64,000 nt of DNA from Ignavibacteriota bacterium. GTDB taxonomy: Bacteria > Bacteroidota > Ignavibacteria > UBA10030 > UBA6906. The stretch is from contig CAWDEM010000008.1 of assembly GCA_963801355.1 (NCBI GenBank), positions 2,688,001-2,752,000 on the forward strand. Direction: 5' to 3'. This document shows, piece by piece, positions 1 through 64,000 of this stretch. The notes beneath the pieces were generated by a model that worked only from the letters and a program-made list of their open reading frames with translations, was not told the origin of the DNA and did no database searches. Both the position numbers and the translations under genes were made by a program. Position 1 is the first letter of the stretch; each line of letters starts with the position of its first letter.

Positions 1-954
1 GACGGTGACATAATCGTACTTCGCGTCGCCGTAGACATTCCAGGAACCCGTCAGGGATTGCGGCGGTGGGGTTCCCGCCGGCAGCAGATCCACCTGGGAG
101 TGCGGGATCCAGGCCTCCTGATTGCCGGTCAGGGCTATGCGGTACTGACCACGCTGTTTGCCGGTAATCGCCAGACGCACGCCCGGCACAAGAAAGGTCC
201 GCTTTGCACCACCGAGCCGGTCTCCACCCAGACCAAAGTTCAGCGCAGGACGGTCTCCCACAGTAACGCCCACCAGCGGAAAGACTTCACTCTTGCAGGA
301 TATCCGTCCACGTCCCGTACGCGTGAAGAACAGCCCGGTGCTGTCTTTGACTGTGAATGTCACCGGAGTGTCATTCCACTGTTCGGCCCCCTTCACCCGG
401 TACGCCGTCCGGTAGATACCCCGAAGTCCGTTGGCCTCGGCTGCCGGCACCTCGTTCAGTGGGATGCTGTCCAGGGCGGTGACGATGCATCCGGGGGTGG
501 CCTTGCACTGCAGCAGCAACATGTCTCCCTGATCCAGCCAGAGGTCGCCCGCCGGTTCGAGCATTTCCTCGTCCACACGGAGAGTGTCTGCGGGAGTCGC
601 CATCATTGGTGGCGTACGTATGATCAGGAAGGATGTCTCAGCCACCACACCTGCCTGACTTCGCGCTGAGAGAATGAACCTATTTTCACCCACGTCGAGC
701 TTCAACAGGGTGGCGGTTGCCCCCGTCGGATACACTTTCAGTGGGCTCCCGTTGAGAGAGAGTGTGTTCCCGGGCAGCGTGCTCGCCGAAAGCCGGTACG
801 TCGCCGACCCTGTCACCGTGGTGTCTGCTTCAGGCACCACGAGGAGCAAAGGAGGGCGTGCGTCAGGCTGAGGTTGAGCGCCGAGAGGCGCGCTCCACGC
901 GGCGGCGAAAAATACGAGACCCGCACACACGAAAAGCGATTTCATGAGATCCAT
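1..954 (-). CDS. Probable N-acetylmuramoyl-L-alanine amidase, N-terminal part (runs off the left edge of the window)
   Basis: Not in the ORF track; translated by hand from ATG 954 (in-frame ATG 945): MDLMKSLFVCAGLVFFAAAWSAPLGAQ signal peptide, open to position 1. Contains LNFGLGGDRLGGAK plus an SH3-like 'YRIALTGNQEAWIP' segment, which I recognise from Bacteroidota-type Amidase_3 proteins. The catalytic domain would lie outside the window. Confidence 0.6.
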   Translation of the reverse strand, partial: MDLMKSLFVCAGLVFFAAAWSAPLGAQPQPDARPPLLLVVPEADTTVTGSATYRLSASTLPGNTLSLNGSPLKVYPTGATATLLKLDVGENRFILSARSQAGVVAETSFLIIRTPPMMATPADTLRVDEEMLEPAGDLWLDQGDMLLLQCKATPGCIVTALDSIPLNEVPAAEANGLRGIYRTAYRVKGAEQWNDTPVTFTVKDSTGLFFTRTGRGRISCKSEVFPLVGVTVGDRPALNFGLGGDRLGGAKRTFLVPGVRLAITGKQRGQYRIALTGNQEAWIPHSQVDLLPAGTPPPQSLTGSWNVYGDAKYDYVTV

Positions 955-976
955 CTTTTGTAGGTATTACCTCACG

Positions 977-3490
977 CTATTTCAACAGCAATATTTTCTG
1001 TGAGGCGCTGAATGCACTACGTCCCGCGGCGTCCGTTGCTGTGAGCCGGACAATGTACACCCCCGAGGATGATCCGCGGGGACCATCAGGCGCCCAGGTG
1101 ACAGTGTGCCTTCCGGAGGTCTGTGACTCGTGGACAAGCATCGCCACTTCACGGCCCAGTATGTCGTAGACCACCAACGTCACGATCCCATCCGAAGGAA
1201 GTCCATAGGTCAGGCGTGTAGACGGATTGAAAGGATTGGGGAACGCCGGGTACAGAGCATAAGCCCGGGGAGTTGTGAGCGGCTCCGTGTCAACGCCGAC
1301 GGTGCCGCGCTGGATCACTTCTATCTGATCGACATACGCCTGCAGGGTGGACTTGCTTTCACCGGGCAGATACCGGAACTGTACACCGTCGAAGCGCATG
1401 ATCCCTTCGAGGACACCGTTGCCGCTTCCGACCCCGGGGGTATCGGCCTCAAGATCCCAGTGGAGCGCCCGCCATCCCACCCAGTCAATCGCAAACCACC
1501 GGCTGACTTCTCTGTGCGCCGGCGCAGGGGCTGGAAATGCGTCCACGCTGTCAGCCACACAGAACCGCACCTGCGATCGACTCCCATCGCCGTACACATA
1601 GGCGCGCAGGACGGTACCTGTCTTGAGAAATTGGACTGTGCCCATCGCCGAGGAAGTGTCCAGCGGGACGCGCACGCCCCATGAGGCACTCGTCGTATCC
1701 CACACGCAGTACACTGACAGCGACCCCGGATTCCCCGGGATGATACCGATGCCCTGCGTAATCGTCGGCGTCACGGTGAGTGTATTCACGCCAACCCTGT
1801 CCTCTGCCTCCGGGGGCATATGTAGTCCAGTCGTGGCGGGGTTTACGGAGTCGATCACGGTGCTGCTGTAGGTCCCCGGCGCAATCGAGAAATTCCACAC
1901 AATCGAGGCGGGTAAGGGAATCCCATTGCCGAGCAGATCTTCCACCCTGCTGACCTGGATTCCGTAGCTGCCCCCGGCAATCACACCGCTGGGCAGAAAC
2001 ATTGTTACCCCCCCCTGGCCATTCGATTCCCGGTACTCCAACAAGCGCGACTGGAGGGAACCGCCATTCAGCCGGATCACGAAATTTGACGTCGTCACGG
2101 TGCTCTGTTTCAGCGGCTCATTGAACGTTATGTTCACCACGGGCGTCGGTGCCGGCAACTGGATCAGATTGCCCGGAAAGACGGAGGTGATTGCCGGAGG
2201 GAAGATGTCGGTGTACCTGGTCGTGAACCTCAGCACATAAGGATCCCCTGACACACCATCGCCATTGCCGTCGAAGGCCTGTCCTGACGCCGCCCGCGCA
2301 CCGGTGTCCACACGAACCTCGTATGTCACCCACGGGTCGAAATACGCCGCGTGTGTGTACGTCAACGTCGAATTGGAATTTGTCCACTGAAATATTCCTG
2401 GAACTGCCGGTGTGATTGAAAACGCAGTCCGCACCGTTGCGGTATCCATCGGCTTGGAAAACGAAAGCACCACCGGCGCAGAGACAACCACCGTCATGTC
2501 GTTGTTGGTGGGACTGCTCGCCCGCACCGTGGGATTGGCCTGGGTGACCAGCGTTCTGTCGACAAAAGCGGTGGCTCCCACACCGAGCGTCACCTGCACG
2601 GAATCCTCGCCATATTCGGGCGTTTCGAATCGCACAGTGTACGCCCCGGCGGGGAGATTGTCGAACATATAGTACCCGTTGTTGAACGCATCGCCGGTCA
2701 CCACCCGATCAATTGGGAGAAGGCGTACACGGGAGAAATTGATCGGCTTCGCAGTTGACAGATCCTGCTGTATGCCTGCAACAATGCCTGAGGTGTCTGC
2801 CGGTACGCCGAAGTACTGCATAAACCCGTCGCGGATGGCATACGCTTCTCTCTTCCGGTAGAGGTTGTTCATCAGGCGGCGTGTTTCCACCGGAACATCG
2901 TGGAACGATCCTTCGGAGAGTTGGCCGGGCATGAGAAGCCCGCTGAGAACGCCGAGGCGATACCCAAGGAACGAATTGTCCAGCCTAGTGTAGTAGGTTG
3001 TGGTGCGCAACGCCCCGTAGATCTTTGGAGAAATCAATCCCGCCATTGACAATGCTTCCGGCGACTCGGGCTGCCCACTCTGGACAGTACTTTCACGGAC
3101 CAGCAGGAGTGTATAGTTTGACGATGCATTAAAGGCATTGCTGTGAATGGAGTGAAACCAGTTCACATTGTTGAAGTTTGCCAATGCTACGCGCGACCCT
3201 AAGGTTGGTTCATCCGCATCGTTCGGGTAATCGTTGGTGTACCTTGTCAGAATTACCCACGCCCCACGTGCTTTCAGAAGTGTGTCGAGCCGCAAGGCCT
3301 TCTGCAAGTTGCTTTCCGATTCCCAGAATTCCGTCCCCGGGTCGGGAACGAGGTACCGATCATTTGCAGGGTTGTGGCCGCCATGACCGGGATCAATGCA
3401 GAATTTGAGTCCGCTCAGATCGGTGCGCTGTGCATACAGAAACGAAGTTGTGCATAGCATGACGGTGAGGAGAAGTGTCACTCTCTTCAT
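977..3490 (-). CDS. T9SS-secreted N-acetylmuramoyl-L-alanine amidase (Amidase_3 + carboxypeptidase-regulatory-like + two Ig-like domains + CBM-like domain + CTD)
   Basis: Start reassigned to MKRVTLLL (ATG 3490, ATGA overlap with the upstream stop). Zn-amidase residues in DPGHGG, WESE, SIHSNA and LSEGSF. C-terminal 'AFPNPFNPSTRL...SSGVYIVRL...KILLLK' sorting domain. Confidence 0.9.
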   Translation of the reverse strand: MKRVTLLLTVMLCTTSFLYAQRTDLSGLKFCIDPGHGGHNPANDRYLVPDPGTEFWESESNLQKALRLDTLLKARGAWVILTRYTNDYPNDADEPTLGSRVALANFNNVNWFHSIHSNAFNASSNYTLLLVRESTVQSGQPESPEALSMAGLISPKIYGALRTTTYYTRLDNSFLGYRLGVLSGLLMPGQLSEGSFHDVPVETRRLMNNLYRKREAYAIRDGFMQYFGVPADTSGIVAGIQQDLSTAKPINFSRVRLLPIDRVVTGDAFNNGYYMFDNLPAGAYTVRFETPEYGEDSVQVTLGVGATAFVDRTLVTQANPTVRASSPTNNDMTVVVSAPVVLSFSKPMDTATVRTAFSITPAVPGIFQWTNSNSTLTYTHAAYFDPWVTYEVRVDTGARAASGQAFDGNGDGVSGDPYVLRFTTRYTDIFPPAITSVFPGNLIQLPAPTPVVNITFNEPLKQSTVTTSNFVIRLNGGSLQSRLLEYRESNGQGGVTMFLPSGVIAGGSYGIQVSRVEDLLGNGIPLPASIVWNFSIAPGTYSSTVIDSVNPATTGLHMPPEAEDRVGVNTLTVTPTITQGIGIIPGNPGSLSVYCVWDTTSASWGVRVPLDTSSAMGTVQFLKTGTVLRAYVYGDGSRSQVRFCVADSVDAFPAPAPAHREVSRWFAIDWVGWRALHWDLEADTPGVGSGNGVLEGIMRFDGVQFRYLPGESKSTLQAYVDQIEVIQRGTVGVDTEPLTTPRAYALYPAFPNPFNPSTRLTYGLPSDGIVTLVVYDILGREVAMLVHESQTSGRHTVTWAPDGPRGSSSGVYIVRLTATDAAGRSAFSASQKILLLK

Positions 3491-4407
3491 TGGCCCACCT
3501 CTTCGTACGTCAGCATCAGGAGTGAGCCATCCGCCGTTGAGCAGAGAATACGATTGTCCACCGGAGAACATGCCGGCGCAAGCTCTATCACCGGAGTATC
3601 TGTGAGCCGTACACTGCGGGCGCCATCGGAGCTTGTTGCATAGAGATCGGAACCCGTAATGACATGACCGTCGTTCCTTTCCCGCATGGAAATGACCCAT
3701 GCGCCACTCCGCGTCCAGACAGGTGCATCAATACGTCCCAGGCGGGCAAGGACATTCCCCTGCAAATCGCACACGAATGCCCCGCGGGCCATGTCGTACG
3801 CGAGCAGGCGTTTCCCATCGGCGGAAAGTGACGGCCAGATGTAACTGCCGTCACCAAAGGGATCGAGCAGGGCTTTCCGGCCGTTCTTCAACAGCGCAAT
3901 CTTGGTATTCTCGACACCGAGCAGGGCTACAGTCCCCGCAGCGGGTTCTTCATCGCCGAGAACGACGTAGCCACGGCGCGTGTCATTGACGAGCAGCGCA
4001 TCCCCCGAGAAGACGGGAATATCGACCGAGATTCCGCCGGTCATTCTGGCCGACGATCCTGTTGCCAGATCGACGTGTACAATCTCCTGCGTCCGGTCGC
4101 CCGGTCGGAGGCCATCGAGCGTTCTCCGGTACGCTACCCGTCCCCCATCGGCGGACACCGCCCACCCGAAGCCAGCACCTGCATCATCGGTGATCTGCGT
4201 CAGACTGCTGTTCCGGAGATCATAGCGCCAGAGCCCTCGATAGTGCGAAGAAGTCACAAGGAACGCCTGTCCGTCCGGCACCCAGCCGGGAGCCGTCCAG
4301 AATTGCTCTGCAGGCAGCGGCAGCGCTTGCGTACTCGTAATATGGATCTGGCCGGCGCCGGAAAGACTGCCGGCAGCCAGAAGAATGCTCACACACCATA
4401 GACGCAT
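3487..4407 (-). CDS. TolB-like/PD40 beta-propeller exported protein
   Basis: Signal peptide; repeated 'PxWSxDG'-like blades (PGWVPDG, AVSADG, PSLSADG, PACSPVD); translationally coupled to the amidase. Confidence 0.7.
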   Translation of the reverse strand: MRLWCVSILLAAGSLSGAGQIHITSTQALPLPAEQFWTAPGWVPDGQAFLVTSSHYRGLWRYDLRNSSLTQITDDAGAGFGWAVSADGGRVAYRRTLDGLRPGDRTQEIVHVDLATGSSARMTGGISVDIPVFSGDALLVNDTRRGYVVLGDEEPAAGTVALLGVENTKIALLKNGRKALLDPFGDGSYIWPSLSADGKRLLAYDMARGAFVCDLQGNVLARLGRIDAPVWTRSGAWVISMRERNDGHVITGSDLYATSSDGARSVRLTDTPVIELAPACSPVDNRILCSTADGSLLMLTYEEVGQ

Positions 4408-4411
4408 TATG

Positions 4412-6811
4412 TTAATCCTTCGCTTCTGTGATCTTTCTCAGTTCGCGCACCCTCTCGTAAAACTCCTGCAGGTTCATCTCCTTGAGAAAGATGAGTCCAC
4501 GCGCGGAGCGCAGGCGTGGGTGGGCATGCTGCTGGAAGAAGTCGTTGCCCAGGCAGGTCTTCATCATGTCGTATTGTCCCACCTGAATTTGCTGTGCCAG
4601 TTCAGAAAACGGACCGTCATATTCGTAGCTCGGGAACGAAGCCGCACTTTGCGAACCGAAGCAATTCATGAAGGCGGTATGCAGCAACGAAAGGGAATTC
4701 AGGGATACCGGCACCATGAGGTCGGCCTCCGATGGACGGAACCGGTACCAAACGTTACGGTACCCCCACACGCGGATCGCACTGTTGCCGCTTTCCTTCT
4801 CGTACATCCGCAGTCCCTCTGCGACCGCCTGGAGGGCCTTGTAATGCGTGTCAGGGCCGCTGCCCTCCGGGTCGAAAGCCACGGAGATGACATTTGGTTT
4901 CACGCGTTTGATGAGCTGGTAGATCGGAATCACATCACGCTCCACCTCAGGCTCTTCGGAGAAGATATCGCCCTGGTAAAAGCCGAGGCGGAGCGCAGAG
5001 ATGGCGGATGCCTCGATGCCAAAGTACGCCCAGAGTAATTCCACCTCCCACTCCCGGATGGTTCCCTTGAACACCTGGACATCCGGCGGGTCTTTCGCGC
5101 CCGGATACTGGGTGACAAAATACTCGTGCAGTTCCTTCACCCGCAGACGCAACACCCTCATGTCGCTGGTATGGTACACCTCGATGAGGTTCCGCAGGAT
5201 GCGGCGTGCTTCACCTTCGTTCTCCTTCTCCGTGCTTTTTCCTGCAATCCCGTCGAGGTAGAGAAAGACGTCTTCCATCCGCTTCGCGCTGCTCTTCGGA
5301 TTGAAATATCCTTCTTTCAGGAGGTGCTGAAAAGACGGTGTCTCGAGGAACGTCTCAAGGTTCTTGACAATCGAAAGACAGAACGGATTCGAGACAGCCG
5401 TAAAGCCGGATGTCAGGTTTGCAAAGTAGTGTTTGTTGGTCGGGTCGCGCACGAGGTGATAGATGTGCGCGAGGTATCCCAGCATGATATCGTCGTGATG
5501 CGGTTCGGTGTGCAGAAACACGGTCCCGGTCACCGGGGCGAGCCCCTTGTCAATCTTTGCCACCATGCGCCGGCGCGCACCGGCAATCAGCTCGGCAGCG
5601 GGCTTTCCTGTCTTCTTCAACAGTGCGCTGCCAAAGCGATCGGCTTCCACATCCTGGCCCGTCAACTTGGTGAGCTGTGTCTTCCGCCCCAGCGAGATCG
5701 GAATGATGACATCATCCACATCAGCGTCGCTCAGCTGATCCTTCTTGCTGAAGTCCACCAGACGGCGCTCGATCAGGTGGCTCGCAGCACCCCTGGTGAG
5801 GTACATGCGTCCACCCTCAAGGTCATGCAGGACGGATGCGGGATATTGCGGACTCTTGTCTTCCTCGACGGCGGAAGCCACGATGGGAGCTTTCGCATCC
5901 CCGGCAGCAATGATGATTGCCGTCGCCGTGGGGTTGTACGTGATCGTCGCCAGGCCGATGGTAATCACGAGGCGGCTTCGTGAGACTTCAATGCCGCCGA
6001 GATCCCCGGCTGCGGCAGCCTGCGTTTCGTAATTCGTACCCGTCAGACGGGTGACGGAGTACACACTGGAGCCGCGGATATTGAAGGCGATGTGCCCGTC
6101 GGGGCCGATGCCCCCCAGGAAAAATCCGATGCCGCCCATCTCCCGGATCTTCCGCTCGTATTCGCTGCAGAATTCATCCACACGGTTGATGGTTTCCCGC
6201 TGACGTCGCTCCAGATCCGTGCGCGTCTGGCGCACCCGCAACGACAGGTCCACGATGTTGTTGGGAAATATGTCGTTCATCGTCATGCCAGGAGGCACAC
6301 CGAGATCGGTGGCATCGATGAGGAGGGCATTCTCCGGCCGCAGGCCGAATCCCCGGATATAAAACTCATTGACGTACCAGTTGAAGCTGTTCAGCTGCGT
6401 CGCATCCATGGGATAGAATTCATCGATCTGCACAAAATGCAGGCTCTCCATGTCCGGACGGCGGCTTCCTTCGATATTGTATGATGCAAGCTGCTGCCGT
6501 ATCTCCGGCGCATCCCATCGTTCGATAATGCGGCCCACCCATTTGATGAAATGCTCAGGCGTCTTGCCCGTCGGCAGAGAAATCACGCCACCGGGGTTCT
6601 TAAGCACCCACTCCACAAACCGGAATGCCGTGAGCTTGCCGAGTAGAGGAAAGTTTTCCACCTCGATGATCTTCATCTTCTCGGTCGGAGGGTACTGGAA
6701 TTGCCGGCCGGTCTTCTGAAGTTCACATGCTTCCACGGATGAAGAGATGTCGTATGTCCTCACGGTCTTCCCTGCCAATGTGCTACTTAGTGTGATTGCC
6801 CTGCTTTCCAC
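4412..6811 (-). CDS. nagB: Glucosamine-6-phosphate deaminase fused to a PIG-L/LmbE-like deacetylase domain
   Basis: NagB motifs LPTGKTP, QIDEF and GGIGPDGHIAFN; C-terminal HTEPHHDDI (HxDD) and GPDTHY. The true start may be the GTG at 6763. Confidence 0.85.
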   Translation of the reverse strand: MESRAITLSSTLAGKTVRTYDISSSVEACELQKTGRQFQYPPTEKMKIIEVENFPLLGKLTAFRFVEWVLKNPGGVISLPTGKTPEHFIKWVGRIIERWDAPEIRQQLASYNIEGSRRPDMESLHFVQIDEFYPMDATQLNSFNWYVNEFYIRGFGLRPENALLIDATDLGVPPGMTMNDIFPNNIVDLSLRVRQTRTDLERRQRETINRVDEFCSEYERKIREMGGIGFFLGGIGPDGHIAFNIRGSSVYSVTRLTGTNYETQAAAAGDLGGIEVSRSRLVITIGLATITYNPTATAIIIAAGDAKAPIVASAVEEDKSPQYPASVLHDLEGGRMYLTRGAASHLIERRLVDFSKKDQLSDADVDDVIIPISLGRKTQLTKLTGQDVEADRFGSALLKKTGKPAAELIAGARRRMVAKIDKGLAPVTGTVFLHTEPHHDDIMLGYLAHIYHLVRDPTNKHYFANLTSGFTAVSNPFCLSIVKNLETFLETPSFQHLLKEGYFNPKSSAKRMEDVFLYLDGIAGKSTEKENEGEARRILRNLIEVYHTSDMRVLRLRVKELHEYFVTQYPGAKDPPDVQVFKGTIREWEVELLWAYFGIEASAISALRLGFYQGDIFSEEPEVERDVIPIYQLIKRVKPNVISVAFDPEGSGPDTHYKALQAVAEGLRMYEKESGNSAIRVWGYRNVWYRFRPSEADLMVPVSLNSLSLLHTAFMNCFGSQSAASFPSYEYDGPFSELAQQIQVGQYDMMKTCLGNDFFQQHAHPRLRSARGLIFLKEMNLQEFYERVRELRKITEAKD

Positions 6812-8517
6812 TCATCGGGCAGTGTTCGCAACCAGTCCCGCATATACCGGCGCGCGACTTCGTCATGCTCCACCGTCGAAGGGCGAGCGTGGAACCGTCC
6901 GGCCGTGACCGCATCAAGTCCGGCCGCGAACTCCGCATGTTCACTCTTGAGATGGTCTGTGTATGCCGCTTCGATAATCCCGCTTCCTGAAGTGAGCCAT
7001 TTCTGGAAATAATCGAAATTCCCGTAGAACGCATCGAAAAGGAACAGATGCGTTATCTGCGCATTCATGCCGCCGCGGTCGACACAAAACGCCACGGGAC
7101 GGTAGCCGCCGCTGTGGGCGGCAAGCACCATCTTGTTGACCTTCGGGACTTTGATGACACCCTCGCGCTGCATTGTCGACAGCACGTCATCCACGAGATG
7201 TTTCAAGCCGTCCACATCCTCCATTTTGCCGCAGAAGGAATCCCGCGCGCGGTAGGGACCCTGGGGGAGCACCAGAAGCGCATTGATGTGCTCGTCCTCA
7301 AGGGCCTGCGGCAGCAGGTATCGCTCCAGCACTCCCATATTGTCGTTCTCATTGCCGTGGAAGTACACCACCATATTCACGCCGTCAGCGCTTTCTTGCA
7401 GACCTTCCGGAACAAAGACGACGATGCTGCTGTCCGCATAGTGCGGAAAGTACGGATAGACTGTGCCGTCCCCTCCGGTAAAACCGTTTGCGCGGGCCGG
7501 ATGTGGGAACGGAGCCGCCGGCGAACGCCAGATTCCCCACTTGCCTCCGGGCATCATGTTCCAGTCCACGTCGGCTGCCTTCACACGACCCGGAGCGTAC
7601 CCTGTCGAACCGGTGAAATGGTTCCAGATCGCGCGGCTCACATGCGCACCGAGAAGTATGCCGGTATTGTTGAGCCCCTCACTATGATCCGGCTGCTTAT
7701 CGATGAAAATACCGATCGCCATGTCCAGCTTGTCCGACAGCACCAATCCGGCGTCGGTCTTTGATTCGTTGACAAACCCGGATTTGTGTGCGACCGCGAA
7801 TGACGCGCATTCGGAGGCAGGAAGCAGACGGGGGATCATGTCATCGTAGAACTGCCCCTTGAGCACGGTGATCATGGCTTCCGATGAGGCTGCATCGATG
7901 AGCTCATTACGGTACATCCGCCCCAGCAGCATGACCATATCCTCCGGGGTCGAGAGGCCGATCCCGTAACGAATACCCTCCGGGGTCCGCTGCTTTGTGT
8001 CCCAGGAATACAGTCTGTTGAGGAGGCGCGTATTCTTGAGTCCGAGACGGACCATCAGGTCGTTCACCACCGCCAGGCGCTCCGCGTGCGCGCTCCCCAT
8101 CCGGTCGAGCACCAGATTGGTGGCCGTATTGTCGCTAAGCGTGATCATCAGATTGACGGCATCCTGCAGGGTAATCGTTGCGCCTTCGCCGAGCCTCTCC
8201 AGAACACCCGATCCGGGCTTCTTATCGGCGGCGGTAAGTGTCACGGTGCTTTTGGGATCCAGCGTGCCATCGCGGACCATCTGATAGTAGGCTACCATGA
8301 CCGGCAGCTTGATAAGGCTTGCTGTCGGGAAGCGTTCTTCAGCATTGTACTGCACAACTTCGCCTGTGCGGAGGTTCTTCGCCATCACACCCAGGTGTCC
8401 GCCGTACTCGCGTTCCAGGCGTTGGAATTCAGCAAGCAGTGCGTTGTGTTCCGGTTGTGCCGTCATCGGTGCGATCATGAGTGTCACAAGGAGGAAAGGA
8501 AGGCAGAGGTTTTTCAT
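6787..8517 (-). CDS. Exported serine hydrolase: class A beta-lactamase/PBP-like domain fused to an alpha/beta-hydrolase domain
   Basis: Signal peptide; SxxK (ASLIK), SDN and KSG motifs; C-terminal YFHG, AHSGG (nucleophile elbow), LFDAFY and EHD. Confidence 0.8.
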   Translation of the reverse strand: MKNLCLPFLLVTLMIAPMTAQPEHNALLAEFQRLEREYGGHLGVMAKNLRTGEVVQYNAEERFPTASLIKLPVMVAYYQMVRDGTLDPKSTVTLTAADKKPGSGVLERLGEGATITLQDAVNLMITLSDNTATNLVLDRMGSAHAERLAVVNDLMVRLGLKNTRLLNRLYSWDTKQRTPEGIRYGIGLSTPEDMVMLLGRMYRNELIDAASSEAMITVLKGQFYDDMIPRLLPASECASFAVAHKSGFVNESKTDAGLVLSDKLDMAIGIFIDKQPDHSEGLNNTGILLGAHVSRAIWNHFTGSTGYAPGRVKAADVDWNMMPGGKWGIWRSPAAPFPHPARANGFTGGDGTVYPYFPHYADSSIVVFVPEGLQESADGVNMVVYFHGNENDNMGVLERYLLPQALEDEHINALLVLPQGPYRARDSFCGKMEDVDGLKHLVDDVLSTMQREGVIKVPKVNKMVLAAHSGGYRPVAFCVDRGGMNAQITHLFLFDAFYGNFDYFQKWLTSGSGIIEAAYTDHLKSEHAEFAAGLDAVTAGRFHARPSTVEHDEVARRYMRDWLRTLPDEWKAGQSH

Positions 8518-8538
8518 ATTCGTTGTGATCCCTGCACC

Positions 8539-9690
8539 CTAGACTTTGACGAACCATTTCATTTTCCACATGAACCAGACGACAACAAACATCACCACAA
8601 TGAAGCAGATGGCATACAGTAACGATGCGTTCAACGGGCTTGCGAACGGGACAAAGAAATGTGTGTAGATATGTCGTTGCAGCGAGATCAATGTTCCGTC
8701 ATCCTGGGCGACCTTGATCAACCCCATTGTGCGGCCCAGAACGCCGGCCAGCACGAACACGGTAATGGCGTTCATGCCATAAATATTGAACGGCAGCGCC
8801 CATTTCTTGTAGCCCTTCACATCGATGAGCCAGTAGAACATAGCGAAAATCACGGACGCCCATCCGGCCATGAAGATGGTATAGCTGGGGGTCCAGAGGT
8901 TTTTGTTGATCGGAAGCCACATATCGAGAATCGCACCAAGGAGCAGGAGAAACTCACCGATGACGAACATCCAGACCGTTTTCTCTTCGACGCTCCGTTT
9001 TGTCCGCAGCCAATGTCCCATCATCACACCAAGGAGCGTAGTAGCGATCGCCGGGATGGTGCTGACAATGCCTTCCGGATCGAAGCCCATGACCGGCGCT
9101 CCGCGCCATGTGTGACCAGCGAGGACGGTGGAGTCCACCCACCAGCAGAGACTTCCTTCCGGTCGCAGCACGCCGGCACCGAAGCCGGGGACGGGGATCA
9201 TTGTTACCATAAGCCAGTATGCTGCCAGCAGTCCGACGATCCACGCGATCTGCGCCCGCCACGACGTCCAGAGGAATATCGCGCTGGCGATCAGGTAGCA
9301 AATGGCGATACGCTGCAGAACTCCCGGGATGCGGATATTCGCGAAAGAAAACTGGTGCCCGAACAGCAACCCGAACGGAAATCCCGCCAGGAACAGGCCG
9401 AGCCCGAAGATGATCACGGCACGGCGGAACACATGGAGCAGCAGCTGGCGTTTGTTTGCCCCCTGTTCCACGCGTTTGGCAAACGAGAGCGTCATCGCAA
9501 CGCCGACAATCCAGAGGAAAAACGGAAAAATGAAATCCGTAAACGTCCATCCGTCCCACGCCGCGTGCCGGAGTTGCGGATAGATGTCGCTCCATGTGCC
9601 GGGATTGTTGACCATGATCATGCCGGCAATCGTTGCGCCCCGGAAGGCGTCGAGCGACAGGAGCCGCTGTTGACCTGCTGGTGAGCTCAT
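8539..9690 (-). CDS. HGSNAT/NagX-like (DUF5009) membrane acyltransferase
   Basis: RLLSLDAFRG...MIMVNNPG, HAAWDGWTFTDFIFPFFLWIVG, RIPGVLQRIA, FDPEG and PINKNLWT motifs; many transmembrane helices. Confidence 0.85.
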   Translation of the reverse strand: MSSPAGQQRLLSLDAFRGATIAGMIMVNNPGTWSDIYPQLRHAAWDGWTFTDFIFPFFLWIVGVAMTLSFAKRVEQGANKRQLLLHVFRRAVIIFGLGLFLAGFPFGLLFGHQFSFANIRIPGVLQRIAICYLIASAIFLWTSWRAQIAWIVGLLAAYWLMVTMIPVPGFGAGVLRPEGSLCWWVDSTVLAGHTWRGAPVMGFDPEGIVSTIPAIATTLLGVMMGHWLRTKRSVEEKTVWMFVIGEFLLLLGAILDMWLPINKNLWTPSYTIFMAGWASVIFAMFYWLIDVKGYKKWALPFNIYGMNAITVFVLAGVLGRTMGLIKVAQDDGTLISLQRHIYTHFFVPFASPLNASLLYAICFIVVMFVVVWFMWKMKWFVKV

Positions 9691-9736
9691 TGAAGTATTC
9701 CTTTGGTTCCCCGCGCCCCCGCGCGATGGTAGAGGG

Positions 9737-10861
9737 TTAACGTTTGGTCACGCCGATCCCCGGTCTGTCGGGGAGCGTGAGTTTCCCATCGACGATGGTT
9801 GCACCGTCGAACAGATCGTTCTTGATAAGCACCGCACCGTCGAGGTCCGCCCAATCCACAAGCGGTGACAGCTGCGTTGCCGCGGAGATTGCGCATGAGG
9901 TTTCGGTCATGCACCCGAGCATCACTTTCATGCCGAGGGACCGTGCCAGCACGATCATCTTGTATGCCTCGCGCATTCCTGTACACTTCATCAGTTTGAT
10001 ATTGATGCCGTCAAAGACACCCTGCGCTTTCTTCACGTCGGCGAGGCGTTGCACGCTCTCGTCACCGATCAGAGGGAGTGGGCTGCGTTCCCGCAGCCAT
10101 GCGATATCGTCCACCTGTTCCTTGGGCATGGGCTGTTCCACAAAGACGACCCCTTTCGTCGCCAGCCACTCGATCATCTTCAGTGCTTCGTCACGGTTCT
10201 TCCATCCCTGGTTGGCGTCGGTGGTGATCGGCGTATCGGTGATCTCCCTGATCGTTTCAATCATCATCTTGTCCGTATCGCGGCCGAGTTTCACCTTGAG
10301 GATCTTGTAGATGCTCGCTTCTTTTGTTTTTTGCCGCACGACATCCGCCGTGTCGATGCCGATAGTGAACGACGTTACGGGGGTCTTCGCCGGATTAAGC
10401 CCCCAGATGCGGTACCACGGGGCTCCCAGTTTCTTGCCTGCCCAATCATGGAGCGCGATGTCCACCGCGGCTTTCGCCGCCGGATTGCCCGGAGCAATCG
10501 CATCTATCGCAGGGAGAATCTCTTCGAATTGAAACGGATCGGGGAATTTCGCCAGGTCCACCTTGCCGAGGAAAGCGGCGGCCGACTCCTGGCTCTCGCC
10601 GAGATAGGGCGGCATGGAGGCCTCACCGTAGCCGGTAATGCCGTCCTTTTCCACCTCCACCATCATGTCGGGAGTGGTCGTGCGCGAGCTTGTGGCAATG
10701 GTGAATGTATGCTTGAGCTCGAGCGTATAGGGGTAGAAACGCAGTTTCATATCATTCACCGTAAAGTGGACTGGAGTGGAGAACATTCTGCGCGGCACGA
10801 GACCTGCTGCGACGCCCGCCAGTACCGCGTGTTGCAGGAAGGAACGTCTATCGATGCTCAT
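9737..10861 (-). CDS. L-Ala-D/L-Glu dipeptide epimerase (enolase superfamily) with Tat signal
   Basis: DRRSFLQ twin-arginine motif; KVK, DANQG, EQP, DES, KLMK and DLDG motifs. Confidence 0.9.
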   Translation of the reverse strand: MSIDRRSFLQHAVLAGVAAGLVPRRMFSTPVHFTVNDMKLRFYPYTLELKHTFTIATSSRTTTPDMMVEVEKDGITGYGEASMPPYLGESQESAAAFLGKVDLAKFPDPFQFEEILPAIDAIAPGNPAAKAAVDIALHDWAGKKLGAPWYRIWGLNPAKTPVTSFTIGIDTADVVRQKTKEASIYKILKVKLGRDTDKMMIETIREITDTPITTDANQGWKNRDEALKMIEWLATKGVVFVEQPMPKEQVDDIAWLRERSPLPLIGDESVQRLADVKKAQGVFDGINIKLMKCTGMREAYKMIVLARSLGMKVMLGCMTETSCAISAATQLSPLVDWADLDGAVLIKNDLFDGATIVDGKLTLPDRPGIGVTKR

Positions 10862-12072
10862 GGTGTACCGGTGTAGTAGGGAATATGCGTGAGGAGACGG
10901 ATTCCTGAACTTTCCGGGGCACCGATGATGCGCCGGGCCCCGAGGAACGACCGTTGACGCCCTTCGCTAAAATCCGGATCTGCGGGGTCGAGACTGTTGT
11001 ACCGCACCTGGCCGGCGGCATGAATGAATCGCTTCCCACCCGTGGAGATCGCCACATGGGTAACGCGTTCCTTGTGGTCACCCTTCGCCCTGGCTCCGAA
11101 GAAGAGCAGATCCCCCGGCTTGAGATTGATGCCGCCGGCAGTGTCCACAGGTACGCCCACGAGCGCCTGCTGGCTTGCGTCGCGGGGCAGTTGGACACCG
11201 TTCAGGAAGTAGACCGTCTTCGTGAATCCCGAACAATCCAGCGCCTTGGCCGACGTTCCCCCCCAGAAATACGGGATGCCATGGAAGCGTCGAGCCGTCT
11301 CTACAATCGATTTTCGTGTCGCCTTCGCCCTGGCGAGATAAGACTTGAGAAGGGCGGCATCTTTCTTCCTGATGAACCCCGTGCGGCCATCCGGATATTC
11401 CACTTCAAAGTACGTCCCTGCACTTCTCTTCAACACCAGAATGGATCCGGCAACGGCGTCCGTCACCTGGAGACTGGCAGATTTTCGGGAGTTCCGGACG
11501 GACGAGACTTCAGCGGTGACAATAATCTTCGGGCGCGCAACCCATGATGCATATGCATCAGGTGTCATCACTTCGATGTCGTCGTCGGACCAGCCGAGAT
11601 AGTCGTCAGGAGTCTGGATATACATCCAACCGTGCCTCTTTTTCAGAATCCTGACCGGCGTGCCCAGGGGTGCCTGCGTGCCCATCTCTGCGGCGTGATC
11701 GGGTTTGGTGCGGATATTGGCCACACTGAGGCTGACCACGCCGCGAGTCTTTTCGCCAAGGGACGCCTGAGGCAGCGCTACGAGGCTGTCCGCCATAACC
11801 TTCACCCCCCGTTCTTTGAACATGCCCAGTAGTGTCTGTTTCATCTCGGCATTCTGGACTTCCCCCTTCAGGACGACGGCATCCCCCAGCATTTCGCCCA
11901 CGACGTCAAACACCGCTGTCCGCCGGTCCGGCGCAAGCTTTTCTTTCGCTTTCGTAAGCAGATCGCTCATCATCGTGGTCCCCTCTGTCTGTGCTGTGGC
12001 TGCGGTGAGGCCAAAGAGCATGACCACCACCACGCCTCCGATTGTCCGGAATGCCTTCATGACGAGATGCAT
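10858..12072 (-). CDS. NlpC/P60 gamma-D-glutamyl-diamino acid endopeptidase (YkfC-like; BON-like + SH3b + C40)
   Basis: PYFWGG, DCSG (Cys), LPRDASQQ, THVAI and FIHA triad; two SH3-like segments; signal peptide. Start placed at ATG 12072 after GGAG. Confidence 0.88.
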   Translation of the reverse strand: MHLVMKAFRTIGGVVVVMLFGLTAATAQTEGTTMMSDLLTKAKEKLAPDRRTAVFDVVGEMLGDAVVLKGEVQNAEMKQTLLGMFKERGVKVMADSLVALPQASLGEKTRGVVSLSVANIRTKPDHAAEMGTQAPLGTPVRILKKRHGWMYIQTPDDYLGWSDDDIEVMTPDAYASWVARPKIIVTAEVSSVRNSRKSASLQVTDAVAGSILVLKRSAGTYFEVEYPDGRTGFIRKKDAALLKSYLARAKATRKSIVETARRFHGIPYFWGGTSAKALDCSGFTKTVYFLNGVQLPRDASQQALVGVPVDTAGGINLKPGDLLFFGARAKGDHKERVTHVAISTGGKRFIHAAGQVRYNSLDPADPDFSEGRQRSFLGARRIIGAPESSGIRLLTHIPYYTGTP

Positions 12073-12159
12073 CGAAACTCCGTCCTTGTGGTGTACGACC
12101 TTAATCCCCGGCTTCATCTCGATCCTCCAGGCACACGTCGTCCGTAATGCGGCGACATG

Positions 12160-14520
12160 TTACTTCATCAACAGCATGCGCTTGGTCGCCACGAACTCCC
12201 CTGCCGTCATTCTGTAAAAATATGCGCCGGTGGTCAGGTGCGATGCATCAAAGCGCACGGTGTAGCTACCCGCTTCCATCCGCCCGTCGACCAGTACCGC
12301 GACCTCCCGCCCCAGAAGATCATAGAGAACAATTCTTACATCACCGGACACCGGCACCTGGAAATTGATGACAGTTGCCGGATTGAACGGATTGGGATAA
12401 TTCTGCGACAGGGTGTATGCAGCAGGCACTTCGGTGTCATGTTCAACCGCACTCACCTGCACCGTCCTGAAACGGAAGTAAGCCGTCCAGTCAGTTTCTC
12501 CGGTCGCATTCTTCGCCTTGACGCGCCAGAAATAGATCTTGTAGTATTCCAGCTGCGGCACGACAATGCTCGTGTCGACAATTCCGGCAGAATCAAACAC
12601 CGCGGGCGTGAATGTCGCATTCAGCGAAAGCTGTAACCGGTACGAGGATGCCGCCTGCGTCTTACTCCAGAGGAACGGTAGAACCACGGGCCGATCCACA
12701 CTGACGTTTGGCGGAGAGACAAGCGTTGCGAGAGCCGGCACGCCTGAGACAAACGAGAATGTTGCCGAAAAGGCCGAAGCTCCGGAGGCGTTGCGCGCGC
12801 GGACCCGCCAATACGTGGGTATCTGTCCGGCATACCCTTTGACCACCTTCACGGTATCCGTCAGCGTCGAATCGTTCGTGATGATCCCCGTCGCAAACGT
12901 CGAATCGGCGGCGACCTGTATGTGGTACGATGACGCTTGATTCACCCGGTGCCATGCGACCAGCACGCTTTCCGGGACACCTGTGGTGCCGGAAAGCGGT
13001 GAGGCCAACACAGGAGCGGGTGGCGGGCTGATTTGCAGCACGGTGCTTGGTTCGCCCTCGTTCCAGTTGCGATCCAGTGCGGTGATCACATAGGAATAAC
13101 TCACGCTCACAGGCGGCATTGGCGGCGCATAGACCCTTTGCCCCACGACCGCAAGCAGGTTCTGCGATTCCGCCAGCTCGGCCGGCATCATTGGCGAGTG
13201 GTCAAACCGGTATATTGCGTAGCGCCATGCAGTATCACCGTCAGCCGCGGTTATGGGAACTTCCCACGTGATTGCGGCCGTACCTCCGGCACCGACGTTG
13301 GCATACTGGATTCCCCGAGGTGGATTCGGGCGGAGGGTGTCTTTCCACAGAAATGTGGGCACAAGGGCAGGATAGCGGTAGATATCCTTCGTCAGCGTAT
13401 CCCCGATACCGCCAAGATTGTTCGTGAGATTGTTTGCCGTAAACGGAACATTTCCCTGGGCATTTCCGGCATTGCGATAGAAACGGATCTGGTTGGCCAC
13501 TTCACCGGCGCCACCGAAATCACTCTGGCCGATCCTGTATGCAGCGAGGGAAGGACAGTAGATTCGTCCGTTTACCTGGGTTGCCCACCATGGTTCAAGA
13601 AGCGAATACGACGCTGCCGGATACCCGATCCTCCAATAAATCTGCGGAGCGAAGTAGTCGATATATGCGCCCTGAAGCCAGGCAACCGCATCGCAATAGA
13701 TTGCATTGTAGACATCCCAACCGCGGGTGCCTGGGGGGACACCATACTTCCAGATGCCAGCCGGGCCCATGCCGAACTTCACCCATGGCTTGATCGTATT
13801 GACGCTGTCATAGATTCCGCGAATGAGGAGGTTCACGTTGTTGCGGCGCCAGTCACCCAGATTTGTGAAGCCCCGGGGTTCGGCAGCAAACGTTGCGGCG
13901 TCCTCTGTTGTGATGCCCTCCAGGTAGAAATAGTCGTCCATGACAACGCCGTCGATGTCATACCTGCGCACCATATCCGAAATGACACTCAGCACGTAGG
14001 AACGCGCAGCGGATTTCCCTGGATCAACAATAGTGTTGGAGCCGATGGTGATCAGCCAATCGGGGTGGGTATTGGTGATATGGTTTGCAGCTTTTGTGTA
14101 GGTGCTTCCGCTGCGGACCGCACGATACGGATTGACCCATGTATGCAGCTCCATCCCCCGTTTGTGTGCCTCTGTCACTGCAAACTCCAGCGGATCATAC
14201 AATGGACTCGGCGGCGTGCCCTGCTTTCCAGTCAGCCAATATGACCATGGCTCAATGGACGATTGATACAACGCGTCGGATTCAGGCCTGATCTGCAGAA
14301 ACACAACATTTATGCCGACGGCTTTTAGTTTGTCCAGAAAAGCAGTGAGCTCGTTCTTTTGTGACAGTACCGGCAAGCCGGGCGCTGAGGGCCAATCGCC
14401 ATTCCCGACTGTAGTGAGCCACACGCCACGGAATTCGCGTTTGGGAGGCGTTTGTGACACACCGTGCTGCACACACGAGCAGAGCAACAGGACCACAACG
14501 CAACGGTTCAACATCTTCAT
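12160..14520 (-). CDS. T9SS-secreted GHL10 (DigH/YddW-like) glycoside hydrolase with FN3 domains
   Basis: KREFRGVWLTTV..DWPS, AHKRGMELHTWVNPYR, YDIDGVVMDDYFY, WRRNNVN and IDYFAPQIYW; FN3-like repeats; [12 protein letters not shown]. Start at MKMLNR (14520). Confidence 0.88.
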   Translation of the reverse strand: MKMLNRCVVVLLLCSCVQHGVSQTPPKREFRGVWLTTVGNGDWPSAPGLPVLSQKNELTAFLDKLKAVGINVVFLQIRPESDALYQSSIEPWSYWLTGKQGTPPSPLYDPLEFAVTEAHKRGMELHTWVNPYRAVRSGSTYTKAANHITNTHPDWLITIGSNTIVDPGKSAARSYVLSVISDMVRRYDIDGVVMDDYFYLEGITTEDAATFAAEPRGFTNLGDWRRNNVNLLIRGIYDSVNTIKPWVKFGMGPAGIWKYGVPPGTRGWDVYNAIYCDAVAWLQGAYIDYFAPQIYWRIGYPAASYSLLEPWWATQVNGRIYCPSLAAYRIGQSDFGGAGEVANQIRFYRNAGNAQGNVPFTANNLTNNLGGIGDTLTKDIYRYPALVPTFLWKDTLRPNPPRGIQYANVGAGGTAAITWEVPITAADGDTAWRYAIYRFDHSPMMPAELAESQNLLAVVGQRVYAPPMPPVSVSYSYVITALDRNWNEGEPSTVLQISPPPAPVLASPLSGTTGVPESVLVAWHRVNQASSYHIQVAADSTFATGIITNDSTLTDTVKVVKGYAGQIPTYWRVRARNASGASAFSATFSFVSGVPALATLVSPPNVSVDRPVVLPFLWSKTQAASSYRLQLSLNATFTPAVFDSAGIVDTSIVVPQLEYYKIYFWRVKAKNATGETDWTAYFRFRTVQVSAVEHDTEVPAAYTLSQNYPNPFNPATVINFQVPVSGDVRIVLYDLLGREVAVLVDGRMEAGSYTVRFDASHLTTGAYFYRMTAGEFVATKRMLLMK

Positions 14521-14604
14521 GGCGCTATCCCCTTTTCCCCCTGACGTACGGTATGATCGTTGAAGAACACTACGGAATATAAGTGTATCCGTGCTCAATT
14601 ACGA

Positions 14605-14638
14605 CAGAGGCATCCGACTGTCGGGTCGGATGCCTCTG
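14605..14638. other. Perfect 14-bp intergenic hairpin with no U-tract (mRNA-stabilising or weak terminator)
   Basis: CAGAGGCATCCGAC / GTCGGATGCCTCTG with a 6-nt loop, between the 14687 gene and the GHL10 gene. Confidence 0.6.
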
Positions 14639-14686
14639 CCTGGTACATCACACACGGCATAACAGCCCCGTGCGTGAGACTTCATA

Positions 14687-16024
14687 CTACTTCATGAGCA
14701 ACATCTTGTTGATCAAGCGGGCGCCATTCGACGTCAGCGTGTACACGTATGTGCCGGAGGCCAGGCGTGAGGCGTTGAACGTCGTCTTGTATGTGCCCGG
14801 ATTCAGGTTCTCGTTCACCAGTGTCGCGACTTCCTTGCCCAGCATGTCATACACCTTCAACGTGGTGTAGCCGGCCGTGGTCAGGGAGAACTGGATCTCG
14901 GTCGACGGGTTGAATGGGTTCGGGTAGTTCTGCGACAGCGTGTAGCCGCTCGGGATGCCATCGTCGATCGGATCAACGCTGGTCACGGTGCGTTTGAACA
15001 TCTGGATCGCCGCTTTGGCATGGTTGTAGGTTGCCACGTATGCCGTATCTCCGGTCACCGAGAAGGCGATACCGCGTGGACGCGGACCCAGGTCGGACGT
15101 AGTGAGATTGTACGGATACGCACCCCAGTTCCAGCAAATACTGTCTTTTATTGCCTTGGTGGCTACGTCAATGGCATAATGTACACTATGGGTCCACGGC
15201 GGCAGCGTCTTTCCATAGTTGACCGTGTCGACGGGGCCCGCACTGAAATAGAGGTAGCCGTCTTTGGCGTTCCAGCCGATAGATTCTACCTGGCATCCAT
15301 CCGCGATACTGTCTTTCAGCGCGTACGGTCCAAGTGTACCGTTGTCGCTGTGGTGCACGTAGATTTTCTTGAGCGAGTATCCGCACTGGTAGATGTCATT
15401 GCCGTCTTTAGAGACTTCAATGGTCCTCGCATAGCCAGAGACAGTCGCGACCGCGTTGCCGAGGTCTGAGAAATCGGGGCCAAAGATTCTGATCGGATAG
15501 CCGGGAGCGACGTTCCCCGTAATCATCTCGTTGGCGCTTGTGAACGCCGGGGCAGTCAGGCTTCCCGTGAGTCCCACGTGCCCCATGCCGACACCCGTTT
15601 GGTAGTTGAATTTATAGTAGTGACCTTTGCTCGCGGCATCACCGCCGGTGTTGAAATACCCCGAGACAACGACATTTCCGTCGGCATCCGTCCGTGCACC
15701 GCGATGGCTGCCTCCGGAGTTGAAGGTGTCAATCCTTCCCGTCGTGGCGATTGTCTTGATTCGTGAAATTGCAGCTTCCGTTCCATCAGGATTGTATACG
15801 TAGACGGCCACAATTCCTGTGCTTCCAAGCGAATCGCTGTTCGTCCGGCCGAACGGAGTAACCCAGATCTTTCCGACTTTGTCGACAGCAATCCCGTGTA
15901 CGCCGGTGCCGAAGGCAATCGCCGTGTCCGGGAATACTTTGACAAACGTCCACTGCGTGGCGGCCATGCCGACCACGGTGCAGCAGACCGTCAGTATGAG
16001 CGCAACGGTAAAAGCTCTCTTCAT
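14687..16024 (-). CDS. T9SS type A sorting domain protein with probable beta-propeller
   Basis: Strong SD (AAAGGAGG) before MKRAF; signal peptide; HGIAVD and PRGIAFS NHL-like blades; QNYPNPFNP...KMLLMK CTD. Confidence 0.8.
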   Translation of the reverse strand: MKRAFTVALILTVCCTVVGMAATQWTFVKVFPDTAIAFGTGVHGIAVDKVGKIWVTPFGRTNSDSLGSTGIVAVYVYNPDGTEAAISRIKTIATTGRIDTFNSGGSHRGARTDADGNVVVSGYFNTGGDAASKGHYYKFNYQTGVGMGHVGLTGSLTAPAFTSANEMITGNVAPGYPIRIFGPDFSDLGNAVATVSGYARTIEVSKDGNDIYQCGYSLKKIYVHHSDNGTLGPYALKDSIADGCQVESIGWNAKDGYLYFSAGPVDTVNYGKTLPPWTHSVHYAIDVATKAIKDSICWNWGAYPYNLTTSDLGPRPRGIAFSVTGDTAYVATYNHAKAAIQMFKRTVTSVDPIDDGIPSGYTLSQNYPNPFNPSTEIQFSLTTAGYTTLKVYDMLGKEVATLVNENLNPGTYKTTFNASRLASGTYVYTLTSNGARLINKMLLMK

Positions 16025-16136
16025 CGCAACCTCCTTTGTGAATGAACATGGTGGATTGGTACACACAAGCACCTGCGACAACTACATCTGACGCCAACCG
16101 CACTCTCAACGATCGGAGCATCTCCGGGCAGTCCGG

Positions 16137-17357
16137 TTAGGGCAACGTCCGACCGTAGTACGGAGCTCCGTTCTTTTGCGCATTTAACTTCACCGCTGAA
16201 GCGGGTCCCGGAACCGAGGACCGGCTTTGAAACAGGTCGACGCCCTTGCCCCAGGCGAGGGACACCGTTGCACCTTTGATGACACCTGGGTAGTACGCTT
16301 CGCTGGTCTTGTCCGGGTGAACCAACCTGATGCCTTCTGTCCCGTCGGTGCCGACATAGAGGTCACCGTCCGAAGAAAAGGTCAAGGCGTAAACGCCGGA
16401 CCCGCTCGCTCCATACACGGATGAAAGATTGAAGTACTCCTGCTCCGCATCCAGGCTGTCAGTACCGACCACGGGGAATTTCCAGACTTTTTCGAGTGAA
16501 TCTCGTTTCCCGCCTACATACACAGCGCCGTTATAGACGCGGATCGCACGGAGCGTTCCCACGCAGGGAAACGTCTTCACGACCTTCGCCTGGCTGACCC
16601 GGTAGATGTTGCCGTTCGTGCCAGCCGCCCAGATGTTGCCGTTCGCATCGAAATCCAGATCCGACAACTGGCCGAGTCCACCTCCTGACAACCAGATTGC
16701 CGACGCACCGCCGGCCGGGGGAATTCTGAAAATAATCGTTCGCCCGGTGGGAACGCAGAACATTGCCCCGCCGGGGCCGAATCTCATATTCCTCCAACTT
16801 GGCACCGTCGTACCGAAGACCGGCGAGTAGTCACTCTTCACACCGGCAGGCGTAAATTTCTTGACCCCGACGCCGCCAGTTATAGAAATCATCGACACAT
16901 AGAGGTTACCGTCATTGTCGCATTCGACGCCGACGCCTTCCTCACCTGATCCAAAGGTCGCGTACTTTTCGTTTGCGGCAAGTTCCAGCTTATACAGCAC
17001 CGGATCGCTGTAGAGGTCGGACTTGGCCACTGCGACCTTGACAACAATGGAATCCTTCGGCAATGGGGGTGCCGTCACAGTGAGCTGAGTCGCTGTCGAC
17101 GTCAGCACAGGAACTGCGGTCTTGTCGAAGAACAGCAGATTATTGCCGGGCACCGGTGAGAAATTCTGACCGTTGATGGTCAGCGTCGTCACGCCGGCAA
17201 GTGCTCCGGTAGCGGGGACGATGCCCGTGACCTTGGGTTGCGGCCCGCTCACATAGTTGGGATCATAGAGGCTTGCCGGCGGATCCTCCTTGCAGCCCGT
17301 CCAAACGCCCGCAAGCATGACCACGGCCAGCAGCAGAAGAGTAGCTCTTGGTATCAT
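16137..17357 (-). CDS. Lipoprotein with IPT/TIG domain and beta-propeller
   Basis: Lipobox-like VWTGC; 'PKVTGIVP...TLTINGQNFS...TQLTVTAP' IPT/TIG signature; DxxGNLYV-type blades. Confidence 0.8.
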   Translation of the reverse strand: MIPRATLLLLAVVMLAGVWTGCKEDPPASLYDPNYVSGPQPKVTGIVPATGALAGVTTLTINGQNFSPVPGNNLLFFDKTAVPVLTSTATQLTVTAPPLPKDSIVVKVAVAKSDLYSDPVLYKLELAANEKYATFGSGEEGVGVECDNDGNLYVSMISITGGVGVKKFTPAGVKSDYSPVFGTTVPSWRNMRFGPGGAMFCVPTGRTIIFRIPPAGGASAIWLSGGGLGQLSDLDFDANGNIWAAGTNGNIYRVSQAKVVKTFPCVGTLRAIRVYNGAVYVGGKRDSLEKVWKFPVVGTDSLDAEQEYFNLSSVYGASGSGVYALTFSSDGDLYVGTDGTEGIRLVHPDKTSEAYYPGVIKGATVSLAWGKGVDLFQSRSSVPGPASAVKLNAQKNGAPYYGRTLP

Positions 17358-17394
17358 AATGAATCCCGTGCGAATTCAGAAAGAATGTGATTTC

Positions 17395-18405
17395 TCAGAA
17401 CGAGAATTTCAGCGCAACTGTGTGGACGTTGTCGAATATGCCGAACGGCGTGTAGGCGTAGTCAACTCCCAGACCGACGGGACCGAGAGCTTTCTGGAGC
17501 CCGACGCCGTACGAGAATTTTTGTTCATCCGCGCGAGAGATGAAGCCCGCGCGCAGAGAGAGAATCTGCATGAACGTATACTCTCCGCCCATCTTTATGC
17601 GTTCGGGGTAGTCCCGCGGATGTTCCGCATCGATGGCCAGCAGGAACTGGTGCATCTCAGTATCGTCGATGATAAAATCGAGCACATTCATGGACACGCC
17701 GACCCTGAACGTCAGGGGAAGCTGGAAGCCTTCATCGATGTAGCGTGCCTCCTTTGAGAAATTCCTCACGACGACACCGAACTGCAGGCTCTTAAAGCCG
17801 GTCTTGTAGGTCATACCGAAATCAAACGCAAACAGCTCCGCCTCGTCATTGCGTGTGAGATAATCTCCGCTCTGCAGCACCTGGATGATGCCGTCGCCAA
17901 GATTCTGGTGCACCCACTTGATGGCCCCGCCGACGGCGAACTTGTCGCTCAGGGCCCGGGCATATCCCACACCGACCATTGTCGATTTCGGGTTGAAGGT
18001 CCCCATATCGATGTACCCGGCGGTGTTGCTGGACCGGATGGTCCCCTGCAGATCCCCGTAGTCCACGGTTTGCACCATGAAGCCGAGTACGCCATATTCC
18101 CCCTGCCAGGGGCTGACCGTAGCGGCGGCAAAATTGTGCTTGATATCCGCAATCCACGTCACCTGGCCGAGAGAGACGTTCGCCAGATCAGTGGTCCGTG
18201 CCATGCCGGAGGGGTTAAAGAACATCGATGCCGCATTGGCTTCAACGGCGGTAAATGCTTCTCCCAACGAAGCTGCCCTCGCATCCACAGCGACGTTCAG
18301 GAATTTCATGCCTGTCTGCGCAAGCTTCTGCTGGCCAAACACTGTGGCAGTCAGGACACAGAGGCCAACGAGAAGGATCGGCACGAAAGTCAGTAGTCTT
18401 CGCAT
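17395..18405 (-). CDS. PorV/PorQ-family (UPF0164) outer-membrane barrel, copy 1
   Basis: FLNVAVDARAASLGEA..SMFFNPSG, LPLTFRVG, DYAY and terminal Phe. Confidence 0.85.
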   Translation of the reverse strand: MRRLLTFVPILLVGLCVLTATVFGQQKLAQTGMKFLNVAVDARAASLGEAFTAVEANAASMFFNPSGMARTTDLANVSLGQVTWIADIKHNFAAATVSPWQGEYGVLGFMVQTVDYGDLQGTIRSSNTAGYIDMGTFNPKSTMVGVGYARALSDKFAVGGAIKWVHQNLGDGIIQVLQSGDYLTRNDEAELFAFDFGMTYKTGFKSLQFGVVVRNFSKEARYIDEGFQLPLTFRVGVSMNVLDFIIDDTEMHQFLLAIDAEHPRDYPERIKMGGEYTFMQILSLRAGFISRADEQKFSYGVGLQKALGPVGLGVDYAYTPFGIFDNVHTVALKFSF

Positions 18406-18433
18406 AATAGTCCCAATCCTGTGGTAATTCATA

Positions 18434-20590
18434 TTAGCGTATGATCGACAGTTTGCGGATCGCCCGCTCGCCCGTCTCGAGGTTCTGGAACACAACAATG
18501 TAGATGCCGCTCACCACAACCTGGCGCGACGACGTCACCGACTTCCAGTACGCATCACCGCTCCCGTCCAGGTGATCGAACTCATAAATCAACTCACCCA
18601 GCTCGGAATAAATGCTGATACGGCACTGGCCCGGGATATTGTAGAACGCAATCTTGTCCGGTTCGTCCGGGAAGCGCAGGTCGAGAGCGTTGGAAGAGAG
18701 CACAAACGGATTCGGCACAATGCGGATTGAATCCAGTCCCTGACCCGGAGGACGTTTTGCCTTGAGGTTCGCACCCGTAAATGTCTGCGTGTACACCCGG
18801 TTGCTAAGCAGGGTATCCCGAGGGGTCAATCCGACACCCGTATTGAGTGCCGGATCCCCGATTGTGACAACATAGTAGAAGTAGGAGACACCGCGCAGGG
18901 CAGTGGCATCGTTGAACGCCCGCTCCGCCGGCCCGACCGTTCCGATCGGCACGAAGTCGGCATCATAGCGGCCGGTGGCGCGGTAGATCTTGAACCCTTT
19001 CAGGTTGGGATCACCCGCGTTTGTCACTTCCCATGTCAGTGCAATTGGGTCACCGCTCATGACCGAAAACATACTTGGCGGAACCGGTGCGGCGGGAATC
19101 TTGTAGCCGGTCTTGTAGTTGGCAATGGCACGGCGGAACGTCTGGAAGAGCGAGTCCTTTCCCGTCAGAACCGAGTCATTCTTCTGCTTTGCCGCCCCGG
19201 GAGCCGTAGGACCGAGCTGGTTCGCCTTCCAGGCACGCCCGATCTCGATACAGCGCTCGCGGCTCAACCCGGCCGCCCCCTCAGCGATGACTATATGAAC
19301 GCTCTGCCCGGGTGCCAGTGTATACGGGCCGTACCCGTCAGCATTGGAAAAACCGCCGGCAGAGCCGTTCACGGAATGAGCGTCGTTGAACGAGGGATTT
19401 CCCGTCGGCATGGCGAAATTGCCGGCGGGCTCCACAGCCCACGCATGCCGGCCATAGTGACCGCGCTGTATCCAGTTCGTATATTCGTTCTTGCACTTGT
19501 CACCGTTGAACTCGCTGTTCCCTGAGGTGTTGGTCTCGTCCGAACCTTCCCACGAGGTTGTGCTTGGCTGCGAGAAGTCGTCTGTCGTGTCGGTCGGCGA
19601 CTTGTCCGCGTGGATGGTGACGTGCCCGACAAAATGCGGCGCGCCGATACGGCCCGTGGTGTCGTATGCCTTGTTGTAATACGGGGTCCAGATCGGTCCG
19701 CCTATGTTGTCGTACTGTGTGAACGACGGAAACTTTCCGTGCCAGACGAATTGCGCGCGCATGTGCGGTGCCGAATAGACGCCCGGGATATCCACAGCGT
19801 CATCGGTGTCTGTCGCGCCGGTTGTCGGAAGAATGAATCCGTCGCCACGGACGTCATTCATCGTGTTCATTCCCCAGCTTGTCCCGTTGCCAATGACGTA
19901 GCGTGTGTCGGCACAGGGTGCGAGGCGGTACTGCCAGTAGAAGTAGACCCCGGTCAGCGTCTGCGACGGCATCTCAATTGCCGCGTCGGCGTCCGTATTC
20001 CCGGTATTGGTGAAGACATAGTCGTAGATCATGTAGTTGTCATGGTACTGCTGGCTGAACTGCATGATCTTGCGCGTCATCGTGATGCCGATGGATGTAT
20101 TCACCACATTCACAATCATCCGGTCCGGAACCATTGTGGGGTCGACACGGTTATTGTCGACCGGCTTCCCTTCCGTGGGACTTCCATCCACGCTGATCTC
20201 CGGGGGGGGATACTTGCTTACCATTTCGAACTTGATCGGGATGAACTCGCCGGTGCCCCGCACGCGCGGACCCACATGCACCACCTTGTAGGGCCACGCG
20301 ACATTGTTGGCATCGGTATAGTCTGTTGTGCCGATCCAGAGACTCTTTGCGGCCTGAGCGTCCTGATACGGATACCAGCCCGGCCACTGTAAACCGTCCT
20401 GTTGGTCTGCGCTGGAAGACCGGCCGACTTCAATTTCGCATCCCATACTGGAGTACCAGTTCTGGAGTGAGCCGGCTGCCATCCATTTCACCTCCTGCTG
20501 GGCCAGGGCGTGTGTGCCGCCGGCAATAAGCAGAAACCCGAGGAAGGCGATGACACCGGCGATGTACGTTTCACGACGAGCGTGCTTCAT
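18434..20590 (-). CDS. Exported protein with FN3 domain and atypical T9SS-like CTD (TBDR partner 1)
   Basis: Signal peptide; GFKIYR...YFYYVV FN3; C-terminal IRIVPNPF...FYNIPGQCRISIYSELGELI...SGIYIV...KLSIIR. Start at ATG 20590 after GAGG (alternative GTG 20602). Confidence 0.75.
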   Translation of the reverse strand: MKHARRETYIAGVIAFLGFLLIAGGTHALAQQEVKWMAAGSLQNWYSSMGCEIEVGRSSSADQQDGLQWPGWYPYQDAQAAKSLWIGTTDYTDANNVAWPYKVVHVGPRVRGTGEFIPIKFEMVSKYPPPEISVDGSPTEGKPVDNNRVDPTMVPDRMIVNVVNTSIGITMTRKIMQFSQQYHDNYMIYDYVFTNTGNTDADAAIEMPSQTLTGVYFYWQYRLAPCADTRYVIGNGTSWGMNTMNDVRGDGFILPTTGATDTDDAVDIPGVYSAPHMRAQFVWHGKFPSFTQYDNIGGPIWTPYYNKAYDTTGRIGAPHFVGHVTIHADKSPTDTTDDFSQPSTTSWEGSDETNTSGNSEFNGDKCKNEYTNWIQRGHYGRHAWAVEPAGNFAMPTGNPSFNDAHSVNGSAGGFSNADGYGPYTLAPGQSVHIVIAEGAAGLSRERCIEIGRAWKANQLGPTAPGAAKQKNDSVLTGKDSLFQTFRRAIANYKTGYKIPAAPVPPSMFSVMSGDPIALTWEVTNAGDPNLKGFKIYRATGRYDADFVPIGTVGPAERAFNDATALRGVSYFYYVVTIGDPALNTGVGLTPRDTLLSNRVYTQTFTGANLKAKRPPGQGLDSIRIVPNPFVLSSNALDLRFPDEPDKIAFYNIPGQCRISIYSELGELIYEFDHLDGSGDAYWKSVTSSRQVVVSGIYIVVFQNLETGERAIRKLSIIR

Positions 20591-20648
20591 GTGTTTCCTC
20601 ACGATAACATAATCCTGGTAGTGGCGTCACATCTCACGATGCGCCCGA

Positions 20649-23600
20649 CTAAAGTTCGAACGACATCCGGATACCGAAAAACACCCTGCGGGGGTTCAGG
20701 AACGTGAATGTATCCATGTTCGGCATGTCGATATATGCTTTGTCATCAAGAACCTGTTGCACCCGGCCCTGGTCGACAACCTGCCATGCGCCGTTGACAT
20801 ACTGATAATACTGCTGTGCGTCCACCGCATAGTAAAACGGACGGCTCTCCGGTTTCGGAATGGACTGCATTGCCGCCAGCGTTCTGTACGCAACAATCGG
20901 CTGGAACGCCACGCCGTCTTTCCTGTAGTTCCCCGGGTGATCATCCCCGGAGATATTCACATAACCGACCTGTGTATCCACTTCGGGCGAGAACGCCGCA
21001 AGATGGAGTGACTGCATGTAATCGTTGTAGTCTGTCGACGTGACAAACCCGTATGTCGTCATGTAGCGGTAGTTGAACAGATTCGTCAGATCGGCGTAGA
21101 GCTGGAGATTCATCCGTCCGAACTGGAAGCTCTTCGTAATACGCATATTGACATTCCAGTAATCCGACCACTGGGCGTTGTTCAGCACACCGGGAATCGA
21201 TGCGCCACCCGTCCAGGTCAGATAGTAGCCCGACGACCAGGAGCCCACGAAATTTACGCGCCAGTCGGCAAGTAGGTGTAGGCCGAGCACCGTCGGGCCG
21301 AACTCCTGGGGAGTAAAGAAATCCAGGTTCAGACGGGCGAAGGGGCGTGGGATTGGCTTGTTTTGCTGCGTCGTCGCCGGGTTCGCCAATTCGTACTTCA
21401 GTTGATCGATTTGATTCTGGAAGTACGAATCGATGCCATACCAGCCGCTGGAACGCACATCATACGTGTAATTGATGAAGCCCTGGTACCAGTTTCCCCG
21501 GTTCTTGTAGAGACTCAATTCGAAACCCCGGATGTCGCGGTAGGCATTGCTGGTGTATTGCGAATACTCCACTGTGGACTTGCGGTTAGTGTAGGTGACG
21601 AGGAGCGGCTCATCCGTGATGTCTTTGTAATATGCCGCAACACGCAACAGAAACTCGTCCGCCAGGCTATGCTCGTAGCCCAGCTCGTACGACACTGTCC
21701 GCGGGAGTGGGGCATTGGGGTCTGCGACACGCCGGATGGAGTTGTCGAACCCCGACCGCCGCAATAGGTACATATTGTCCGGTGTCCGCGCCTGATAGAA
21801 ATGTCCGTAGTTGAAATAAAGCTTCGCTTCCTCGGAGATCGGGAAGGAGATGCCAAGGCGCGGGCTGATGTTGAGTTGCTTTTCGACCGGCTGTTGGACC
21901 AGGAGAGTATCAATGCCCGCACTTCCGCTGGAGGAAAAGGCATCTGAGTACGCCCCGTACGAGTACCATGACCCCTGCGGATTGAGATACTCCAGGCGGA
22001 CGCCGAGATCGGCCACCATCCCTTCGAACTCGAGTTTGTCGCGTACGTACAGTGCCCCTTTGAGCGGAAAACGGTGATAGCCGTTGGCAAAGACATTGTC
22101 TTTGAGCATCGCATCATAGAGGCCGTAGCGGATATCCTGATCAGTGTACATCAATTCCACGCCGGCTTTCACCTGATTAGCCTTGTCAAGTTGGCTCGTG
22201 ATGTCAAACTTGGCCGTGTAGAGGGTCACCCGGCTTGTATCCCTCGAGTTGCTGAACCCGACGCCAAAGCGGATGTCGGCAAGTCCGGCCGCAGGCACGG
22301 GCAGCGAATCAAATCCGAACGGCGCTTCGTCAACATAGTATCCGTTGCCGAAGAGATACTTCTTCTCCCTATCCCTCCCACGTCCGGGATACGTATTGTA
22401 TTCCGAGCGGAACATGCTCAGACTGGCGTCATAGTACGTCTTTGCACTCAGCGCATGAGACAGTTTGGCATTCAGCGAGTAATAGTCGGTGTATGTGGGG
22501 CACCAGTAGTCGGTGGCGAAAATGCGCGTGTCGATGTAACTCACACGGTTCATCACCGCACCGATGTCTTCCGGCGACTGAAAGATCCCGGGAGTCCCGC
22601 CGTTGTTGTTGTTCGTTCCACTCGTCCGGCCCATCATGCCTTCGACAGTCAACTTCATGCCGCCGGTGACGTCCGAGGTGATCTTCAACATTCCGTTGTA
22701 GTCCCGCCACGCATTGTCTGACAGAGGGACCAGGTATACCTGCTGCGTCTTGTGGAATGTGGCGAAGAACCGGAGGCCGCCAAATTCATCCACGAGATAG
22801 GGAACGGGGCCACCGAAGGAGAGGTCAACGTCGTAGTCTGCGTCGGTGACTTCCGCTATCTTTCTGCGTTGCCAGAGGAACAATCGTTGGAGGGCTTCCG
22901 GGGTGAGTTCCATTGCAGTGCCGATATTCTTCTTGGCAATAGAGTTCCACCCTTCAAAGGAAGGAAACTGCTTCTGTGTCCATGGATCCCAGTAGGGTAG
23001 GCCCGTGGCGGGATTGGTCGCAGAAGTGCCGACCCAGGCAACTTCATCATCGACATATGGCCGGACCCAGTAGGAATTCTTGTCGTAGATGGAATTCCCG
23101 AAGTGCTTGGGGGTGGCATTGCTGGCGCGCGCCATCAATCCGACGCTGTAGGCGGACTTCCCACCCTCTTTGGTTATCACATTGATCACGCCGGATCGGA
23201 CGTTCCCGTATTCAGCGCTGAAACCGCCGGTTTGCACCTGAATATCCTGAACGGCGAGCAATGACACGGAGGAGTAGGGTGCGTTGGTCCGTTCGTCGCG
23301 CAGCGTCATTCCGTTGACCATGAACGCCGTCTCGGAAATCGTGCCGCCACGAATTTCAAGCCCCTGAATTCCTGCCTGCAACCCGACAGCTCCGGCGACA
23401 GATGTCACCGGGAGCTTCTCGACATCGGCGATTTCGATGTTCGCACGGCTTGCCGCCACGTCGCGTTGCACGACCGGACGTGTCGCGACTATCGTCACTT
23501 CCTCACCCGCGATCGCCTCTTCACCCAGACCGAGATTGAGATCCGTCGTCTGGTCGATATCGACACGCACATTGACCGCAGAGGTGGGTTTGTACCCGAC

Positions 23601-23834
23601 CAGGGCAGCTGTGACTTTGTAACGCCCCGGGGGGATGTTGATGATGGCGAAGTAACCATCGGGATTAGTTGCCGCCCCGAGCGTCGTTCCATCGATGACA
23701 ACGTTGACGCTTGGCAGCGGTTCGCCCGTTCGTGCGTCCCTCACCGTACCGGCGATTTTGCCGGTCGTTCCTGAAAATGCTACAGCAGTGAGAAGGACCA
23801 GGGCGGCGGTGAACAGAGTAACAAACACCCTCAT
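20649..23834 (-). CDS. TonB-dependent receptor 1
   Basis: N-terminal carboxypeptidase-regulatory-like domain (GKIAGTVRDARTGEPL); plug motifs IRGG and GGFSAEYGN..SGVINVITK; barrel motif SPRLGISFPI; ends PRRVFFGIRMSFEL. Confidence 0.92.
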   Translation of the reverse strand: MRVFVTLFTAALVLLTAVAFSGTTGKIAGTVRDARTGEPLPSVNVVIDGTTLGAATNPDGYFAIINIPPGRYKVTAALVGYKPTSAVNVRVDIDQTTDLNLGLGEEAIAGEEVTIVATRPVVQRDVAASRANIEIADVEKLPVTSVAGAVGLQAGIQGLEIRGGTISETAFMVNGMTLRDERTNAPYSSVSLLAVQDIQVQTGGFSAEYGNVRSGVINVITKEGGKSAYSVGLMARASNATPKHFGNSIYDKNSYWVRPYVDDEVAWVGTSATNPATGLPYWDPWTQKQFPSFEGWNSIAKKNIGTAMELTPEALQRLFLWQRRKIAEVTDADYDVDLSFGGPVPYLVDEFGGLRFFATFHKTQQVYLVPLSDNAWRDYNGMLKITSDVTGGMKLTVEGMMGRTSGTNNNNGGTPGIFQSPEDIGAVMNRVSYIDTRIFATDYWCPTYTDYYSLNAKLSHALSAKTYYDASLSMFRSEYNTYPGRGRDREKKYLFGNGYYVDEAPFGFDSLPVPAAGLADIRFGVGFSNSRDTSRVTLYTAKFDITSQLDKANQVKAGVELMYTDQDIRYGLYDAMLKDNVFANGYHRFPLKGALYVRDKLEFEGMVADLGVRLEYLNPQGSWYSYGAYSDAFSSSGSAGIDTLLVQQPVEKQLNISPRLGISFPISEEAKLYFNYGHFYQARTPDNMYLLRRSGFDNSIRRVADPNAPLPRTVSYELGYEHSLADEFLLRVAAYYKDITDEPLLVTYTNRKSTVEYSQYTSNAYRDIRGFELSLYKNRGNWYQGFINYTYDVRSSGWYGIDSYFQNQIDQLKYELANPATTQQNKPIPRPFARLNLDFFTPQEFGPTVLGLHLLADWRVNFVGSWSSGYYLTWTGGASIPGVLNNAQWSDYWNVNMRITKSFQFGRMNLQLYADLTNLFNYRYMTTYGFVTSTDYNDYMQSLHLAAFSPEVDTQVGYVNISGDDHPGNYRKDGVAFQPIVAYRTLAAMQSIPKPESRPFYYAVDAQQYYQYVNGAWQVVDQGRVQQVLDDKAYIDMPNMDTFTFLNPRRVFFGIRMSFEL

Positions 23835-23956
23835 AGACGCTCCTCAAATGGTAGGATGTTGGTACTAAAATATCAATGAGAACATGCGTGCGGTAGATTG
23901 TCTGCAGGAGGTGTACAACCGGGTTGTCCTGACGCAGACCATCAGTTAATAGTCAA

Positions 23957-23985
23957 ATGATAGTGAACGTGTGCGTAACTGTCAA
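23957..23985 (-). promoter_or_regulatory. Sigma70-type promoter for the TBDR1/peptidoglycan cluster
   Basis: Minus strand TTGACA-17 nt-TATCAT. Confidence 0.7.
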
Positions 23986-24049
23986 GGAGAAACGTGCAAA
24001 ACCAGTCGATTCAACAAGTTACGAGTTTGCATTCCTTGAACGAAACACT

Positions 24050-24059
24050 TGCACGTGCA
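24050..24059. promoter_or_regulatory. Palindromic operator candidate TGCACGTGCA
   Basis: Perfect 10-bp palindrome between the divergent promoters; variants at 23963-23974, 23989-23999 and 26076-26087. Confidence 0.45.
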
Positions 24060-24131
24060 CTCCCACAACGCCTGTTCGAAAACGGTTTGCGCTGTTCAAT
24101 AGGGCACTGAACCCTTTTGAGCCCTTGTGTG

Positions 24132-24160
24132 TTGACACATCCAGAGAGGTTCTGTATATT
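24132..24160 (+). promoter_or_regulatory. Sigma70-type promoter for the 24208 gene
   Basis: TTGACA-17 nt-TATATT. Confidence 0.7.
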
Positions 24161-24207
24161 GTTGGTTCAAACAAACCAACCCATCCACCAATCAGCCCGG
24201 AGCACCA

Positions 24208-25921
24208 ATGAAACAGCTGCTAATTCTTTGCACTGTCTTTCTTCTGGTCGTGAGCTTCACCGGCGTCCTCGAAGCACAGGTGACAGTCGACACCGGATTC
24301 ACTGTTGCTGCCCAGATCAAACCATCCGCTTATCCCGGATGGCCCGACAGCATCGGCGCCGAGAAGGTCATAGAGCGGGTTTCGACATCAACAAGAACGG
24401 CAAGAAAGAATTTCTGGTTCTGGCCGATCCTTACTCTATGCAGGCCATTCCAATCACGAACGACCATACCTGTTCTGTTTGAAGCATCAGGGAACAATAC
24501 CTACAATCTCATCTGGTCGACAGTGGTACCCGGCAACAATGATACGGGATACCAGAATGCCGATCTTCACTGTCGCGGACCTTGACAAAGATGGAAATCT
24601 GGAAATCATTGTCGTGGTGCCACCGGTGAGAGAACCGGTCGACGACCCGGCAGTCCTGTACCTTTACGAGTTCGACGCAGACAGCATTACCCCACCAACC
24701 GACGATCACATCCGACCTCGGGATACGGCCTGGCATGAAATACGCCGCGAGCCGTGTCGAGGTGGCGGATGTCGACGGTGACGGCGAAAACGAATTGGTG
24801 GTCACCTCCCGGAGCGACGATTTTGGCGGTACGGGACTCGGACGCACACTGATGGTGGATCATTTCATCGGTGGCGATATCAATCCGGCCACGTTCGGAT
24901 ACTTCGAACGGGAATTCATCGACTCTTCATCGGTTCTGAAGGGTGGAGCAGTGTATGACGTGGGGATCATAGATTTCGACGGCGACGGGAAGAAGGAAAT
25001 CTGGGTCTCCACATGGGACTTGTTCAGCCTGGCCATCTACGAAGCGACAGGCAAAAGACACCTATGTACTGCGCACGGACATCAACCAGGCGCGTCCGGA
25101 CAACGACGTCGGTGTAGCGTCCACAGCATGCGCTGGTATGACGCCAACAAAGATGGCAAGCTCGAATACTACTGTGCAGGAATCACCGACGCCACTAACC
25201 CCGGCAACATTCACATGATCCCCAGCACCGACCGACGTCTCGACACTCTACGACAGCGTCGGTGGTGACACTGACGCCTGATCTGGAGCCGATCGACGAG
25301 TAGTTCCTACGAAGGCGCGGATATCGGCGACGTCAACGGAGACGGCAAGATGGACTATATCGTTGCCGGTCCCGGTTCGCGGCGTGAAGTGTTCTGGCTT
25401 CAGTACAAGGGAGGCAATCCTGCCGACTCGGCGAACTACAAGATGACCACGCTGTACAAGGACACAGATACAGCGACCACGGACTTACAGCTTCTGTAGC
25501 ATCAATATCGGCAACGACATCGACGGCGACGGGAAGAAAGAAGTGTTCATTCCGAACCGCTGCCCCGATGCCACTAATGCCACATATCCAGCGGTTGATC
25601 ATTCTGGAGGCAAAGGCGGTCTCAGCCGGCGTTGAACGGGTCGAGGGGATCGTTCCTGAAGGCTATGCTCTCGGCCAGAACTATCCCAATCCCTTCAACC
25701 CTGAAACAGCCATCAATTTCGCCATCCCGGCATCAGCGCACGTGACCATAACGATTCACAACGCGCTCGGACAGGAAGTGGCCACTCTGGTTGACACGGA
25801 GCTTGAGCCGGGAGCATACTCTACGAGCTTCAATGCCAGGGACTTCGGCAGCGGCACCTATTTCTACACACTTCGCGCGGGAAGCTTCACCGACACGAAG
25901 AAAATGCTTCTCTTGAAGTAA
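24208..25921 (+). pseudogene. FG-GAP repeat T9SS protein broken by many frameshifts (probably sequence errors)
   Basis: Fragments in alternating frames join into signal peptide + FDINKNGKKEF, ADLDKDGNLEII, ADVDGDGENELVV, DFDGDGKKEIW and DANKDGKLEY repeats + QNYPNPFNP...KMLLLK CTD. Confidence 0.75.
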
Positions 25922-25962
25922 TCTTTGCAGATGCCGACCGCGAAGAGCGGCGGTAGATCATC

Positions 25963-26012
25963 ATCAGGAATCGGGGACTCTGTTCGTGTCCCCGGTTCCT
26001 GATTGCTGTTTT
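25963..26012 (+). terminator. Probable intrinsic terminator
   Basis: 16-bp stem ATCAGGAATCGGGGAC / GTCCCCGGTTCCTGAT (one G-U pair) followed by TGCTGTTTT. Confidence 0.6.
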
Positions 26013-26034
26013 ATGCCGCCTTTCCGGCCTTTCC

Positions 26035-26063
26035 TTGACTACCAGACCTCTATTCTCTATATT
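26035..26063 (+). promoter_or_regulatory. Sigma70-type promoter for the TBDR2 operon
   Basis: TTGACT-17 nt-TATATT, with GTTTACGTGCAC just downstream. Confidence 0.65.
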
Positions 26064-26187
26064 ATTGACTACTCGGTTTACGTGCACCCTCCGCCGTAGC
26101 CTGAGATTTATAGGGAAGATTCAAGTCATATCCTCCCGAGCATTCCCGGATTCTATGATTCATTTATCATCATCCAGAAGGTACCCT

Positions 26188-29030
26188 ATGCGCATCGTTA
26201 CACGATTTGCGACGGGCGTACTCTGCTGTGCCCTGGGTTTTTCAGCCCTTTGGGCCGGCAGCACCGGAAAAATCTCCGGCACAGTCCGCGACTCGCGCAC
26301 GAAGGAGCCGCTCCCCGGCGTCAATGTTGTGGTTCAGGGAACTGCACTTGGTGCCGCCACCGACGTCAACGGACGGTACGTCATTCTCAATGTCCCCCCC
26401 GGGCGCCAGAACGTCATGGCCTCTTTTATAGGCTACCGCCGTTTCGAAGTGAATGATCTCCGGATCTCCACCGACTTCACCACTCCGTTGGACATTGACA
26501 TGATCGAGGGAAGTATTGAACTCGATGCGGTGGTCGTCCAGGCCGAACGCAGTCCCCTCATCCGCCAGGACCTCACGAATCCCGTCGCTTCCATCTCCTC
26601 CGAGGCCATTGAGGCGCTTCCAGTCACCGACATCAGCGAGGTGATCGGATTGCAGGCGGGCGTGACCGTGGATGATGACGGCTCGATTCATATCCGCGGA
26701 GGCCTCGGCAATGAAATCGCCTATACGCTGAACGGCATCAATATCAACAACCCGTACGGCAATACCGATCGGTGGGCGTCGCGACGAATGCCGTGCGCGA
26801 AGTCTCGGTCTCCAGCGGAACCTTCAGCGCCGAATACGGAAGCGCATTGAGCGGCGTCGTGAACTACGTCACGAAAGACGGCGGGGCGAAATGGTCGGGA
26901 AGCCTGAAGCAGTACATGGGCGACCATTATAGCGGGCACACAGGACTCTTCTTCAACATCAACAAGTTTTCGCCCACGAACGTCAACCGCACCGAGGCGA
27001 CCATCAGCGGACCGCTCTCAGGCGAAGACCTTTCGTTCTTTGCTTCGGGTGTCTACAACTGGTACGGCGGACATCTGTACGGCCAGCGGCTCTACCTGCC
27101 GACCGATTCCTACCTGTCACGCGAAGGGTTCCTCACCGGCGATCCGCGACGCGGGACCACCAGTGACCCATACTACTTCGGACCGCTCACGCATGACCCG
27201 TCGGACCTCGCCGGCGGCTACAGCGGAGACGGAGCCGTGGTCCCCCTCAACTGGAGCAAATCCTACAATCTCCAGGGGAACATCAGCTGGCGCATGACGA
27301 ATGCAATGAAGTTGAAGTATGAATTCGTACACAACTTCGACGAATCGCCGGATGCAGATCCCTTCGTCGTGCGGTACAAGCCGGACGGGAATAACATTTT
27401 CCAGGGCGAAGGCAACATGCATTCGCTTGAGTTCACGCACTCCGTAAACGAGAAAATGTTCTACACGGTGAAAGGCTCCTACATCATCGACAAAGCTCAC
27501 AGCTGGGCCTATGACAGCCCGGACGATCCACGATACTTGCCATCGTTCTATGAGAAATATTTCCCGAACACAAGTTATGTGACCGGCGGGACAGACCCCT
27601 CCCGTTTCAGCAGAAAGACCGAGACCGTTGCAGGGAAGATCGATGCCGTCGCGCAGATTCTGGGCATGCACGAAGTGAAGGCCGGCGTAGAAGTACGCAA
27701 ACACACCCTAACGGTCGAATCATATACGCTGCAGTTCAGGGACCCGAACTTCCCGAACACAGATCCGAGCTTCGCGAACGCACTGACCGGACAATTTCAC
27801 TTCCTGCCGTACATACCTGATGAAGTCGGCGGCTACACGTACTACAAACGCCAGCCGCTGCAGATGGCCGCCTATGTCCAGGACAAAATCGAGCTCTTCA
27901 AGTCGATTATCCTGAACCTGGGTGTGCGGTACGAGTATTTTGACCCGGCAGCCCAATACAATTCGGCCATCAGCACCGAACTTTCAGAGCCGCAGGAAAC
28001 GATCTTCATTCAGAAGAACCTGATCGATGCATCCAAGAAACATATGGTCAGCCCGCGGATCAGTGTTTCCTATCCCATCACCGATCAGGGGACGATCCGG
28101 TTCTCGTACGGACATTTCTTTCAGATCGGATCTCTCTCCAGCCTCTACAGCAACTCCAACTTCCGTGCGCCGTCTGGCGTCTCCCTGTCGTTCGGAAATC
28201 CCGACGTGAAACCGCAAAAGAGCATTCAGTATGAGCTCGGTCTCCAGCAGGGGCTGACCGAGGACATGAAGATCGAAATCACCGGGTACTACAAAGACGT
28301 CCGGGATTACATTTACTCGCAGACGATCATCACAGCCCGCGGCGACAAGCAGTACAACGTGCTCACGAACCTCAGTTATGCCAATACGCGGGGGATCAGC
28401 GTGTCATTACTGAAGCGCCGCACCGTGGACGACATGCTTTCCGCCACACTGGACTATACGTTCCAGGTGACCGAAGGAAACCGCACATTGCCGACGGATG
28501 AGATCTTCTTCAACGAGCAACAGGGGCGTCTGAGCGAAACATACCTCGTGCCGCTCGGATTTGACAGGAGCCATACCCTCACGAGTACCGTCTCGTTGTC
28601 GCAACCCAATGACTGGTCGGTGAGCATGATCGGGTACCTGCGCACGGGCACACCGTACACGCCGTCCTTCCCGTCAAACGTTGTCCCGATTACGTTCACA
28701 CAGAACAGCGACCGTCAGCCGATGCAATGGAACGTCGATCTGAAGCTCGAAAAGTTTTTCCGGGTCGAGCCCTTCGATCTTTCCGTGTTCGTGCAGGTCG
28801 ACAACGTGTTCGACGTTGAGAATGAGCTCTATGTGTACGCAAACTCGGGGCGTGCGCTCTATAACCTCTCCCAGACGCTGCAACCGGAGCTCCTGGCCGG
28901 TCTGCGCAACCGCATTATCAGGGGAGATCCCGGGATGATCCCGGTGGACGGCGTCGACAACTACTACGCCAATCCCGGCAATATCAGTACCCCGCGGCTC
29001 ATCCGCGTCGGCGCATCGATTGTGTTCTAA
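26188..29030 (+). CDS. TonB-dependent receptor 2 (one frameshift near 26766)
   Basis: MRIVTRF...GKISGTVRD..HIRGG..NPYGNT joins VGVATNAVREVSVSSGTFSAEYG if one base is restored; colinear with TBDR3; ends PRLIRVGASIVF. Confidence 0.85.
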
Positions 29031-29058
29031 TGATTTCATTCAACTGATCGGAATCTGT

Positions 29059-32000
29059 ATGAAAACAATGATTCTCCACCTCCTGGCAATCGCAGCGTTG
29101 CTTTTGCCCGTCGCGATGCCCCGTGCACAGGAGATTGACTTCAACCGGATCGACCCGAAGAAGGCGACGCCGGAAGAATGGCAGAAACTCGTGGACTTCC
29201 TGGAGCAGCAGTCGAAAAACTCCCTGGGCAAGACATCGGGCGAATCGACGGTTCGCAGCCTGATCATCAAGGGCAACAAGATCACTACTGTGGTCTACAA
29301 CAATGGCAGCATCACGCGTCCGAATACGCTGGGCAATACAGCGGACCTGGTGTGGAATCGCCTCGGTTACGGCTACGAGTTCGTTCCTCTCGTCGCTGCA
29401 CGCGTGAAGAGCATCCAGGGAGATTCCATCTGGATGCTCGACGACGGCATGTACACGCCCACTCAGGGCGCGTATGCATCGGACGGCTCCCTGAAATGGG
29501 GCTGGCTGCCAAAGGCAGGCTATGCGGCCGCCGGCCAAAACGATATCGCCGCATGGAGCCATCGCGCGGATGTCGGCGGCGACCTCACACGCAAACCCCA
29601 CAGCTGGCCGGAGTCATGGTACAACCAGGCGCTCGGCCGGTACGTCTGGCCGGCATTCCTCGGCAATGACGCGACCTCACCGGATGAAGAAGTCTACTTC
29701 GTCTGCGATGACTTCACCAATGCCAAATGGAAAGACAAGTACCGTCCGTTCCCGGGTGACTCAACGAAACTCGGACTCGGACTTGATCTCGAGTGTCGCT
29801 TTTTTCAGTTCAACAACCCGCTGGCGGAAGATATCATCTTTCTCGTGTACCGGGTGACGAACAGAAGCCCTCAAACCATCGGTAAAGTGTACTTTGGCAT
29901 GTTCGGCGACCCGCATGTCGGCGGGTATAACGACTACTCGGATGACTTGGCATACTTCATCCCTCCCAAGGGCCCTCTGGCTGATCCGTTTCCGCAACGG
30001 GCGCGGAGTATGGTCTACGCGTGGGACAAGGATAAGACCGGCATGGGCGGGCTCGTGCCCGGCTATTTCGGGTTCAAATTCCTCGAATCCCCCAGTAATG
30101 AGACCAACGGAAAAGACGACGATGACGACGGCATTGTCGATGAGAGCCCGTTCAACGCAATGGGATTCTACATTGACGGTGCGACGATCCCGCTCAGCAC
30201 GGGCATCGCCGACACCGCCAAGTACATCAAAGTGTACGGCCGCCCGAAACCCCGCTGGTCGGGGGATGAAAACGGCAACTGGCGGCTCGACAAGGATGAT
30301 GTCGGCCTGGACGGACTTCCCGGCACCGGCGATTTCGGCGAAGGGAATGCCAAACCCGATATCGGATATGACGCAAACAACACCCTGGTCGCCGAACCGA
30401 ACTTCGGCATCCGGGATGTCAACGAATCGGACCAGATCGGTCTGACGAGCTTTTATGCCCAGTACGCCGGAGCACCCAATTTTCCCGTGAACGATGTGCA
30501 GTTCACACAGCAGCTTTCATCCGACTCCATCGCGATTGACCAGGCCTACTTCTCCACCGAGGGTGACAATGAGTTCCTGTACGGGTCCGGGCCGTTTGCA
30601 CTTGAGCCGAACGCAACGCAACGTTTTTCGATCGCCCTGATGATGGGCGAGAATCTGGACGACTTGCTCCTGAATTCGGAAACCGCCCAGCGGGTGCTTG
30701 AAGCGAACTATATGTTCGCCCAGCCGCCCCCAAAGCCGACCGTGCGCGCCATTCCCGGGGACGGCAGGGTGTCGCTCTACTGGGATGACTTTGCCGAGAA
30801 GACGACCGATCCCCTGACCAACACGCAGGATTTCGAGGGCTACAAGGTCTACCGCAGCCAGGACTATACCTTCAGCGACCTGTACACGATCACCGATGCC
30901 AACGGTGTCGCCTTCCTGCCCACACCCCTCATCGGAAAAACAGGGAACAAAGCTCAATACGACCTTGTCAATATCTGGTCCGGTTTGCACCCGGTGGAGT
31001 ACCTCGGGCGGGGCGTGAAGTACTACCTGGGCTCAAACAGCGGACTCGTGCACGAGTATGTCGATTCCACAGTGACCAACGGCGTGACGTACTACTATGC
31101 CGTCGCATCGTACGACCATGGGTTTGACAGTCTGAGCGTGGCGTTGCCGCCGACCGAGTGTCAGATCGCCATCACCAAGGATCCCATCACCAGCGAGCTG
31201 CACTTCGACCAGAATACGCTGGCAGTCACACCCGGACCGCTGCCGAACGGCCAGAATCCCGCTCAGGTCAGCAACAATTCCACCGCCCAGCGAGTCACGG
31301 GGCTTTCCACCGGATCGATGCGGATCAAAGTGTTCGAAGACTTCTCCGTCATCGACGGTGCGAAATACAACGTCAGTTTCCGGAATGACGGCTCGAAGCT
31401 CGTGTACGATGTGCAGTCCACGGCAGTGACAACAGAGACCTTCACATCCCGCGACACGATTTACGTCCCCCTGTCAAAGAAGAACCTCATTGCATCGACC
31501 GTCGAAGTGAAGGACCTTGCCGGAACCGTCATCCCCCCGACAGCGTACCGCATCGATGCGATCTCCGGCCGCATACGCGGCGCGGGACTGGGAACTCTGC
31601 CGGAGAATAAGCAGTTCACTGTCTCGTTCCGGTACTACGCCGTGTTTGCGAGCACGAACATGAATTCCGAAGACAACAACCCGGTGTTCGACGGCGTCCG
31701 CCTCTATGTGCAAGACGAGCCGCTGGGCATCGATTCGATCCGCAGTGGCTGGGTCGTCAAGAGCAACTCGAATCTCGCCGCTGCGACCGACCGCCCCAGA
31801 TTCGCGCTCACCACAAATCCGCTCCGTCCGGCACCGCTCGACTTCCAGATCCGCTGGAACCGGACGGATACACTGGCAAACGGAAAGTGGGCTTACCCGG
31901 GAGACACTCTGCTGAACAACTTCGGCCGCAAGGTCGTAGTCTGCCCCTTCCGTGTCGTCAACATCACCGACACCTCCACGATCAGGGTACTGGTCGACAA

Positions 32001-32562
32001 GGCCCAGGCCGACAGCATATGGCGCCCCGGTCGTGAGCTGGTGGTCGTCACACCGCCCAAGTACGCCCCGCAGAGTCCAATCCCTGCCCTGCTCGCCGTC
32101 ATGTTTTCCGTGCCGGCGGATGGGTCGCCGCTGGTGTTGCCTTCCAATGGCGACATCTACGAGGCAAAAACCACCAAGCCGTTCGCTGCAGGCGATCAAT
32201 ACACGTTCAGTACGACGTCCTCGAAGTTCGAGGCATCACAGGCGGCCGCTTCACTCGACCGCATCTGTGTCGTGCCGAACCCGTATGTTGCCTACAGTAC
32301 ACTCGAACAACCCGGCCCGACCGCCTTGCGCCGCGGGGAGCCGACGCTGCAATTCCGCAATCTCCCACCGCACTGCACCATTCGCATCTACACGATGGTC
32401 GGAGAACTGGTGGATACAATCGAGAAGAACGACGCCACAAGCTACGCCGCATGGCGCCTGCTGTCCTATGAGGGACAACGGCTGGCCTACGGGGTGTATC
32501 TCTATCACGTGGATGTGCCCGGAATCGGCGAGAAAATCGGGCGGTTTGCGTTGATCAAATGA
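29059..32562 (+). CDS. Large exported Asp-rich protein with FN3 and atypical T9SS-like CTD (TBDR partner 2)
   Basis: Signal peptide MKTMILHLL; DDDDDGIVDE and DDVGLDGLPGTGD repeats; DFEGYKVYRS FN3; C-terminal VVPNPY..FRNLPPHCTIRIYTMVGELV..YGVYLY..FALIK. Confidence 0.85.
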   Translation: MKTMILHLLAIAALLLPVAMPRAQEIDFNRIDPKKATPEEWQKLVDFLEQQSKNSLGKTSGESTVRSLIIKGNKITTVVYNNGSITRPNTLGNTADLVWNRLGYGYEFVPLVAARVKSIQGDSIWMLDDGMYTPTQGAYASDGSLKWGWLPKAGYAAAGQNDIAAWSHRADVGGDLTRKPHSWPESWYNQALGRYVWPAFLGNDATSPDEEVYFVCDDFTNAKWKDKYRPFPGDSTKLGLGLDLECRFFQFNNPLAEDIIFLVYRVTNRSPQTIGKVYFGMFGDPHVGGYNDYSDDLAYFIPPKGPLADPFPQRARSMVYAWDKDKTGMGGLVPGYFGFKFLESPSNETNGKDDDDDGIVDESPFNAMGFYIDGATIPLSTGIADTAKYIKVYGRPKPRWSGDENGNWRLDKDDVGLDGLPGTGDFGEGNAKPDIGYDANNTLVAEPNFGIRDVNESDQIGLTSFYAQYAGAPNFPVNDVQFTQQLSSDSIAIDQAYFSTEGDNEFLYGSGPFALEPNATQRFSIALMMGENLDDLLLNSETAQRVLEANYMFAQPPPKPTVRAIPGDGRVSLYWDDFAEKTTDPLTNTQDFEGYKVYRSQDYTFSDLYTITDANGVAFLPTPLIGKTGNKAQYDLVNIWSGLHPVEYLGRGVKYYLGSNSGLVHEYVDSTVTNGVTYYYAVASYDHGFDSLSVALPPTECQIAITKDPITSELHFDQNTLAVTPGPLPNGQNPAQVSNNSTAQRVTGLSTGSMRIKVFEDFSVIDGAKYNVSFRNDGSKLVYDVQSTAVTTETFTSRDTIYVPLSKKNLIASTVEVKDLAGTVIPPTAYRIDAISGRIRGAGLGTLPENKQFTVSFRYYAVFASTNMNSEDNNPVFDGVRLYVQDEPLGIDSIRSGWVVKSNSNLAAATDRPRFALTTNPLRPAPLDFQIRWNRTDTLANGKWAYPGDTLLNNFGRKVVVCPFRVVNITDTSTIRVLVDKAQADSIWRPGRELVVVTPPKYAPQSPIPALLAVMFSVPADGSPLVLPSNGDIYEAKTTKPFAAGDQYTFSTTSSKFEASQAAASLDRICVVPNPYVAYSTLEQPGPTALRRGEPTLQFRNLPPHCTIRIYTMVGELVDTIEKNDATSYAAWRLLSYEGQRLAYGVYLYHVDVPGIGEKIGRFALIK

Positions 32563-32587
32563 AATGGAAAATGCACACGGAGGTTTT

Positions 32588-33644
32588 ATGAACATCCATC
32601 ATCGCAGCCGGGTCCTGATGACGGGCATCCTCGTGGCGGTCCTGACGATCGCCATGGTACTCCCCTCACATGCCCAGCTGTTCCGCAGCACAGCGAAGGT
32701 GGGAACGACCGCGGCGCAGTTCCTGAAGATCGGCGTGGGTGCCCGCGCTGTCGGGATGGGAGGTGCGCAGGTGGGCGTCACGGGCGACATCTCCTCCATC
32801 TACTGGAATCCCGCCGCCCTTTCGCGGATGAACATCAACAGCGAGCTGATGTTCAACCATGTCAAATGGCTTGCTGACATCAACTTACGACTTTGCCGCA
32901 GGGGCATTGCCGATCGGCGAGCTGGGAACGTTTGCCCTATCGGTGACGTCGTTGCGCGTCCCCGAAGAGATCGTCCGCACGGTGGATTTTCCCGATGGTG
33001 ACGGCCGCCGCTGGGACGCAAGCTCCATCGCCTTCGGCCTCTCTTATGCGCGCAACCTCACCGACCGGTTCTCGATCGGGTTCACCGCGAAGTATATCCG
33101 TGAAGCCCTCTGGAGTGAAAGTGCAAGCGGCTTCGCCGTCGATGTGGGTACTCTCTATCTGACCGAGATCCCCGGACTCAGCATCGGTGCTTCGATCGCG
33201 AATTTCGGGACGACGATGCAACTTGACGGCCGCGACCTTCAATTCAATTACGATCCGGACGCCGACGCCGGAACAGGACCCAACAACATTCCGTCCGATC
33301 TCCGGACAGAGTCATTCGATCTGCCGCTGACGTTCCGTATCGGCCTCGCATGGGATCTTTATCCCGCCGACGAGATCCGGACCACCGTCGCCGTGGACGC
33401 GGCACATCCCAACGACAACACCGAGTATATGAACACGGGCCTGGAAGTCAGCTGGAAGGAAATCGTGTTCGGGCGCGTGGGCTACAAGTCGCTGTTCCTG
33501 CGGGATTCCGAGCAGGGACTCACCTGGGGCCTGGGCGTGCACTACGGCATACCCAACGTCGCCACCGTGAAACTTGACTACGGTTTCGCGGACTACGGGC
33601 GGCTGAAAAATGTGCAGTACTTTGAGCTGGGGATACGCTTATAG
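32588..33644 (+). CDS. PorV/PorQ-family barrel, copy 2 (one frameshift near 32886)
   Basis: GTTAAQFLKIGVGARAVGMG..IYWNPA joins YDFAAG...LPLTFRIG..HPNDNTEY..DYGF after removing one extra T; SD GGAGG before ATG 32588. Confidence 0.85.
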
Positions 33645-33681
33645 ACATGCGCAGCATGACGTGCGGGAGCACCTGAGGTAC

Positions 33682-33717
33682 AAGAGCCGCACCGGAGAAC
33701 CGGTGCGGCTCTTTCTT
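33682..33717. terminator. Terminator hairpin between the convergent PorV-like genes
   Basis: Perfect 14-bp stem AAGAGCCGCACCGG-AGAA-CCGGTGCGGCTCTT followed by TCTT. Confidence 0.75.
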
Positions 33718-33763
33718 CCCTCGTCGTGCGTGAGATCGCTTCGTCGCTTCGCGACTCGCGAAT

Positions 33764-34798
33764 TTAGAAGCGCACGCCGAGCGACAGGTAGTGAACGTTG
33801 TTCAATCTGCCCCAATCCTGGTAGGCATAGTCCAGCTTCACTTTGAACTCACCGACCACGCGATACTGCACACCAATCCCGGCAGTGAAGCCCTGTTCGG
33901 TATCCCGTTCGAAGAGTGATTTCCATCCGCCGCGCAGGAAGACCATCTCCGTCCATCCGTATTCGACCCCCACATTGAGGTACTCCGTGTTGTCGTTCGG
34001 ATGCACGGCATCGATTGCAGCGGTGATGCGGTTCTCGTCTGTTTTCATGACATCGGCGGCTACGCCCACGCGGAACAGGAGCGGCAGGTCGAACTCATCG
34101 AGCTGGATGTCCGTGTTGATCAGATTTCCTTCAGGTCCGCCCGGCATGGCAATCAAGAGGTTGTCGCGCCCCTCCAGCTTCATTTTGGACCCGAAGTTGC
34201 AGATGCTCGCTGCGAGGCGGAACTCGTTCAAGATGGGGATCTTGTAGACCGTCCCGATGTCGATGGCGATGCCTGCCGACGACATGTTCCAGATGTACTC
34301 GCGCACGTACTTGGCGTTGAAACCGATTGAAAAGCGGTCGGTCAGATTGCGGGCGTAACTGATACCGATCGCCATGGCACCGGCGGTGAACATCTCACCC
34401 GTTCCTTCCGGGACATCCTCCGTGCGCACCATCATGTCATCCATGGATTCAACGCTGACGAATGCGCCGAGCGTGCCGAAGTCCGGCAAGTGCGTGGAAA
34501 AGGCCGCGAAGTCGTAGTTGACGTCGCCAAACCACCGGACGTGATTGAATGTGGCCTCGCTGGCGTAAACGTTGGCCAGCCCGCCGGGGTTCCAGTAGAT
34601 CGCAGTGATGTCATCCGCGGTTGCGGTAAATGCACCCCCCATGCCGATCGCGCGCGAGCCGACGCCGATCTTCAGGAAGGGAGCCGCGGTGGTGCCAGTT
34701 TTGGTCAGATTCTGCGACAAGCCGACCGATGCTGCCAGGCAGAACAGAAGGATTCCTGCCAACATTCTCGGTGTGCGCCTGTGGTCCTGCATATTCAT
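33764..34798 (-). CDS. PorV/PorQ-family barrel, copy 3
   Basis: GTTAAPFLKIGVGSRAIGMG..IYWNPG, LPLLFRVG, HPNDNTEY, DYAY and terminal Phe; SD GGAGG before ATG 34798. Confidence 0.88.
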   Translation of the reverse strand: MNMQDHRRTPRMLAGILLFCLAASVGLSQNLTKTGTTAAPFLKIGVGSRAIGMGGAFTATADDITAIYWNPGGLANVYASEATFNHVRWFGDVNYDFAAFSTHLPDFGTLGAFVSVESMDDMMVRTEDVPEGTGEMFTAGAMAIGISYARNLTDRFSIGFNAKYVREYIWNMSSAGIAIDIGTVYKIPILNEFRLAASICNFGSKMKLEGRDNLLIAMPGGPEGNLINTDIQLDEFDLPLLFRVGVAADVMKTDENRITAAIDAVHPNDNTEYLNVGVEYGWTEMVFLRGGWKSLFERDTEQGFTAGIGVQYRVVGEFKVKLDYAYQDWGRLNNVHYLSLGVRF

Positions 34799-34864
34799 AA
34801 AACCTCCGTCTGCAATCTCAATGACCGATGTGTCATGCACGCAACCCCATGCGGTGGGCGGGGG

Positions 34865-37800
34865 TCACTTGATCAACGCGAACTTGACGATCTTCTCTCC
34901 GACATCGGGTGCATCAATATGCGCCACATAGACGCCGTAGGCCACACTGAAGCCGTCACGGTTGAGCAGGTTCCAGTACTCACGTGCATAGTCCATGCCG
35001 CTGTCGTGCTCGATCGTCTGCACGAGATCACCGTTGATAGTGAAAATCCTGATCGTGCACTGCGGCGGGAGATTTTCGAAATAGATCCTCCGTTCACCGC
35101 GCGTCGCGCCGGGAAGGCGATTCGTCGGTTCGATGGTACTCAGACCCACATAGGGGTTCGGAACGACGTATATCTTGTCCAGCCGCGAGCTCGCCAGCTG
35201 GAGATCCATCGTCCCGCTTTCGGTGGTCAGCGTGAATGCGTCAACTGACAGGAACGGCCGCCGCGTCTTGATGAACAGGACGTCACCGTCGCTGGGGACA
35301 TGCGAAGTCCGCGACGGATCCTGTGGCTTCGTAATGATGACGCTCCAGGTCGTGGTGTCTGTTCCCACTCCGGCTGCTCCGGGCTTGAACAGCACGATCT
35401 CTTCGCCCGGGTCCCACTGCGTATTCCGGGTCGCGGAATTCTCCACCAGGAATGTCAGGATTCTGTTCGGCGTCCCGGTCGTCACGTCCTTCACAGAGTA
35501 GCGTACAGGAATTTTGACCAACCCGGGGTTCAAGGTCATGGCCGAATCGATATTCCCGGCGGAAAACCGGATCTCGTAGTCCGCCGGCCACAGCCGTTTG
35601 CGGTTGCCGAGAGTCGTGAGACGGGCAGTGAAATCGTAGTTCGAATTTCCCTCCACCCACTCGGACCGCGTCGAATCGAACCTCAACTCGGGATGTTCGT
35701 TGACGCGCAGCTGAATGCCGTCGAACACGGGATTTGAGTCTTCCGCTTTCAGTGCCACACTCCGGAAGATCGGGTAGTACCGGTACTCGATGGTGAGTGA
35801 TCCGTTGTCGGGTATCGCACTCCCGGCGGTACGGCGTATGGATCCCCGATCCAGATTCACCACATAGTCTGTCCCGCGCGTGTATACCGTCCCGCCAGCC
35901 CCCGTGACTTTCAGGAAGCCGTCATCGGAGAGATTGTTGTGCTGCAGTGCGGTGAAGTTCGTATCGTACGGAACAATCGTCTCCTTCACCGGACGTGTAT
36001 TCAGGACGGAATAGTTCTTTGCGTTCTGTCTCTTGCCGTTCACGAGAAGTGTGTCGGCGAAGGTGATGGTGTACTCTCCCCCTTGGATCACCGTCCGATC
36101 ATTCAGAATCCGAAACGTCACTTCGCCGGTCCCGATGCCGTAGTTGTGCGTCACGTTCTGGCTGCCGATCACCGGCGGAACATAGCCGCTTGCCCGTGGG
36201 CCTGGAATGGTCTGGCAGGTGTTCACGTCGAAGCTCAATTGCGATGTAATGGGATCCACGGTGATTTTCTTCGTGGACTCCGTCGGCGGAATGCCGACCG
36301 AATCGCCATGGTCATACGAGACTACAGCATAGTAGTAGGTCTGGCCGTTGACCACCTTGTTGGAATCCACAAACACATGCACGAGTCCTGTGTTGTTTCC
36401 GAGATAGTAATGTACACCCCGATCCTGATAAGCCACCTGAGAATATCCCTTCCAGGGGTCTTCGACCTGGGTTTCCCTGATTTTGTTCTGGTTGAGATCG
36501 ACGTACGGTTCGCCGACGTCATATTTGCCGTTCCCATTGAGATCGGTGTATGGCTCATCGCGCAAGGCAACGTCAAACTTTGCTTCTTTTCCGTTGACAT
36601 CCTTCAACGGCTCAGTCAGGAAGGCGGAGCCTTTGCCGTCGGTCACCGTCTGTATGTCGTTGAATGCAGGATCGGTGCTGCGGTAAATGACGTATCCCTC
36701 GAAGTCTTTTCCTGTCAACGGATCAACGCTTTCCTCTGCGATGGTATCCCAGTACAGCGTCACTTTCTTATCGCCGGCGACGGCGCTCACGTGCGGCGTC
36801 AGGGGCGGCCGGAAGAACTGGTAATTTTTGTTGTAGATCGTCTGGACGGTTTTGGCGGTCGTCAACAGGCCATCCCGATCCTCCGCAAGGAGCATTGCCA
36901 TGGAGATGCGCTTCGTTTCCGCCGGGGCGAGTGTGATATACCCCGATCCAAAAATGAACACGATATCCGATTCTTGCTGTATTGCACCGAAGTTGCGGGG
37001 AATCGAACGGTTCCACATCGACTCATCGTTCGAAATCTTGTCAGAATTCCAGGGCCAGCTGTTGAAACTGGTCAGGCCGATCTGATCCGATTCATCAAGG
37101 TCTGTCAGCTCGAAGTTCGGCTCACCGGGATGCAACGGATCGAGCGAGCCGTCGGCCATGCGGATACCGGCATCGGGGACACCATTCCCCTCACCCTGAT
37201 CTCCGGTGTTGGGGACGCCGTCGACACCGATATCATCCGAGACCGCCAGCCAGTCTTTGTCGTTATCGATGCCGTCATCCTGTCGTTCGTCAACCATGCC
37301 GTCGCCGTCGTTGTCGATGGCATCATTGGGCTTGCCCGGGCTCTCGAGGAATTTGCAGCCGAGATATCCCAGGGCCAGCCCGCGGGCACCTATCATATCC
37401 GGATCCCAGAAATAGACCATGCTGCGGGAGTAGACGGGAACACTCTCAGCGGTTCCGGTCGAATCATACGGCGCGATGAAATAGCCGTTGTCATCATTAT
37501 TCTGAGGATTTCCGCCTCCGAGATCCGGATCGCCATAGATGCCAAAGAAGGTGCTGTCGAGATGGGTCGTGCTGGTATTCGTGATCGTATACACAAAGAA
37601 GATGGTGTTCTCGGCCAGCGCATTGCTCCACTGGAAGGCGCGTCCGTCGACCTGCACTCCGATCCCCTTCCGTGCAGAATCCCCGGGGAAGGGATAGTAC
37701 GGGAATTCCATATTGAACCGGTCATCCATGGACCAGAACACCTCAAGGTCCGAACTCAGCACGTCCTGGGAGAGGTATCCCGGCCACACGTACTTGCCAA

Positions 37801-38395
37801 GGGTGGGGTTGTACCATGCCCGCGGCCAGCTGTCAGGTTTGCCGTCGCCGTTCTTGTCCGGCGCAGGGTTGGAGGCCATGCTCGCCTGGTCAGGATCCGC
37901 GTAGCCGGGAAGCGGCTGCCATTGCCAGAGCGTGTCCCCCGTGGGGTTCACCTCACGCAGTCCGGGATAGTCCCACAGAGCGTCGGAGATAATATGGAAT
38001 CTCTTACCTGGGTTGCGGGTATCTGGAACGGAGGCGCCGACAATCGGACAGAACTGGAACACGTAGTCGAGATTGTGCCAGACGAAGTTGTTCACTCCGC
38101 GGAGGACATCGTATCCGGGAGCAATGCCGCCATAATTGAACAGGGTGACCGCAATCTTGTTGCCGTTCATGAAGTACGACTTGCGGTCTTTCTGGGCATT
38201 CACACCGCTCGTCTTCTCCGGTCCGCCGGGAACTCCCTTGATACGCTGTTCCGCGGTGGGTGATGTGCTTGTTCGGTCAGTCTGCTCACTCGCTCCCTGT
38301 CCGAACAGGGGGAACGTGCAGGCGACCAAAGCGGCGAGTAGTTTCAGCCATCGTGTACCGTCGAATGGTATCATGCGTTTCTCATTGTTCATCAT
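34865..38395 (-). CDS. Large exported Asp-rich protein with FN3 and atypical CTD (TBDR partner 3), paralog of 29059..32562
   Basis: Shares GNKI, WPxxWYN, LAE, GDP.xGG, FLESP, ESDQIGLTSF, DFEGYxxYRS, VVPNPY and FALIK with its paralog; has extra EPYxDLNxN repeats. Confidence 0.85.
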   Translation of the reverse strand: MMNNEKRMIPFDGTRWLKLLAALVACTFPLFGQGASEQTDRTSTSPTAEQRIKGVPGGPEKTSGVNAQKDRKSYFMNGNKIAVTLFNYGGIAPGYDVLRGVNNFVWHNLDYVFQFCPIVGASVPDTRNPGKRFHIISDALWDYPGLREVNPTGDTLWQWQPLPGYADPDQASMASNPAPDKNGDGKPDSWPRAWYNPTLGKYVWPGYLSQDVLSSDLEVFWSMDDRFNMEFPYYPFPGDSARKGIGVQVDGRAFQWSNALAENTIFFVYTITNTSTTHLDSTFFGIYGDPDLGGGNPQNNDDNGYFIAPYDSTGTAESVPVYSRSMVYFWDPDMIGARGLALGYLGCKFLESPGKPNDAIDNDGDGMVDERQDDGIDNDKDWLAVSDDIGVDGVPNTGDQGEGNGVPDAGIRMADGSLDPLHPGEPNFELTDLDESDQIGLTSFNSWPWNSDKISNDESMWNRSIPRNFGAIQQESDIVFIFGSGYITLAPAETKRISMAMLLAEDRDGLLTTAKTVQTIYNKNYQFFRPPLTPHVSAVAGDKKVTLYWDTIAEESVDPLTGKDFEGYVIYRSTDPAFNDIQTVTDGKGSAFLTEPLKDVNGKEAKFDVALRDEPYTDLNGNGKYDVGEPYVDLNQNKIRETQVEDPWKGYSQVAYQDRGVHYYLGNNTGLVHVFVDSNKVVNGQTYYYAVVSYDHGDSVGIPPTESTKKITVDPITSQLSFDVNTCQTIPGPRASGYVPPVIGSQNVTHNYGIGTGEVTFRILNDRTVIQGGEYTITFADTLLVNGKRQNAKNYSVLNTRPVKETIVPYDTNFTALQHNNLSDDGFLKVTGAGGTVYTRGTDYVVNLDRGSIRRTAGSAIPDNGSLTIEYRYYPIFRSVALKAEDSNPVFDGIQLRVNEHPELRFDSTRSEWVEGNSNYDFTARLTTLGNRKRLWPADYEIRFSAGNIDSAMTLNPGLVKIPVRYSVKDVTTGTPNRILTFLVENSATRNTQWDPGEEIVLFKPGAAGVGTDTTTWSVIITKPQDPSRTSHVPSDGDVLFIKTRRPFLSVDAFTLTTESGTMDLQLASSRLDKIYVVPNPYVGLSTIEPTNRLPGATRGERRIYFENLPPQCTIRIFTINGDLVQTIEHDSGMDYAREYWNLLNRDGFSVAYGVYVAHIDAPDVGEKIVKFALIK

Positions 38396-38411
38396 AAAGA
38401 TCTCTCACGTT

Positions 38412-38591
38412 CTGTGCGGGTCCCTATGTGGCGACCAGTGCGTTAGAATTCCACCGATGCACCCACACGCACTTCACGAGGTGCGGAATAGTAGCTGGGG
38501 TTGACGAACCACTCGCTGGCAGGATGGACCCCGGGGATTTCTGCCGCGAGCTTGTCCGTCGCCTGTGCGGTCCCCTGTGTGGCGACCAGTG
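38412..38591. repeat. 29-nt imperfect direct repeat (38412-38440 intergenic; 38563-38591 inside TBDR3)
   Basis: CTGTGCGGGTCCCTATGTGGCGACCAGTG versus CTGTGCGGTCCCCTGTGTGGCGACCAGTG, 26/29 identical. Confidence 0.8.
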
Positions 38592-41205
38592 TATACGTCG
38601 CGCGGCCGGTGTCATCGTACACGTACCGTTCATTCAACGTGTCAAACAGGTTGTAGACTTTCACAAAAGCGGTGAGGCGGACCCCCGACACCGCGAAGGT
38701 CTTGTCGGCAAGCAGGTCGACGCGCGTTTGCGACGGCTTGCGGCCGCTATTGGTTTTCAGATATACCGTTCTCGTGGTAATCTGGGGTGTATACGGGAGT
38801 CCGGTACCAATCCGTCCGACAAGTGTCACGTTCCAGTCGTTTGCTTCACCCACGGTTACGGTGGCATTGAGCGTGTGGACCTGATCCCAGTCCAGATTCA
38901 CGGGCACTTTTTCGCTCTGCCGCCCCGAAGAGAGATCTAGGAAGAACGCATTGGCGTCGGTCTCGTTTCCCTCCGCAACCTGGAAGGTGTAGTCCAGCGT
39001 AGCACCGACGATGTCGCTGGTCGTGCGGCGTTTGGTGAACGAGAGGGTGATGCCTTTGACATTGCTGTAGTCTTTGTTGACGTATTTGTAGTACGTCTCC
39101 TCCCCGCTGATACGGATCTGTTGCAGTGCCAGCAGGTCGCGTACATCTTTGTAGAACCCGGTGACGTTGAAGGAGAGGTTCTCCATCAGCTGCTGCTGCA
39201 ACCCGAGTTCGTAGGTGACCGTTTTCTGCGGGTTGAGGTCGGCATTGCCAAAGGTCGGCGTTCCCGAGGAAAAGCTGTACTTGAAGTTGGGATTCGAGTA
39301 GAGATACGAAAACGGAGGCATCTGGAAGAAATGCCCGTACGAGAAATGGATGATTCCCTTGTCTGTGATCGGGAAGGAAACCCCGACGCGGGGGCTCCAC
39401 TGGTGCTTGCCTTTCGCACGCGCGAGCAGCGCCGCTGGATCCACCGTAGTCGGCAGTGTCGGGCTTATCGGCGAGGGATAGAAAATGTTGGTCGAATAGT
39501 CCGCGTCAGAGGAAAAATAGTCGTAGCGTAATCCGACATTCAGAATGATGCTTTCAAACTCCATCTTGTCCTGGAGGTACGCCGAAAATTCCTTCGGTTT
39601 GCGCTTGTATGCATCGTGATAGGGCGTGCTGGTCGCGGGGATGGTCGGTTCGAAGTACCGGACCGTGTCGCGCAGCACCGAGAAACTCTCGAAATTCAGC
39701 GTGTGCATCTTGTACTCGGCGCCGAACTTCACCTCATGATTGCTGTTGACCTGGCTCGTGAGGTCAAACTTGCCGCCGGTGGTTACTGACCGCTGGTAGT
39801 AGTGCCCGTTCTGTGTCCCGCCCGACAGGAATGTATAGGTCGCCGCCGCCGTGTTCTTATAGTCCGGCTGATAACGGGGATCGGCATGCAGCGTGCCGAT
39901 ATCCAGACCGACGCCGGCCGAGTAGATCACGGGCGATCCGCCGGCATCCAGCAGAGGATACAGATATTGCTTGTAGTCGCTGAGGCTGTACATCCCGCGC
40001 AGCGTGTAGTAGGTTTTGCTGTCGACGGAGTGACGCAACTCGAGTGAGTTCACCAAACCCCATTCTTCGTAGTTGAGGCGGGCATCCGGATTGTATTTGT
40101 AGCTGTGGGAGTACCCCTTGGATGAGGAATTGGAATAGAGCGCATCATACCGGAGTTTCATCGCGGTCGTCGGCTCGAACGACAGCTTGCCGGTCCCGCT
40201 GAATTCCCTGTAGGGATTCATCGGCACAAGTTCATTGTCGCCGGTACTGATCACCGTCATGTCCGCCGGATTCATTGGATTCTTGTAGACATAGTCGGTG
40301 ACATTATGCTCGCGTATGCCGTACAACCACCCCCGCTCCCGGTCCATGCGGCCCGAGAGGAAGAACGTGAGGAGGTCCCCGGGAATGGGCCCATGCAGGG
40401 TCATCTCGGTGACCGTGTGACTGAAGGGTTTGATTTCGTCGATGTTTGTGAAGATCTCCGTGTGATTGCTTACAAAATCTCCGGTATTGAATGACAGGCT
40501 ACCGCCGTACTTGGAGCCCCCCTCCTTTGTGACGGTATTCACGATGCCGCTCAGCGCGTTGCCGTATTCGGCATTGAATGTCCCGCTCACCACCGAGAGT
40601 TCCTGGATGGCATTAGTGGCGATCTGCACAGTCTTGGTGTTGTCGAAGGGGTTGGAGATCGAGACGCCGTTAACCGTGTAGGCGATTTCCGTGGAGCGTC
40701 CGCCGCGGATGTGGATTTCTCCCCCGGCGCCCTGCGTAATGCCGGCTTGCAGCGTAAGGATTTGCGTCACACTTTCCACCGGCAGCGCCTCAATCGCCGC
40801 TGCATCGATGTTGGTATGCGATGAAGTCAGATCTCTCCGGATCATCGGCGCTTCCGCCTGCACCTCGACTGTTTCCAGCGCAATAATGTCAGTTGATAAC
40901 TTTGCATCCAGACGGGTGGTGAAATCCACCGACACCTTCACGTTGGAGAAACGCTTCTTCTGGAACCCGACACCGCCGGCCACAACGGTGTAGGTCCCCG
41001 GCGGGATGTTAATAATAGCGTAGTTCCCTTCGACATCGGTGCTGGCACCCATTGAGGTGCCTTCGATAACGATGCTGATGCCGACCAGGGGCTCGCCCGA
41101 TTCGGCATCCTGCATCCGGCCCGCAATCTTTCCGGTCGTGCCGGAGAGCAGCAGAGTGGGCACCAGGAGCAGCAGGAAGGCCACGAGCATGGATCGTGAA
41201 ATCAT
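38443..41205 (-). CDS. TonB-dependent receptor 3
   Basis: SD AGGAGG before MISRSML (41205); HIRGGRSTE, SGTFNAEYGNALSGIVN and SPRVGVSFPI; ends PREVRVGASVEF. Confidence 0.92.
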   Translation of the reverse strand: MISRSMLVAFLLLLVPTLLLSGTTGKIAGRMQDAESGEPLVGISIVIEGTSMGASTDVEGNYAIINIPPGTYTVVAGGVGFQKKRFSNVKVSVDFTTRLDAKLSTDIIALETVEVQAEAPMIRRDLTSSHTNIDAAAIEALPVESVTQILTLQAGITQGAGGEIHIRGGRSTEIAYTVNGVSISNPFDNTKTVQIATNAIQELSVVSGTFNAEYGNALSGIVNTVTKEGGSKYGGSLSFNTGDFVSNHTEIFTNIDEIKPFSHTVTEMTLHGPIPGDLLTFFLSGRMDRERGWLYGIREHNVTDYVYKNPMNPADMTVISTGDNELVPMNPYREFSGTGKLSFEPTTAMKLRYDALYSNSSSKGYSHSYKYNPDARLNYEEWGLVNSLELRHSVDSKTYYTLRGMYSLSDYKQYLYPLLDAGGSPVIYSAGVGLDIGTLHADPRYQPDYKNTAAATYTFLSGGTQNGHYYQRSVTTGGKFDLTSQVNSNHEVKFGAEYKMHTLNFESFSVLRDTVRYFEPTIPATSTPYHDAYKRKPKEFSAYLQDKMEFESIILNVGLRYDYFSSDADYSTNIFYPSPISPTLPTTVDPAALLARAKGKHQWSPRVGVSFPITDKGIIHFSYGHFFQMPPFSYLYSNPNFKYSFSSGTPTFGNADLNPQKTVTYELGLQQQLMENLSFNVTGFYKDVRDLLALQQIRISGEETYYKYVNKDYSNVKGITLSFTKRRTTSDIVGATLDYTFQVAEGNETDANAFFLDLSSGRQSEKVPVNLDWDQVHTLNATVTVGEANDWNVTLVGRIGTGLPYTPQITTRTVYLKTNSGRKPSQTRVDLLADKTFAVSGVRLTAFVKVYNLFDTLNERYVYDDTGRATYTLVATQGTAQATDKLAAEIPGVHPASEWFVNPSYYSAPREVRVGASVEF

Positions 41206-41233
41206 GAAATCCTCCTGAGGACGGAGCGTACGC

Positions 41234-41268
41234 AAAAAAAGGCCGTGAGTATTGCGGTATTCACGGCC
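41234..41268 (-). terminator. Intrinsic terminator between the FG-GAP gene and TBDR3
   Basis: Minus strand GGCCGTGAATA-CCGCAA-TACTCACGGCC followed by TTTTTTT. Confidence 0.7.
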
Positions 41269-41309
41269 GGGTTGTGTCAGAGAGCGAGAGTGACAACTTG
41301 TGGAATGGT

Positions 41310-43184
41310 TCACCGCACCAGAATCATCTTCTGTGACTTTTGAAAGTTGCCGTAGTGTAGCGTACAGAAATATGTTCCGCTCACCACAGGCATGTTGGCG
41401 TTGTTGGTACCATCCCACATCACACTGTGTGATCCGTTTTCAATTTCCCCGTTGATGAGCGTCTTCACCTCCTTGCCAAGAAGATCGTAGACAACGAGGG
41501 AAATCCGCTTGGTCACGGGAAGATTGAACCTGATAGTGGTGCTCGGGTTGAAGGGATTGGGATAGTTTTGTTCGAGGACGTAATCATCGGGGATGATAAC
41601 CGTGAGATCCTTGAGTTCGACGCCCGAGGCTCCGGTTCCTTCCAGCACACGGAACACCCACCGAAGGGGATTTGCCACGGCAGTTTTTGCCGTATCGTAT
41701 CCGCTCTTGCTCTGGTTCCAGGTCAGTTTGGTGATTGTTGTGCTGTCCATGTAGGTGTTGAACCAGCCCTGCATGGGCATAAGGAGATCCTGCTTCCCAT
41801 CCTTGTCAAAATCCGTATTCCTGCCCCACAAATGAGCAACTTGAGCCGCCCAGGGTACTTTGGTGGTGTCCTTTGTGCCCAACGAATCTTTGATCGTCAT
41901 GGATTCGATGACGCGCGATTCTCCGCGATACACGAGACTGAGATTCCAGTTTGCCTGGTCACGCTTGTCGCCACCCTGGTATTCCATCGACACGATGTTG
42001 AATCCAAGCGTATTGCTGAAGTTGATGCCGCTGAAGTAAATATTTTTCTTCCCATTCCCGTCAAGATCGCCATATGCCGCACCCAGTGTATTTGCGCTGT
42101 ATGTCTGATTCAGATCTGGATCACCTATGACGCTCCGGAGGTCGAATGCCCGTGCATTGGAGGTGTCAATCTGCGATGTGCTGGATCCTGGATTGTAGAA
42201 CACCATGTGGACTTTTGTTGCGTTCTCACTTGGAGCGGCTCCGTACCACGTCGGGAGGTAAACCTCATCCCTGCCATCACCGTCGATATCACACACAATG
42301 GCGCCCATGAGCGACACAAAGTCATCCGGATCTGTCAGCATGAGGAACTGCTTCCCACCGGTCGTGTCGGGCATAACATAGGTGTTGGTTCCCGTTACTC
42401 TCACGGGAACCACGTTCTTATGGTACCAGCCGTGCAGAAGCAGCTCCTTGTTCCCGACACCATCGAAGTTTGCGGGGATCACGGCGTAGGGCGACCCTTG
42501 ATTGAGATAGTATGTAGCAAGATCGGTCCTGATCAGCTCGCATTCGTTCTGAAAACTTGAAAAACCGGGATTGTCAGTATCCCATGAACCATAAGCGCTT
42601 ATGACATAGTATCTGTCATTGGCGTTGGGCGTAGAGTTATACGCCACGAGAAGTTCATTCTCTCCGTCGCCGTCAACATCAGCGACTTCCATATACTCAA
42701 CGCTCCCGGCCAACCCCGCGATGGGCGGTGAAGAGATGACTTGCGACGGAATCGTACCAAAGTTGTGGCTGCCAACCACGCCGTCCCATTCGAAGACATA
42801 GATCCCGTCGCCACTCACCTGGTAGATGACCTCCTGCCTTCCATCATTGTCGAGATCACCAAAAATGACGGCACGGGGAGTCGATCCGCCTCCGACGATG
42901 GGCTTGGGGGAGGTCCAGACGAGTTCTATGGAGTCGTTTCCCACAACGGAGAAGACGTGCACTCGGCCAGCATAATTGGTGATGGCAATTTCGGCCTTTC
43001 CATCACTGTCTGCGTCATTGCTGAAGCCGCAGGCCCGGCAGGATGCAGCGTTGTGGAGGACGGTATCGAGCGGAGAACCCGGCAGGAGAGGGTAGCTATA
43101 CGCTGTCGCAATCCGGGCAGATTGGCCATATGCATATGCAGAAACCATGGCCGCTAGGAATATCAATGTGGTAATTTTTCGCAT
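41310..43184 (-). CDS. FG-GAP repeat T9SS protein with FlgD-Ig-type CTD
   Basis: SD GAGGAG before MRKITTL; DADSDGKAEI, GDLDNDGRQEV, ADVDGDGENELLV, DIDGDGRDEV, GDLDGNGK and DFDKDGKQDLL repeats; [17 protein letters not shown]. Confidence 0.85.
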   Translation of the reverse strand: MRKITTLIFLAAMVSAYAYGQSARIATAYSYPLLPGSPLDTVLHNAASCRACGFSNDADSDGKAEIAITNYAGRVHVFSVVGNDSIELVWTSPKPIVGGGSTPRAVIFGDLDNDGRQEVIYQVSGDGIYVFEWDGVVGSHNFGTIPSQVISSPPIAGLAGSVEYMEVADVDGDGENELLVAYNSTPNANDRYYVISAYGSWDTDNPGFSSFQNECELIRTDLATYYLNQGSPYAVIPANFDGVGNKELLLHGWYHKNVVPVRVTGTNTYVMPDTTGGKQFLMLTDPDDFVSLMGAIVCDIDGDGRDEVYLPTWYGAAPSENATKVHMVFYNPGSSTSQIDTSNARAFDLRSVIGDPDLNQTYSANTLGAAYGDLDGNGKKNIYFSGINFSNTLGFNIVSMEYQGGDKRDQANWNLSLVYRGESRVIESMTIKDSLGTKDTTKVPWAAQVAHLWGRNTDFDKDGKQDLLMPMQGWFNTYMDSTTITKLTWNQSKSGYDTAKTAVANPLRWVFRVLEGTGASGVELKDLTVIIPDDYVLEQNYPNPFNPSTTIRFNLPVTKRISLVVYDLLGKEVKTLINGEIENGSHSVMWDGTNNANMPVVSGTYFCTLHYGNFQKSQKMILVR

Positions 43185-43357
43185 GGGCGCTCCTCGCAAG
43201 TGCGTCTTGGACATCGATGATTTGTTGTACCCATCGTGGAATTCCCCACGACTAGACCCCATCCTGTATCAAGGAGAGATGAATCGTTAGGTTTACAGGG
43301 AAAGGCGATGCGAGACCAGCAAGCACAACAAAAAAGTACTGCTTCGCCCAACGAATG

Positions 43358-44812
43358 TCAAGGGGGGGGCCGCCTCCCCAGCATCGCCAACCCCCCGCCA
43401 ATGGTCACCGTAGCAATCACCCCGATAAGCGTAAACCAGGTCCACGCAACTACGTTCAGCGATATCACCGTGACCATCACGAGAATGCCGCCGATGAACC
43501 CTGCAAGGGCGTCTTCCTGCTTCGGCTTTTTGAAGAGGAGGCCCAGCAGGAAAGTCCCGAGCAATCCACCATAGGTGAATGACGCGATGCTGAGCGCAAG
43601 TTCCACGACGGCCCGGGGTGTATTCATGAAGAAGATCGCGGAGAGCACAAGCATTCCGGCCCAGAGCACGGTAACAATGCGGGAAGCCCGCAATTCCTTC
43701 GCCGGCGTCAGGTCCGCCGCAGCACGCGGTTTGTAGAGGTCAAGCACGGTGGAAGATGCCATCGAACTTATTGACCCGGCAAGCGTTGACAGCGCCGCAG
43801 CAAGCAATCCCGCAATGATGAAGCCGGAAACTCCCGGCGGCAGATCCTCAACAATGAAACGCGGGAAGACTTCATCTGCACGTGCCAGACCGAGCGCTGA
43901 GACCGATGCACCATTGTAGTGGCCGTAGAGGAGCAGACCCACAACCATGAAGAGTGCCATCTGCACAATCACAATGACCCCGCTCCCGATCAACGCCTTC
44001 TGCCCGCCGGCGAGCGATTTCGTGGCAAGGACCCGTTGCACCACAAGCTGATCGGTGCCGTGCGATGCCATAGAGAGAAACCCTCCCCCCAACAGTCCCG
44101 CAAATAACGTGTACGGTGTCGTCCAGAATCCCTCTCCAAACCCCAGGTTGAAAATCTGGAACTTGCCTGCTTCGCTTGCCAGGCGGGTCGCGCCTGCCAG
44201 ACCGCCGGGATCCATGCCTATGAGCACCAGGGCAGCCACGATCGCACCGCCGAAATAGACTACCATCTGCACTGCATCAACCCAGATCACGCCACGCACG
44301 CCGCCGGCATAGGTGTAAATCACTGCCACCAGCGCAAGCACGGCGATCGCGGTCGGATAATCCACACCCATCACGAACTTGAGCGGGATTGCCGTGGCGA
44401 ACAGACGCACACCGTCAGCGGCGATCCGCGTAAACAGAAACACGACGGAGGCCAGGCTCCTGGTCTTGGCACCAAAACGTCTCTCCAAAAATGCATATGC
44501 CGTGGAAAGCTCCCCTTTGTAGTACGAGGGAAGAAACACAAAACTGACAACGATGCGACCGAGCAGATAGCCCATCGTCACCTGCAAGAAATTCAGATTC
44601 GCAATGTACGCAAGTCCGGGAATGCTGATGAACGTGAGCGTACTGGTTTCCGCCGCGACGATTGACAAACAGACCACCCACCAGGGAATCACATCCCGGC
44701 CGAGGAAATAGTCTTTCGCTGATTGTTGCTTCCCTCCCCGCAGCATACCGAACAGGGCAATCGCGATGAGGTAGACGATGAGGATGATGTAATCGAGTGT
44801 GGAGAAGCCCAT
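43358..44812 (-). CDS. Sodium:solute symporter (SSS family)
   Basis: DYFLG..IPWW..SIVAAETSTLTFISIPG, GGVRGVIWVD, GTDQLVVQR and GLLAAALST; hydrophobic throughout. Confidence 0.92.
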   Translation of the reverse strand: MGFSTLDYIILIVYLIAIALFGMLRGGKQQSAKDYFLGRDVIPWWVVCLSIVAAETSTLTFISIPGLAYIANLNFLQVTMGYLLGRIVVSFVFLPSYYKGELSTAYAFLERRFGAKTRSLASVVFLFTRIAADGVRLFATAIPLKFVMGVDYPTAIAVLALVAVIYTYAGGVRGVIWVDAVQMVVYFGGAIVAALVLIGMDPGGLAGATRLASEAGKFQIFNLGFGEGFWTTPYTLFAGLLGGGFLSMASHGTDQLVVQRVLATKSLAGGQKALIGSGVIVIVQMALFMVVGLLLYGHYNGASVSALGLARADEVFPRFIVEDLPPGVSGFIIAGLLAAALSTLAGSISSMASSTVLDLYKPRAAADLTPAKELRASRIVTVLWAGMLVLSAIFFMNTPRAVVELALSIASFTYGGLLGTFLLGLLFKKPKQEDALAGFIGGILVMVTVISLNVVAWTWFTLIGVIATVTIGGGLAMLGRRPPP

Positions 44813-44895
44813 AGGTCAGGTCGGGGTTATGTTGAGGTAAACAATCCTGGTCGATGTGAGTTTAAAAAACGGCCGGATCGAGACTGCGACCGGGA

Positions 44896-45249
44896 TCAAT
44901 TCCCCGGGGGTTCGAGCGGGACGCGCGCAGTAACGGGGTGCCACTCCATCAACGTTTTGTAGAACAACAAATTCGTTGCCTTTGCAGGTTGCTCCGCAAG
45001 GTACAGTTCTCCCATCGCCTCACGAAATCGTAGCAGCTCGCGCCGGCGGCTGGTCCACTTGGCATCATAGGTACACAGGTCCAGCAGCTCCATTGCGCGT
45101 TCGTAGCACTCACGGATAGCCCCGGTGGACGCCAACCCGATGAGATTGTGCACGCGGCTGAACTCGCTCGCAATCATTAGTATCTGACGATCCATCGGGT
45201 AAGCCGCCCAGCGTGCGGGAGTCATGCTTTTGTGCCAGAGGGTCACCAT
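44896..45249 (-). CDS. Small helical hypothetical protein coupled to the DUF5674 gene
   Basis: HKSMTPARW..QILMIASEFSR..YERAMELLDL..RELLRFRE; ATG 45249 overlaps the upstream stop (ATGGTGA). Confidence 0.65.
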   Translation of the reverse strand: MVTLWHKSMTPARWAAYPMDRQILMIASEFSRVHNLIGLASTGAIRECYERAMELLDLCTYDAKWTSRRRELLRFREAMGELYLAEQPAKATNLLFYKTLMEWHPVTARVPLEPPGN

Positions 45250-45599
45250 GGCAGCTGAATCCAACGCTGGAGGATAGCGCGTAACCGTTCCCGCAGCTCT
45301 TGATTTTCCACCATCAGGCTTCTGTTACCGCTTGCGGGGCGAATATTTATGAGCGAAGTGTATTCAATGAACGGAGGGTGAGCCCATGGATAGAGATTGC
45401 CGCCCCACAGAAATTCCTGCTTCGAACCGTTTTCCAGGAGACGTAACTCATCGTCTGCATGCATTTCCCCACCGAGCGCAACTGTTTCGCGTTCGACATC
45501 GACAACAAACTTGATCATCGAGTCAAACGGATTTCCCCGAAAGCGCTCAAGATCAGGCAGACTCAAGGTGGTGTCTGGTATAACGATAGGGGCATCCAT
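45243..45599 (-). CDS. DUF5674 family protein
   Basis: MIKFVVDVE..ALGGEMHADDE..LLENGSKQEFLWGGNLYP..IEYTSLINIRP..GNRS pattern; start at ATG 45599. Confidence 0.75.
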   Translation of the reverse strand: MDAPIVIPDTTLSLPDLERFRGNPFDSMIKFVVDVERETVALGGEMHADDELRLLENGSKQEFLWGGNLYPWAHPPFIEYTSLINIRPASGNRSLMVENQELRERLRAILQRWIQLPW

Positions 45600-45606
45600 G
45601 TTGAAC

Positions 45607-45635
45607 AAGATACGCCGTTCAGATCGCTGATGCAA
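45607..45635 (-). promoter_or_regulatory. Sigma70-type promoter, likely giving a leaderless mRNA
   Basis: TTGCAT-17 nt-TATCTT ending 7 nt before ATG 45599; no SD sequence. Confidence 0.5.
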
Positions 45636-45715
45636 CCAGCCGAATCGCCGTTCGACTCGATTCCCTGGTGAGGCAACAGACCAGCCGACGCACAGAAAAA
45701 AAGCTCCCATACACA

Positions 45716-45748
45716 GAAAAACAGCGTGGCCCCCCCAGAGCCACGCTG
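45716..45748 (-). terminator. Intrinsic terminator
   Basis: Minus strand CAGCGTGGC-loop-GCCACGCTG followed by TTTTT. Confidence 0.7.
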
Positions 45749-45797
45749 CCGGTGTGATGTGCTATGCGAATGCAGCAGGCGTGCTGCGTGACTGATG

Positions 45798-47022
45798 CTA
45801 CCGGAGCAGTACCATCCGCTTCATCTCAACCTTCGAGCCGGTTTCCAACCGGTAGAAATACGTGCCGCTGGCCAACCTCGCCCCGTTGAACGACACTGTG
45901 TAGTACCGGCCGGATTCTACGGCACCACTAAACAGCGGTGGCAACTTCCCGTCCGACTGCATCATACACCTTGATACGGGCAGTCCCTGCGGCGTCGACG
46001 GAGAATCGGATCAGTGTCTCAGGATTGAAGGGATTCGGGTAGTTCTGACAAAGTGCAAATGCAGCGGGCGCTGTCTGGTCCGCGACAGAGGTCACGCCCG
46101 AAATCTCCACCGCTACACCTTCGGTTGACGTCTCGGTTCCATCCAGATCAACCTGCCGCAGCCTGTAGAACCATGAACCGGCGGGAACCGAGGCATCACG
46201 CACGGAATACTCATGTGCGACAATTCCGTTCCCCTGTGTCGGGACAAACGCGACCGTCTCGTACGATGCGCTCTCCTTCGGTCTGCGTTCCACGTAGAAG
46301 CCGTAGTTGTTGATTTCACTCGCGGTCCGCCATGTCACGTTGACGCCGTTCGCATACGTATCAGGTGCGGCATGGAAATAGGCCAGCGTAATGGGCAGGG
46401 GGTGTTCCCCCACAATGAAGCGACCGCCATTGATCTCCTGCGGCCACGGGCCGGTGTAGTTCCCGACAACGTACACATCGACCCCGTCGACGACGAATTC
46501 ATGCGTCCCGCAGAGATTTTGGAACACCAGCGCACGCGAACCGGTGATGCGCTGCGTGCCGCAGCCGAGCAGGACCACCGCGGGATGCCCGGTGGCAATC
46601 CCCGTAAGATCCCACGTACCGTTATTGATAATATTCCCTCCGATGACCACAATGGGGCCGCCGGTGCCGCCGCCCTCTTCTCCCACAAACGAACCTCCTG
46701 CCTCTACTGTGACGTCCGTCACAACCGCGAGCACTTTCAGGTGGTCGGCCACCCGCAGGGCGAGTTTGCCACCTGCACGGACCGTCACATCCAGGGCCGC
46801 GCACGCCGCACCGGTCACCGCTACATACGGGCTGGCGTACGCGATGGAGACCGACGAAAGAATGCCGGGAAGAGCTGATGGACTCCAGTTCGCCTCGTTC
46901 TCCCATTTGATATTGGCGGGAGGGACGCACCCGCCGACAAATGAGCGGGGATCCGGTTCGGCGGCAATGCCGAGAACCGGCAGGATTGAAAGCGCAAGAA
47001 TTACAGTGGTCAGCTTACGCAT
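45798..47022 (-). CDS. T9SS type A sorting domain protein (one frameshift near 45937 in the CTD)
   Basis: SD GAGGAGG; signal peptide; [34 protein letters not shown] Ig domain; QNYPNPFNP. Removing one C restores [26 protein letters not shown] with a stop at 45798. Confidence 0.8.
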
Positions 47023-47192
47023 ATCGTTACCTCCTCATACCTTAGTGGTGTTAAAAAGCCTGTTGCCGGACATTTCGTGCCGCATAATTGCTGGAGCGGT
47101 CACCGGGAGTAGAATGTGTGGAGACAAGTTACTCAGGATAGGCGCCGGTTGCTGTTACGGCTGTCACATCCGGACATGGGTGCCGGGGCAGG

Positions 47193-47221
47193 TTGCATTT
47201 TTCGCGGGAATCGCATAGGAT
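47193..47221 (+). promoter_or_regulatory. Sigma70-type promoter candidate
   Basis: TTGCAT-17 nt-TAGGAT upstream of the asparaginase gene. Confidence 0.4.
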
Positions 47222-47261
47222 GATGGTGATCGCCGTCACCATCGCACACAACGAGGGTTAC

Positions 47262-47756
47262 ATGCCAATACGAATCTTCATTACCGGCGGCACATTTGAC
47301 AAGGAATACCATGAACTGGACGGCCGCCTCTATTTCAAGGACTCACACCTCCCCGAAATGCTGGCGCTCGGCCGGTGCAAGGTGGATGTCGCTCCCCGCA
47401 CTCTGATGATGGTCGACAGTCTCGAGATGAGTGAAGCGGATAGGCATTTGATCATCGATCAGTGCCAGCGCTCGCGTGAGCAGCGCATCATCATTACACA
47501 CGGCACCGACACGATGGAAGTGACGGCGCAGGCGCTGGGCAGAGCGGTCACCGGCAAGACCGTCGTCCTGACGGGTGCAATGATCCCCTACAAGTTCGGC
47601 AGCTCCGATGGACTCTTCAACCTGGGGAGTGCGATGGCCTTCGTGCAAGTCCTCCCCCCGGGAGTCTACATCGCGATGAATGGCCGCTATTTCACATGGG
47701 ACAATGTGCGTAAGAACAGAAAAACCGGGGAATTCGAAGAGATCAGGAATCAGTAA
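47262..47756 (+). CDS. Short-chain L-asparaginase (N-terminal domain only)
   Basis: TGGTFDK, DS, HGTDT and LTGAM motifs. Confidence 0.85.
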   Translation: MPIRIFITGGTFDKEYHELDGRLYFKDSHLPEMLALGRCKVDVAPRTLMMVDSLEMSEADRHLIIDQCQRSREQRIIITHGTDTMEVTAQALGRAVTGKTVVLTGAMIPYKFGSSDGLFNLGSAMAFVQVLPPGVYIAMNGRYFTWDNVRKNRKTGEFEEIRNQ

Positions 47757-48646
47757 CGTTCAACGGTAATGCTGGACACGCCCGCATCCACCTCGATGGA
47801 CACGTGCTCCGCCGCGCTGGAGTAGTTCTCGCTCTGGAAATGACCTTTCGCAATGCGATTGAATCCCGGAAAGCTCTTGCTTGAGAGGGGTGCATCCACG
47901 CGCACATCGCACCCTGCTTCGGACGGTACGGCGATTCTCAACGACGAAGCGCCGGCGTCGATCTTGACGCTGCTTTCCGGCACCCCCCGTCCCAGCGTGA
48001 GGACGGCATCGGTAGCGCCGCAATCCATGTTCAGGCTGCGCACTTTGAACGGACTCAGATCACAGCGCACCTTCGCAGCACCGACATCCAGAACGAGGTC
48101 CCATACGGGTTCCTTGTTCAAATGCACTTCCACATGATTGCGCATCCGGCCCGGAGGCCATCCCTTGCGCACGCCGTCAAGACTCAATGTGAAATCCGTT
48201 CCCGCGGAGTCCCCATCCCGTCTAAGCGAGTACTTGCCGAAACTCGTGACCGAATGCACTTCCACGAAATCCGCAGTCGTGTCCATGAGCCTGAACTCCC
48301 CTGCCCCGGACTCCAGCGCAAAACTGGCATTGCCGCTGCCGGGAACATACTTTTCGTGAAAGACCTGTTCCTGCGTGATCGCTCCCCCTTCCCAAGGGCC
48401 ATCCTCCCACGAAAAACTGAGCAGGGCGACAAGCACGAGCGCCAGCACGGCTGCGGCGACGATGACCGCAATGAGTCTTATGACTTTGCCTCCGAACAGG
48501 ATCGCAGCACCCCAGGCAATCAACACCACCGGCCAGTACTGCCAGGCATGATGCCACTGAAGGTTCAGGACGCCGAACCGCTCCAGAAGGAACGCGGTAC
48601 CCAGCGTCAGAAAGAACACGCCCCAGAAGACGCGGCCTGTTTTCAT
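47750..48646 (-). CDS. LiaF/DUF5668-like membrane protein with C-terminal beta-solenoid
   Basis: FWGVFFLTLG..YWPVVLIAWG transmembrane motif; repeated 'DxGAxx' rungs. Confidence 0.7.
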   Translation of the reverse strand: MKTGRVFWGVFFLTLGTAFLLERFGVLNLQWHHAWQYWPVVLIAWGAAILFGGKVIRLIAVIVAAAVLALVLVALLSFSWEDGPWEGGAITQEQVFHEKYVPGSGNASFALESGAGEFRLMDTTADFVEVHSVTSFGKYSLRRDGDSAGTDFTLSLDGVRKGWPPGRMRNHVEVHLNKEPVWDLVLDVGAAKVRCDLSPFKVRSLNMDCGATDAVLTLGRGVPESSVKIDAGASSLRIAVPSEAGCDVRVDAPLSSKSFPGFNRIAKGHFQSENYSSAAEHVSIEVDAGVSSITVERY

Positions 48647-48655
48647 GGCATCCTC

Positions 48656-48865
48656 CTACAGTTTCACGTCATTCTTTGACTTCCAGAGCAAAGCCCCGCC
48701 GATGACGATCAAGATCACCGGCCAATAGTCGCCAAAGCGAAAATCGGGAAGGAGGTTGTTCCCCAGGAAGAGGAGACCCAGGACGACAAGCACCAATCCT
48801 CCAATCAAGGAGCCATGGTCGCGTTTTTCCGTGGGCGGATTCGGTGTGGGAGTGGAGGGATCCAT
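48656..48865 (-). CDS. Small LiaI/LiaF-like (DUF5668) membrane protein
   Basis: GLVLVVLGLLFL..YWPVILIVIGGALL; SD AAAGGA. Confidence 0.7.
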   Translation of the reverse strand: MDPSTPTPNPPTEKRDHGSLIGGLVLVVLGLLFLGNNLLPDFRFGDYWPVILIVIGGALLWKSKNDVKL

Positions 48866-48966
48866 ATGTGTCCTTTCGAATTGAGAAGTATTAGACAGAA
48901 TTGGCCGGTGGCGTGAGGTAGACGATGCACTACACCTGTGTACGCAGTCGACCAGTAATTGTTACC

Positions 48967-51900
48967 CTAGCGCACGACCCGCAGGCTTCCCAGACCGCTG
49001 GTGGACGAGTAGTTGGCGTCATACATCGCTTCCGCATTCACCGGCGGCAGAACAAACGTTCCCGGCGTCACCGCCCGGACGGCATAGTAGAATTGCTGCT
49101 GCCGCTTTCCTCCGCGGAACGCCGTATAAAGAAGCATCCTGTCGTCACGAATATCCATATAGTCCGGTGTGGCCGGGTTCTGAATGAAGGCGTACGTAGT
49201 TGTTTCCGTGATCCGCGGGTTTTCTATTTCAAAACCCGCCGGCAGGAGATCACTGATCGCAACGTACGCCAGTTTGTCCACGCTGGAGGTAAGCGTCAGC
49301 CGGACCACGAGAAGGTCGTTCTGGCGGACATTCGCAATGTTCACGGCTGAACCGCTGCGATCCAGGAATTCCCGGCGGATCTGCAGATTGCGGTCTTCCA
49401 TCCTGATATTGCCATCCGTCCGGATTCCTTCCAGAGTGATACTATAATAGACGCGACCTGTCCCCTGCAGCGCGATAGTGATGGTTTTTCCATACGGAGC
49501 GAGATCGATTCGCTGTGTACCGCCGGCGTAGGCGAATTTCTCCCCGCCCACGGTTACCGTGCCCGTAACCTTTGTCGCTGACGCCATGCGCGCAGCCTTT
49601 CCAAAGGCAAGGAGTGTGAAGGCATTGTCCTGCGTACTGTACCAGGTATCATGCCGGTAGTTCTTGGAAAGATACTCCATCATCCGCGGGATGCCGGGGT
49701 TACCTGGATCCGTTTCGAGAAGGGTCATGAACATCAGCGCCATTGCACGGACCGGTGAATCGAAATCGCCGCCGGAAGTCCGTGTGGGAGACTCCACGGC
49801 AAATTGCCGCGGAAGTATGTCCGTCGCAGTGCGGCGGTCGCCGGCAAGGGCGAATGCACCGGCCAGCAGGTGCCGGGTGTCGCCGGTCAACAATGACCGT
49901 TCACTTCGATAGAAGTCCATCACCGCACGTTCGGGCCGCCCGGCCAGCGCAAGCGCATAGAGTGCATAGACCGAGCTCTTCGCGGCAATCCGCCGCACGG
50001 TCACACGGTTCGCTTCGTAGGAATAGTAATCTTCCGTCTTTTTGTCCCGCGCAATACCGCCGATCGCATCCAGGGCACGCTTCAACGTTCCCTCCATCAC
50101 CGTATACCCGGCCCGCTGCGCCTCGAAGAGGAAATGCGTCGCATAGACTGTGGTCCAGGGGTTGGAGTCGCTCCCGCCGGGCCAGTAGGCAAACGAACCG
50201 TCATGGAGCTGCATCTCCGTCACCTTGGTGATTGCTTCGTTCACATAATACGAGGGGCTGCCGGATGTCAACGCCGCGGGTGCGATGACCGAGGCGATAT
50301 CCCGGAGATAGATCTGGGGGAACGCCTTCGATACCGTTTGCTCGAGGCAGCCATGCGGGTACCCGAGCAGAGACTTCAGCTCTTTGGCAAAATTCACGAC
50401 GGGGTACGGGCTGAGCGCAACCGAGGCCTTTCGGTTTTGCGGCAGGTACGCATCAGCGATGGCATGGCTGACCGAATTTCCGCCCTCGATGTACCCGGTG
50501 ATCACATCGGTGGCAAACGGTGCGATCGGACGGATGGACAGGTCGGTCGACGATTCCAGCGACTCGCCAAATGCCTTCGTGCGTATCTTGACGGTTGCCT
50601 TGCCGATCGACCTGGTTGCTTTCAGCGCGACAATGGCATGCCGTTCCTGGTTGGCGCCGACTTCCAGGGATGCTCTCTTCTCCTGCGCCACCACACCACC
50701 GGACGTCTCAACATCGAACATCAGGGATGCAGGAGTGGCGGTGGTGTTGAATGCCGTAAGCGTCATCAGCACGGAGTCGCCCGGGCTCATGAACCGCGGA
50801 AGCCCTGGTGTCACAACGACCGGATCGGCCACTTTCATCGCCTGTTGTGCTGAGCCGAAGCGGTTTCCTTTGTAGGCAAACGCCATCAATCGTACTTCGC
50901 CGCTGAAGTCCGGAATGTCCAACATGATATCGGTCCCGCCGCTCCCCTTTGATTGTTTGATGCCGGACCAGAGAGCCAGCGGCTTGAACCGTTGGATGCC
51001 CAGCGGGTTCGTCTTCTTCCCCATTTCGGCCTCGCCCCCGCCGGTGGCGCTCCGCTGTTTCCCCTTGTCAGGTTCGGGGAGCAGGTGTTTGAAGAAGTCG
51101 GCCGTTTCCGTTTCAAGCGCCTTCCGCGCATAGAAGAAGCCGTAGGGATCCGGCGTCGCGTAGTTCTTCACCTGGCATATCCCCTCGTCGACAGCTGCGA
51201 GAGTCAGGTACACGTTTTCCTCTTTGCCGGTCACCACGGTGACCTTCTGCCTGGTCCTCGGCCGGATCTTTTCCGGTGCCTGAATTGTCACATCGATCCG
51301 GTTGGATGGCTTCTCGACCAGCAGGGGTGCGATACCATGTCCGGCCATCAAGGGGATATGCATGTCGGTTATTTTGCGGAAGAGTACCGCCGTCACATAG
51401 ACGTTCGGGAGGAATTTCTCTTCCACCGCGATGTCCGTCGATGCAGCGTTATTCATGACGTCGAGGTAGCGATAGGTGAACAGCCCGTTGCGCTCGACTG
51501 TCACCAGCAACTTGCCGCTGAACGGTGTCTGGAAGAGCACCCGGGCCTTCTCGCCGGGAGCATAGATCTTCTTGTCCAGGATGATTTCGACCCGCGCTTC
51601 CGGATCCACCTCGAACGATGTGAGATCCGACGTTCCCCAGCTGTAGGCATAGAACTGGAACTGATTGTACCCGGTGTCTCCCGCCTTTGTCACGCGAACC
51701 ACATAGTCGCCCGAACGGGGCGCGGTGTACACAACGTCGATGGGTTCCTTGCCGAGCGTGACCACGTCGCTGCGGACCAGGATTTCGCGACGTTCGGAAA
51801 CGTACCGGAGGGTCTTGGTGTCCGGATGCTGCCGGAGCACGGAGTGCCACTCGTGCCGTATGATATCCACCTTCGCGGCAAACCCCGGGATGGGTTTGTC

Positions 51901-54408
51901 GTGGATATCCACGGCGACGAGCTGCATCTTTTGCGGGGCATTGGGTGCGAGATAGAACGCGCCCGTATTCTTGATGCCGATGAAATAGGGCTTGGGATAG
52001 ACCGTCGTCACCGCACCCTGGTAGACCGGCCTGCCGGATTCGTCGAACACCGCAACACGCCCTCGTGCCTTCAGCAGCCCCGACGCCGTAAGATTTTCGG
52101 GGAGCGTGAACGCGCATTGCGCCTTTCCATTATCATCAGTCTTTCCGTTGACGATCACGGGCTCGCCTTTGTAGGGAGCTGCAGCGTCATCCGAAAAGCG
52201 GAACTCGGGAAACGCCTTCGAAACGAACGGTACCGTCACAAAAGATCCCTCGAATTCCCACGTCCGTCCGGCCGCCGGCGGCCCGAAGAAATTCAACGCC
52301 TGCAGTTCATAGCGTATGGTCTCTCCCGGCCGCGCTTCCGTGACCGACGACGTCAGCATTACCCGCAATCGATCCGGCACAAATTCCTCGACGCTCACCT
52401 TGTACGACGTCAGAAACAGGTTGGTGCCGGTGTACAGTTCGTAGCGGTATTCGCCGGTCAGGGCCGATACCTGTGTTCCCATTGATGTCTCGAACGAACC
52501 CTCCGCGTTCAGGGTATGCTGCATTTCCTGCACGAGCGTCCCCTGCGGATTGAATGCCTTCAACCGCACGGGCATCGCCGCCGGGAGAGGATGCAAAAGA
52601 TCGCGGACGATACCGGAGATGATGATCTTTTCCCCGGGACGGTAGATGTTGCGATCACCATACAGGAGAGCATCGTATTGACCCGCCCCGTCGCGACGCC
52701 CGGCGACATCAAAACGGGATGTTTCCACCCGGTAGTCGTCCAGGTTGATAAAGTTGTAGTCTGCATCTGTCTCCGCGGTGATGAGTTTCAGGGTGAAGTC
52801 CCTGGCCTGCGCCCCATAGTCAGGGAAGCGTGCCACCCCGTCTCCGTCCGTCGTTGCCGTTCCCATCACCTGATTATTGGTGGAATGCAGGGTCATCCGC
52901 ACCCCCGCTATCGGCTCCGTCGTCACAAGGTTGGTGGCGAACACCACAAGTTCTTGCGCGCTCTGCTTCACAATCATGCCGATGTCGGAAACCGCAACGA
53001 GCTTGGAAGTCGACCGCCAGCCCTGCGCCGGGTCGGCAATTTCGATGACATAGTAGCCCTTGTATCCGGTCGAAAGGAAGCGTGTGAGGTCGAACCATGT
53101 GCTGACCTGGCGGTTGGCGGGACTGGCGATACTGAGCGTATCGTAGCTGAGCTGCCGGCCATAGTTGCCGACATGGTAGCGGTACTTCGGAGTGATCCTG
53201 CGTCCGTCTTCGGACTCTTCGTCATAGTCGCCGTACGAGTAGTCATAGTAGCGGCCGTTCTCAATGAAGTACACCAAATTGTTCTGAAACAGCTGACTGA
53301 CGCGGACCGCGAGGCGCGGCATGTTGATCGTGGTGATTTCCAGCGTGTGTTTTCCCCCCAGCAGCATGTACGTGCCCGGACCTGAGGCAAAACCGAACGA
53401 CGGCGCGACATTACCCATGACAATATCCGCCTCGTACTCATGCTGTGTTGTGCCGCCCAGGACGCTTTCCATCCCCTGTGTGATGCGCAATCGGATCGCC
53501 GTACCGGGTTCAAATGCACCCTGCAGGGTGAACCCGTCGCCATCATTCCGGACAGTGTATGGACGCACCGGTTCGATCACGACATGACGGCGAACCATCG
53601 CAGAGTCGATCTCCTGGGATGTGCGCACCTTGATCCATCCGCGGGAGCCGTCAGTTCCGGATTCTTGTCCGTAGATCTGCACCTCTCCCAGTGCGGGCAT
53701 ATGGTACACGAAGGGTTTGCCTTTGGTGATATGCGTTTGCGTTTCCGGCGACACCAGTCCCTCGCCGACCACGATCGCGATATCGCGTTCCTTGTCAAGC
53801 TGTGTGACTGTCCCGACCTCGATGGCTATCACTTTGCTCTTCTCCGCCGTCATCACCCGGTCGATTCCGTGGGGCGCGCCATCAATCGTCAGCGTGATAT
53901 GCGCCGGAATATCCTGCGGTGCAACGGCATAGGTGAACTCCAGGTTCGCCCTGATGCCCACCTGGCGTTTCTCGCCTATGCGGTCATAGAAGAACTCCGC
54001 CTGCCGCAGTGTGAAACTCTCCGTGAAAAAAGTAAACTCGTCCGGCCCTTCATACGTCGCCGCGCCGGACATCCGGGCAAGCAGTGCAGTGTTCAGCTTC
54101 GCCGTGAAGTGCGCATCTCCCGGGAGTTGACCGTCAGGACTGAACACGAGCCTGGTGGTGTCTTCCCAGACGAATTTCCCGGGGATTGCGGGCGTGAAAG
54201 CAATGAAGGGCGTCTCCGTCCATTGGTTGATCGAATCTGCAGATACCACCGCACGCGAGAACGTGAGCGGTATCATGGCATCGCGGCCCATTACGCCTGA
54301 AGGAAACGGCGACGTGACACGCAGGACGTCGGCGCCGGGCCCGCCGCATTGCAGAGCCAGGACGGCAAGAACCAGCAGAGCTGGCAGCACCACCAGGAAT
54401 CGCTTCAT
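48967..54408 (-). CDS. Bacterial alpha-2-macroglobulin family lipoprotein
   Basis: Lipobox-like LALQC; DRNIYRPGE, VEEFVPDR and AAVDEG; thioester YPHGCLEQ; DLLPAGFEIEN, DIRDDR and AEAMY. Confidence 0.93.
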   Translation of the reverse strand: MKRFLVVLPALLVLAVLALQCGGPGADVLRVTSPFPSGVMGRDAMIPLTFSRAVVSADSINQWTETPFIAFTPAIPGKFVWEDTTRLVFSPDGQLPGDAHFTAKLNTALLARMSGAATYEGPDEFTFFTESFTLRQAEFFYDRIGEKRQVGIRANLEFTYAVAPQDIPAHITLTIDGAPHGIDRVMTAEKSKVIAIEVGTVTQLDKERDIAIVVGEGLVSPETQTHITKGKPFVYHMPALGEVQIYGQESGTDGSRGWIKVRTSQEIDSAMVRRHVVIEPVRPYTVRNDGDGFTLQGAFEPGTAIRLRITQGMESVLGGTTQHEYEADIVMGNVAPSFGFASGPGTYMLLGGKHTLEITTINMPRLAVRVSQLFQNNLVYFIENGRYYDYSYGDYDEESEDGRRITPKYRYHVGNYGRQLSYDTLSIASPANRQVSTWFDLTRFLSTGYKGYYVIEIADPAQGWRSTSKLVAVSDIGMIVKQSAQELVVFATNLVTTEPIAGVRMTLHSTNNQVMGTATTDGDGVARFPDYGAQARDFTLKLITAETDADYNFINLDDYRVETSRFDVAGRRDGAGQYDALLYGDRNIYRPGEKIIISGIVRDLLHPLPAAMPVRLKAFNPQGTLVQEMQHTLNAEGSFETSMGTQVSALTGEYRYELYTGTNLFLTSYKVSVEEFVPDRLRVMLTSSVTEARPGETIRYELQALNFFGPPAAGRTWEFEGSFVTVPFVSKAFPEFRFSDDAAAPYKGEPVIVNGKTDDNGKAQCAFTLPENLTASGLLKARGRVAVFDESGRPVYQGAVTTVYPKPYFIGIKNTGAFYLAPNAPQKMQLVAVDIHDKPIPGFAAKVDIIRHEWHSVLRQHPDTKTLRYVSERREILVRSDVVTLGKEPIDVVYTAPRSGDYVVRVTKAGDTGYNQFQFYAYSWGTSDLTSFEVDPEARVEIILDKKIYAPGEKARVLFQTPFSGKLLVTVERNGLFTYRYLDVMNNAASTDIAVEEKFLPNVYVTAVLFRKITDMHIPLMAGHGIAPLLVEKPSNRIDVTIQAPEKIRPRTRQKVTVVTGKEENVYLTLAAVDEGICQVKNYATPDPYGFFYARKALETETADFFKHLLPEPDKGKQRSATGGGEAEMGKKTNPLGIQRFKPLALWSGIKQSKGSGGTDIMLDIPDFSGEVRLMAFAYKGNRFGSAQQAMKVADPVVVTPGLPRFMSPGDSVLMTLTAFNTTATPASLMFDVETSGGVVAQEKRASLEVGANQERHAIVALKATRSIGKATVKIRTKAFGESLESSTDLSIRPIAPFATDVITGYIEGGNSVSHAIADAYLPQNRKASVALSPYPVVNFAKELKSLLGYPHGCLEQTVSKAFPQIYLRDIASVIAPAALTSGSPSYYVNEAITKVTEMQLHDGSFAYWPGGSDSNPWTTVYATHFLFEAQRAGYTVMEGTLKRALDAIGGIARDKKTEDYYSYEANRVTVRRIAAKSSVYALYALALAGRPERAVMDFYRSERSLLTGDTRHLLAGAFALAGDRRTATDILPRQFAVESPTRTSGGDFDSPVRAMALMFMTLLETDPGNPGIPRMMEYLSKNYRHDTWYSTQDNAFTLLAFGKAARMASATKVTGTVTVGGEKFAYAGGTQRIDLAPYGKTITIALQGTGRVYYSITLEGIRTDGNIRMEDRNLQIRREFLDRSGSAVNIANVRQNDLLVVRLTLTSSVDKLAYVAISDLLPAGFEIENPRITETTTYAFIQNPATPDYMDIRDDRMLLYTAFRGGKRQQQFYYAVRAVTPGTFVLPPVNAEAMYDANYSSTSGLGSLRVVR

Positions 54409-54419
54409 GACTGCGCCTT

Positions 54420-56756
54420 TCAAAAAACGTGTGCGACCATTTTCACCGTCACGTGTACAGATGACATCCGCCCCCTGTCATCCAGGCACGCGATGGTATG
54501 ATCCCCTTCCTTCATGTCTACAAACAGCCTGTCACCCGGTTTCCGGCTCCCGAGGAATGCATTGTCCAGATACCAACGGTGTTCACGGACGTCAACGCTC
54601 GACCCGGCCTGCAATGGCAATCCTCCGGCCCCCGGATCGAGATAGTACGTCATCCGGTCTCCCGGAGTGATAATGCTGGGACCCTCACCCATGGCTATCT
54701 GTGCACAGGAGGGGTTATGCGGCGGCACGACAGCGTTGCGCACTCCCTGCCGGCTCCAGAAATGCAGCAATTCGGGAGCATACTGCACCATGGTTGTCGC
54801 GACGTACGGATGATCACCAAGACACGACGCACAATAGCTCATCGTCCGATCCGGCGACAGCAGCACTTCCCGGCATACGTCGCATTGCCGCGTCTGCGAA
54901 GTCGTCGATGAACAGAGATCGTCAACAAGGCGTGCACAGCGCGGAGAGGGGGAGAGACCACTCAACGCACATACCCGCCGCAACCGCAGGTCTCCGGGCG
55001 GCGCGAGAATCTCCCTGCGAGGCATTCGTGACAGCGAAGTAAACAGATCGATGAGCAACGGAGCGGCGGACTTGCTCCCGACCAGCTCCGGGTTCCCCCG
55101 GTTGTTGACGTTGCCGATCCAGACGCCGATGGTGTACTCGGACGAGTAGCCGATGCTCCATGCGTCACGACGTCCATAGCTGGTGCCTGTTTTGAAAGCG
55201 ACCCTCGGCAGCATCAAGGCCGATTCAAAGTTGTTCGGGAGATCCGGGCGCTCCAGGCCGGAGAGAATATCGGTCACCATGTACGCGGTCGCGGCGCCGA
55301 ACAAGCGCCGGTCCAGCGTCGTATCCACGGGGTCGCCGGCGATGTAACGCAACGGACGGTAGACACCTCCTGCAGGAAATATTGCATAGGCGGCTGTCAT
55401 TTCCTCGAGTGTGACACCGCAGCCTCCGAGAATCATGCTGAGCCCGAGGCGGGGCCGCTGACCTGCCAGTGACGAGATCCCTATCCCTCCGAGAAAATCC
55501 AGAAACGGCGACAGACCGGATTTCTTCAGGAGCCGCACCATCGGCACATTGAGGGATCGCTGCAGGGCTTCCGATGCGTACACCAGTCCATTGTACGTGC
55601 CATCGTAGTTCTCGGCATAGAATCCCTCCGCGTCATAGGGTGTATCGAGCATCATCGTGCGTGGCGTGAGCATCCCCTTTTCCATTTCGACAGCGTAGAG
55701 AAATGGTTTCAACGTGGATCCCGGAGACCGGATGGCACGCACTGCATCCACCTGCCCTCCGCACGCCTCGTCGTCAAAATCTCCCGTTCCGGCATACGCA
55801 CGGACCTCCCGGGTCGCGTTATCGACAACGAGAACGGCCCCATTGTTGACCCCGACGCGTTTCCACGTCCTCAGATGCTGCGCGAGCAGCGCGGCCACCC
55901 GCTGCTGCACATCGAGGTCGAGTGAACTCCGTATGTCCGGCTCATTCCTTCTAAGCGCTTGGATCCTCGCTGAAAAGTGCGGCGCTTCCCGCGGCAGTGA
56001 TCCGCGTGACGCACCGGCGGGTGTCGAACGGATCACACACGAATCATCCTCCGAGATGTAGCCCATCGCCTGCCAGGCCGCCGCATGCCGGACGCGTGAG
56101 GCCAGAAGCTTTTCACCGCACCTATCGGGCCGCAAACGGTTGGGATCATTGGGAATCAGGATCAGATCGATGAGACGGGCAATGTTCAGCCGCTCGAGCG
56201 GTGTCTGATAGTAGATCAGTGATGCCGAACGCAATCCTTCGAGATTCCCGCCAAGGGGGATAGTGGAGAGATACATTTCCAACAGCTCATCCTTGGAATA
56301 CCGCCATTCCAACTGCAGGGCCCGGAACATCTCGGCCAGCTTGCCGGCGTAGGTGCGCTCTTTCGGCTCACGCATGCGCGCGATCTGCATGGTAATCGTA
56401 GACGCACCCGACAGGCGCCGCCCGGTTTGCACATTCTGCACGGCCGCGCGGGCGATCGCAAACGGATTGATGCCGGGATGGTAATAGAACCAGCGATCCT
56501 CCTTGGCGAGGAGCATCTGCTTCAAGCGATCGGGGATTTCATCCGGGGAGGTGCGCAGACGCCAGATCCCATCCGGGGCAAGAAATGCGTGCACCAGCTT
56601 GCCGTTTCTGTCTTCCACCACAAGCGAATACGGGCGCATGGGCGGCAGGGGGAACATCGCATCCGCGGCGAGAAACAGACCGAGTCCGCCGATGGCCACA
56701 CAGAGTGCGCGAAGCAACAACATCCGAAAAGCCGTCGCACCGAATACGTTCACCAC
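54420..56756 (-). CDS. pbpC: Penicillin-binding protein 1C
   Basis: Transglycosylase EDRWF and GASTITMQ; transpeptidase STLK, SLN and KTGT; adjacent to alpha-2-macroglobulin. Confidence 0.92.
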   Translation of the reverse strand: MVNVFGATAFRMLLLRALCVAIGGLGLFLAADAMFPLPPMRPYSLVVEDRNGKLVHAFLAPDGIWRLRTSPDEIPDRLKQMLLAKEDRWFYYHPGINPFAIARAAVQNVQTGRRLSGASTITMQIARMREPKERTYAGKLAEMFRALQLEWRYSKDELLEMYLSTIPLGGNLEGLRSASLIYYQTPLERLNIARLIDLILIPNDPNRLRPDRCGEKLLASRVRHAAAWQAMGYISEDDSCVIRSTPAGASRGSLPREAPHFSARIQALRRNEPDIRSSLDLDVQQRVAALLAQHLRTWKRVGVNNGAVLVVDNATREVRAYAGTGDFDDEACGGQVDAVRAIRSPGSTLKPFLYAVEMEKGMLTPRTMMLDTPYDAEGFYAENYDGTYNGLVYASEALQRSLNVPMVRLLKKSGLSPFLDFLGGIGISSLAGQRPRLGLSMILGGCGVTLEEMTAAYAIFPAGGVYRPLRYIAGDPVDTTLDRRLFGAATAYMVTDILSGLERPDLPNNFESALMLPRVAFKTGTSYGRRDAWSIGYSSEYTIGVWIGNVNNRGNPELVGSKSAAPLLIDLFTSLSRMPRREILAPPGDLRLRRVCALSGLSPSPRCARLVDDLCSSTTSQTRQCDVCREVLLSPDRTMSYCASCLGDHPYVATTMVQYAPELLHFWSRQGVRNAVVPPHNPSCAQIAMGEGPSIITPGDRMTYYLDPGAGGLPLQAGSSVDVREHRWYLDNAFLGSRKPGDRLFVDMKEGDHTIACLDDRGRMSSVHVTVKMVAHVF

Positions 56757-56810
56757 GCCTGACCGTCCGGAACACGTGAGAGAGAAAATTGCAGATCGGA
56801 AGGTTCACCG

Positions 56811-56839
56811 AATATAGCCAAGGCGTTCTGTGAAAGCAA
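56811..56839 (-). promoter_or_regulatory. Sigma70-type promoter candidate for pbpC
   Basis: TTGCTT-17 nt-TATATT. Confidence 0.5.
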
Positions 56840-56894
56840 GGAAGCCGGAGCCATGACAGGCACGCACGACAGACATGCAGGTAATGTCTTCCCT

Positions 56895-56923
56895 TTGGCA
56901 ATTCACACGATTTTTCGTATACT
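56895..56923 (+). promoter_or_regulatory. Sigma70-type promoter candidate for the GH38 gene
   Basis: TTGGCA-17 nt-TATACT. Confidence 0.5.
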
Positions 56924-56949
56924 CTCCCACCATCTCTCGGAGATCCTTC

Positions 56950-59900
56950 ATGAAAGCTTTCATGCCGATTCTCGCTACGATCCTCATCGCGGCATCGGGA
57001 CCGGGGCAGACTCCCGCTGACAAACTCGCTGATGAACTCCTCTTTCAGTCCTCGGGCACGCTCACGTCATGGCGCTATTCGACTTCCTTCGCCGGCGACC
57101 CGACTTCTTCGCGGTTCGATGATCATGCCTGGACGTCTCTTGAGCTCAACCAATCTCTCAGGGTCGATTCATGCTGGATCAGAAAAGAAGTCATACTCCC
57201 CGGGGCCCTGCTTGGGATGCCGATCGGAGGCAGAGTTCGCCTGCTCCTCACCGTGGACGACTATGCATATCTCTGGGTCAACGGCAAATCCATGGGGAAA
57301 GCGAATTGGGACGGGGAATTTGATTTGACGGACAACGCCCGCCCGGGGCAGCGGTTCACTGTCGCCATCCGGGCCATCAACACAGGCGGTCCTCTGCGGC
57401 TCCTGCGCGCGCGTCTCCAGATCACGCCGGCTGACACGTTTGCCGCAACGGCGGCAGGCATTGCCCTGAGTCTGCGTGTGGGTCAGAAACTGCTGTCAAA
57501 CGATACGTATCAGACAAACTCACGGCAACGGTTCGACCCGGGAACGGACCTGGCGAAGACCGACCCGAAGCAGAAGGAACGCCTGAACGCCGAACTTCAA
57601 CGGTTGGCCGCAGCGGTTGACCTCAGGACACTCCGCGCCGGGACACGCGCACAGATTATTGATAGGCTTTCCCGCTTCCGCGCGGATCTTGCGCCTTTCC
57701 GGGCGTTCGCGCAATCCTTCACGCTGTATTTCGATGCCAACGCACACATCGATGCCGCGTGGCTCTGGCGCGAGTGCGAAACCTGGGAGGTGTGCAAGAG
57801 AACGTTCTCTTCGGTCCTCAACATGATGAACCAGCGCCCGGATTTTACCTACACCCAGAGCTCCGCGGCATATTACAAATGGATGGAAGAACAGCAACCC
57901 GATCTGTTTGAAAAAATGACCGGGCGCATCAAGAGCGGGAGATGGGAAATCGTGGGCGGCATGTGGGTGGAACCCGACTGCAACCTCATCGCCGGCGAAT
58001 CGTGGGCGCGTCACCTCCTCTATGGCAAACGCTATTTCCGTTCACAATTCGACACCGACGTAAAGATCGGGTGGAACCCCGATTCATTCGGCTACAACGG
58101 CAATATGCCGATGTTCTATACGCAGGCGGGCATCACCGCATTCATCACGCAGAAGATCGGGTGGAACGAAACAAACGTCTTTCCCCACCGGGTATTCTGG
58201 TGGGAGTCCCCCGACGGGTCGCGCATCCTCAGCTATTTTCCCTTTGACTACGTCAACACGATCGACAACCCGTACGATCTCGTGGATTGGCTCCGCCAGT
58301 TCGAGGCAAATACCGGGTTCAACAAAATGCTGATCCTGTTCGGCGTCGGGGACCATGGCGGCGGTCCATCCCTCGAAATGATCCAACGCATCGAGGATCT
58401 GAAACACCTTGACATCTACCCGCGCATAGAATACGGGACAGCCGCGACGTATCTCAACTGGCTTTCGGCGCAGGACCTTGCCACGCTCCCGGTCTGGCGG
58501 GATGAGCTCTACCTGGAATATCACCAGGGGACCTTCACCACACAGGGGGCGATGAAACGATTCAACCGCGAAGGAGAGACCCTCCTGACCAATGCCGAGA
58601 AATTTGCGAGCATGGCCTCACTTTCTGGAGCGCAGTACCCGCGAGAGGATCTCCGCGAGGCGTGGGAGGACTTCATGGTCATGCAGTTCCACGATATCCT
58701 CCCGGGTTCTTCGATCCGCGAAGTGTACATTGACGCCGCCGAGACACATCGGCAGGTGCGTGAGAACGGCAACCGGAAACTCCAGGACGCACTGCGGCAT
58801 CTGGCGGGTCGGGTCAACACAACCGCCATGCCTGCCGGCACACCGCTCGTTGTGTTCAATCCGCTTGCATGGGAGAGAACGGACCTCGTCCGCGTGCCGC
58901 TCCCCGACGGAGAGACCGGGTCGTATACCGTGTTGAACGCCGATGGATCAGTGGTGCCGAGTCAGATCGTCAGGACCTCCAAGTACTCGCGCGAGCTGCT
59001 GTTTATAGCCCCGCATGTTCCTTCACTGGGCTTCACAGCTTTCACAGTCCGCCCCGGCGGGTCAGCGGCTGCGGTTCCGCCGGCCGCTTTCACCGGAACG
59101 GTGGAGAGTCCGCTCTATCGTGTGAGCATCGATGCGGTAACGGGCTGGCTCAAGAGCATTGTCGAGAAAAAGAGCGGCCGTGAACTTCTTGCAGGCCCCG
59201 GCAATGAACTCCAGCTCCTTGAAGATCTGCCGACGGCGTGGGACGCCTGGAATCTCGGCCTTACCGGTACAACGTATCCGATGAAATATGCCGGTGCCCG
59301 GATCGCGGAGCAGGGTCCGGTATGCACCATCGTACGCGTCGAGCACACATATCTTAAACCCGGGACGAAGAAGGAATTCCCCACGGAGGATTTTCCTTCC
59401 TCTTTCTTCACGCAGGATTTGATCCTGTACAACGGGCTTGACCGCATAGAGTTCCGTACCGATGTGGATTGGTGGGAGGACAAGACGATGCTGAAGGTCG
59501 CATTTCCTCTGACGGTAGCGGACTCTGTTGCGACCTATGACATTCCGTATGGCACCATCGCCCGCTCGACGCAGCTCCGCGACAGCTGGGAGACCGCAAA
59601 GCGGGAGGTGCCGGCGCTCCGGTGGGCAGATGTATCGGCTGCCGGCTACGGTGTTGCCCTTCTGAACACCTCCAAGTACGGCTACGACATCAAGGGAAAC
59701 ACGATGCGTCTTTCCCTCCTGCGTTCCCCAAAATGGCCCGATCCCACAGCCGATCGCGGGAAGCACACGATCACCTATGCCCTTCTGCCGCATGCAGACA
59801 CCTGGCGCGAGGCGGGGATGGCCGGGAAGGGATACGAATTCAATACACCGCTCCTTCCTTTCTCCACTGACGTCCATGCAGGTCCGCTTCCTGCCCGTCA

Positions 59901-60159
59901 TTCATTCGTCCGCCTGTCGCCGTCAAACCTGGTGTTGACCACTGTTAAACAGGCTGAGAATTCCGGCGCATGGGTCATTCAGTGGTACGAAAGTGAGGGT
60001 CGCCAGTCGACCGCGGAGCTGGAGCTGCCGGTGCAGCCGAAACGTGTTCATGTCACCAATTTCCTGGAGGAACCGGGCGCGCCGGTACCTGTGAACGGAA
60101 GCAAGGTCCTGGTCCCGACAGCGCGCAACGGTGTACAAACGGTGCTCGTAGAATTCTAA
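56950..60159 (+). CDS. Exported GH38 alpha-mannosidase with N-terminal jelly-roll domain
   Basis: AHIDAAWLW, GGMWVEPD, WNPDSFG, GDHGGGP, QFHDILPGS and LSLLRSP; start at MKAFMP (56950). Confidence 0.92.
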   Translation: MKAFMPILATILIAASGPGQTPADKLADELLFQSSGTLTSWRYSTSFAGDPTSSRFDDHAWTSLELNQSLRVDSCWIRKEVILPGALLGMPIGGRVRLLLTVDDYAYLWVNGKSMGKANWDGEFDLTDNARPGQRFTVAIRAINTGGPLRLLRARLQITPADTFAATAAGIALSLRVGQKLLSNDTYQTNSRQRFDPGTDLAKTDPKQKERLNAELQRLAAAVDLRTLRAGTRAQIIDRLSRFRADLAPFRAFAQSFTLYFDANAHIDAAWLWRECETWEVCKRTFSSVLNMMNQRPDFTYTQSSAAYYKWMEEQQPDLFEKMTGRIKSGRWEIVGGMWVEPDCNLIAGESWARHLLYGKRYFRSQFDTDVKIGWNPDSFGYNGNMPMFYTQAGITAFITQKIGWNETNVFPHRVFWWESPDGSRILSYFPFDYVNTIDNPYDLVDWLRQFEANTGFNKMLILFGVGDHGGGPSLEMIQRIEDLKHLDIYPRIEYGTAATYLNWLSAQDLATLPVWRDELYLEYHQGTFTTQGAMKRFNREGETLLTNAEKFASMASLSGAQYPREDLREAWEDFMVMQFHDILPGSSIREVYIDAAETHRQVRENGNRKLQDALRHLAGRVNTTAMPAGTPLVVFNPLAWERTDLVRVPLPDGETGSYTVLNADGSVVPSQIVRTSKYSRELLFIAPHVPSLGFTAFTVRPGGSAAAVPPAAFTGTVESPLYRVSIDAVTGWLKSIVEKKSGRELLAGPGNELQLLEDLPTAWDAWNLGLTGTTYPMKYAGARIAEQGPVCTIVRVEHTYLKPGTKKEFPTEDFPSSFFTQDLILYNGLDRIEFRTDVDWWEDKTMLKVAFPLTVADSVATYDIPYGTIARSTQLRDSWETAKREVPALRWADVSAAGYGVALLNTSKYGYDIKGNTMRLSLLRSPKWPDPTADRGKHTITYALLPHADTWREAGMAGKGYEFNTPLLPFSTDVHAGPLPARHSFVRLSPSNLVLTTVKQAENSGAWVIQWYESEGRQSTAELELPVQPKRVHVTNFLEEPGAPVPVNGSKVLVPTARNGVQTVLVEF

Positions 60160-60169
60160 GGGACAGGCA

Positions 60170-61339
60170 ATGTTCGATCATGAAACCCTATCACGCGCGC
60201 GGTCGCTTTTCCCGTACATCGCGACAGGCCGCATCTATCTCAATCATGCGGCAACGAGTCCCTATTCCACCCGCGTCGTTGCGGCGGTCCGGCGGCACAT
60301 TGATGCGCGCACGACCGGAGACATCGATACCTATTGGTCCGATGTGAAGATGGTGGACGAGCTTCGCGATGCCGTATGCAGGATGATTCATGCAGAGGGA
60401 AGCGATCGTATCGCATTCACGGGAAACACCACCGATGCGCTCAACATCATCGCCTCGGGACTCCGATGGCGGTCCGGTGACCGTGTGCTGCTGAACGATG
60501 CGGAATTCCCGGCGAACCTCTATCCCTACATCAATCTCAAACGCTTCGGCGTCGAGCTGGATTTGATGCCGGCGGCGGGGGGTGTAGTGACTGTGGAGGA
60601 CGTTGCGCGCGCCATGACGCCGCGCACGCGCATTCTCGGACTGAGTGCGGTGCAGTTCCTCTCGGGCTACAGAGCGGATCTTGCGGCAATAGGACGCCTC
60701 TGCCGTGACCGGGGGGTGATTTTTGTCGTTGACGGGATACAATCGGTGGGTGCCGTGCAGACCGATGTGCAAGCCATGCACATTGATGCCCTGGCTGCCG
60801 GGGCGCAAAAATGGCAAATGGCGACACAGGGGGCCGGCTTCCTCTATATTACCGCCGCTCTCCAGGAGCAGATACAACAGGCACATCTCGGATGGCTCTC
60901 TGTGGAGAACCCCTGGCACTTCAAAGATCTGGACCAGCCTCTCGCGTCAACCGCACGGCGGTACGAAGGGGGCTCACTCTACATCTCCTGCCTTCACGCC
61001 ATGCATGCCTCAATCGGCACACTGCTGGAGTTCGGCATGGACCGGATAGAGCAACATATCACAGCTCTCACAGGCATGCTGCTGGAGGAGTTTCTTGAAA
61101 TCCCGGGGATTGAACCCGTCACTCCCCGGCCGTCGGAACGCCGCGCGGGTATCGTGACCGTCCGCACCTTAGAACCGGAAAAATCAAAGCTGCTTTGTCA
61201 GGCGCTCCAGGACCGCAAGATCTCCGCAGCGGTGCGGGAAGGGTGCGTGCGCTTTTCACCCCACTTCTACAATACGCCCGACGAAATGCACACCGTGGTT
61301 GATGTGGTGCGGGACTTCTCCGCCGCTCCAACAAAATGA
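60170..61339 (+). CDS. Class V PLP-dependent aminotransferase (cysteine desulfurase/lyase-like)
   Basis: YLNHAATSP, VDGIQSVG, AGAQKW (PLP lysine), RYEGGS and RFSPHFYN. Confidence 0.88.
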   Translation: MFDHETLSRARSLFPYIATGRIYLNHAATSPYSTRVVAAVRRHIDARTTGDIDTYWSDVKMVDELRDAVCRMIHAEGSDRIAFTGNTTDALNIIASGLRWRSGDRVLLNDAEFPANLYPYINLKRFGVELDLMPAAGGVVTVEDVARAMTPRTRILGLSAVQFLSGYRADLAAIGRLCRDRGVIFVVDGIQSVGAVQTDVQAMHIDALAAGAQKWQMATQGAGFLYITAALQEQIQQAHLGWLSVENPWHFKDLDQPLASTARRYEGGSLYISCLHAMHASIGTLLEFGMDRIEQHITALTGMLLEEFLEIPGIEPVTPRPSERRAGIVTVRTLEPEKSKLLCQALQDRKISAAVREGCVRFSPHFYNTPDEMHTVVDVVRDFSAAPTK

Positions 61340-61363
61340 ATGTACAGAGCATCACAATTCCAG

Positions 61364-61525
61364 TAGTTGGAACGAGTACTGTGCCCCTCGTTATGGTGAA
61401 TCAATACGTTGGAGGGGCACTAGTGCCGTCCCAACTATCATTGGCTAGAGACACATCTACGGGTCATTGTTGGGACGCGCACCGCGCCCCATACGTTCAT
61501 AGAAAAAAAGTGGTAGGGGCACTAG
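61364..61525. repeat. Degenerate palindromic (REP-like) intergenic repeat cluster
   Basis: GTGCCCCTC/GAGGGGCAC and TAGTTGG/CCAACTA arms form a long hairpin (61364-61437); GTTGGGACG (61469) pairs with CGTCCCAAC; AGGGGCACTAG occurs twice. Confidence 0.5.
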
Positions 61526-62457
61526 CCCGGCTCCGGTGCCGTGCGCGTCGGTCGCAGCACGATCAGCACCACTCCGGCAACAATCACGAGTGCCGCCAGT
61601 CCCATGCGGGCGGTGAACTCCTCACCGCCGAGTGTCCACCCGAGAAAGACCGCAATAAGGGGATTGACGAAGGCGTAGGTCGAAACCCGCGACGGGGACA
61701 CCACGCGCAACAGCCAGACATACGCTGTGAATCCCACCAGTGAACCGAAGACGGCAAGGTAGACAACGGAGAGCACGGACTTAAGGGAAACCGCCGACGG
61801 ATCGATCCGCCACGGCTCGCCGGTGAGAACGCTGAAGGCCAGAAGCAACGCACCCCCCGTGATCATCTCCAGTGCTGTCGCCATAAATGGAGAAGCCGGA
61901 AGCGAGGCGCGCCGTGAATAGAGCGATCCGGCCGCCCATGACATCGTGGCCAGCATCAAGACCAGTATCCCGACGAGCGGGAATCCGCCGCCGCCCAGGA
62001 TCCTGTCAGGACCGATCAACCAGATCACCCCGGCAAGCCCCAGAGCCAGTCCCAGCACCACCTTCCCCGCAGGCCGCGGCGCACCAAACCAGATCCAGTC
62101 CAGCACGACAAACCAGATGGGCGATGTGCTGATGAGCAGCGCGGTCACCCCCGAGGGAATCATCTGCTCCGCCCAGGTGACGCCCCCGTTGCCGACCAGC
62201 AACAGCAAAGCACCGACGGCCGCGGCCGAACGCCACTGCCGCATGGTTGGCCCGGGCACGCCGCGCCAGCGGAGCCATCCGTAGAGCACCGACCCCGCCG
62301 CGGCGAACCGCCCCCCCGCCATCATGAAGGGCGGCAGTGTCTCGACGCCGAAGCGGATGAAGAGGTAGGTCGATCCCCAGATAATGTAGATCGCCAGGAA
62401 AGCAATCAGGATCTTCGCCCGCGAAGGGGGCGCGGTGGATGGGGCGGTGTGTGCGAT
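61522..62457 (-). CDS. EamA/YedA-like drug/metabolite transporter
   Basis: The frame continues upstream of ATG 62325 through the family motif AFLAIYIIWGSTYLFIR..LPPF; also YAFVNPLIAVFLG. Start placed at ATC 62457 after GGGAG (uncertain). Confidence 0.85.
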   Translation of the reverse strand: MAHTAPSTAPPSRAKILIAFLAIYIIWGSTYLFIRFGVETLPPFMMAGGRFAAAGSVLYGWLRWRGVPGPTMRQWRSAAAVGALLLLVGNGGVTWAEQMIPSGVTALLISTSPIWFVVLDWIWFGAPRPAGKVVLGLALGLAGVIWLIGPDRILGGGGFPLVGILVLMLATMSWAAGSLYSRRASLPASPFMATALEMITGGALLLAFSVLTGEPWRIDPSAVSLKSVLSVVYLAVFGSLVGFTAYVWLLRVVSPSRVSTYAFVNPLIAVFLGWTLGGEEFTARMGLAALVIVAGVVLIVLRPTRTAPEPG

Positions 62458-62474
62458 GTACGTCTCCCGCTCCC

Positions 62475-63338
62475 TTACTCCCGGAGGAGAGATTCTTTCG
62501 CCTCGAGCAGTTCCGCTTGTTGTTGCTTGGACAATGCCGGGTACGAGAGGTTGAGAGACTTGAGCTTGTCAATGATAATCCGCGCGACGAGCGCGCGCGT
62601 GAACCATTTGTGGTCTGCGGGGATAACATGCCAGGGGGCCCACTGCGTGCTGGTGCTTCCCAGCATTTCTTCATAGGCCTCCATGTATTCCTTCCAGCAA
62701 TTCCTTTCTTTTACGTCCGCCGCCGAGAACTTCCAGTTCTTCTCCGGCGTGTCGATCCGTGCCAGGAACCGTTCTTTCTGCTCTTTCTTCGAGACATTCA
62801 GGAAGAACTTCAGAATGACGGTTCCGTTGCGCATAAGGTACTTTTCCACCGCATTGATGTCTTCGTACCTCTTCTTCCAGAGCGATCCTTTCACGTCCTC
62901 GGCGGGAATGCTTTGCTTCTGAAGGAATTCCGGATGGACTCGCACCACCAGCACTTCCTCATAGTAGGAACGGTTAAATATGCCGATACGCCCGCGCTCG
63001 GGCAACACCTTCAGGCACCGCCAGAGGAAGTCATGATCCAGTTCTTCCGCCGAGGGGGACTTGAAACTGAAGACCTGGCATCCCTGCGGATTGACGCCGG
63101 ACATCACGTGCTTGATCACGCTGTCCTTGCCGGCGGCGTCCATAGCCTGGAATATCAAAAGCAGTGCCCGGCTGTTCTCCGCATAGAGCACATCCTGCAG
63201 CTTCGCCAGCTTGTCGACATCATCCTGCAGGTCCTGTGCTGCATCTTCTTTGCTCTTGTATTTTCCGGTGTCGTCCGGGTCGAAGTCCTTCATCGACACG
63301 GATGCGCCGGGGGAAACGATGTATTTGTCGAGAGTCAT
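62475..63338 (-). CDS. ppk2: Polyphosphate kinase 2 family (class III-like)
   Basis: QAMDAAGKD, GVNPQG, FNRSYYEEVL, KNWKFS and APWHVIPADHKWF. Confidence 0.92.
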   Translation of the reverse strand: MTLDKYIVSPGASVSMKDFDPDDTGKYKSKEDAAQDLQDDVDKLAKLQDVLYAENSRALLLIFQAMDAAGKDSVIKHVMSGVNPQGCQVFSFKSPSAEELDHDFLWRCLKVLPERGRIGIFNRSYYEEVLVVRVHPEFLQKQSIPAEDVKGSLWKKRYEDINAVEKYLMRNGTVILKFFLNVSKKEQKERFLARIDTPEKNWKFSAADVKERNCWKEYMEAYEEMLGSTSTQWAPWHVIPADHKWFTRALVARIIIDKLKSLNLSYPALSKQQQAELLEAKESLLRE

Positions 63339-63363
63339 GTCTGCTCCCTGATAGTGACGCCGT

Positions 63364-63987
63364 TCAGTTTCCGTCCCGCAGCATCATCGCGATCTTGCTC
63401 ACGACCATGTCGATCGCCACCGTGTTCATTGCGCCGCGGGGAATAATGACATCGGCCCAGTGTTTGCTGGGCTCAACGAATTCGAGGTGCATCGGCTTCA
63501 CCGTGCCCATGTACTGCTGCATCACCGACTCCATCGAGCGTCCGCGCTCCAGGATGTCCCTGCGGATCCGGCGAATCAGCCGTTCGTCCGCATCTGTGTC
63601 CACAAAAATCCTGACATCCATCAGCTCCCGCAATTCCTTGTCGGTAAAGATCAGGATTCCGTCGATGATGATGATTTCCCGGGGATCGACACGGCGTGTG
63701 GAATCCAGACGCCGGTGTGTGGTGAAATTGTAGATCGGTTCGTCGATGCTCTTTCCCGCCTTCAAATCCCTGATGTGCCGGATCATCAGGGGTGTCTCCA
63801 GGGAATCGGGATGATCGAAATTGATCGCCTCCGGTGGAATGCCGCCGTACGTACTCAGGTCCCTGTAGTACGAATCGTGTTGAAGAACGACGACACGGGA
63901 TTTGTCCAGTCGGTCCAGGATCGCCTGCGTGACCGTTGTTTTGCCCGACCCGGTTCCGCCGGCAATGCCGATAACAAGAGGGTTCAT
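63364..63987 (-). CDS. udk: Uridine kinase
   Basis: IGIAGGTGSGKTT, HDSYY, NFDHPDS, RRIRRDILERGR and FVEPSKHWADVIIP. Confidence 0.95.
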   Translation of the reverse strand: MNPLVIGIAGGTGSGKTTVTQAILDRLDKSRVVVLQHDSYYRDLSTYGGIPPEAINFDHPDSLETPLMIRHIRDLKAGKSIDEPIYNFTTHRRLDSTRRVDPREIIIIDGILIFTDKELRELMDVRIFVDTDADERLIRRIRRDILERGRSMESVMQQYMGTVKPMHLEFVEPSKHWADVIIPRGAMNTVAIDMVVSKIAMMLRDGN

Positions 63988-64000
63988 GAGGTACTGGCGC

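Follow-up and report, generated by a model that had tools for sequence, protein, structure and literature searches.

A gene cluster of an Ignavibacteriota bacterium is probably (at roughly 0.65) a locus with which external murein is utilised. It occupies one end of the window, i.e. the 64,000-nucleotide stretch of DNA that was analysed, and runs on for about 10.6 kb to the left of it (Table 1). Hydrolases and a full salvage pathway adjoin an importer, and peptidoglycan (PG) of other, probably dead, bacteria may therefore serve these organisms as food; that the murein is external would follow from the T9SS tails of the hydrolases, and its source may be either prey or necromass. Judged from the sequences, the enzyme half of the locus resembles known Bacteroidota salvage clusters such as Tannerella ampG/namZ/murK and Bacteroides ykfB/ykfC; new is the link of this known type of enzyme half to a five-gene importer without SusD.

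Table 1. Features of the locus and the matches on which their assignment is based
Feature	Position	Strand	Evidence
Sigma-70-type promoter of the importer unit	23957..23985	-	11/12 consensus, -35 at 23985
TonB-dependent receptor, 1061 aa	20649..23834	-	CarboxypepD_reg + Plug
T9SS-tailed cargo: beta-supersandwich, Fn3, CTD	18434..20590	-	predicted model, pLDDT 91
PorV/PorQ-family barrel	17395..18405	-	PorV_fam NF033709 199.8 bits, cut-off 90
IPT/TIG and propeller-like lipoprotein, SGBP-B-like position	16137..17357	-	PF01833; lipobox-like N-terminus
T9SS-tailed NHL-type beta-propeller, last gene of the importer unit	14687..16024	-	PF18962; model and fold search
16-bp hairpin, conserved terminator position	14603..14640	-	3' of gene 5 (propeller); U-tract poor in this genome
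T9SS-tailed GHL10 glycosidase, close to C. difficile Cwp19	12160..14520	-	PF02638 + PF18962; 5oq2 E 1.6e-87
YkfC-type SH3b-NlpC/P60 gamma-D-Glu-mDAP peptidase	10858..12072	-	3npf E 8e-65; signal peptide-like N-terminus
L-Ala-D/L-Glu epimerase, twin-arginine-like N-terminus	9737..10861	-	3iji E 4e-155; NF011708 below cut-off
NagX/HGSNAT-like membrane protein	8539..9690	-	NF046061 198 bits, cut-off 480
Class A beta-lactamase-like/PBP serine enzyme, C-half with HSGG motif	6787..8517	-	PF13354, SxxK at 67; PDB matches
NagB-like deaminase fused to a PIG-L-like domain	4412..6811	-	PRK02122-like 184 bits, cut-off 384
TolB-like propeller	3487..4407	-	PD40; adjoins T9SS amidase in relatives
T9SS-tailed MurNAc-L-Ala amidase: Amidase_3, Big_5 x2, CTD	977..3490	-	domain matches; CTD weak; zinc-ligand motifs present
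Second Amidase_3 protein, 5' part	1..954	-	cut by window edge
Left flank: GNAT, ampG, GT2, DUF4922, namZ, BadF/MurK-like kinase, GH3 nagZ fusion	G000:C8:2677421-2687121		

The importer is composed of a TonB-dependent receptor (TBDR), a cargo protein, a barrel, a lipoprotein and a propeller. Against the SusC/RagA model the receptor reaches only 51 bits (cut-off 368) and is thus a TBDR, but not a SusC protein. The gene next to it gave no SusD match and its model is beta-rich; PF07980, the only SusD Pfam family in the genome-wide search, was not found in the genome. Domain and family profile searches returned no family for the cargo, its profile matched PDB sequences of the Fn3 type only, and the ESM Atlas yielded unnamed clusters only. 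A fold search with the cargo model gave Z-scores of 18.8 to 8rf9 and 17.9 to the GH94 structure 2cqs, with low TM-scores in Foldseek; a SusD-like chain was not among the listed fold matches, which alone does not exclude one. The modelled fold names no ligand; in the N-terminal domain of the cargo, the residues W15, Q34, R200, N205, D216, D220 and H254 (mature numbering) are specific to the clade. The CTD of the cargo, recognised from its fold only, resembles that of PorZ (5m11, Z 13.0), and the complex of this CTD with the barrel was predicted with a score of 0.88, compared to 0.01 for the best control. The PorV-like barrel, for which no PorP/SprF match was found at E 0.001, is hence predicted to grip the CTD of the cargo, and the cargo is a candidate substrate-capture cap. 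The AlphaFold2 model of the last importer protein (pLDDT 88) matched NHL/SMP-30-type propellers at Z 26.6 with an rmsd of 2.8-3.9 Å. The receptor, PorV-like barrel, IPT/TIG lipoprotein and T9SS propeller named in the original prediction were all recovered.

The original prediction had further placed 14 co-oriented genes with short or overlapping junctions behind one near-consensus promoter. All 14 open reading frames lie on the minus strand where claimed, and the promoter upstream of the receptor is kept in five of six relatives inspected; the junctions range from overlaps to 166 bp, three of them measuring 87-166 bp. A single 14-gene transcript is doubtful, however, because gene 5 is followed by a terminator-like hairpin at a conserved position: of 63 regions 3' of the propeller gene, 47 contained stems of at least 11 bp, compared to only 5 of 300 random 160-mers, and most relatives carry a terminator-like stem at this position. 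The hairpin, which occurs as a single copy in the genome and was thus rejected as a REP-like repeat, suggests that importer and enzymes may form separate transcripts.

Two hydrolases had been proposed to carry T9SS CTDs, which was corroborated for GHL10 (Por_Secre_tail) and, with a weak CTD, for the Amidase_3 protein with Big_5 domains; the propeller also matched a CTD, and signal peptides were judged by eye. SprA, PorU and PorV are present in the genome, which therefore possesses a T9SS core, and TonB is present as well. The second of the two proposed amidases, truncated at the window edge, reaches 593 aa in the full genome sequence; its C-terminal half matches Amidase_3, and a CTD match was not found. 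GHL10 keeps the Cwp19-type active-site residues W60, Q102, W154, R159, D221-D222-Y223, Q319, Y321 and F386, and these residues together with homology predict a Cwp19-like peptidoglycan glycosidase. Cwp19 cleaves PG (PMC6016235; PMC5765458), 13-66 times slower than lysozyme, and simple wall breakdown is doubted as its main role in the text available (PMC5765458). Given their tails, GHL10 and the Amidase_3 protein should act outside the outer membrane, the surface destination of Ignavibacteria CTD tails being an assumption taken from Bacteroidota. Such enzymes might also be weapons, which lyse living neighbours during predation or antagonism, with importer and salvage genes using the debris: exposed walls could fall to secreted enzymes that cleave glycans and amide bonds, Cwp19 causes lysis of Micrococcus cells, and CTD-bearing M23 and Amidase_2 proteins occur in addition in relatives. 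However, no immunity, contact or delivery gene was recognised in the locus and enzymes of approximately 790-840 aa would probably be unable to get to the wall of a Gram-negative cell that is still intact, which makes this explanation quite improbable.

The enzymes between and beyond the two tailed hydrolases would form a salvage pathway. The predicted Ala-Glu epimerase belongs to the MR/MLE family, and its match 3iji, named a muconate cycloisomerase in the PDB list, is presumably BT1313. The neighbouring peptidase of 419 aa has the catalytic residues Cys295 and His354 and matches 3pvq at 2e-62; as in the Bacteroides pair, the recycling determinants are kept, Tyr173 and Asp313 aligning with Tyr80 and Asp221 by a hand-counted 20-residue offset. 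Enzymes of the YkfC type do not cut polymeric murein, according to the available text (PMC4600125). The family (SH3 and NlpC/P60) originally assigned to this protein stands and a gamma-D-Glu-type activity is predicted, but a role as wall lysin was rejected on the determinant residues, and a stem-peptide recycling enzyme does not speak for an attack on walls that are intact. The HGSNAT/NagX-like protein and the NagB fusion show the anticipated similarities, yet both score below the cut-offs. The PIG-L match of the fusion is weak (E 0.032), with an HxDD-type motif present; no NagA exceeds the cut-off in the genome, and the fusion is a candidate NagA substitute. For the protein described as PBP-like/esterase, the Beta-lactamase2 half was substantiated, but the esterase label is weak, as the C-half has an HSGG motif and no Pfam match. 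Antibiotic resistance as the function of the beta-lactamase-like domains was rejected, all NCBIfam scores lying far under the cut-offs.

Absence of murQ, anmK and nagZ from the window, as noted originally, is correct, but nagZ is encoded 7.7-10.6 kb to the left of it, in the same stretch as ampG, namZ and the MurK-like kinase, and murQ and anmK are found elsewhere in the genome, murQ on another contig among housekeeping genes near mraW/ftsI. MurNAc auxotrophy by loss of murA was rejected, since murA exceeds its cut-off in the genome. A SpoIID/LytB gene sits at a second importer module of the same genome. This gene content would also fit a cluster of the Bacteroidota type for recycling of the cell's own wall, the importer recapturing self-shed muropeptides or carrying an unrelated substrate and lying nearby by inheritance: ampG, namZ, the kinase, GT2, ykfC and the epimerase are known recycling genes, murQ keeps housekeeping company, and the importer has its own terminator. 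However, the T9SS tails would put GHL10 and the amidase on the other side of the outer membrane from the own sacculus. A third possibility is a general locus for GlcNAc glycans (chitin, chito-oligosaccharides or N-glycans) with PG as a side substrate, as in the Xanthomonas nag system. NagB, NagX and GH3 serve any GlcNAc source, but amidases, YkfC, the epimerase, NamZ and AmpG are murein-specific. Furthermore, a GH18 gene lies near the locus in one relative (L045), and the transporter NixC of Xanthomonas also takes chito-oligosaccharides in the text available; against this, no GH18/19/20 match was found among the 14 genes or in the left flank, and a locus with GH18 and NagB (L021) has another cargo clade. 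General GlcNAc use is therefore very improbable.

The external-murein reading is supported by relatives, in which the linkage of importer and hydrolases, set beforehand as a refutation test, held. Of 67 other loci of the importer clade, 50 have a PG hydrolase at a distance of at most 10 kb (GHL10 in 41 of the 67), as opposed to 0 of 27 non-clade loci, the loci being kin rather than independent and the markers and thresholds having been taken from this locus. Among well-flanked loci, for which at least 8 kb downstream and at least 3.5 kb upstream were covered, the counts are 40/47 and 0/16. A strict PG hydrolase is absent in 17 of the 67 clade loci, including 7 of the 47 well-flanked ones, in one of which (L015) GHL10 lies just beyond the stretch examined. 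The steadiest neighbours of the clade are the two T9SS-tailed hydrolases, and additional PG hydrolases outside the initial marker set (Amidase_2-CTD, M23) lie beside the locus in relatives. Partner genes occur in differing order in Ignavibacteriaceae, Melioribacteraceae and Balneolaceae, but the link to the importer stays. Other module clades adjoin GH31/GH2/GH95, GH94/GH3/CBM9 or GH18, and module clades therefore seem to follow substrates; in this genome, a PG marker lies within 15 kb of only 2 of 17 such modules.

Only 15 of the 60 relatives were found to have the importer clade, a patchy distribution if its function were housekeeping. A close GHL10 was detected in 14/15 relatives with the clade versus 6/45 others and a T9SS-type amidase in 15/15 versus 8/45, whereas AmpG is more widely spread (13/15 and 17/45); it is GHL10 and the amidase, not AmpG, that track the importer. 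In one relative (G001), importer, GHL10 and both Amidase_3 genes are jointly missing at this locus. Conversely, own-wall recycling is favoured by a genome (G020; 96% complete, 8 contigs) that keeps the whole enzyme cluster beside a different module, without the importer clade, and by Xanthomonas NixC, for which the text available argues indirectly that PG products are taken up by monocultures in stationary phase. With the tails, the tracking and the persistence of the link through rearrangement against it, recycling of the own wall is an unlikely explanation.

Under the external-murein reading, the two tailed hydrolases, GHL10 of the Cwp19 type and the Amidase_3 protein, would be exported by the T9SS and degrade foreign sacculi beyond the outer membrane, which would release stem peptides and pieces of the glycan. 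The PorV-like barrel would keep its cargo at the cell surface, and the cargo would bind fragments via its beta-supersandwich and pass them to the TBDR in the role of SusD, with the TIG lipoprotein and the propeller as accessories. Periplasmic processing would follow, in which the second amidase together with YkfC and the epimerase would reduce stem peptides to mDAP and L-Ala-L-Glu, and NamZ and NagZ would trim the glycan. AmpG would import disaccharides, from which the MurK-like kinase, AnmK, MurQ and the NagB fusion would yield fructose-6-phosphate and ammonia for metabolism.

Use of foreign murein has been shown for T. forsythia, whose salvage operon Tanf_08345-08385 contains gtf, lytB, ampG, namZ1, murT, murK and murQ (PMC5388701, PMC7670621, bioRxiv 2021.12.02.470905). 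ampG, namZ, a MurK-like kinase and GT2 are clustered in both organisms; here, however, the cluster is joined by a TBDR module and by two hydrolases with T9SS tails, murQ lies apart and murA is present, whereas T. forsythia is devoid of MurA/B. In Bacteroides, the epimerase YkfB (BT1313) and the peptidase YkfC (BT1314) correspond to the two enzymes that are adjacent here; they were proposed to act on turnover products of the own wall, without an importer or secreted glycosidase in the proposal as available (PMC4600125). SusC/SusD loci likewise combine a TBDR, a surface binding partner and co-located degradative enzymes, but the partner here is predicted to be a beta-supersandwich protein with a T9SS tail, seated on a PorV-like barrel of its own, instead of a helical lipoprotein, and the proposed substrate is murein; a TBDR gene and conserved enzyme linkage were found, an adjacent SusD was not. 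The nag system of Xanthomonas campestris with the TBDT NixC (PMC4173781) is broad for GlcNAc, including N-glycans, has no T9SS parts and, in the text available, no described stem-peptide pathway. In Flavobacterium, type B CTD cargo genes are also followed immediately by their own shuttle barrel, but the accessible account concerns PorP/SprF shuttles and adhesin cargos rather than a PorV/PorQ barrel and a PorZ-like CTD (PMC12618676). The atypical locus chu_1276-1280 of Cytophaga hutchinsonii also operates without a SusC/SusD pair, but on cellulose, and PorV is not mentioned in the text available (PMC12016534). The literature consulted, mostly without subscription papers, contained no description of a TBDR-cargo-PorV module or of a PG-dedicated utilisation locus.

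As to how PG of dead bacteria gets across the outer membrane into Gram-negative scavengers, the T. forsythia papers name no outer-membrane importer in the available text and call the amidase unidentified, and NixC rests on indirect genetics. The locus offers a candidate PG importer together with secreted hydrolases, and the recurrent SusD-less TBDR-cargo-PorV module gains a specific candidate substrate that is cheap to test. In a broader reading, for and against which the balance is even, Ignavibacteria and related FCB lineages, including Balneolaceae, would be specialist necromass recyclers with a dedicated outer-membrane PG importer as the core of a true PG locus; as predicted from the models, this importer would have an undescribed build, in which a T9SS-secreted binding protein, anchored on a PorV-like barrel of its own, caps the TBDR. 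Some genomes, this one included, would carry a second murein-linked module of this build. If true, this reading would imply a role of Ignavibacteria in necromass turnover in wetlands, sludge and the subsurface. Stygiobacter electus 09-Me (L075) carries the same importer clade adjoining GHL10, which brings induction and growth tests within reach.

The locus is real, conserved and fuller than first reported. All 14 minus-strand open reading frames (ORFs) of the original prediction were found as stated, and the majority of their family labels stand; the weak labels are those of NagX and the NagB fusion, which score under the cut-off, and of the cargo and the 'esterase' half of the PBP-like protein, which match no family. 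The window spans G000:C8:2688001-2752000; the locus runs past its left edge and there comprises the rest of the second amidase gene, a GNAT, GT2, DUF4922, a BadF-family kinase and a GH3-beta-lactamase-like fusion, as well as ampG and namZ, which are encoded on the other strand. A match to 4k05 (E 1e-158) was obtained for NamZ, and one to the MurNAc/GlcNAc kinase 8zo3 (E 1.5e-29) for the kinase. The salvage genes murQ, anmK and nagZ had not been seen in the window; the left flank supplies ampG, namZ, the kinase and the GH3 fusion, and murQ and anmK are encoded elsewhere in the genome, murQ near mraW/ftsI and away from the locus. murA is also present. No NagA was found above the cut-off in the genome; the NagB fusion may be a source of deacetylase activity, because its C-terminal half has a weak PIG-L match and an HxDD-type motif. 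The GT2-DUF4922 pair left of the window (L001:14698-17278) tracks the importer clade even where other peptidoglycan (PG) genes are absent.

At E 0.001, GHL10 has a single solved relative, Cwp19 (E 1.6e-87), described as a peptidoglycan-cleaving enzyme (PMC6016235, PMC5765458), whose listed active-site residues are retained. The NlpC/P60 protein is nearest to Bacteroides YkfC and retains the Tyr/Asp pair, which is described as limiting YkfC-type enzymes to free stem peptides (PMC4600125). The epimerase matches 3iji (E 4e-155) and possesses a twin-arginine-like N-terminus, and zinc-ligand motifs are retained in both amidases. T9SS CTDs terminate GHL10, the long amidase and the propeller, and the genome encodes SprA, PorU and a canonical PorV; CTD-bearing queries match about 190 ORFs genome-wide. 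We infer each functional step of the following reading, to which we give a probability of roughly 65%: the locus harvests external murein, the probable substrate, whereby secreted GHL10 and amidase would release fragments, the PorV-anchored cargo and the TBDR would take them in, periplasmic peptidases and exo-glycosidases would shorten them, and metabolism would receive the products through AmpG, kinases, MurQ and the NagB fusion. Predation and general use of GlcNAc-glycans are both very unlikely readings.

The importer genes 1-5 (TBDR, cargo, PorV-like barrel, IPT/TIG lipoprotein and propeller) are a fixed unit among relatives. The cargo was modelled from a 73-row alignment (pLDDT 91) and shows a beta-supersandwich resembling domains found at the N-terminus of GH94/GH15 enzymes (8rf9, Z 18.8, rmsd 3.0 A over 253 residues; 2cqs, Z 17.9), an Fn3 domain and a CTD similar to that of PorZ (Z 13.0, rmsd 2.1 A over 90 residues). 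Co-folding of cargo and PorV-like barrel scored 0.88 versus 0.01 for the best control, a score to which the calibration (in which 116 of 157 solved pairs reached the mark, as did 2 of 215 mismatched ones) applies only roughly, because the alignments were self-supplied. The runs share at least 95% of contacts with a partner pLDDT of at least 87, and the predicted interface is the cargo CTD; this result may mirror known likeness, since PorV-CTD complexes have been solved (PMC12618676). SusD (PF07980) was not found in the genome, and 17 of the 21 PorV-family genes above the cut-off lie within two genes of a TBDR. In one relative's locus (L018:14079-17864), a clade cargo is fused to BNR/sortilin repeats (1262 aa), with no PorV gene downstream within the stretch examined. 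A lipoprotein-like gene without Pfam match, of about 315 aa (L063:999-1946 and 21 other loci) or about 220 aa (L061:12253-12909), is inserted between cargo and PorV, frequently in Ignavibacteriaceae and Marinimicrobia loci.

The cargo sample covered 60 relatives (24 of 61 genomes matched; 39 loci were taken around matches) and 73 loci from GTDB genomes; titles of cargo-bearing relatives name Ignavibacteria, Melioribacteraceae, Balneola, Caldithrix and Marinimicrobia, and the host is accordingly taken to be Ignavibacteria-like. After removal of ORFs below 600 aa and two duplicates, the tree held 102 rows, own-genome paralogues included, and a clade of 68 of them contains the window's cargo (SH-like 95; FastTree, a quick method, with long branches among own-genome paralogues). 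The predicted linkage recurs in relatives: GHL10 (score at least 200), YkfC, epimerase or amidase lies within 10 kb of the cargo at 50 of 67 other clade loci versus 0 of 27 outside, or 40 of 47 versus 0 of 16 where the flank suffices, counts that are no statistical test because kin are non-independent and a single clade is concerned. The outside loci L061 and L071 carry a distant GHL10 under the threshold. Other module clades adjoin GH31/GH2/GH95, GH94/GH3/CBM9 or GH18 (68 unannotated ORFs, a subset, were scanned), and the source genome has 17 modules, two of them with a PG marker no farther than 15 kb away. Gene order differs between lineages: GHL10 is downstream together with YkfC/epimerase in the host family itself, Ignavibacteriaceae have GT2 upstream and a divergent amidase-TolB, Melioribacteraceae have GHL10 upstream and GT2-DUF4922 downstream, and Balneola has GHL10, NagX or BadF kinase near the importer. 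Past the importer, Balneola loci contain a NAGPA/phosphodiester glycosidase with CTD (L058:18037-20478) or as many as three GHL10 genes in tandem.

At genome level (sets compiled by hand, the relative G014 added), close GHL10 was found in 14 of 15 clade carriers versus 6 of 45 others, a T9SS-type amidase in 15 versus 8 (two of the 15 being weak, at 30-36% identity), YkfC in 15 versus 14 and AmpG in 13 versus 17; these counts, too, are no statistical test. In three of the six non-carriers with GHL10 the importer was probably lost to assembly, because the contig starts with the propeller or TIG gene. Recycling of the cell's own wall, with the importer as a recapture device or passenger, is an unlikely explanation. 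Against the external-murein reading stand seven well-flanked clade loci without PG hydrolase and the relative G020, which has the enzyme cluster and an M23-CTD gene without clade cargo, and instead an orthologue of the window's divergent module. G035 looks similar.

In the promoter at 23985, 11 of 12 positions fit the consensus, and five of six inspected relatives carry this element upstream of their receptor gene; the consensus scan alone is weak evidence, because the region has 14 such sites versus 9.5 expected. A single 14-gene transcript is doubtful, since a terminator-like stem follows the propeller (gene 5). Among 63 propeller genes, a set that counts duplicates and two tandem copies, 47 are followed by a stem of at least 11 bp, mostly with a U-tract, versus 5 of 300 random stretches, 2 of 75 after TIG, 6 of 107 after the cargo and 6 of 51 after GHL10; this enrichment suggests that the importer probably forms its own transcript, which also weighs against the external-murein reading. 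The window's own hairpin has a poor U-tract, so transcription may run on through it or start anew at an internal promoter. Just past the hairpin, at 14604-14573 (minus strand), a -10-like hexamer lies at a fixed 17-base spacing from a weakly conserved upstream hexamer (L002, L004, L016; by eye), and the enzyme genes may have an internal promoter there. In ten Melioribacteraceae-type loci (L068, L075, L083, L095, L100, L101, L104, L106, L109, L113), a propeller/Y_Y_Y histidine kinase and a LuxR response regulator lie upstream of GHL10 and importer and are candidate locus regulators.

The salvage genes resemble those of a Tannerella forsythia operon (PMC5388701, PMC7670621, bioRxiv 2021.12.02.470905) and the Bacteroides pair BT1313/BT1314. 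TBDT uptake of PG fragments has a precedent in Xanthomonas NixC, for which the evidence is indirect (PMC4173781), and parts of the build have precedents too, namely cargos paired with cognate shuttles (PMC12618676) and a PUL that lacks SusC/SusD (PMC12016534). Many outer-membrane CAZymes are described in Ignavibacteria, in a source whose accessible text is silent on this locus (PMC11495043). No published description of murein enzymes combined with such an importer was found in a search without most subscription papers and supplements. The locus would operate as a PUL does, yet it is no SusC/SusD PUL; it extends the concept to murein as probable substrate and to an importer undescribed in the literature found.

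Further modules and neighbours in the source genome
Feature	Position	Strand	Content
Second module	window 24208-33644	+	divergent; FG-GAP-CTD, TBDR, 1180-aa cargo, PorV-like
Third module	window 33764-43262	-	convergent on second module; FG-GAP-CTD, TBDR, 1176-aa cargo, PorV-like
L130 module	G000:C8:2101262-2117583		TBDR-cargo-PorV; upstream SpoIID/LytB and Amidase_2-Big_5-CTD gene
Alpha-2-macroglobulin and PBP1c pair	window 48967-56756	-	ordinary known tandem

In the divergent module, the FG-GAP, TBDR and PorV genes are each frame-split, possibly by assembly errors. Its orthologue (63%) adjoins the enzyme cluster of G020, and L078, L089 and L105 have related genes after the propeller, so the module may act alongside the importer or in its place. 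The second- and third-module cargos share 37% identity. The L130 module, with two GNATs, an F5/8 protein and an SSF transporter downstream, is a possible second murein-linked importer of a distant cargo clade.
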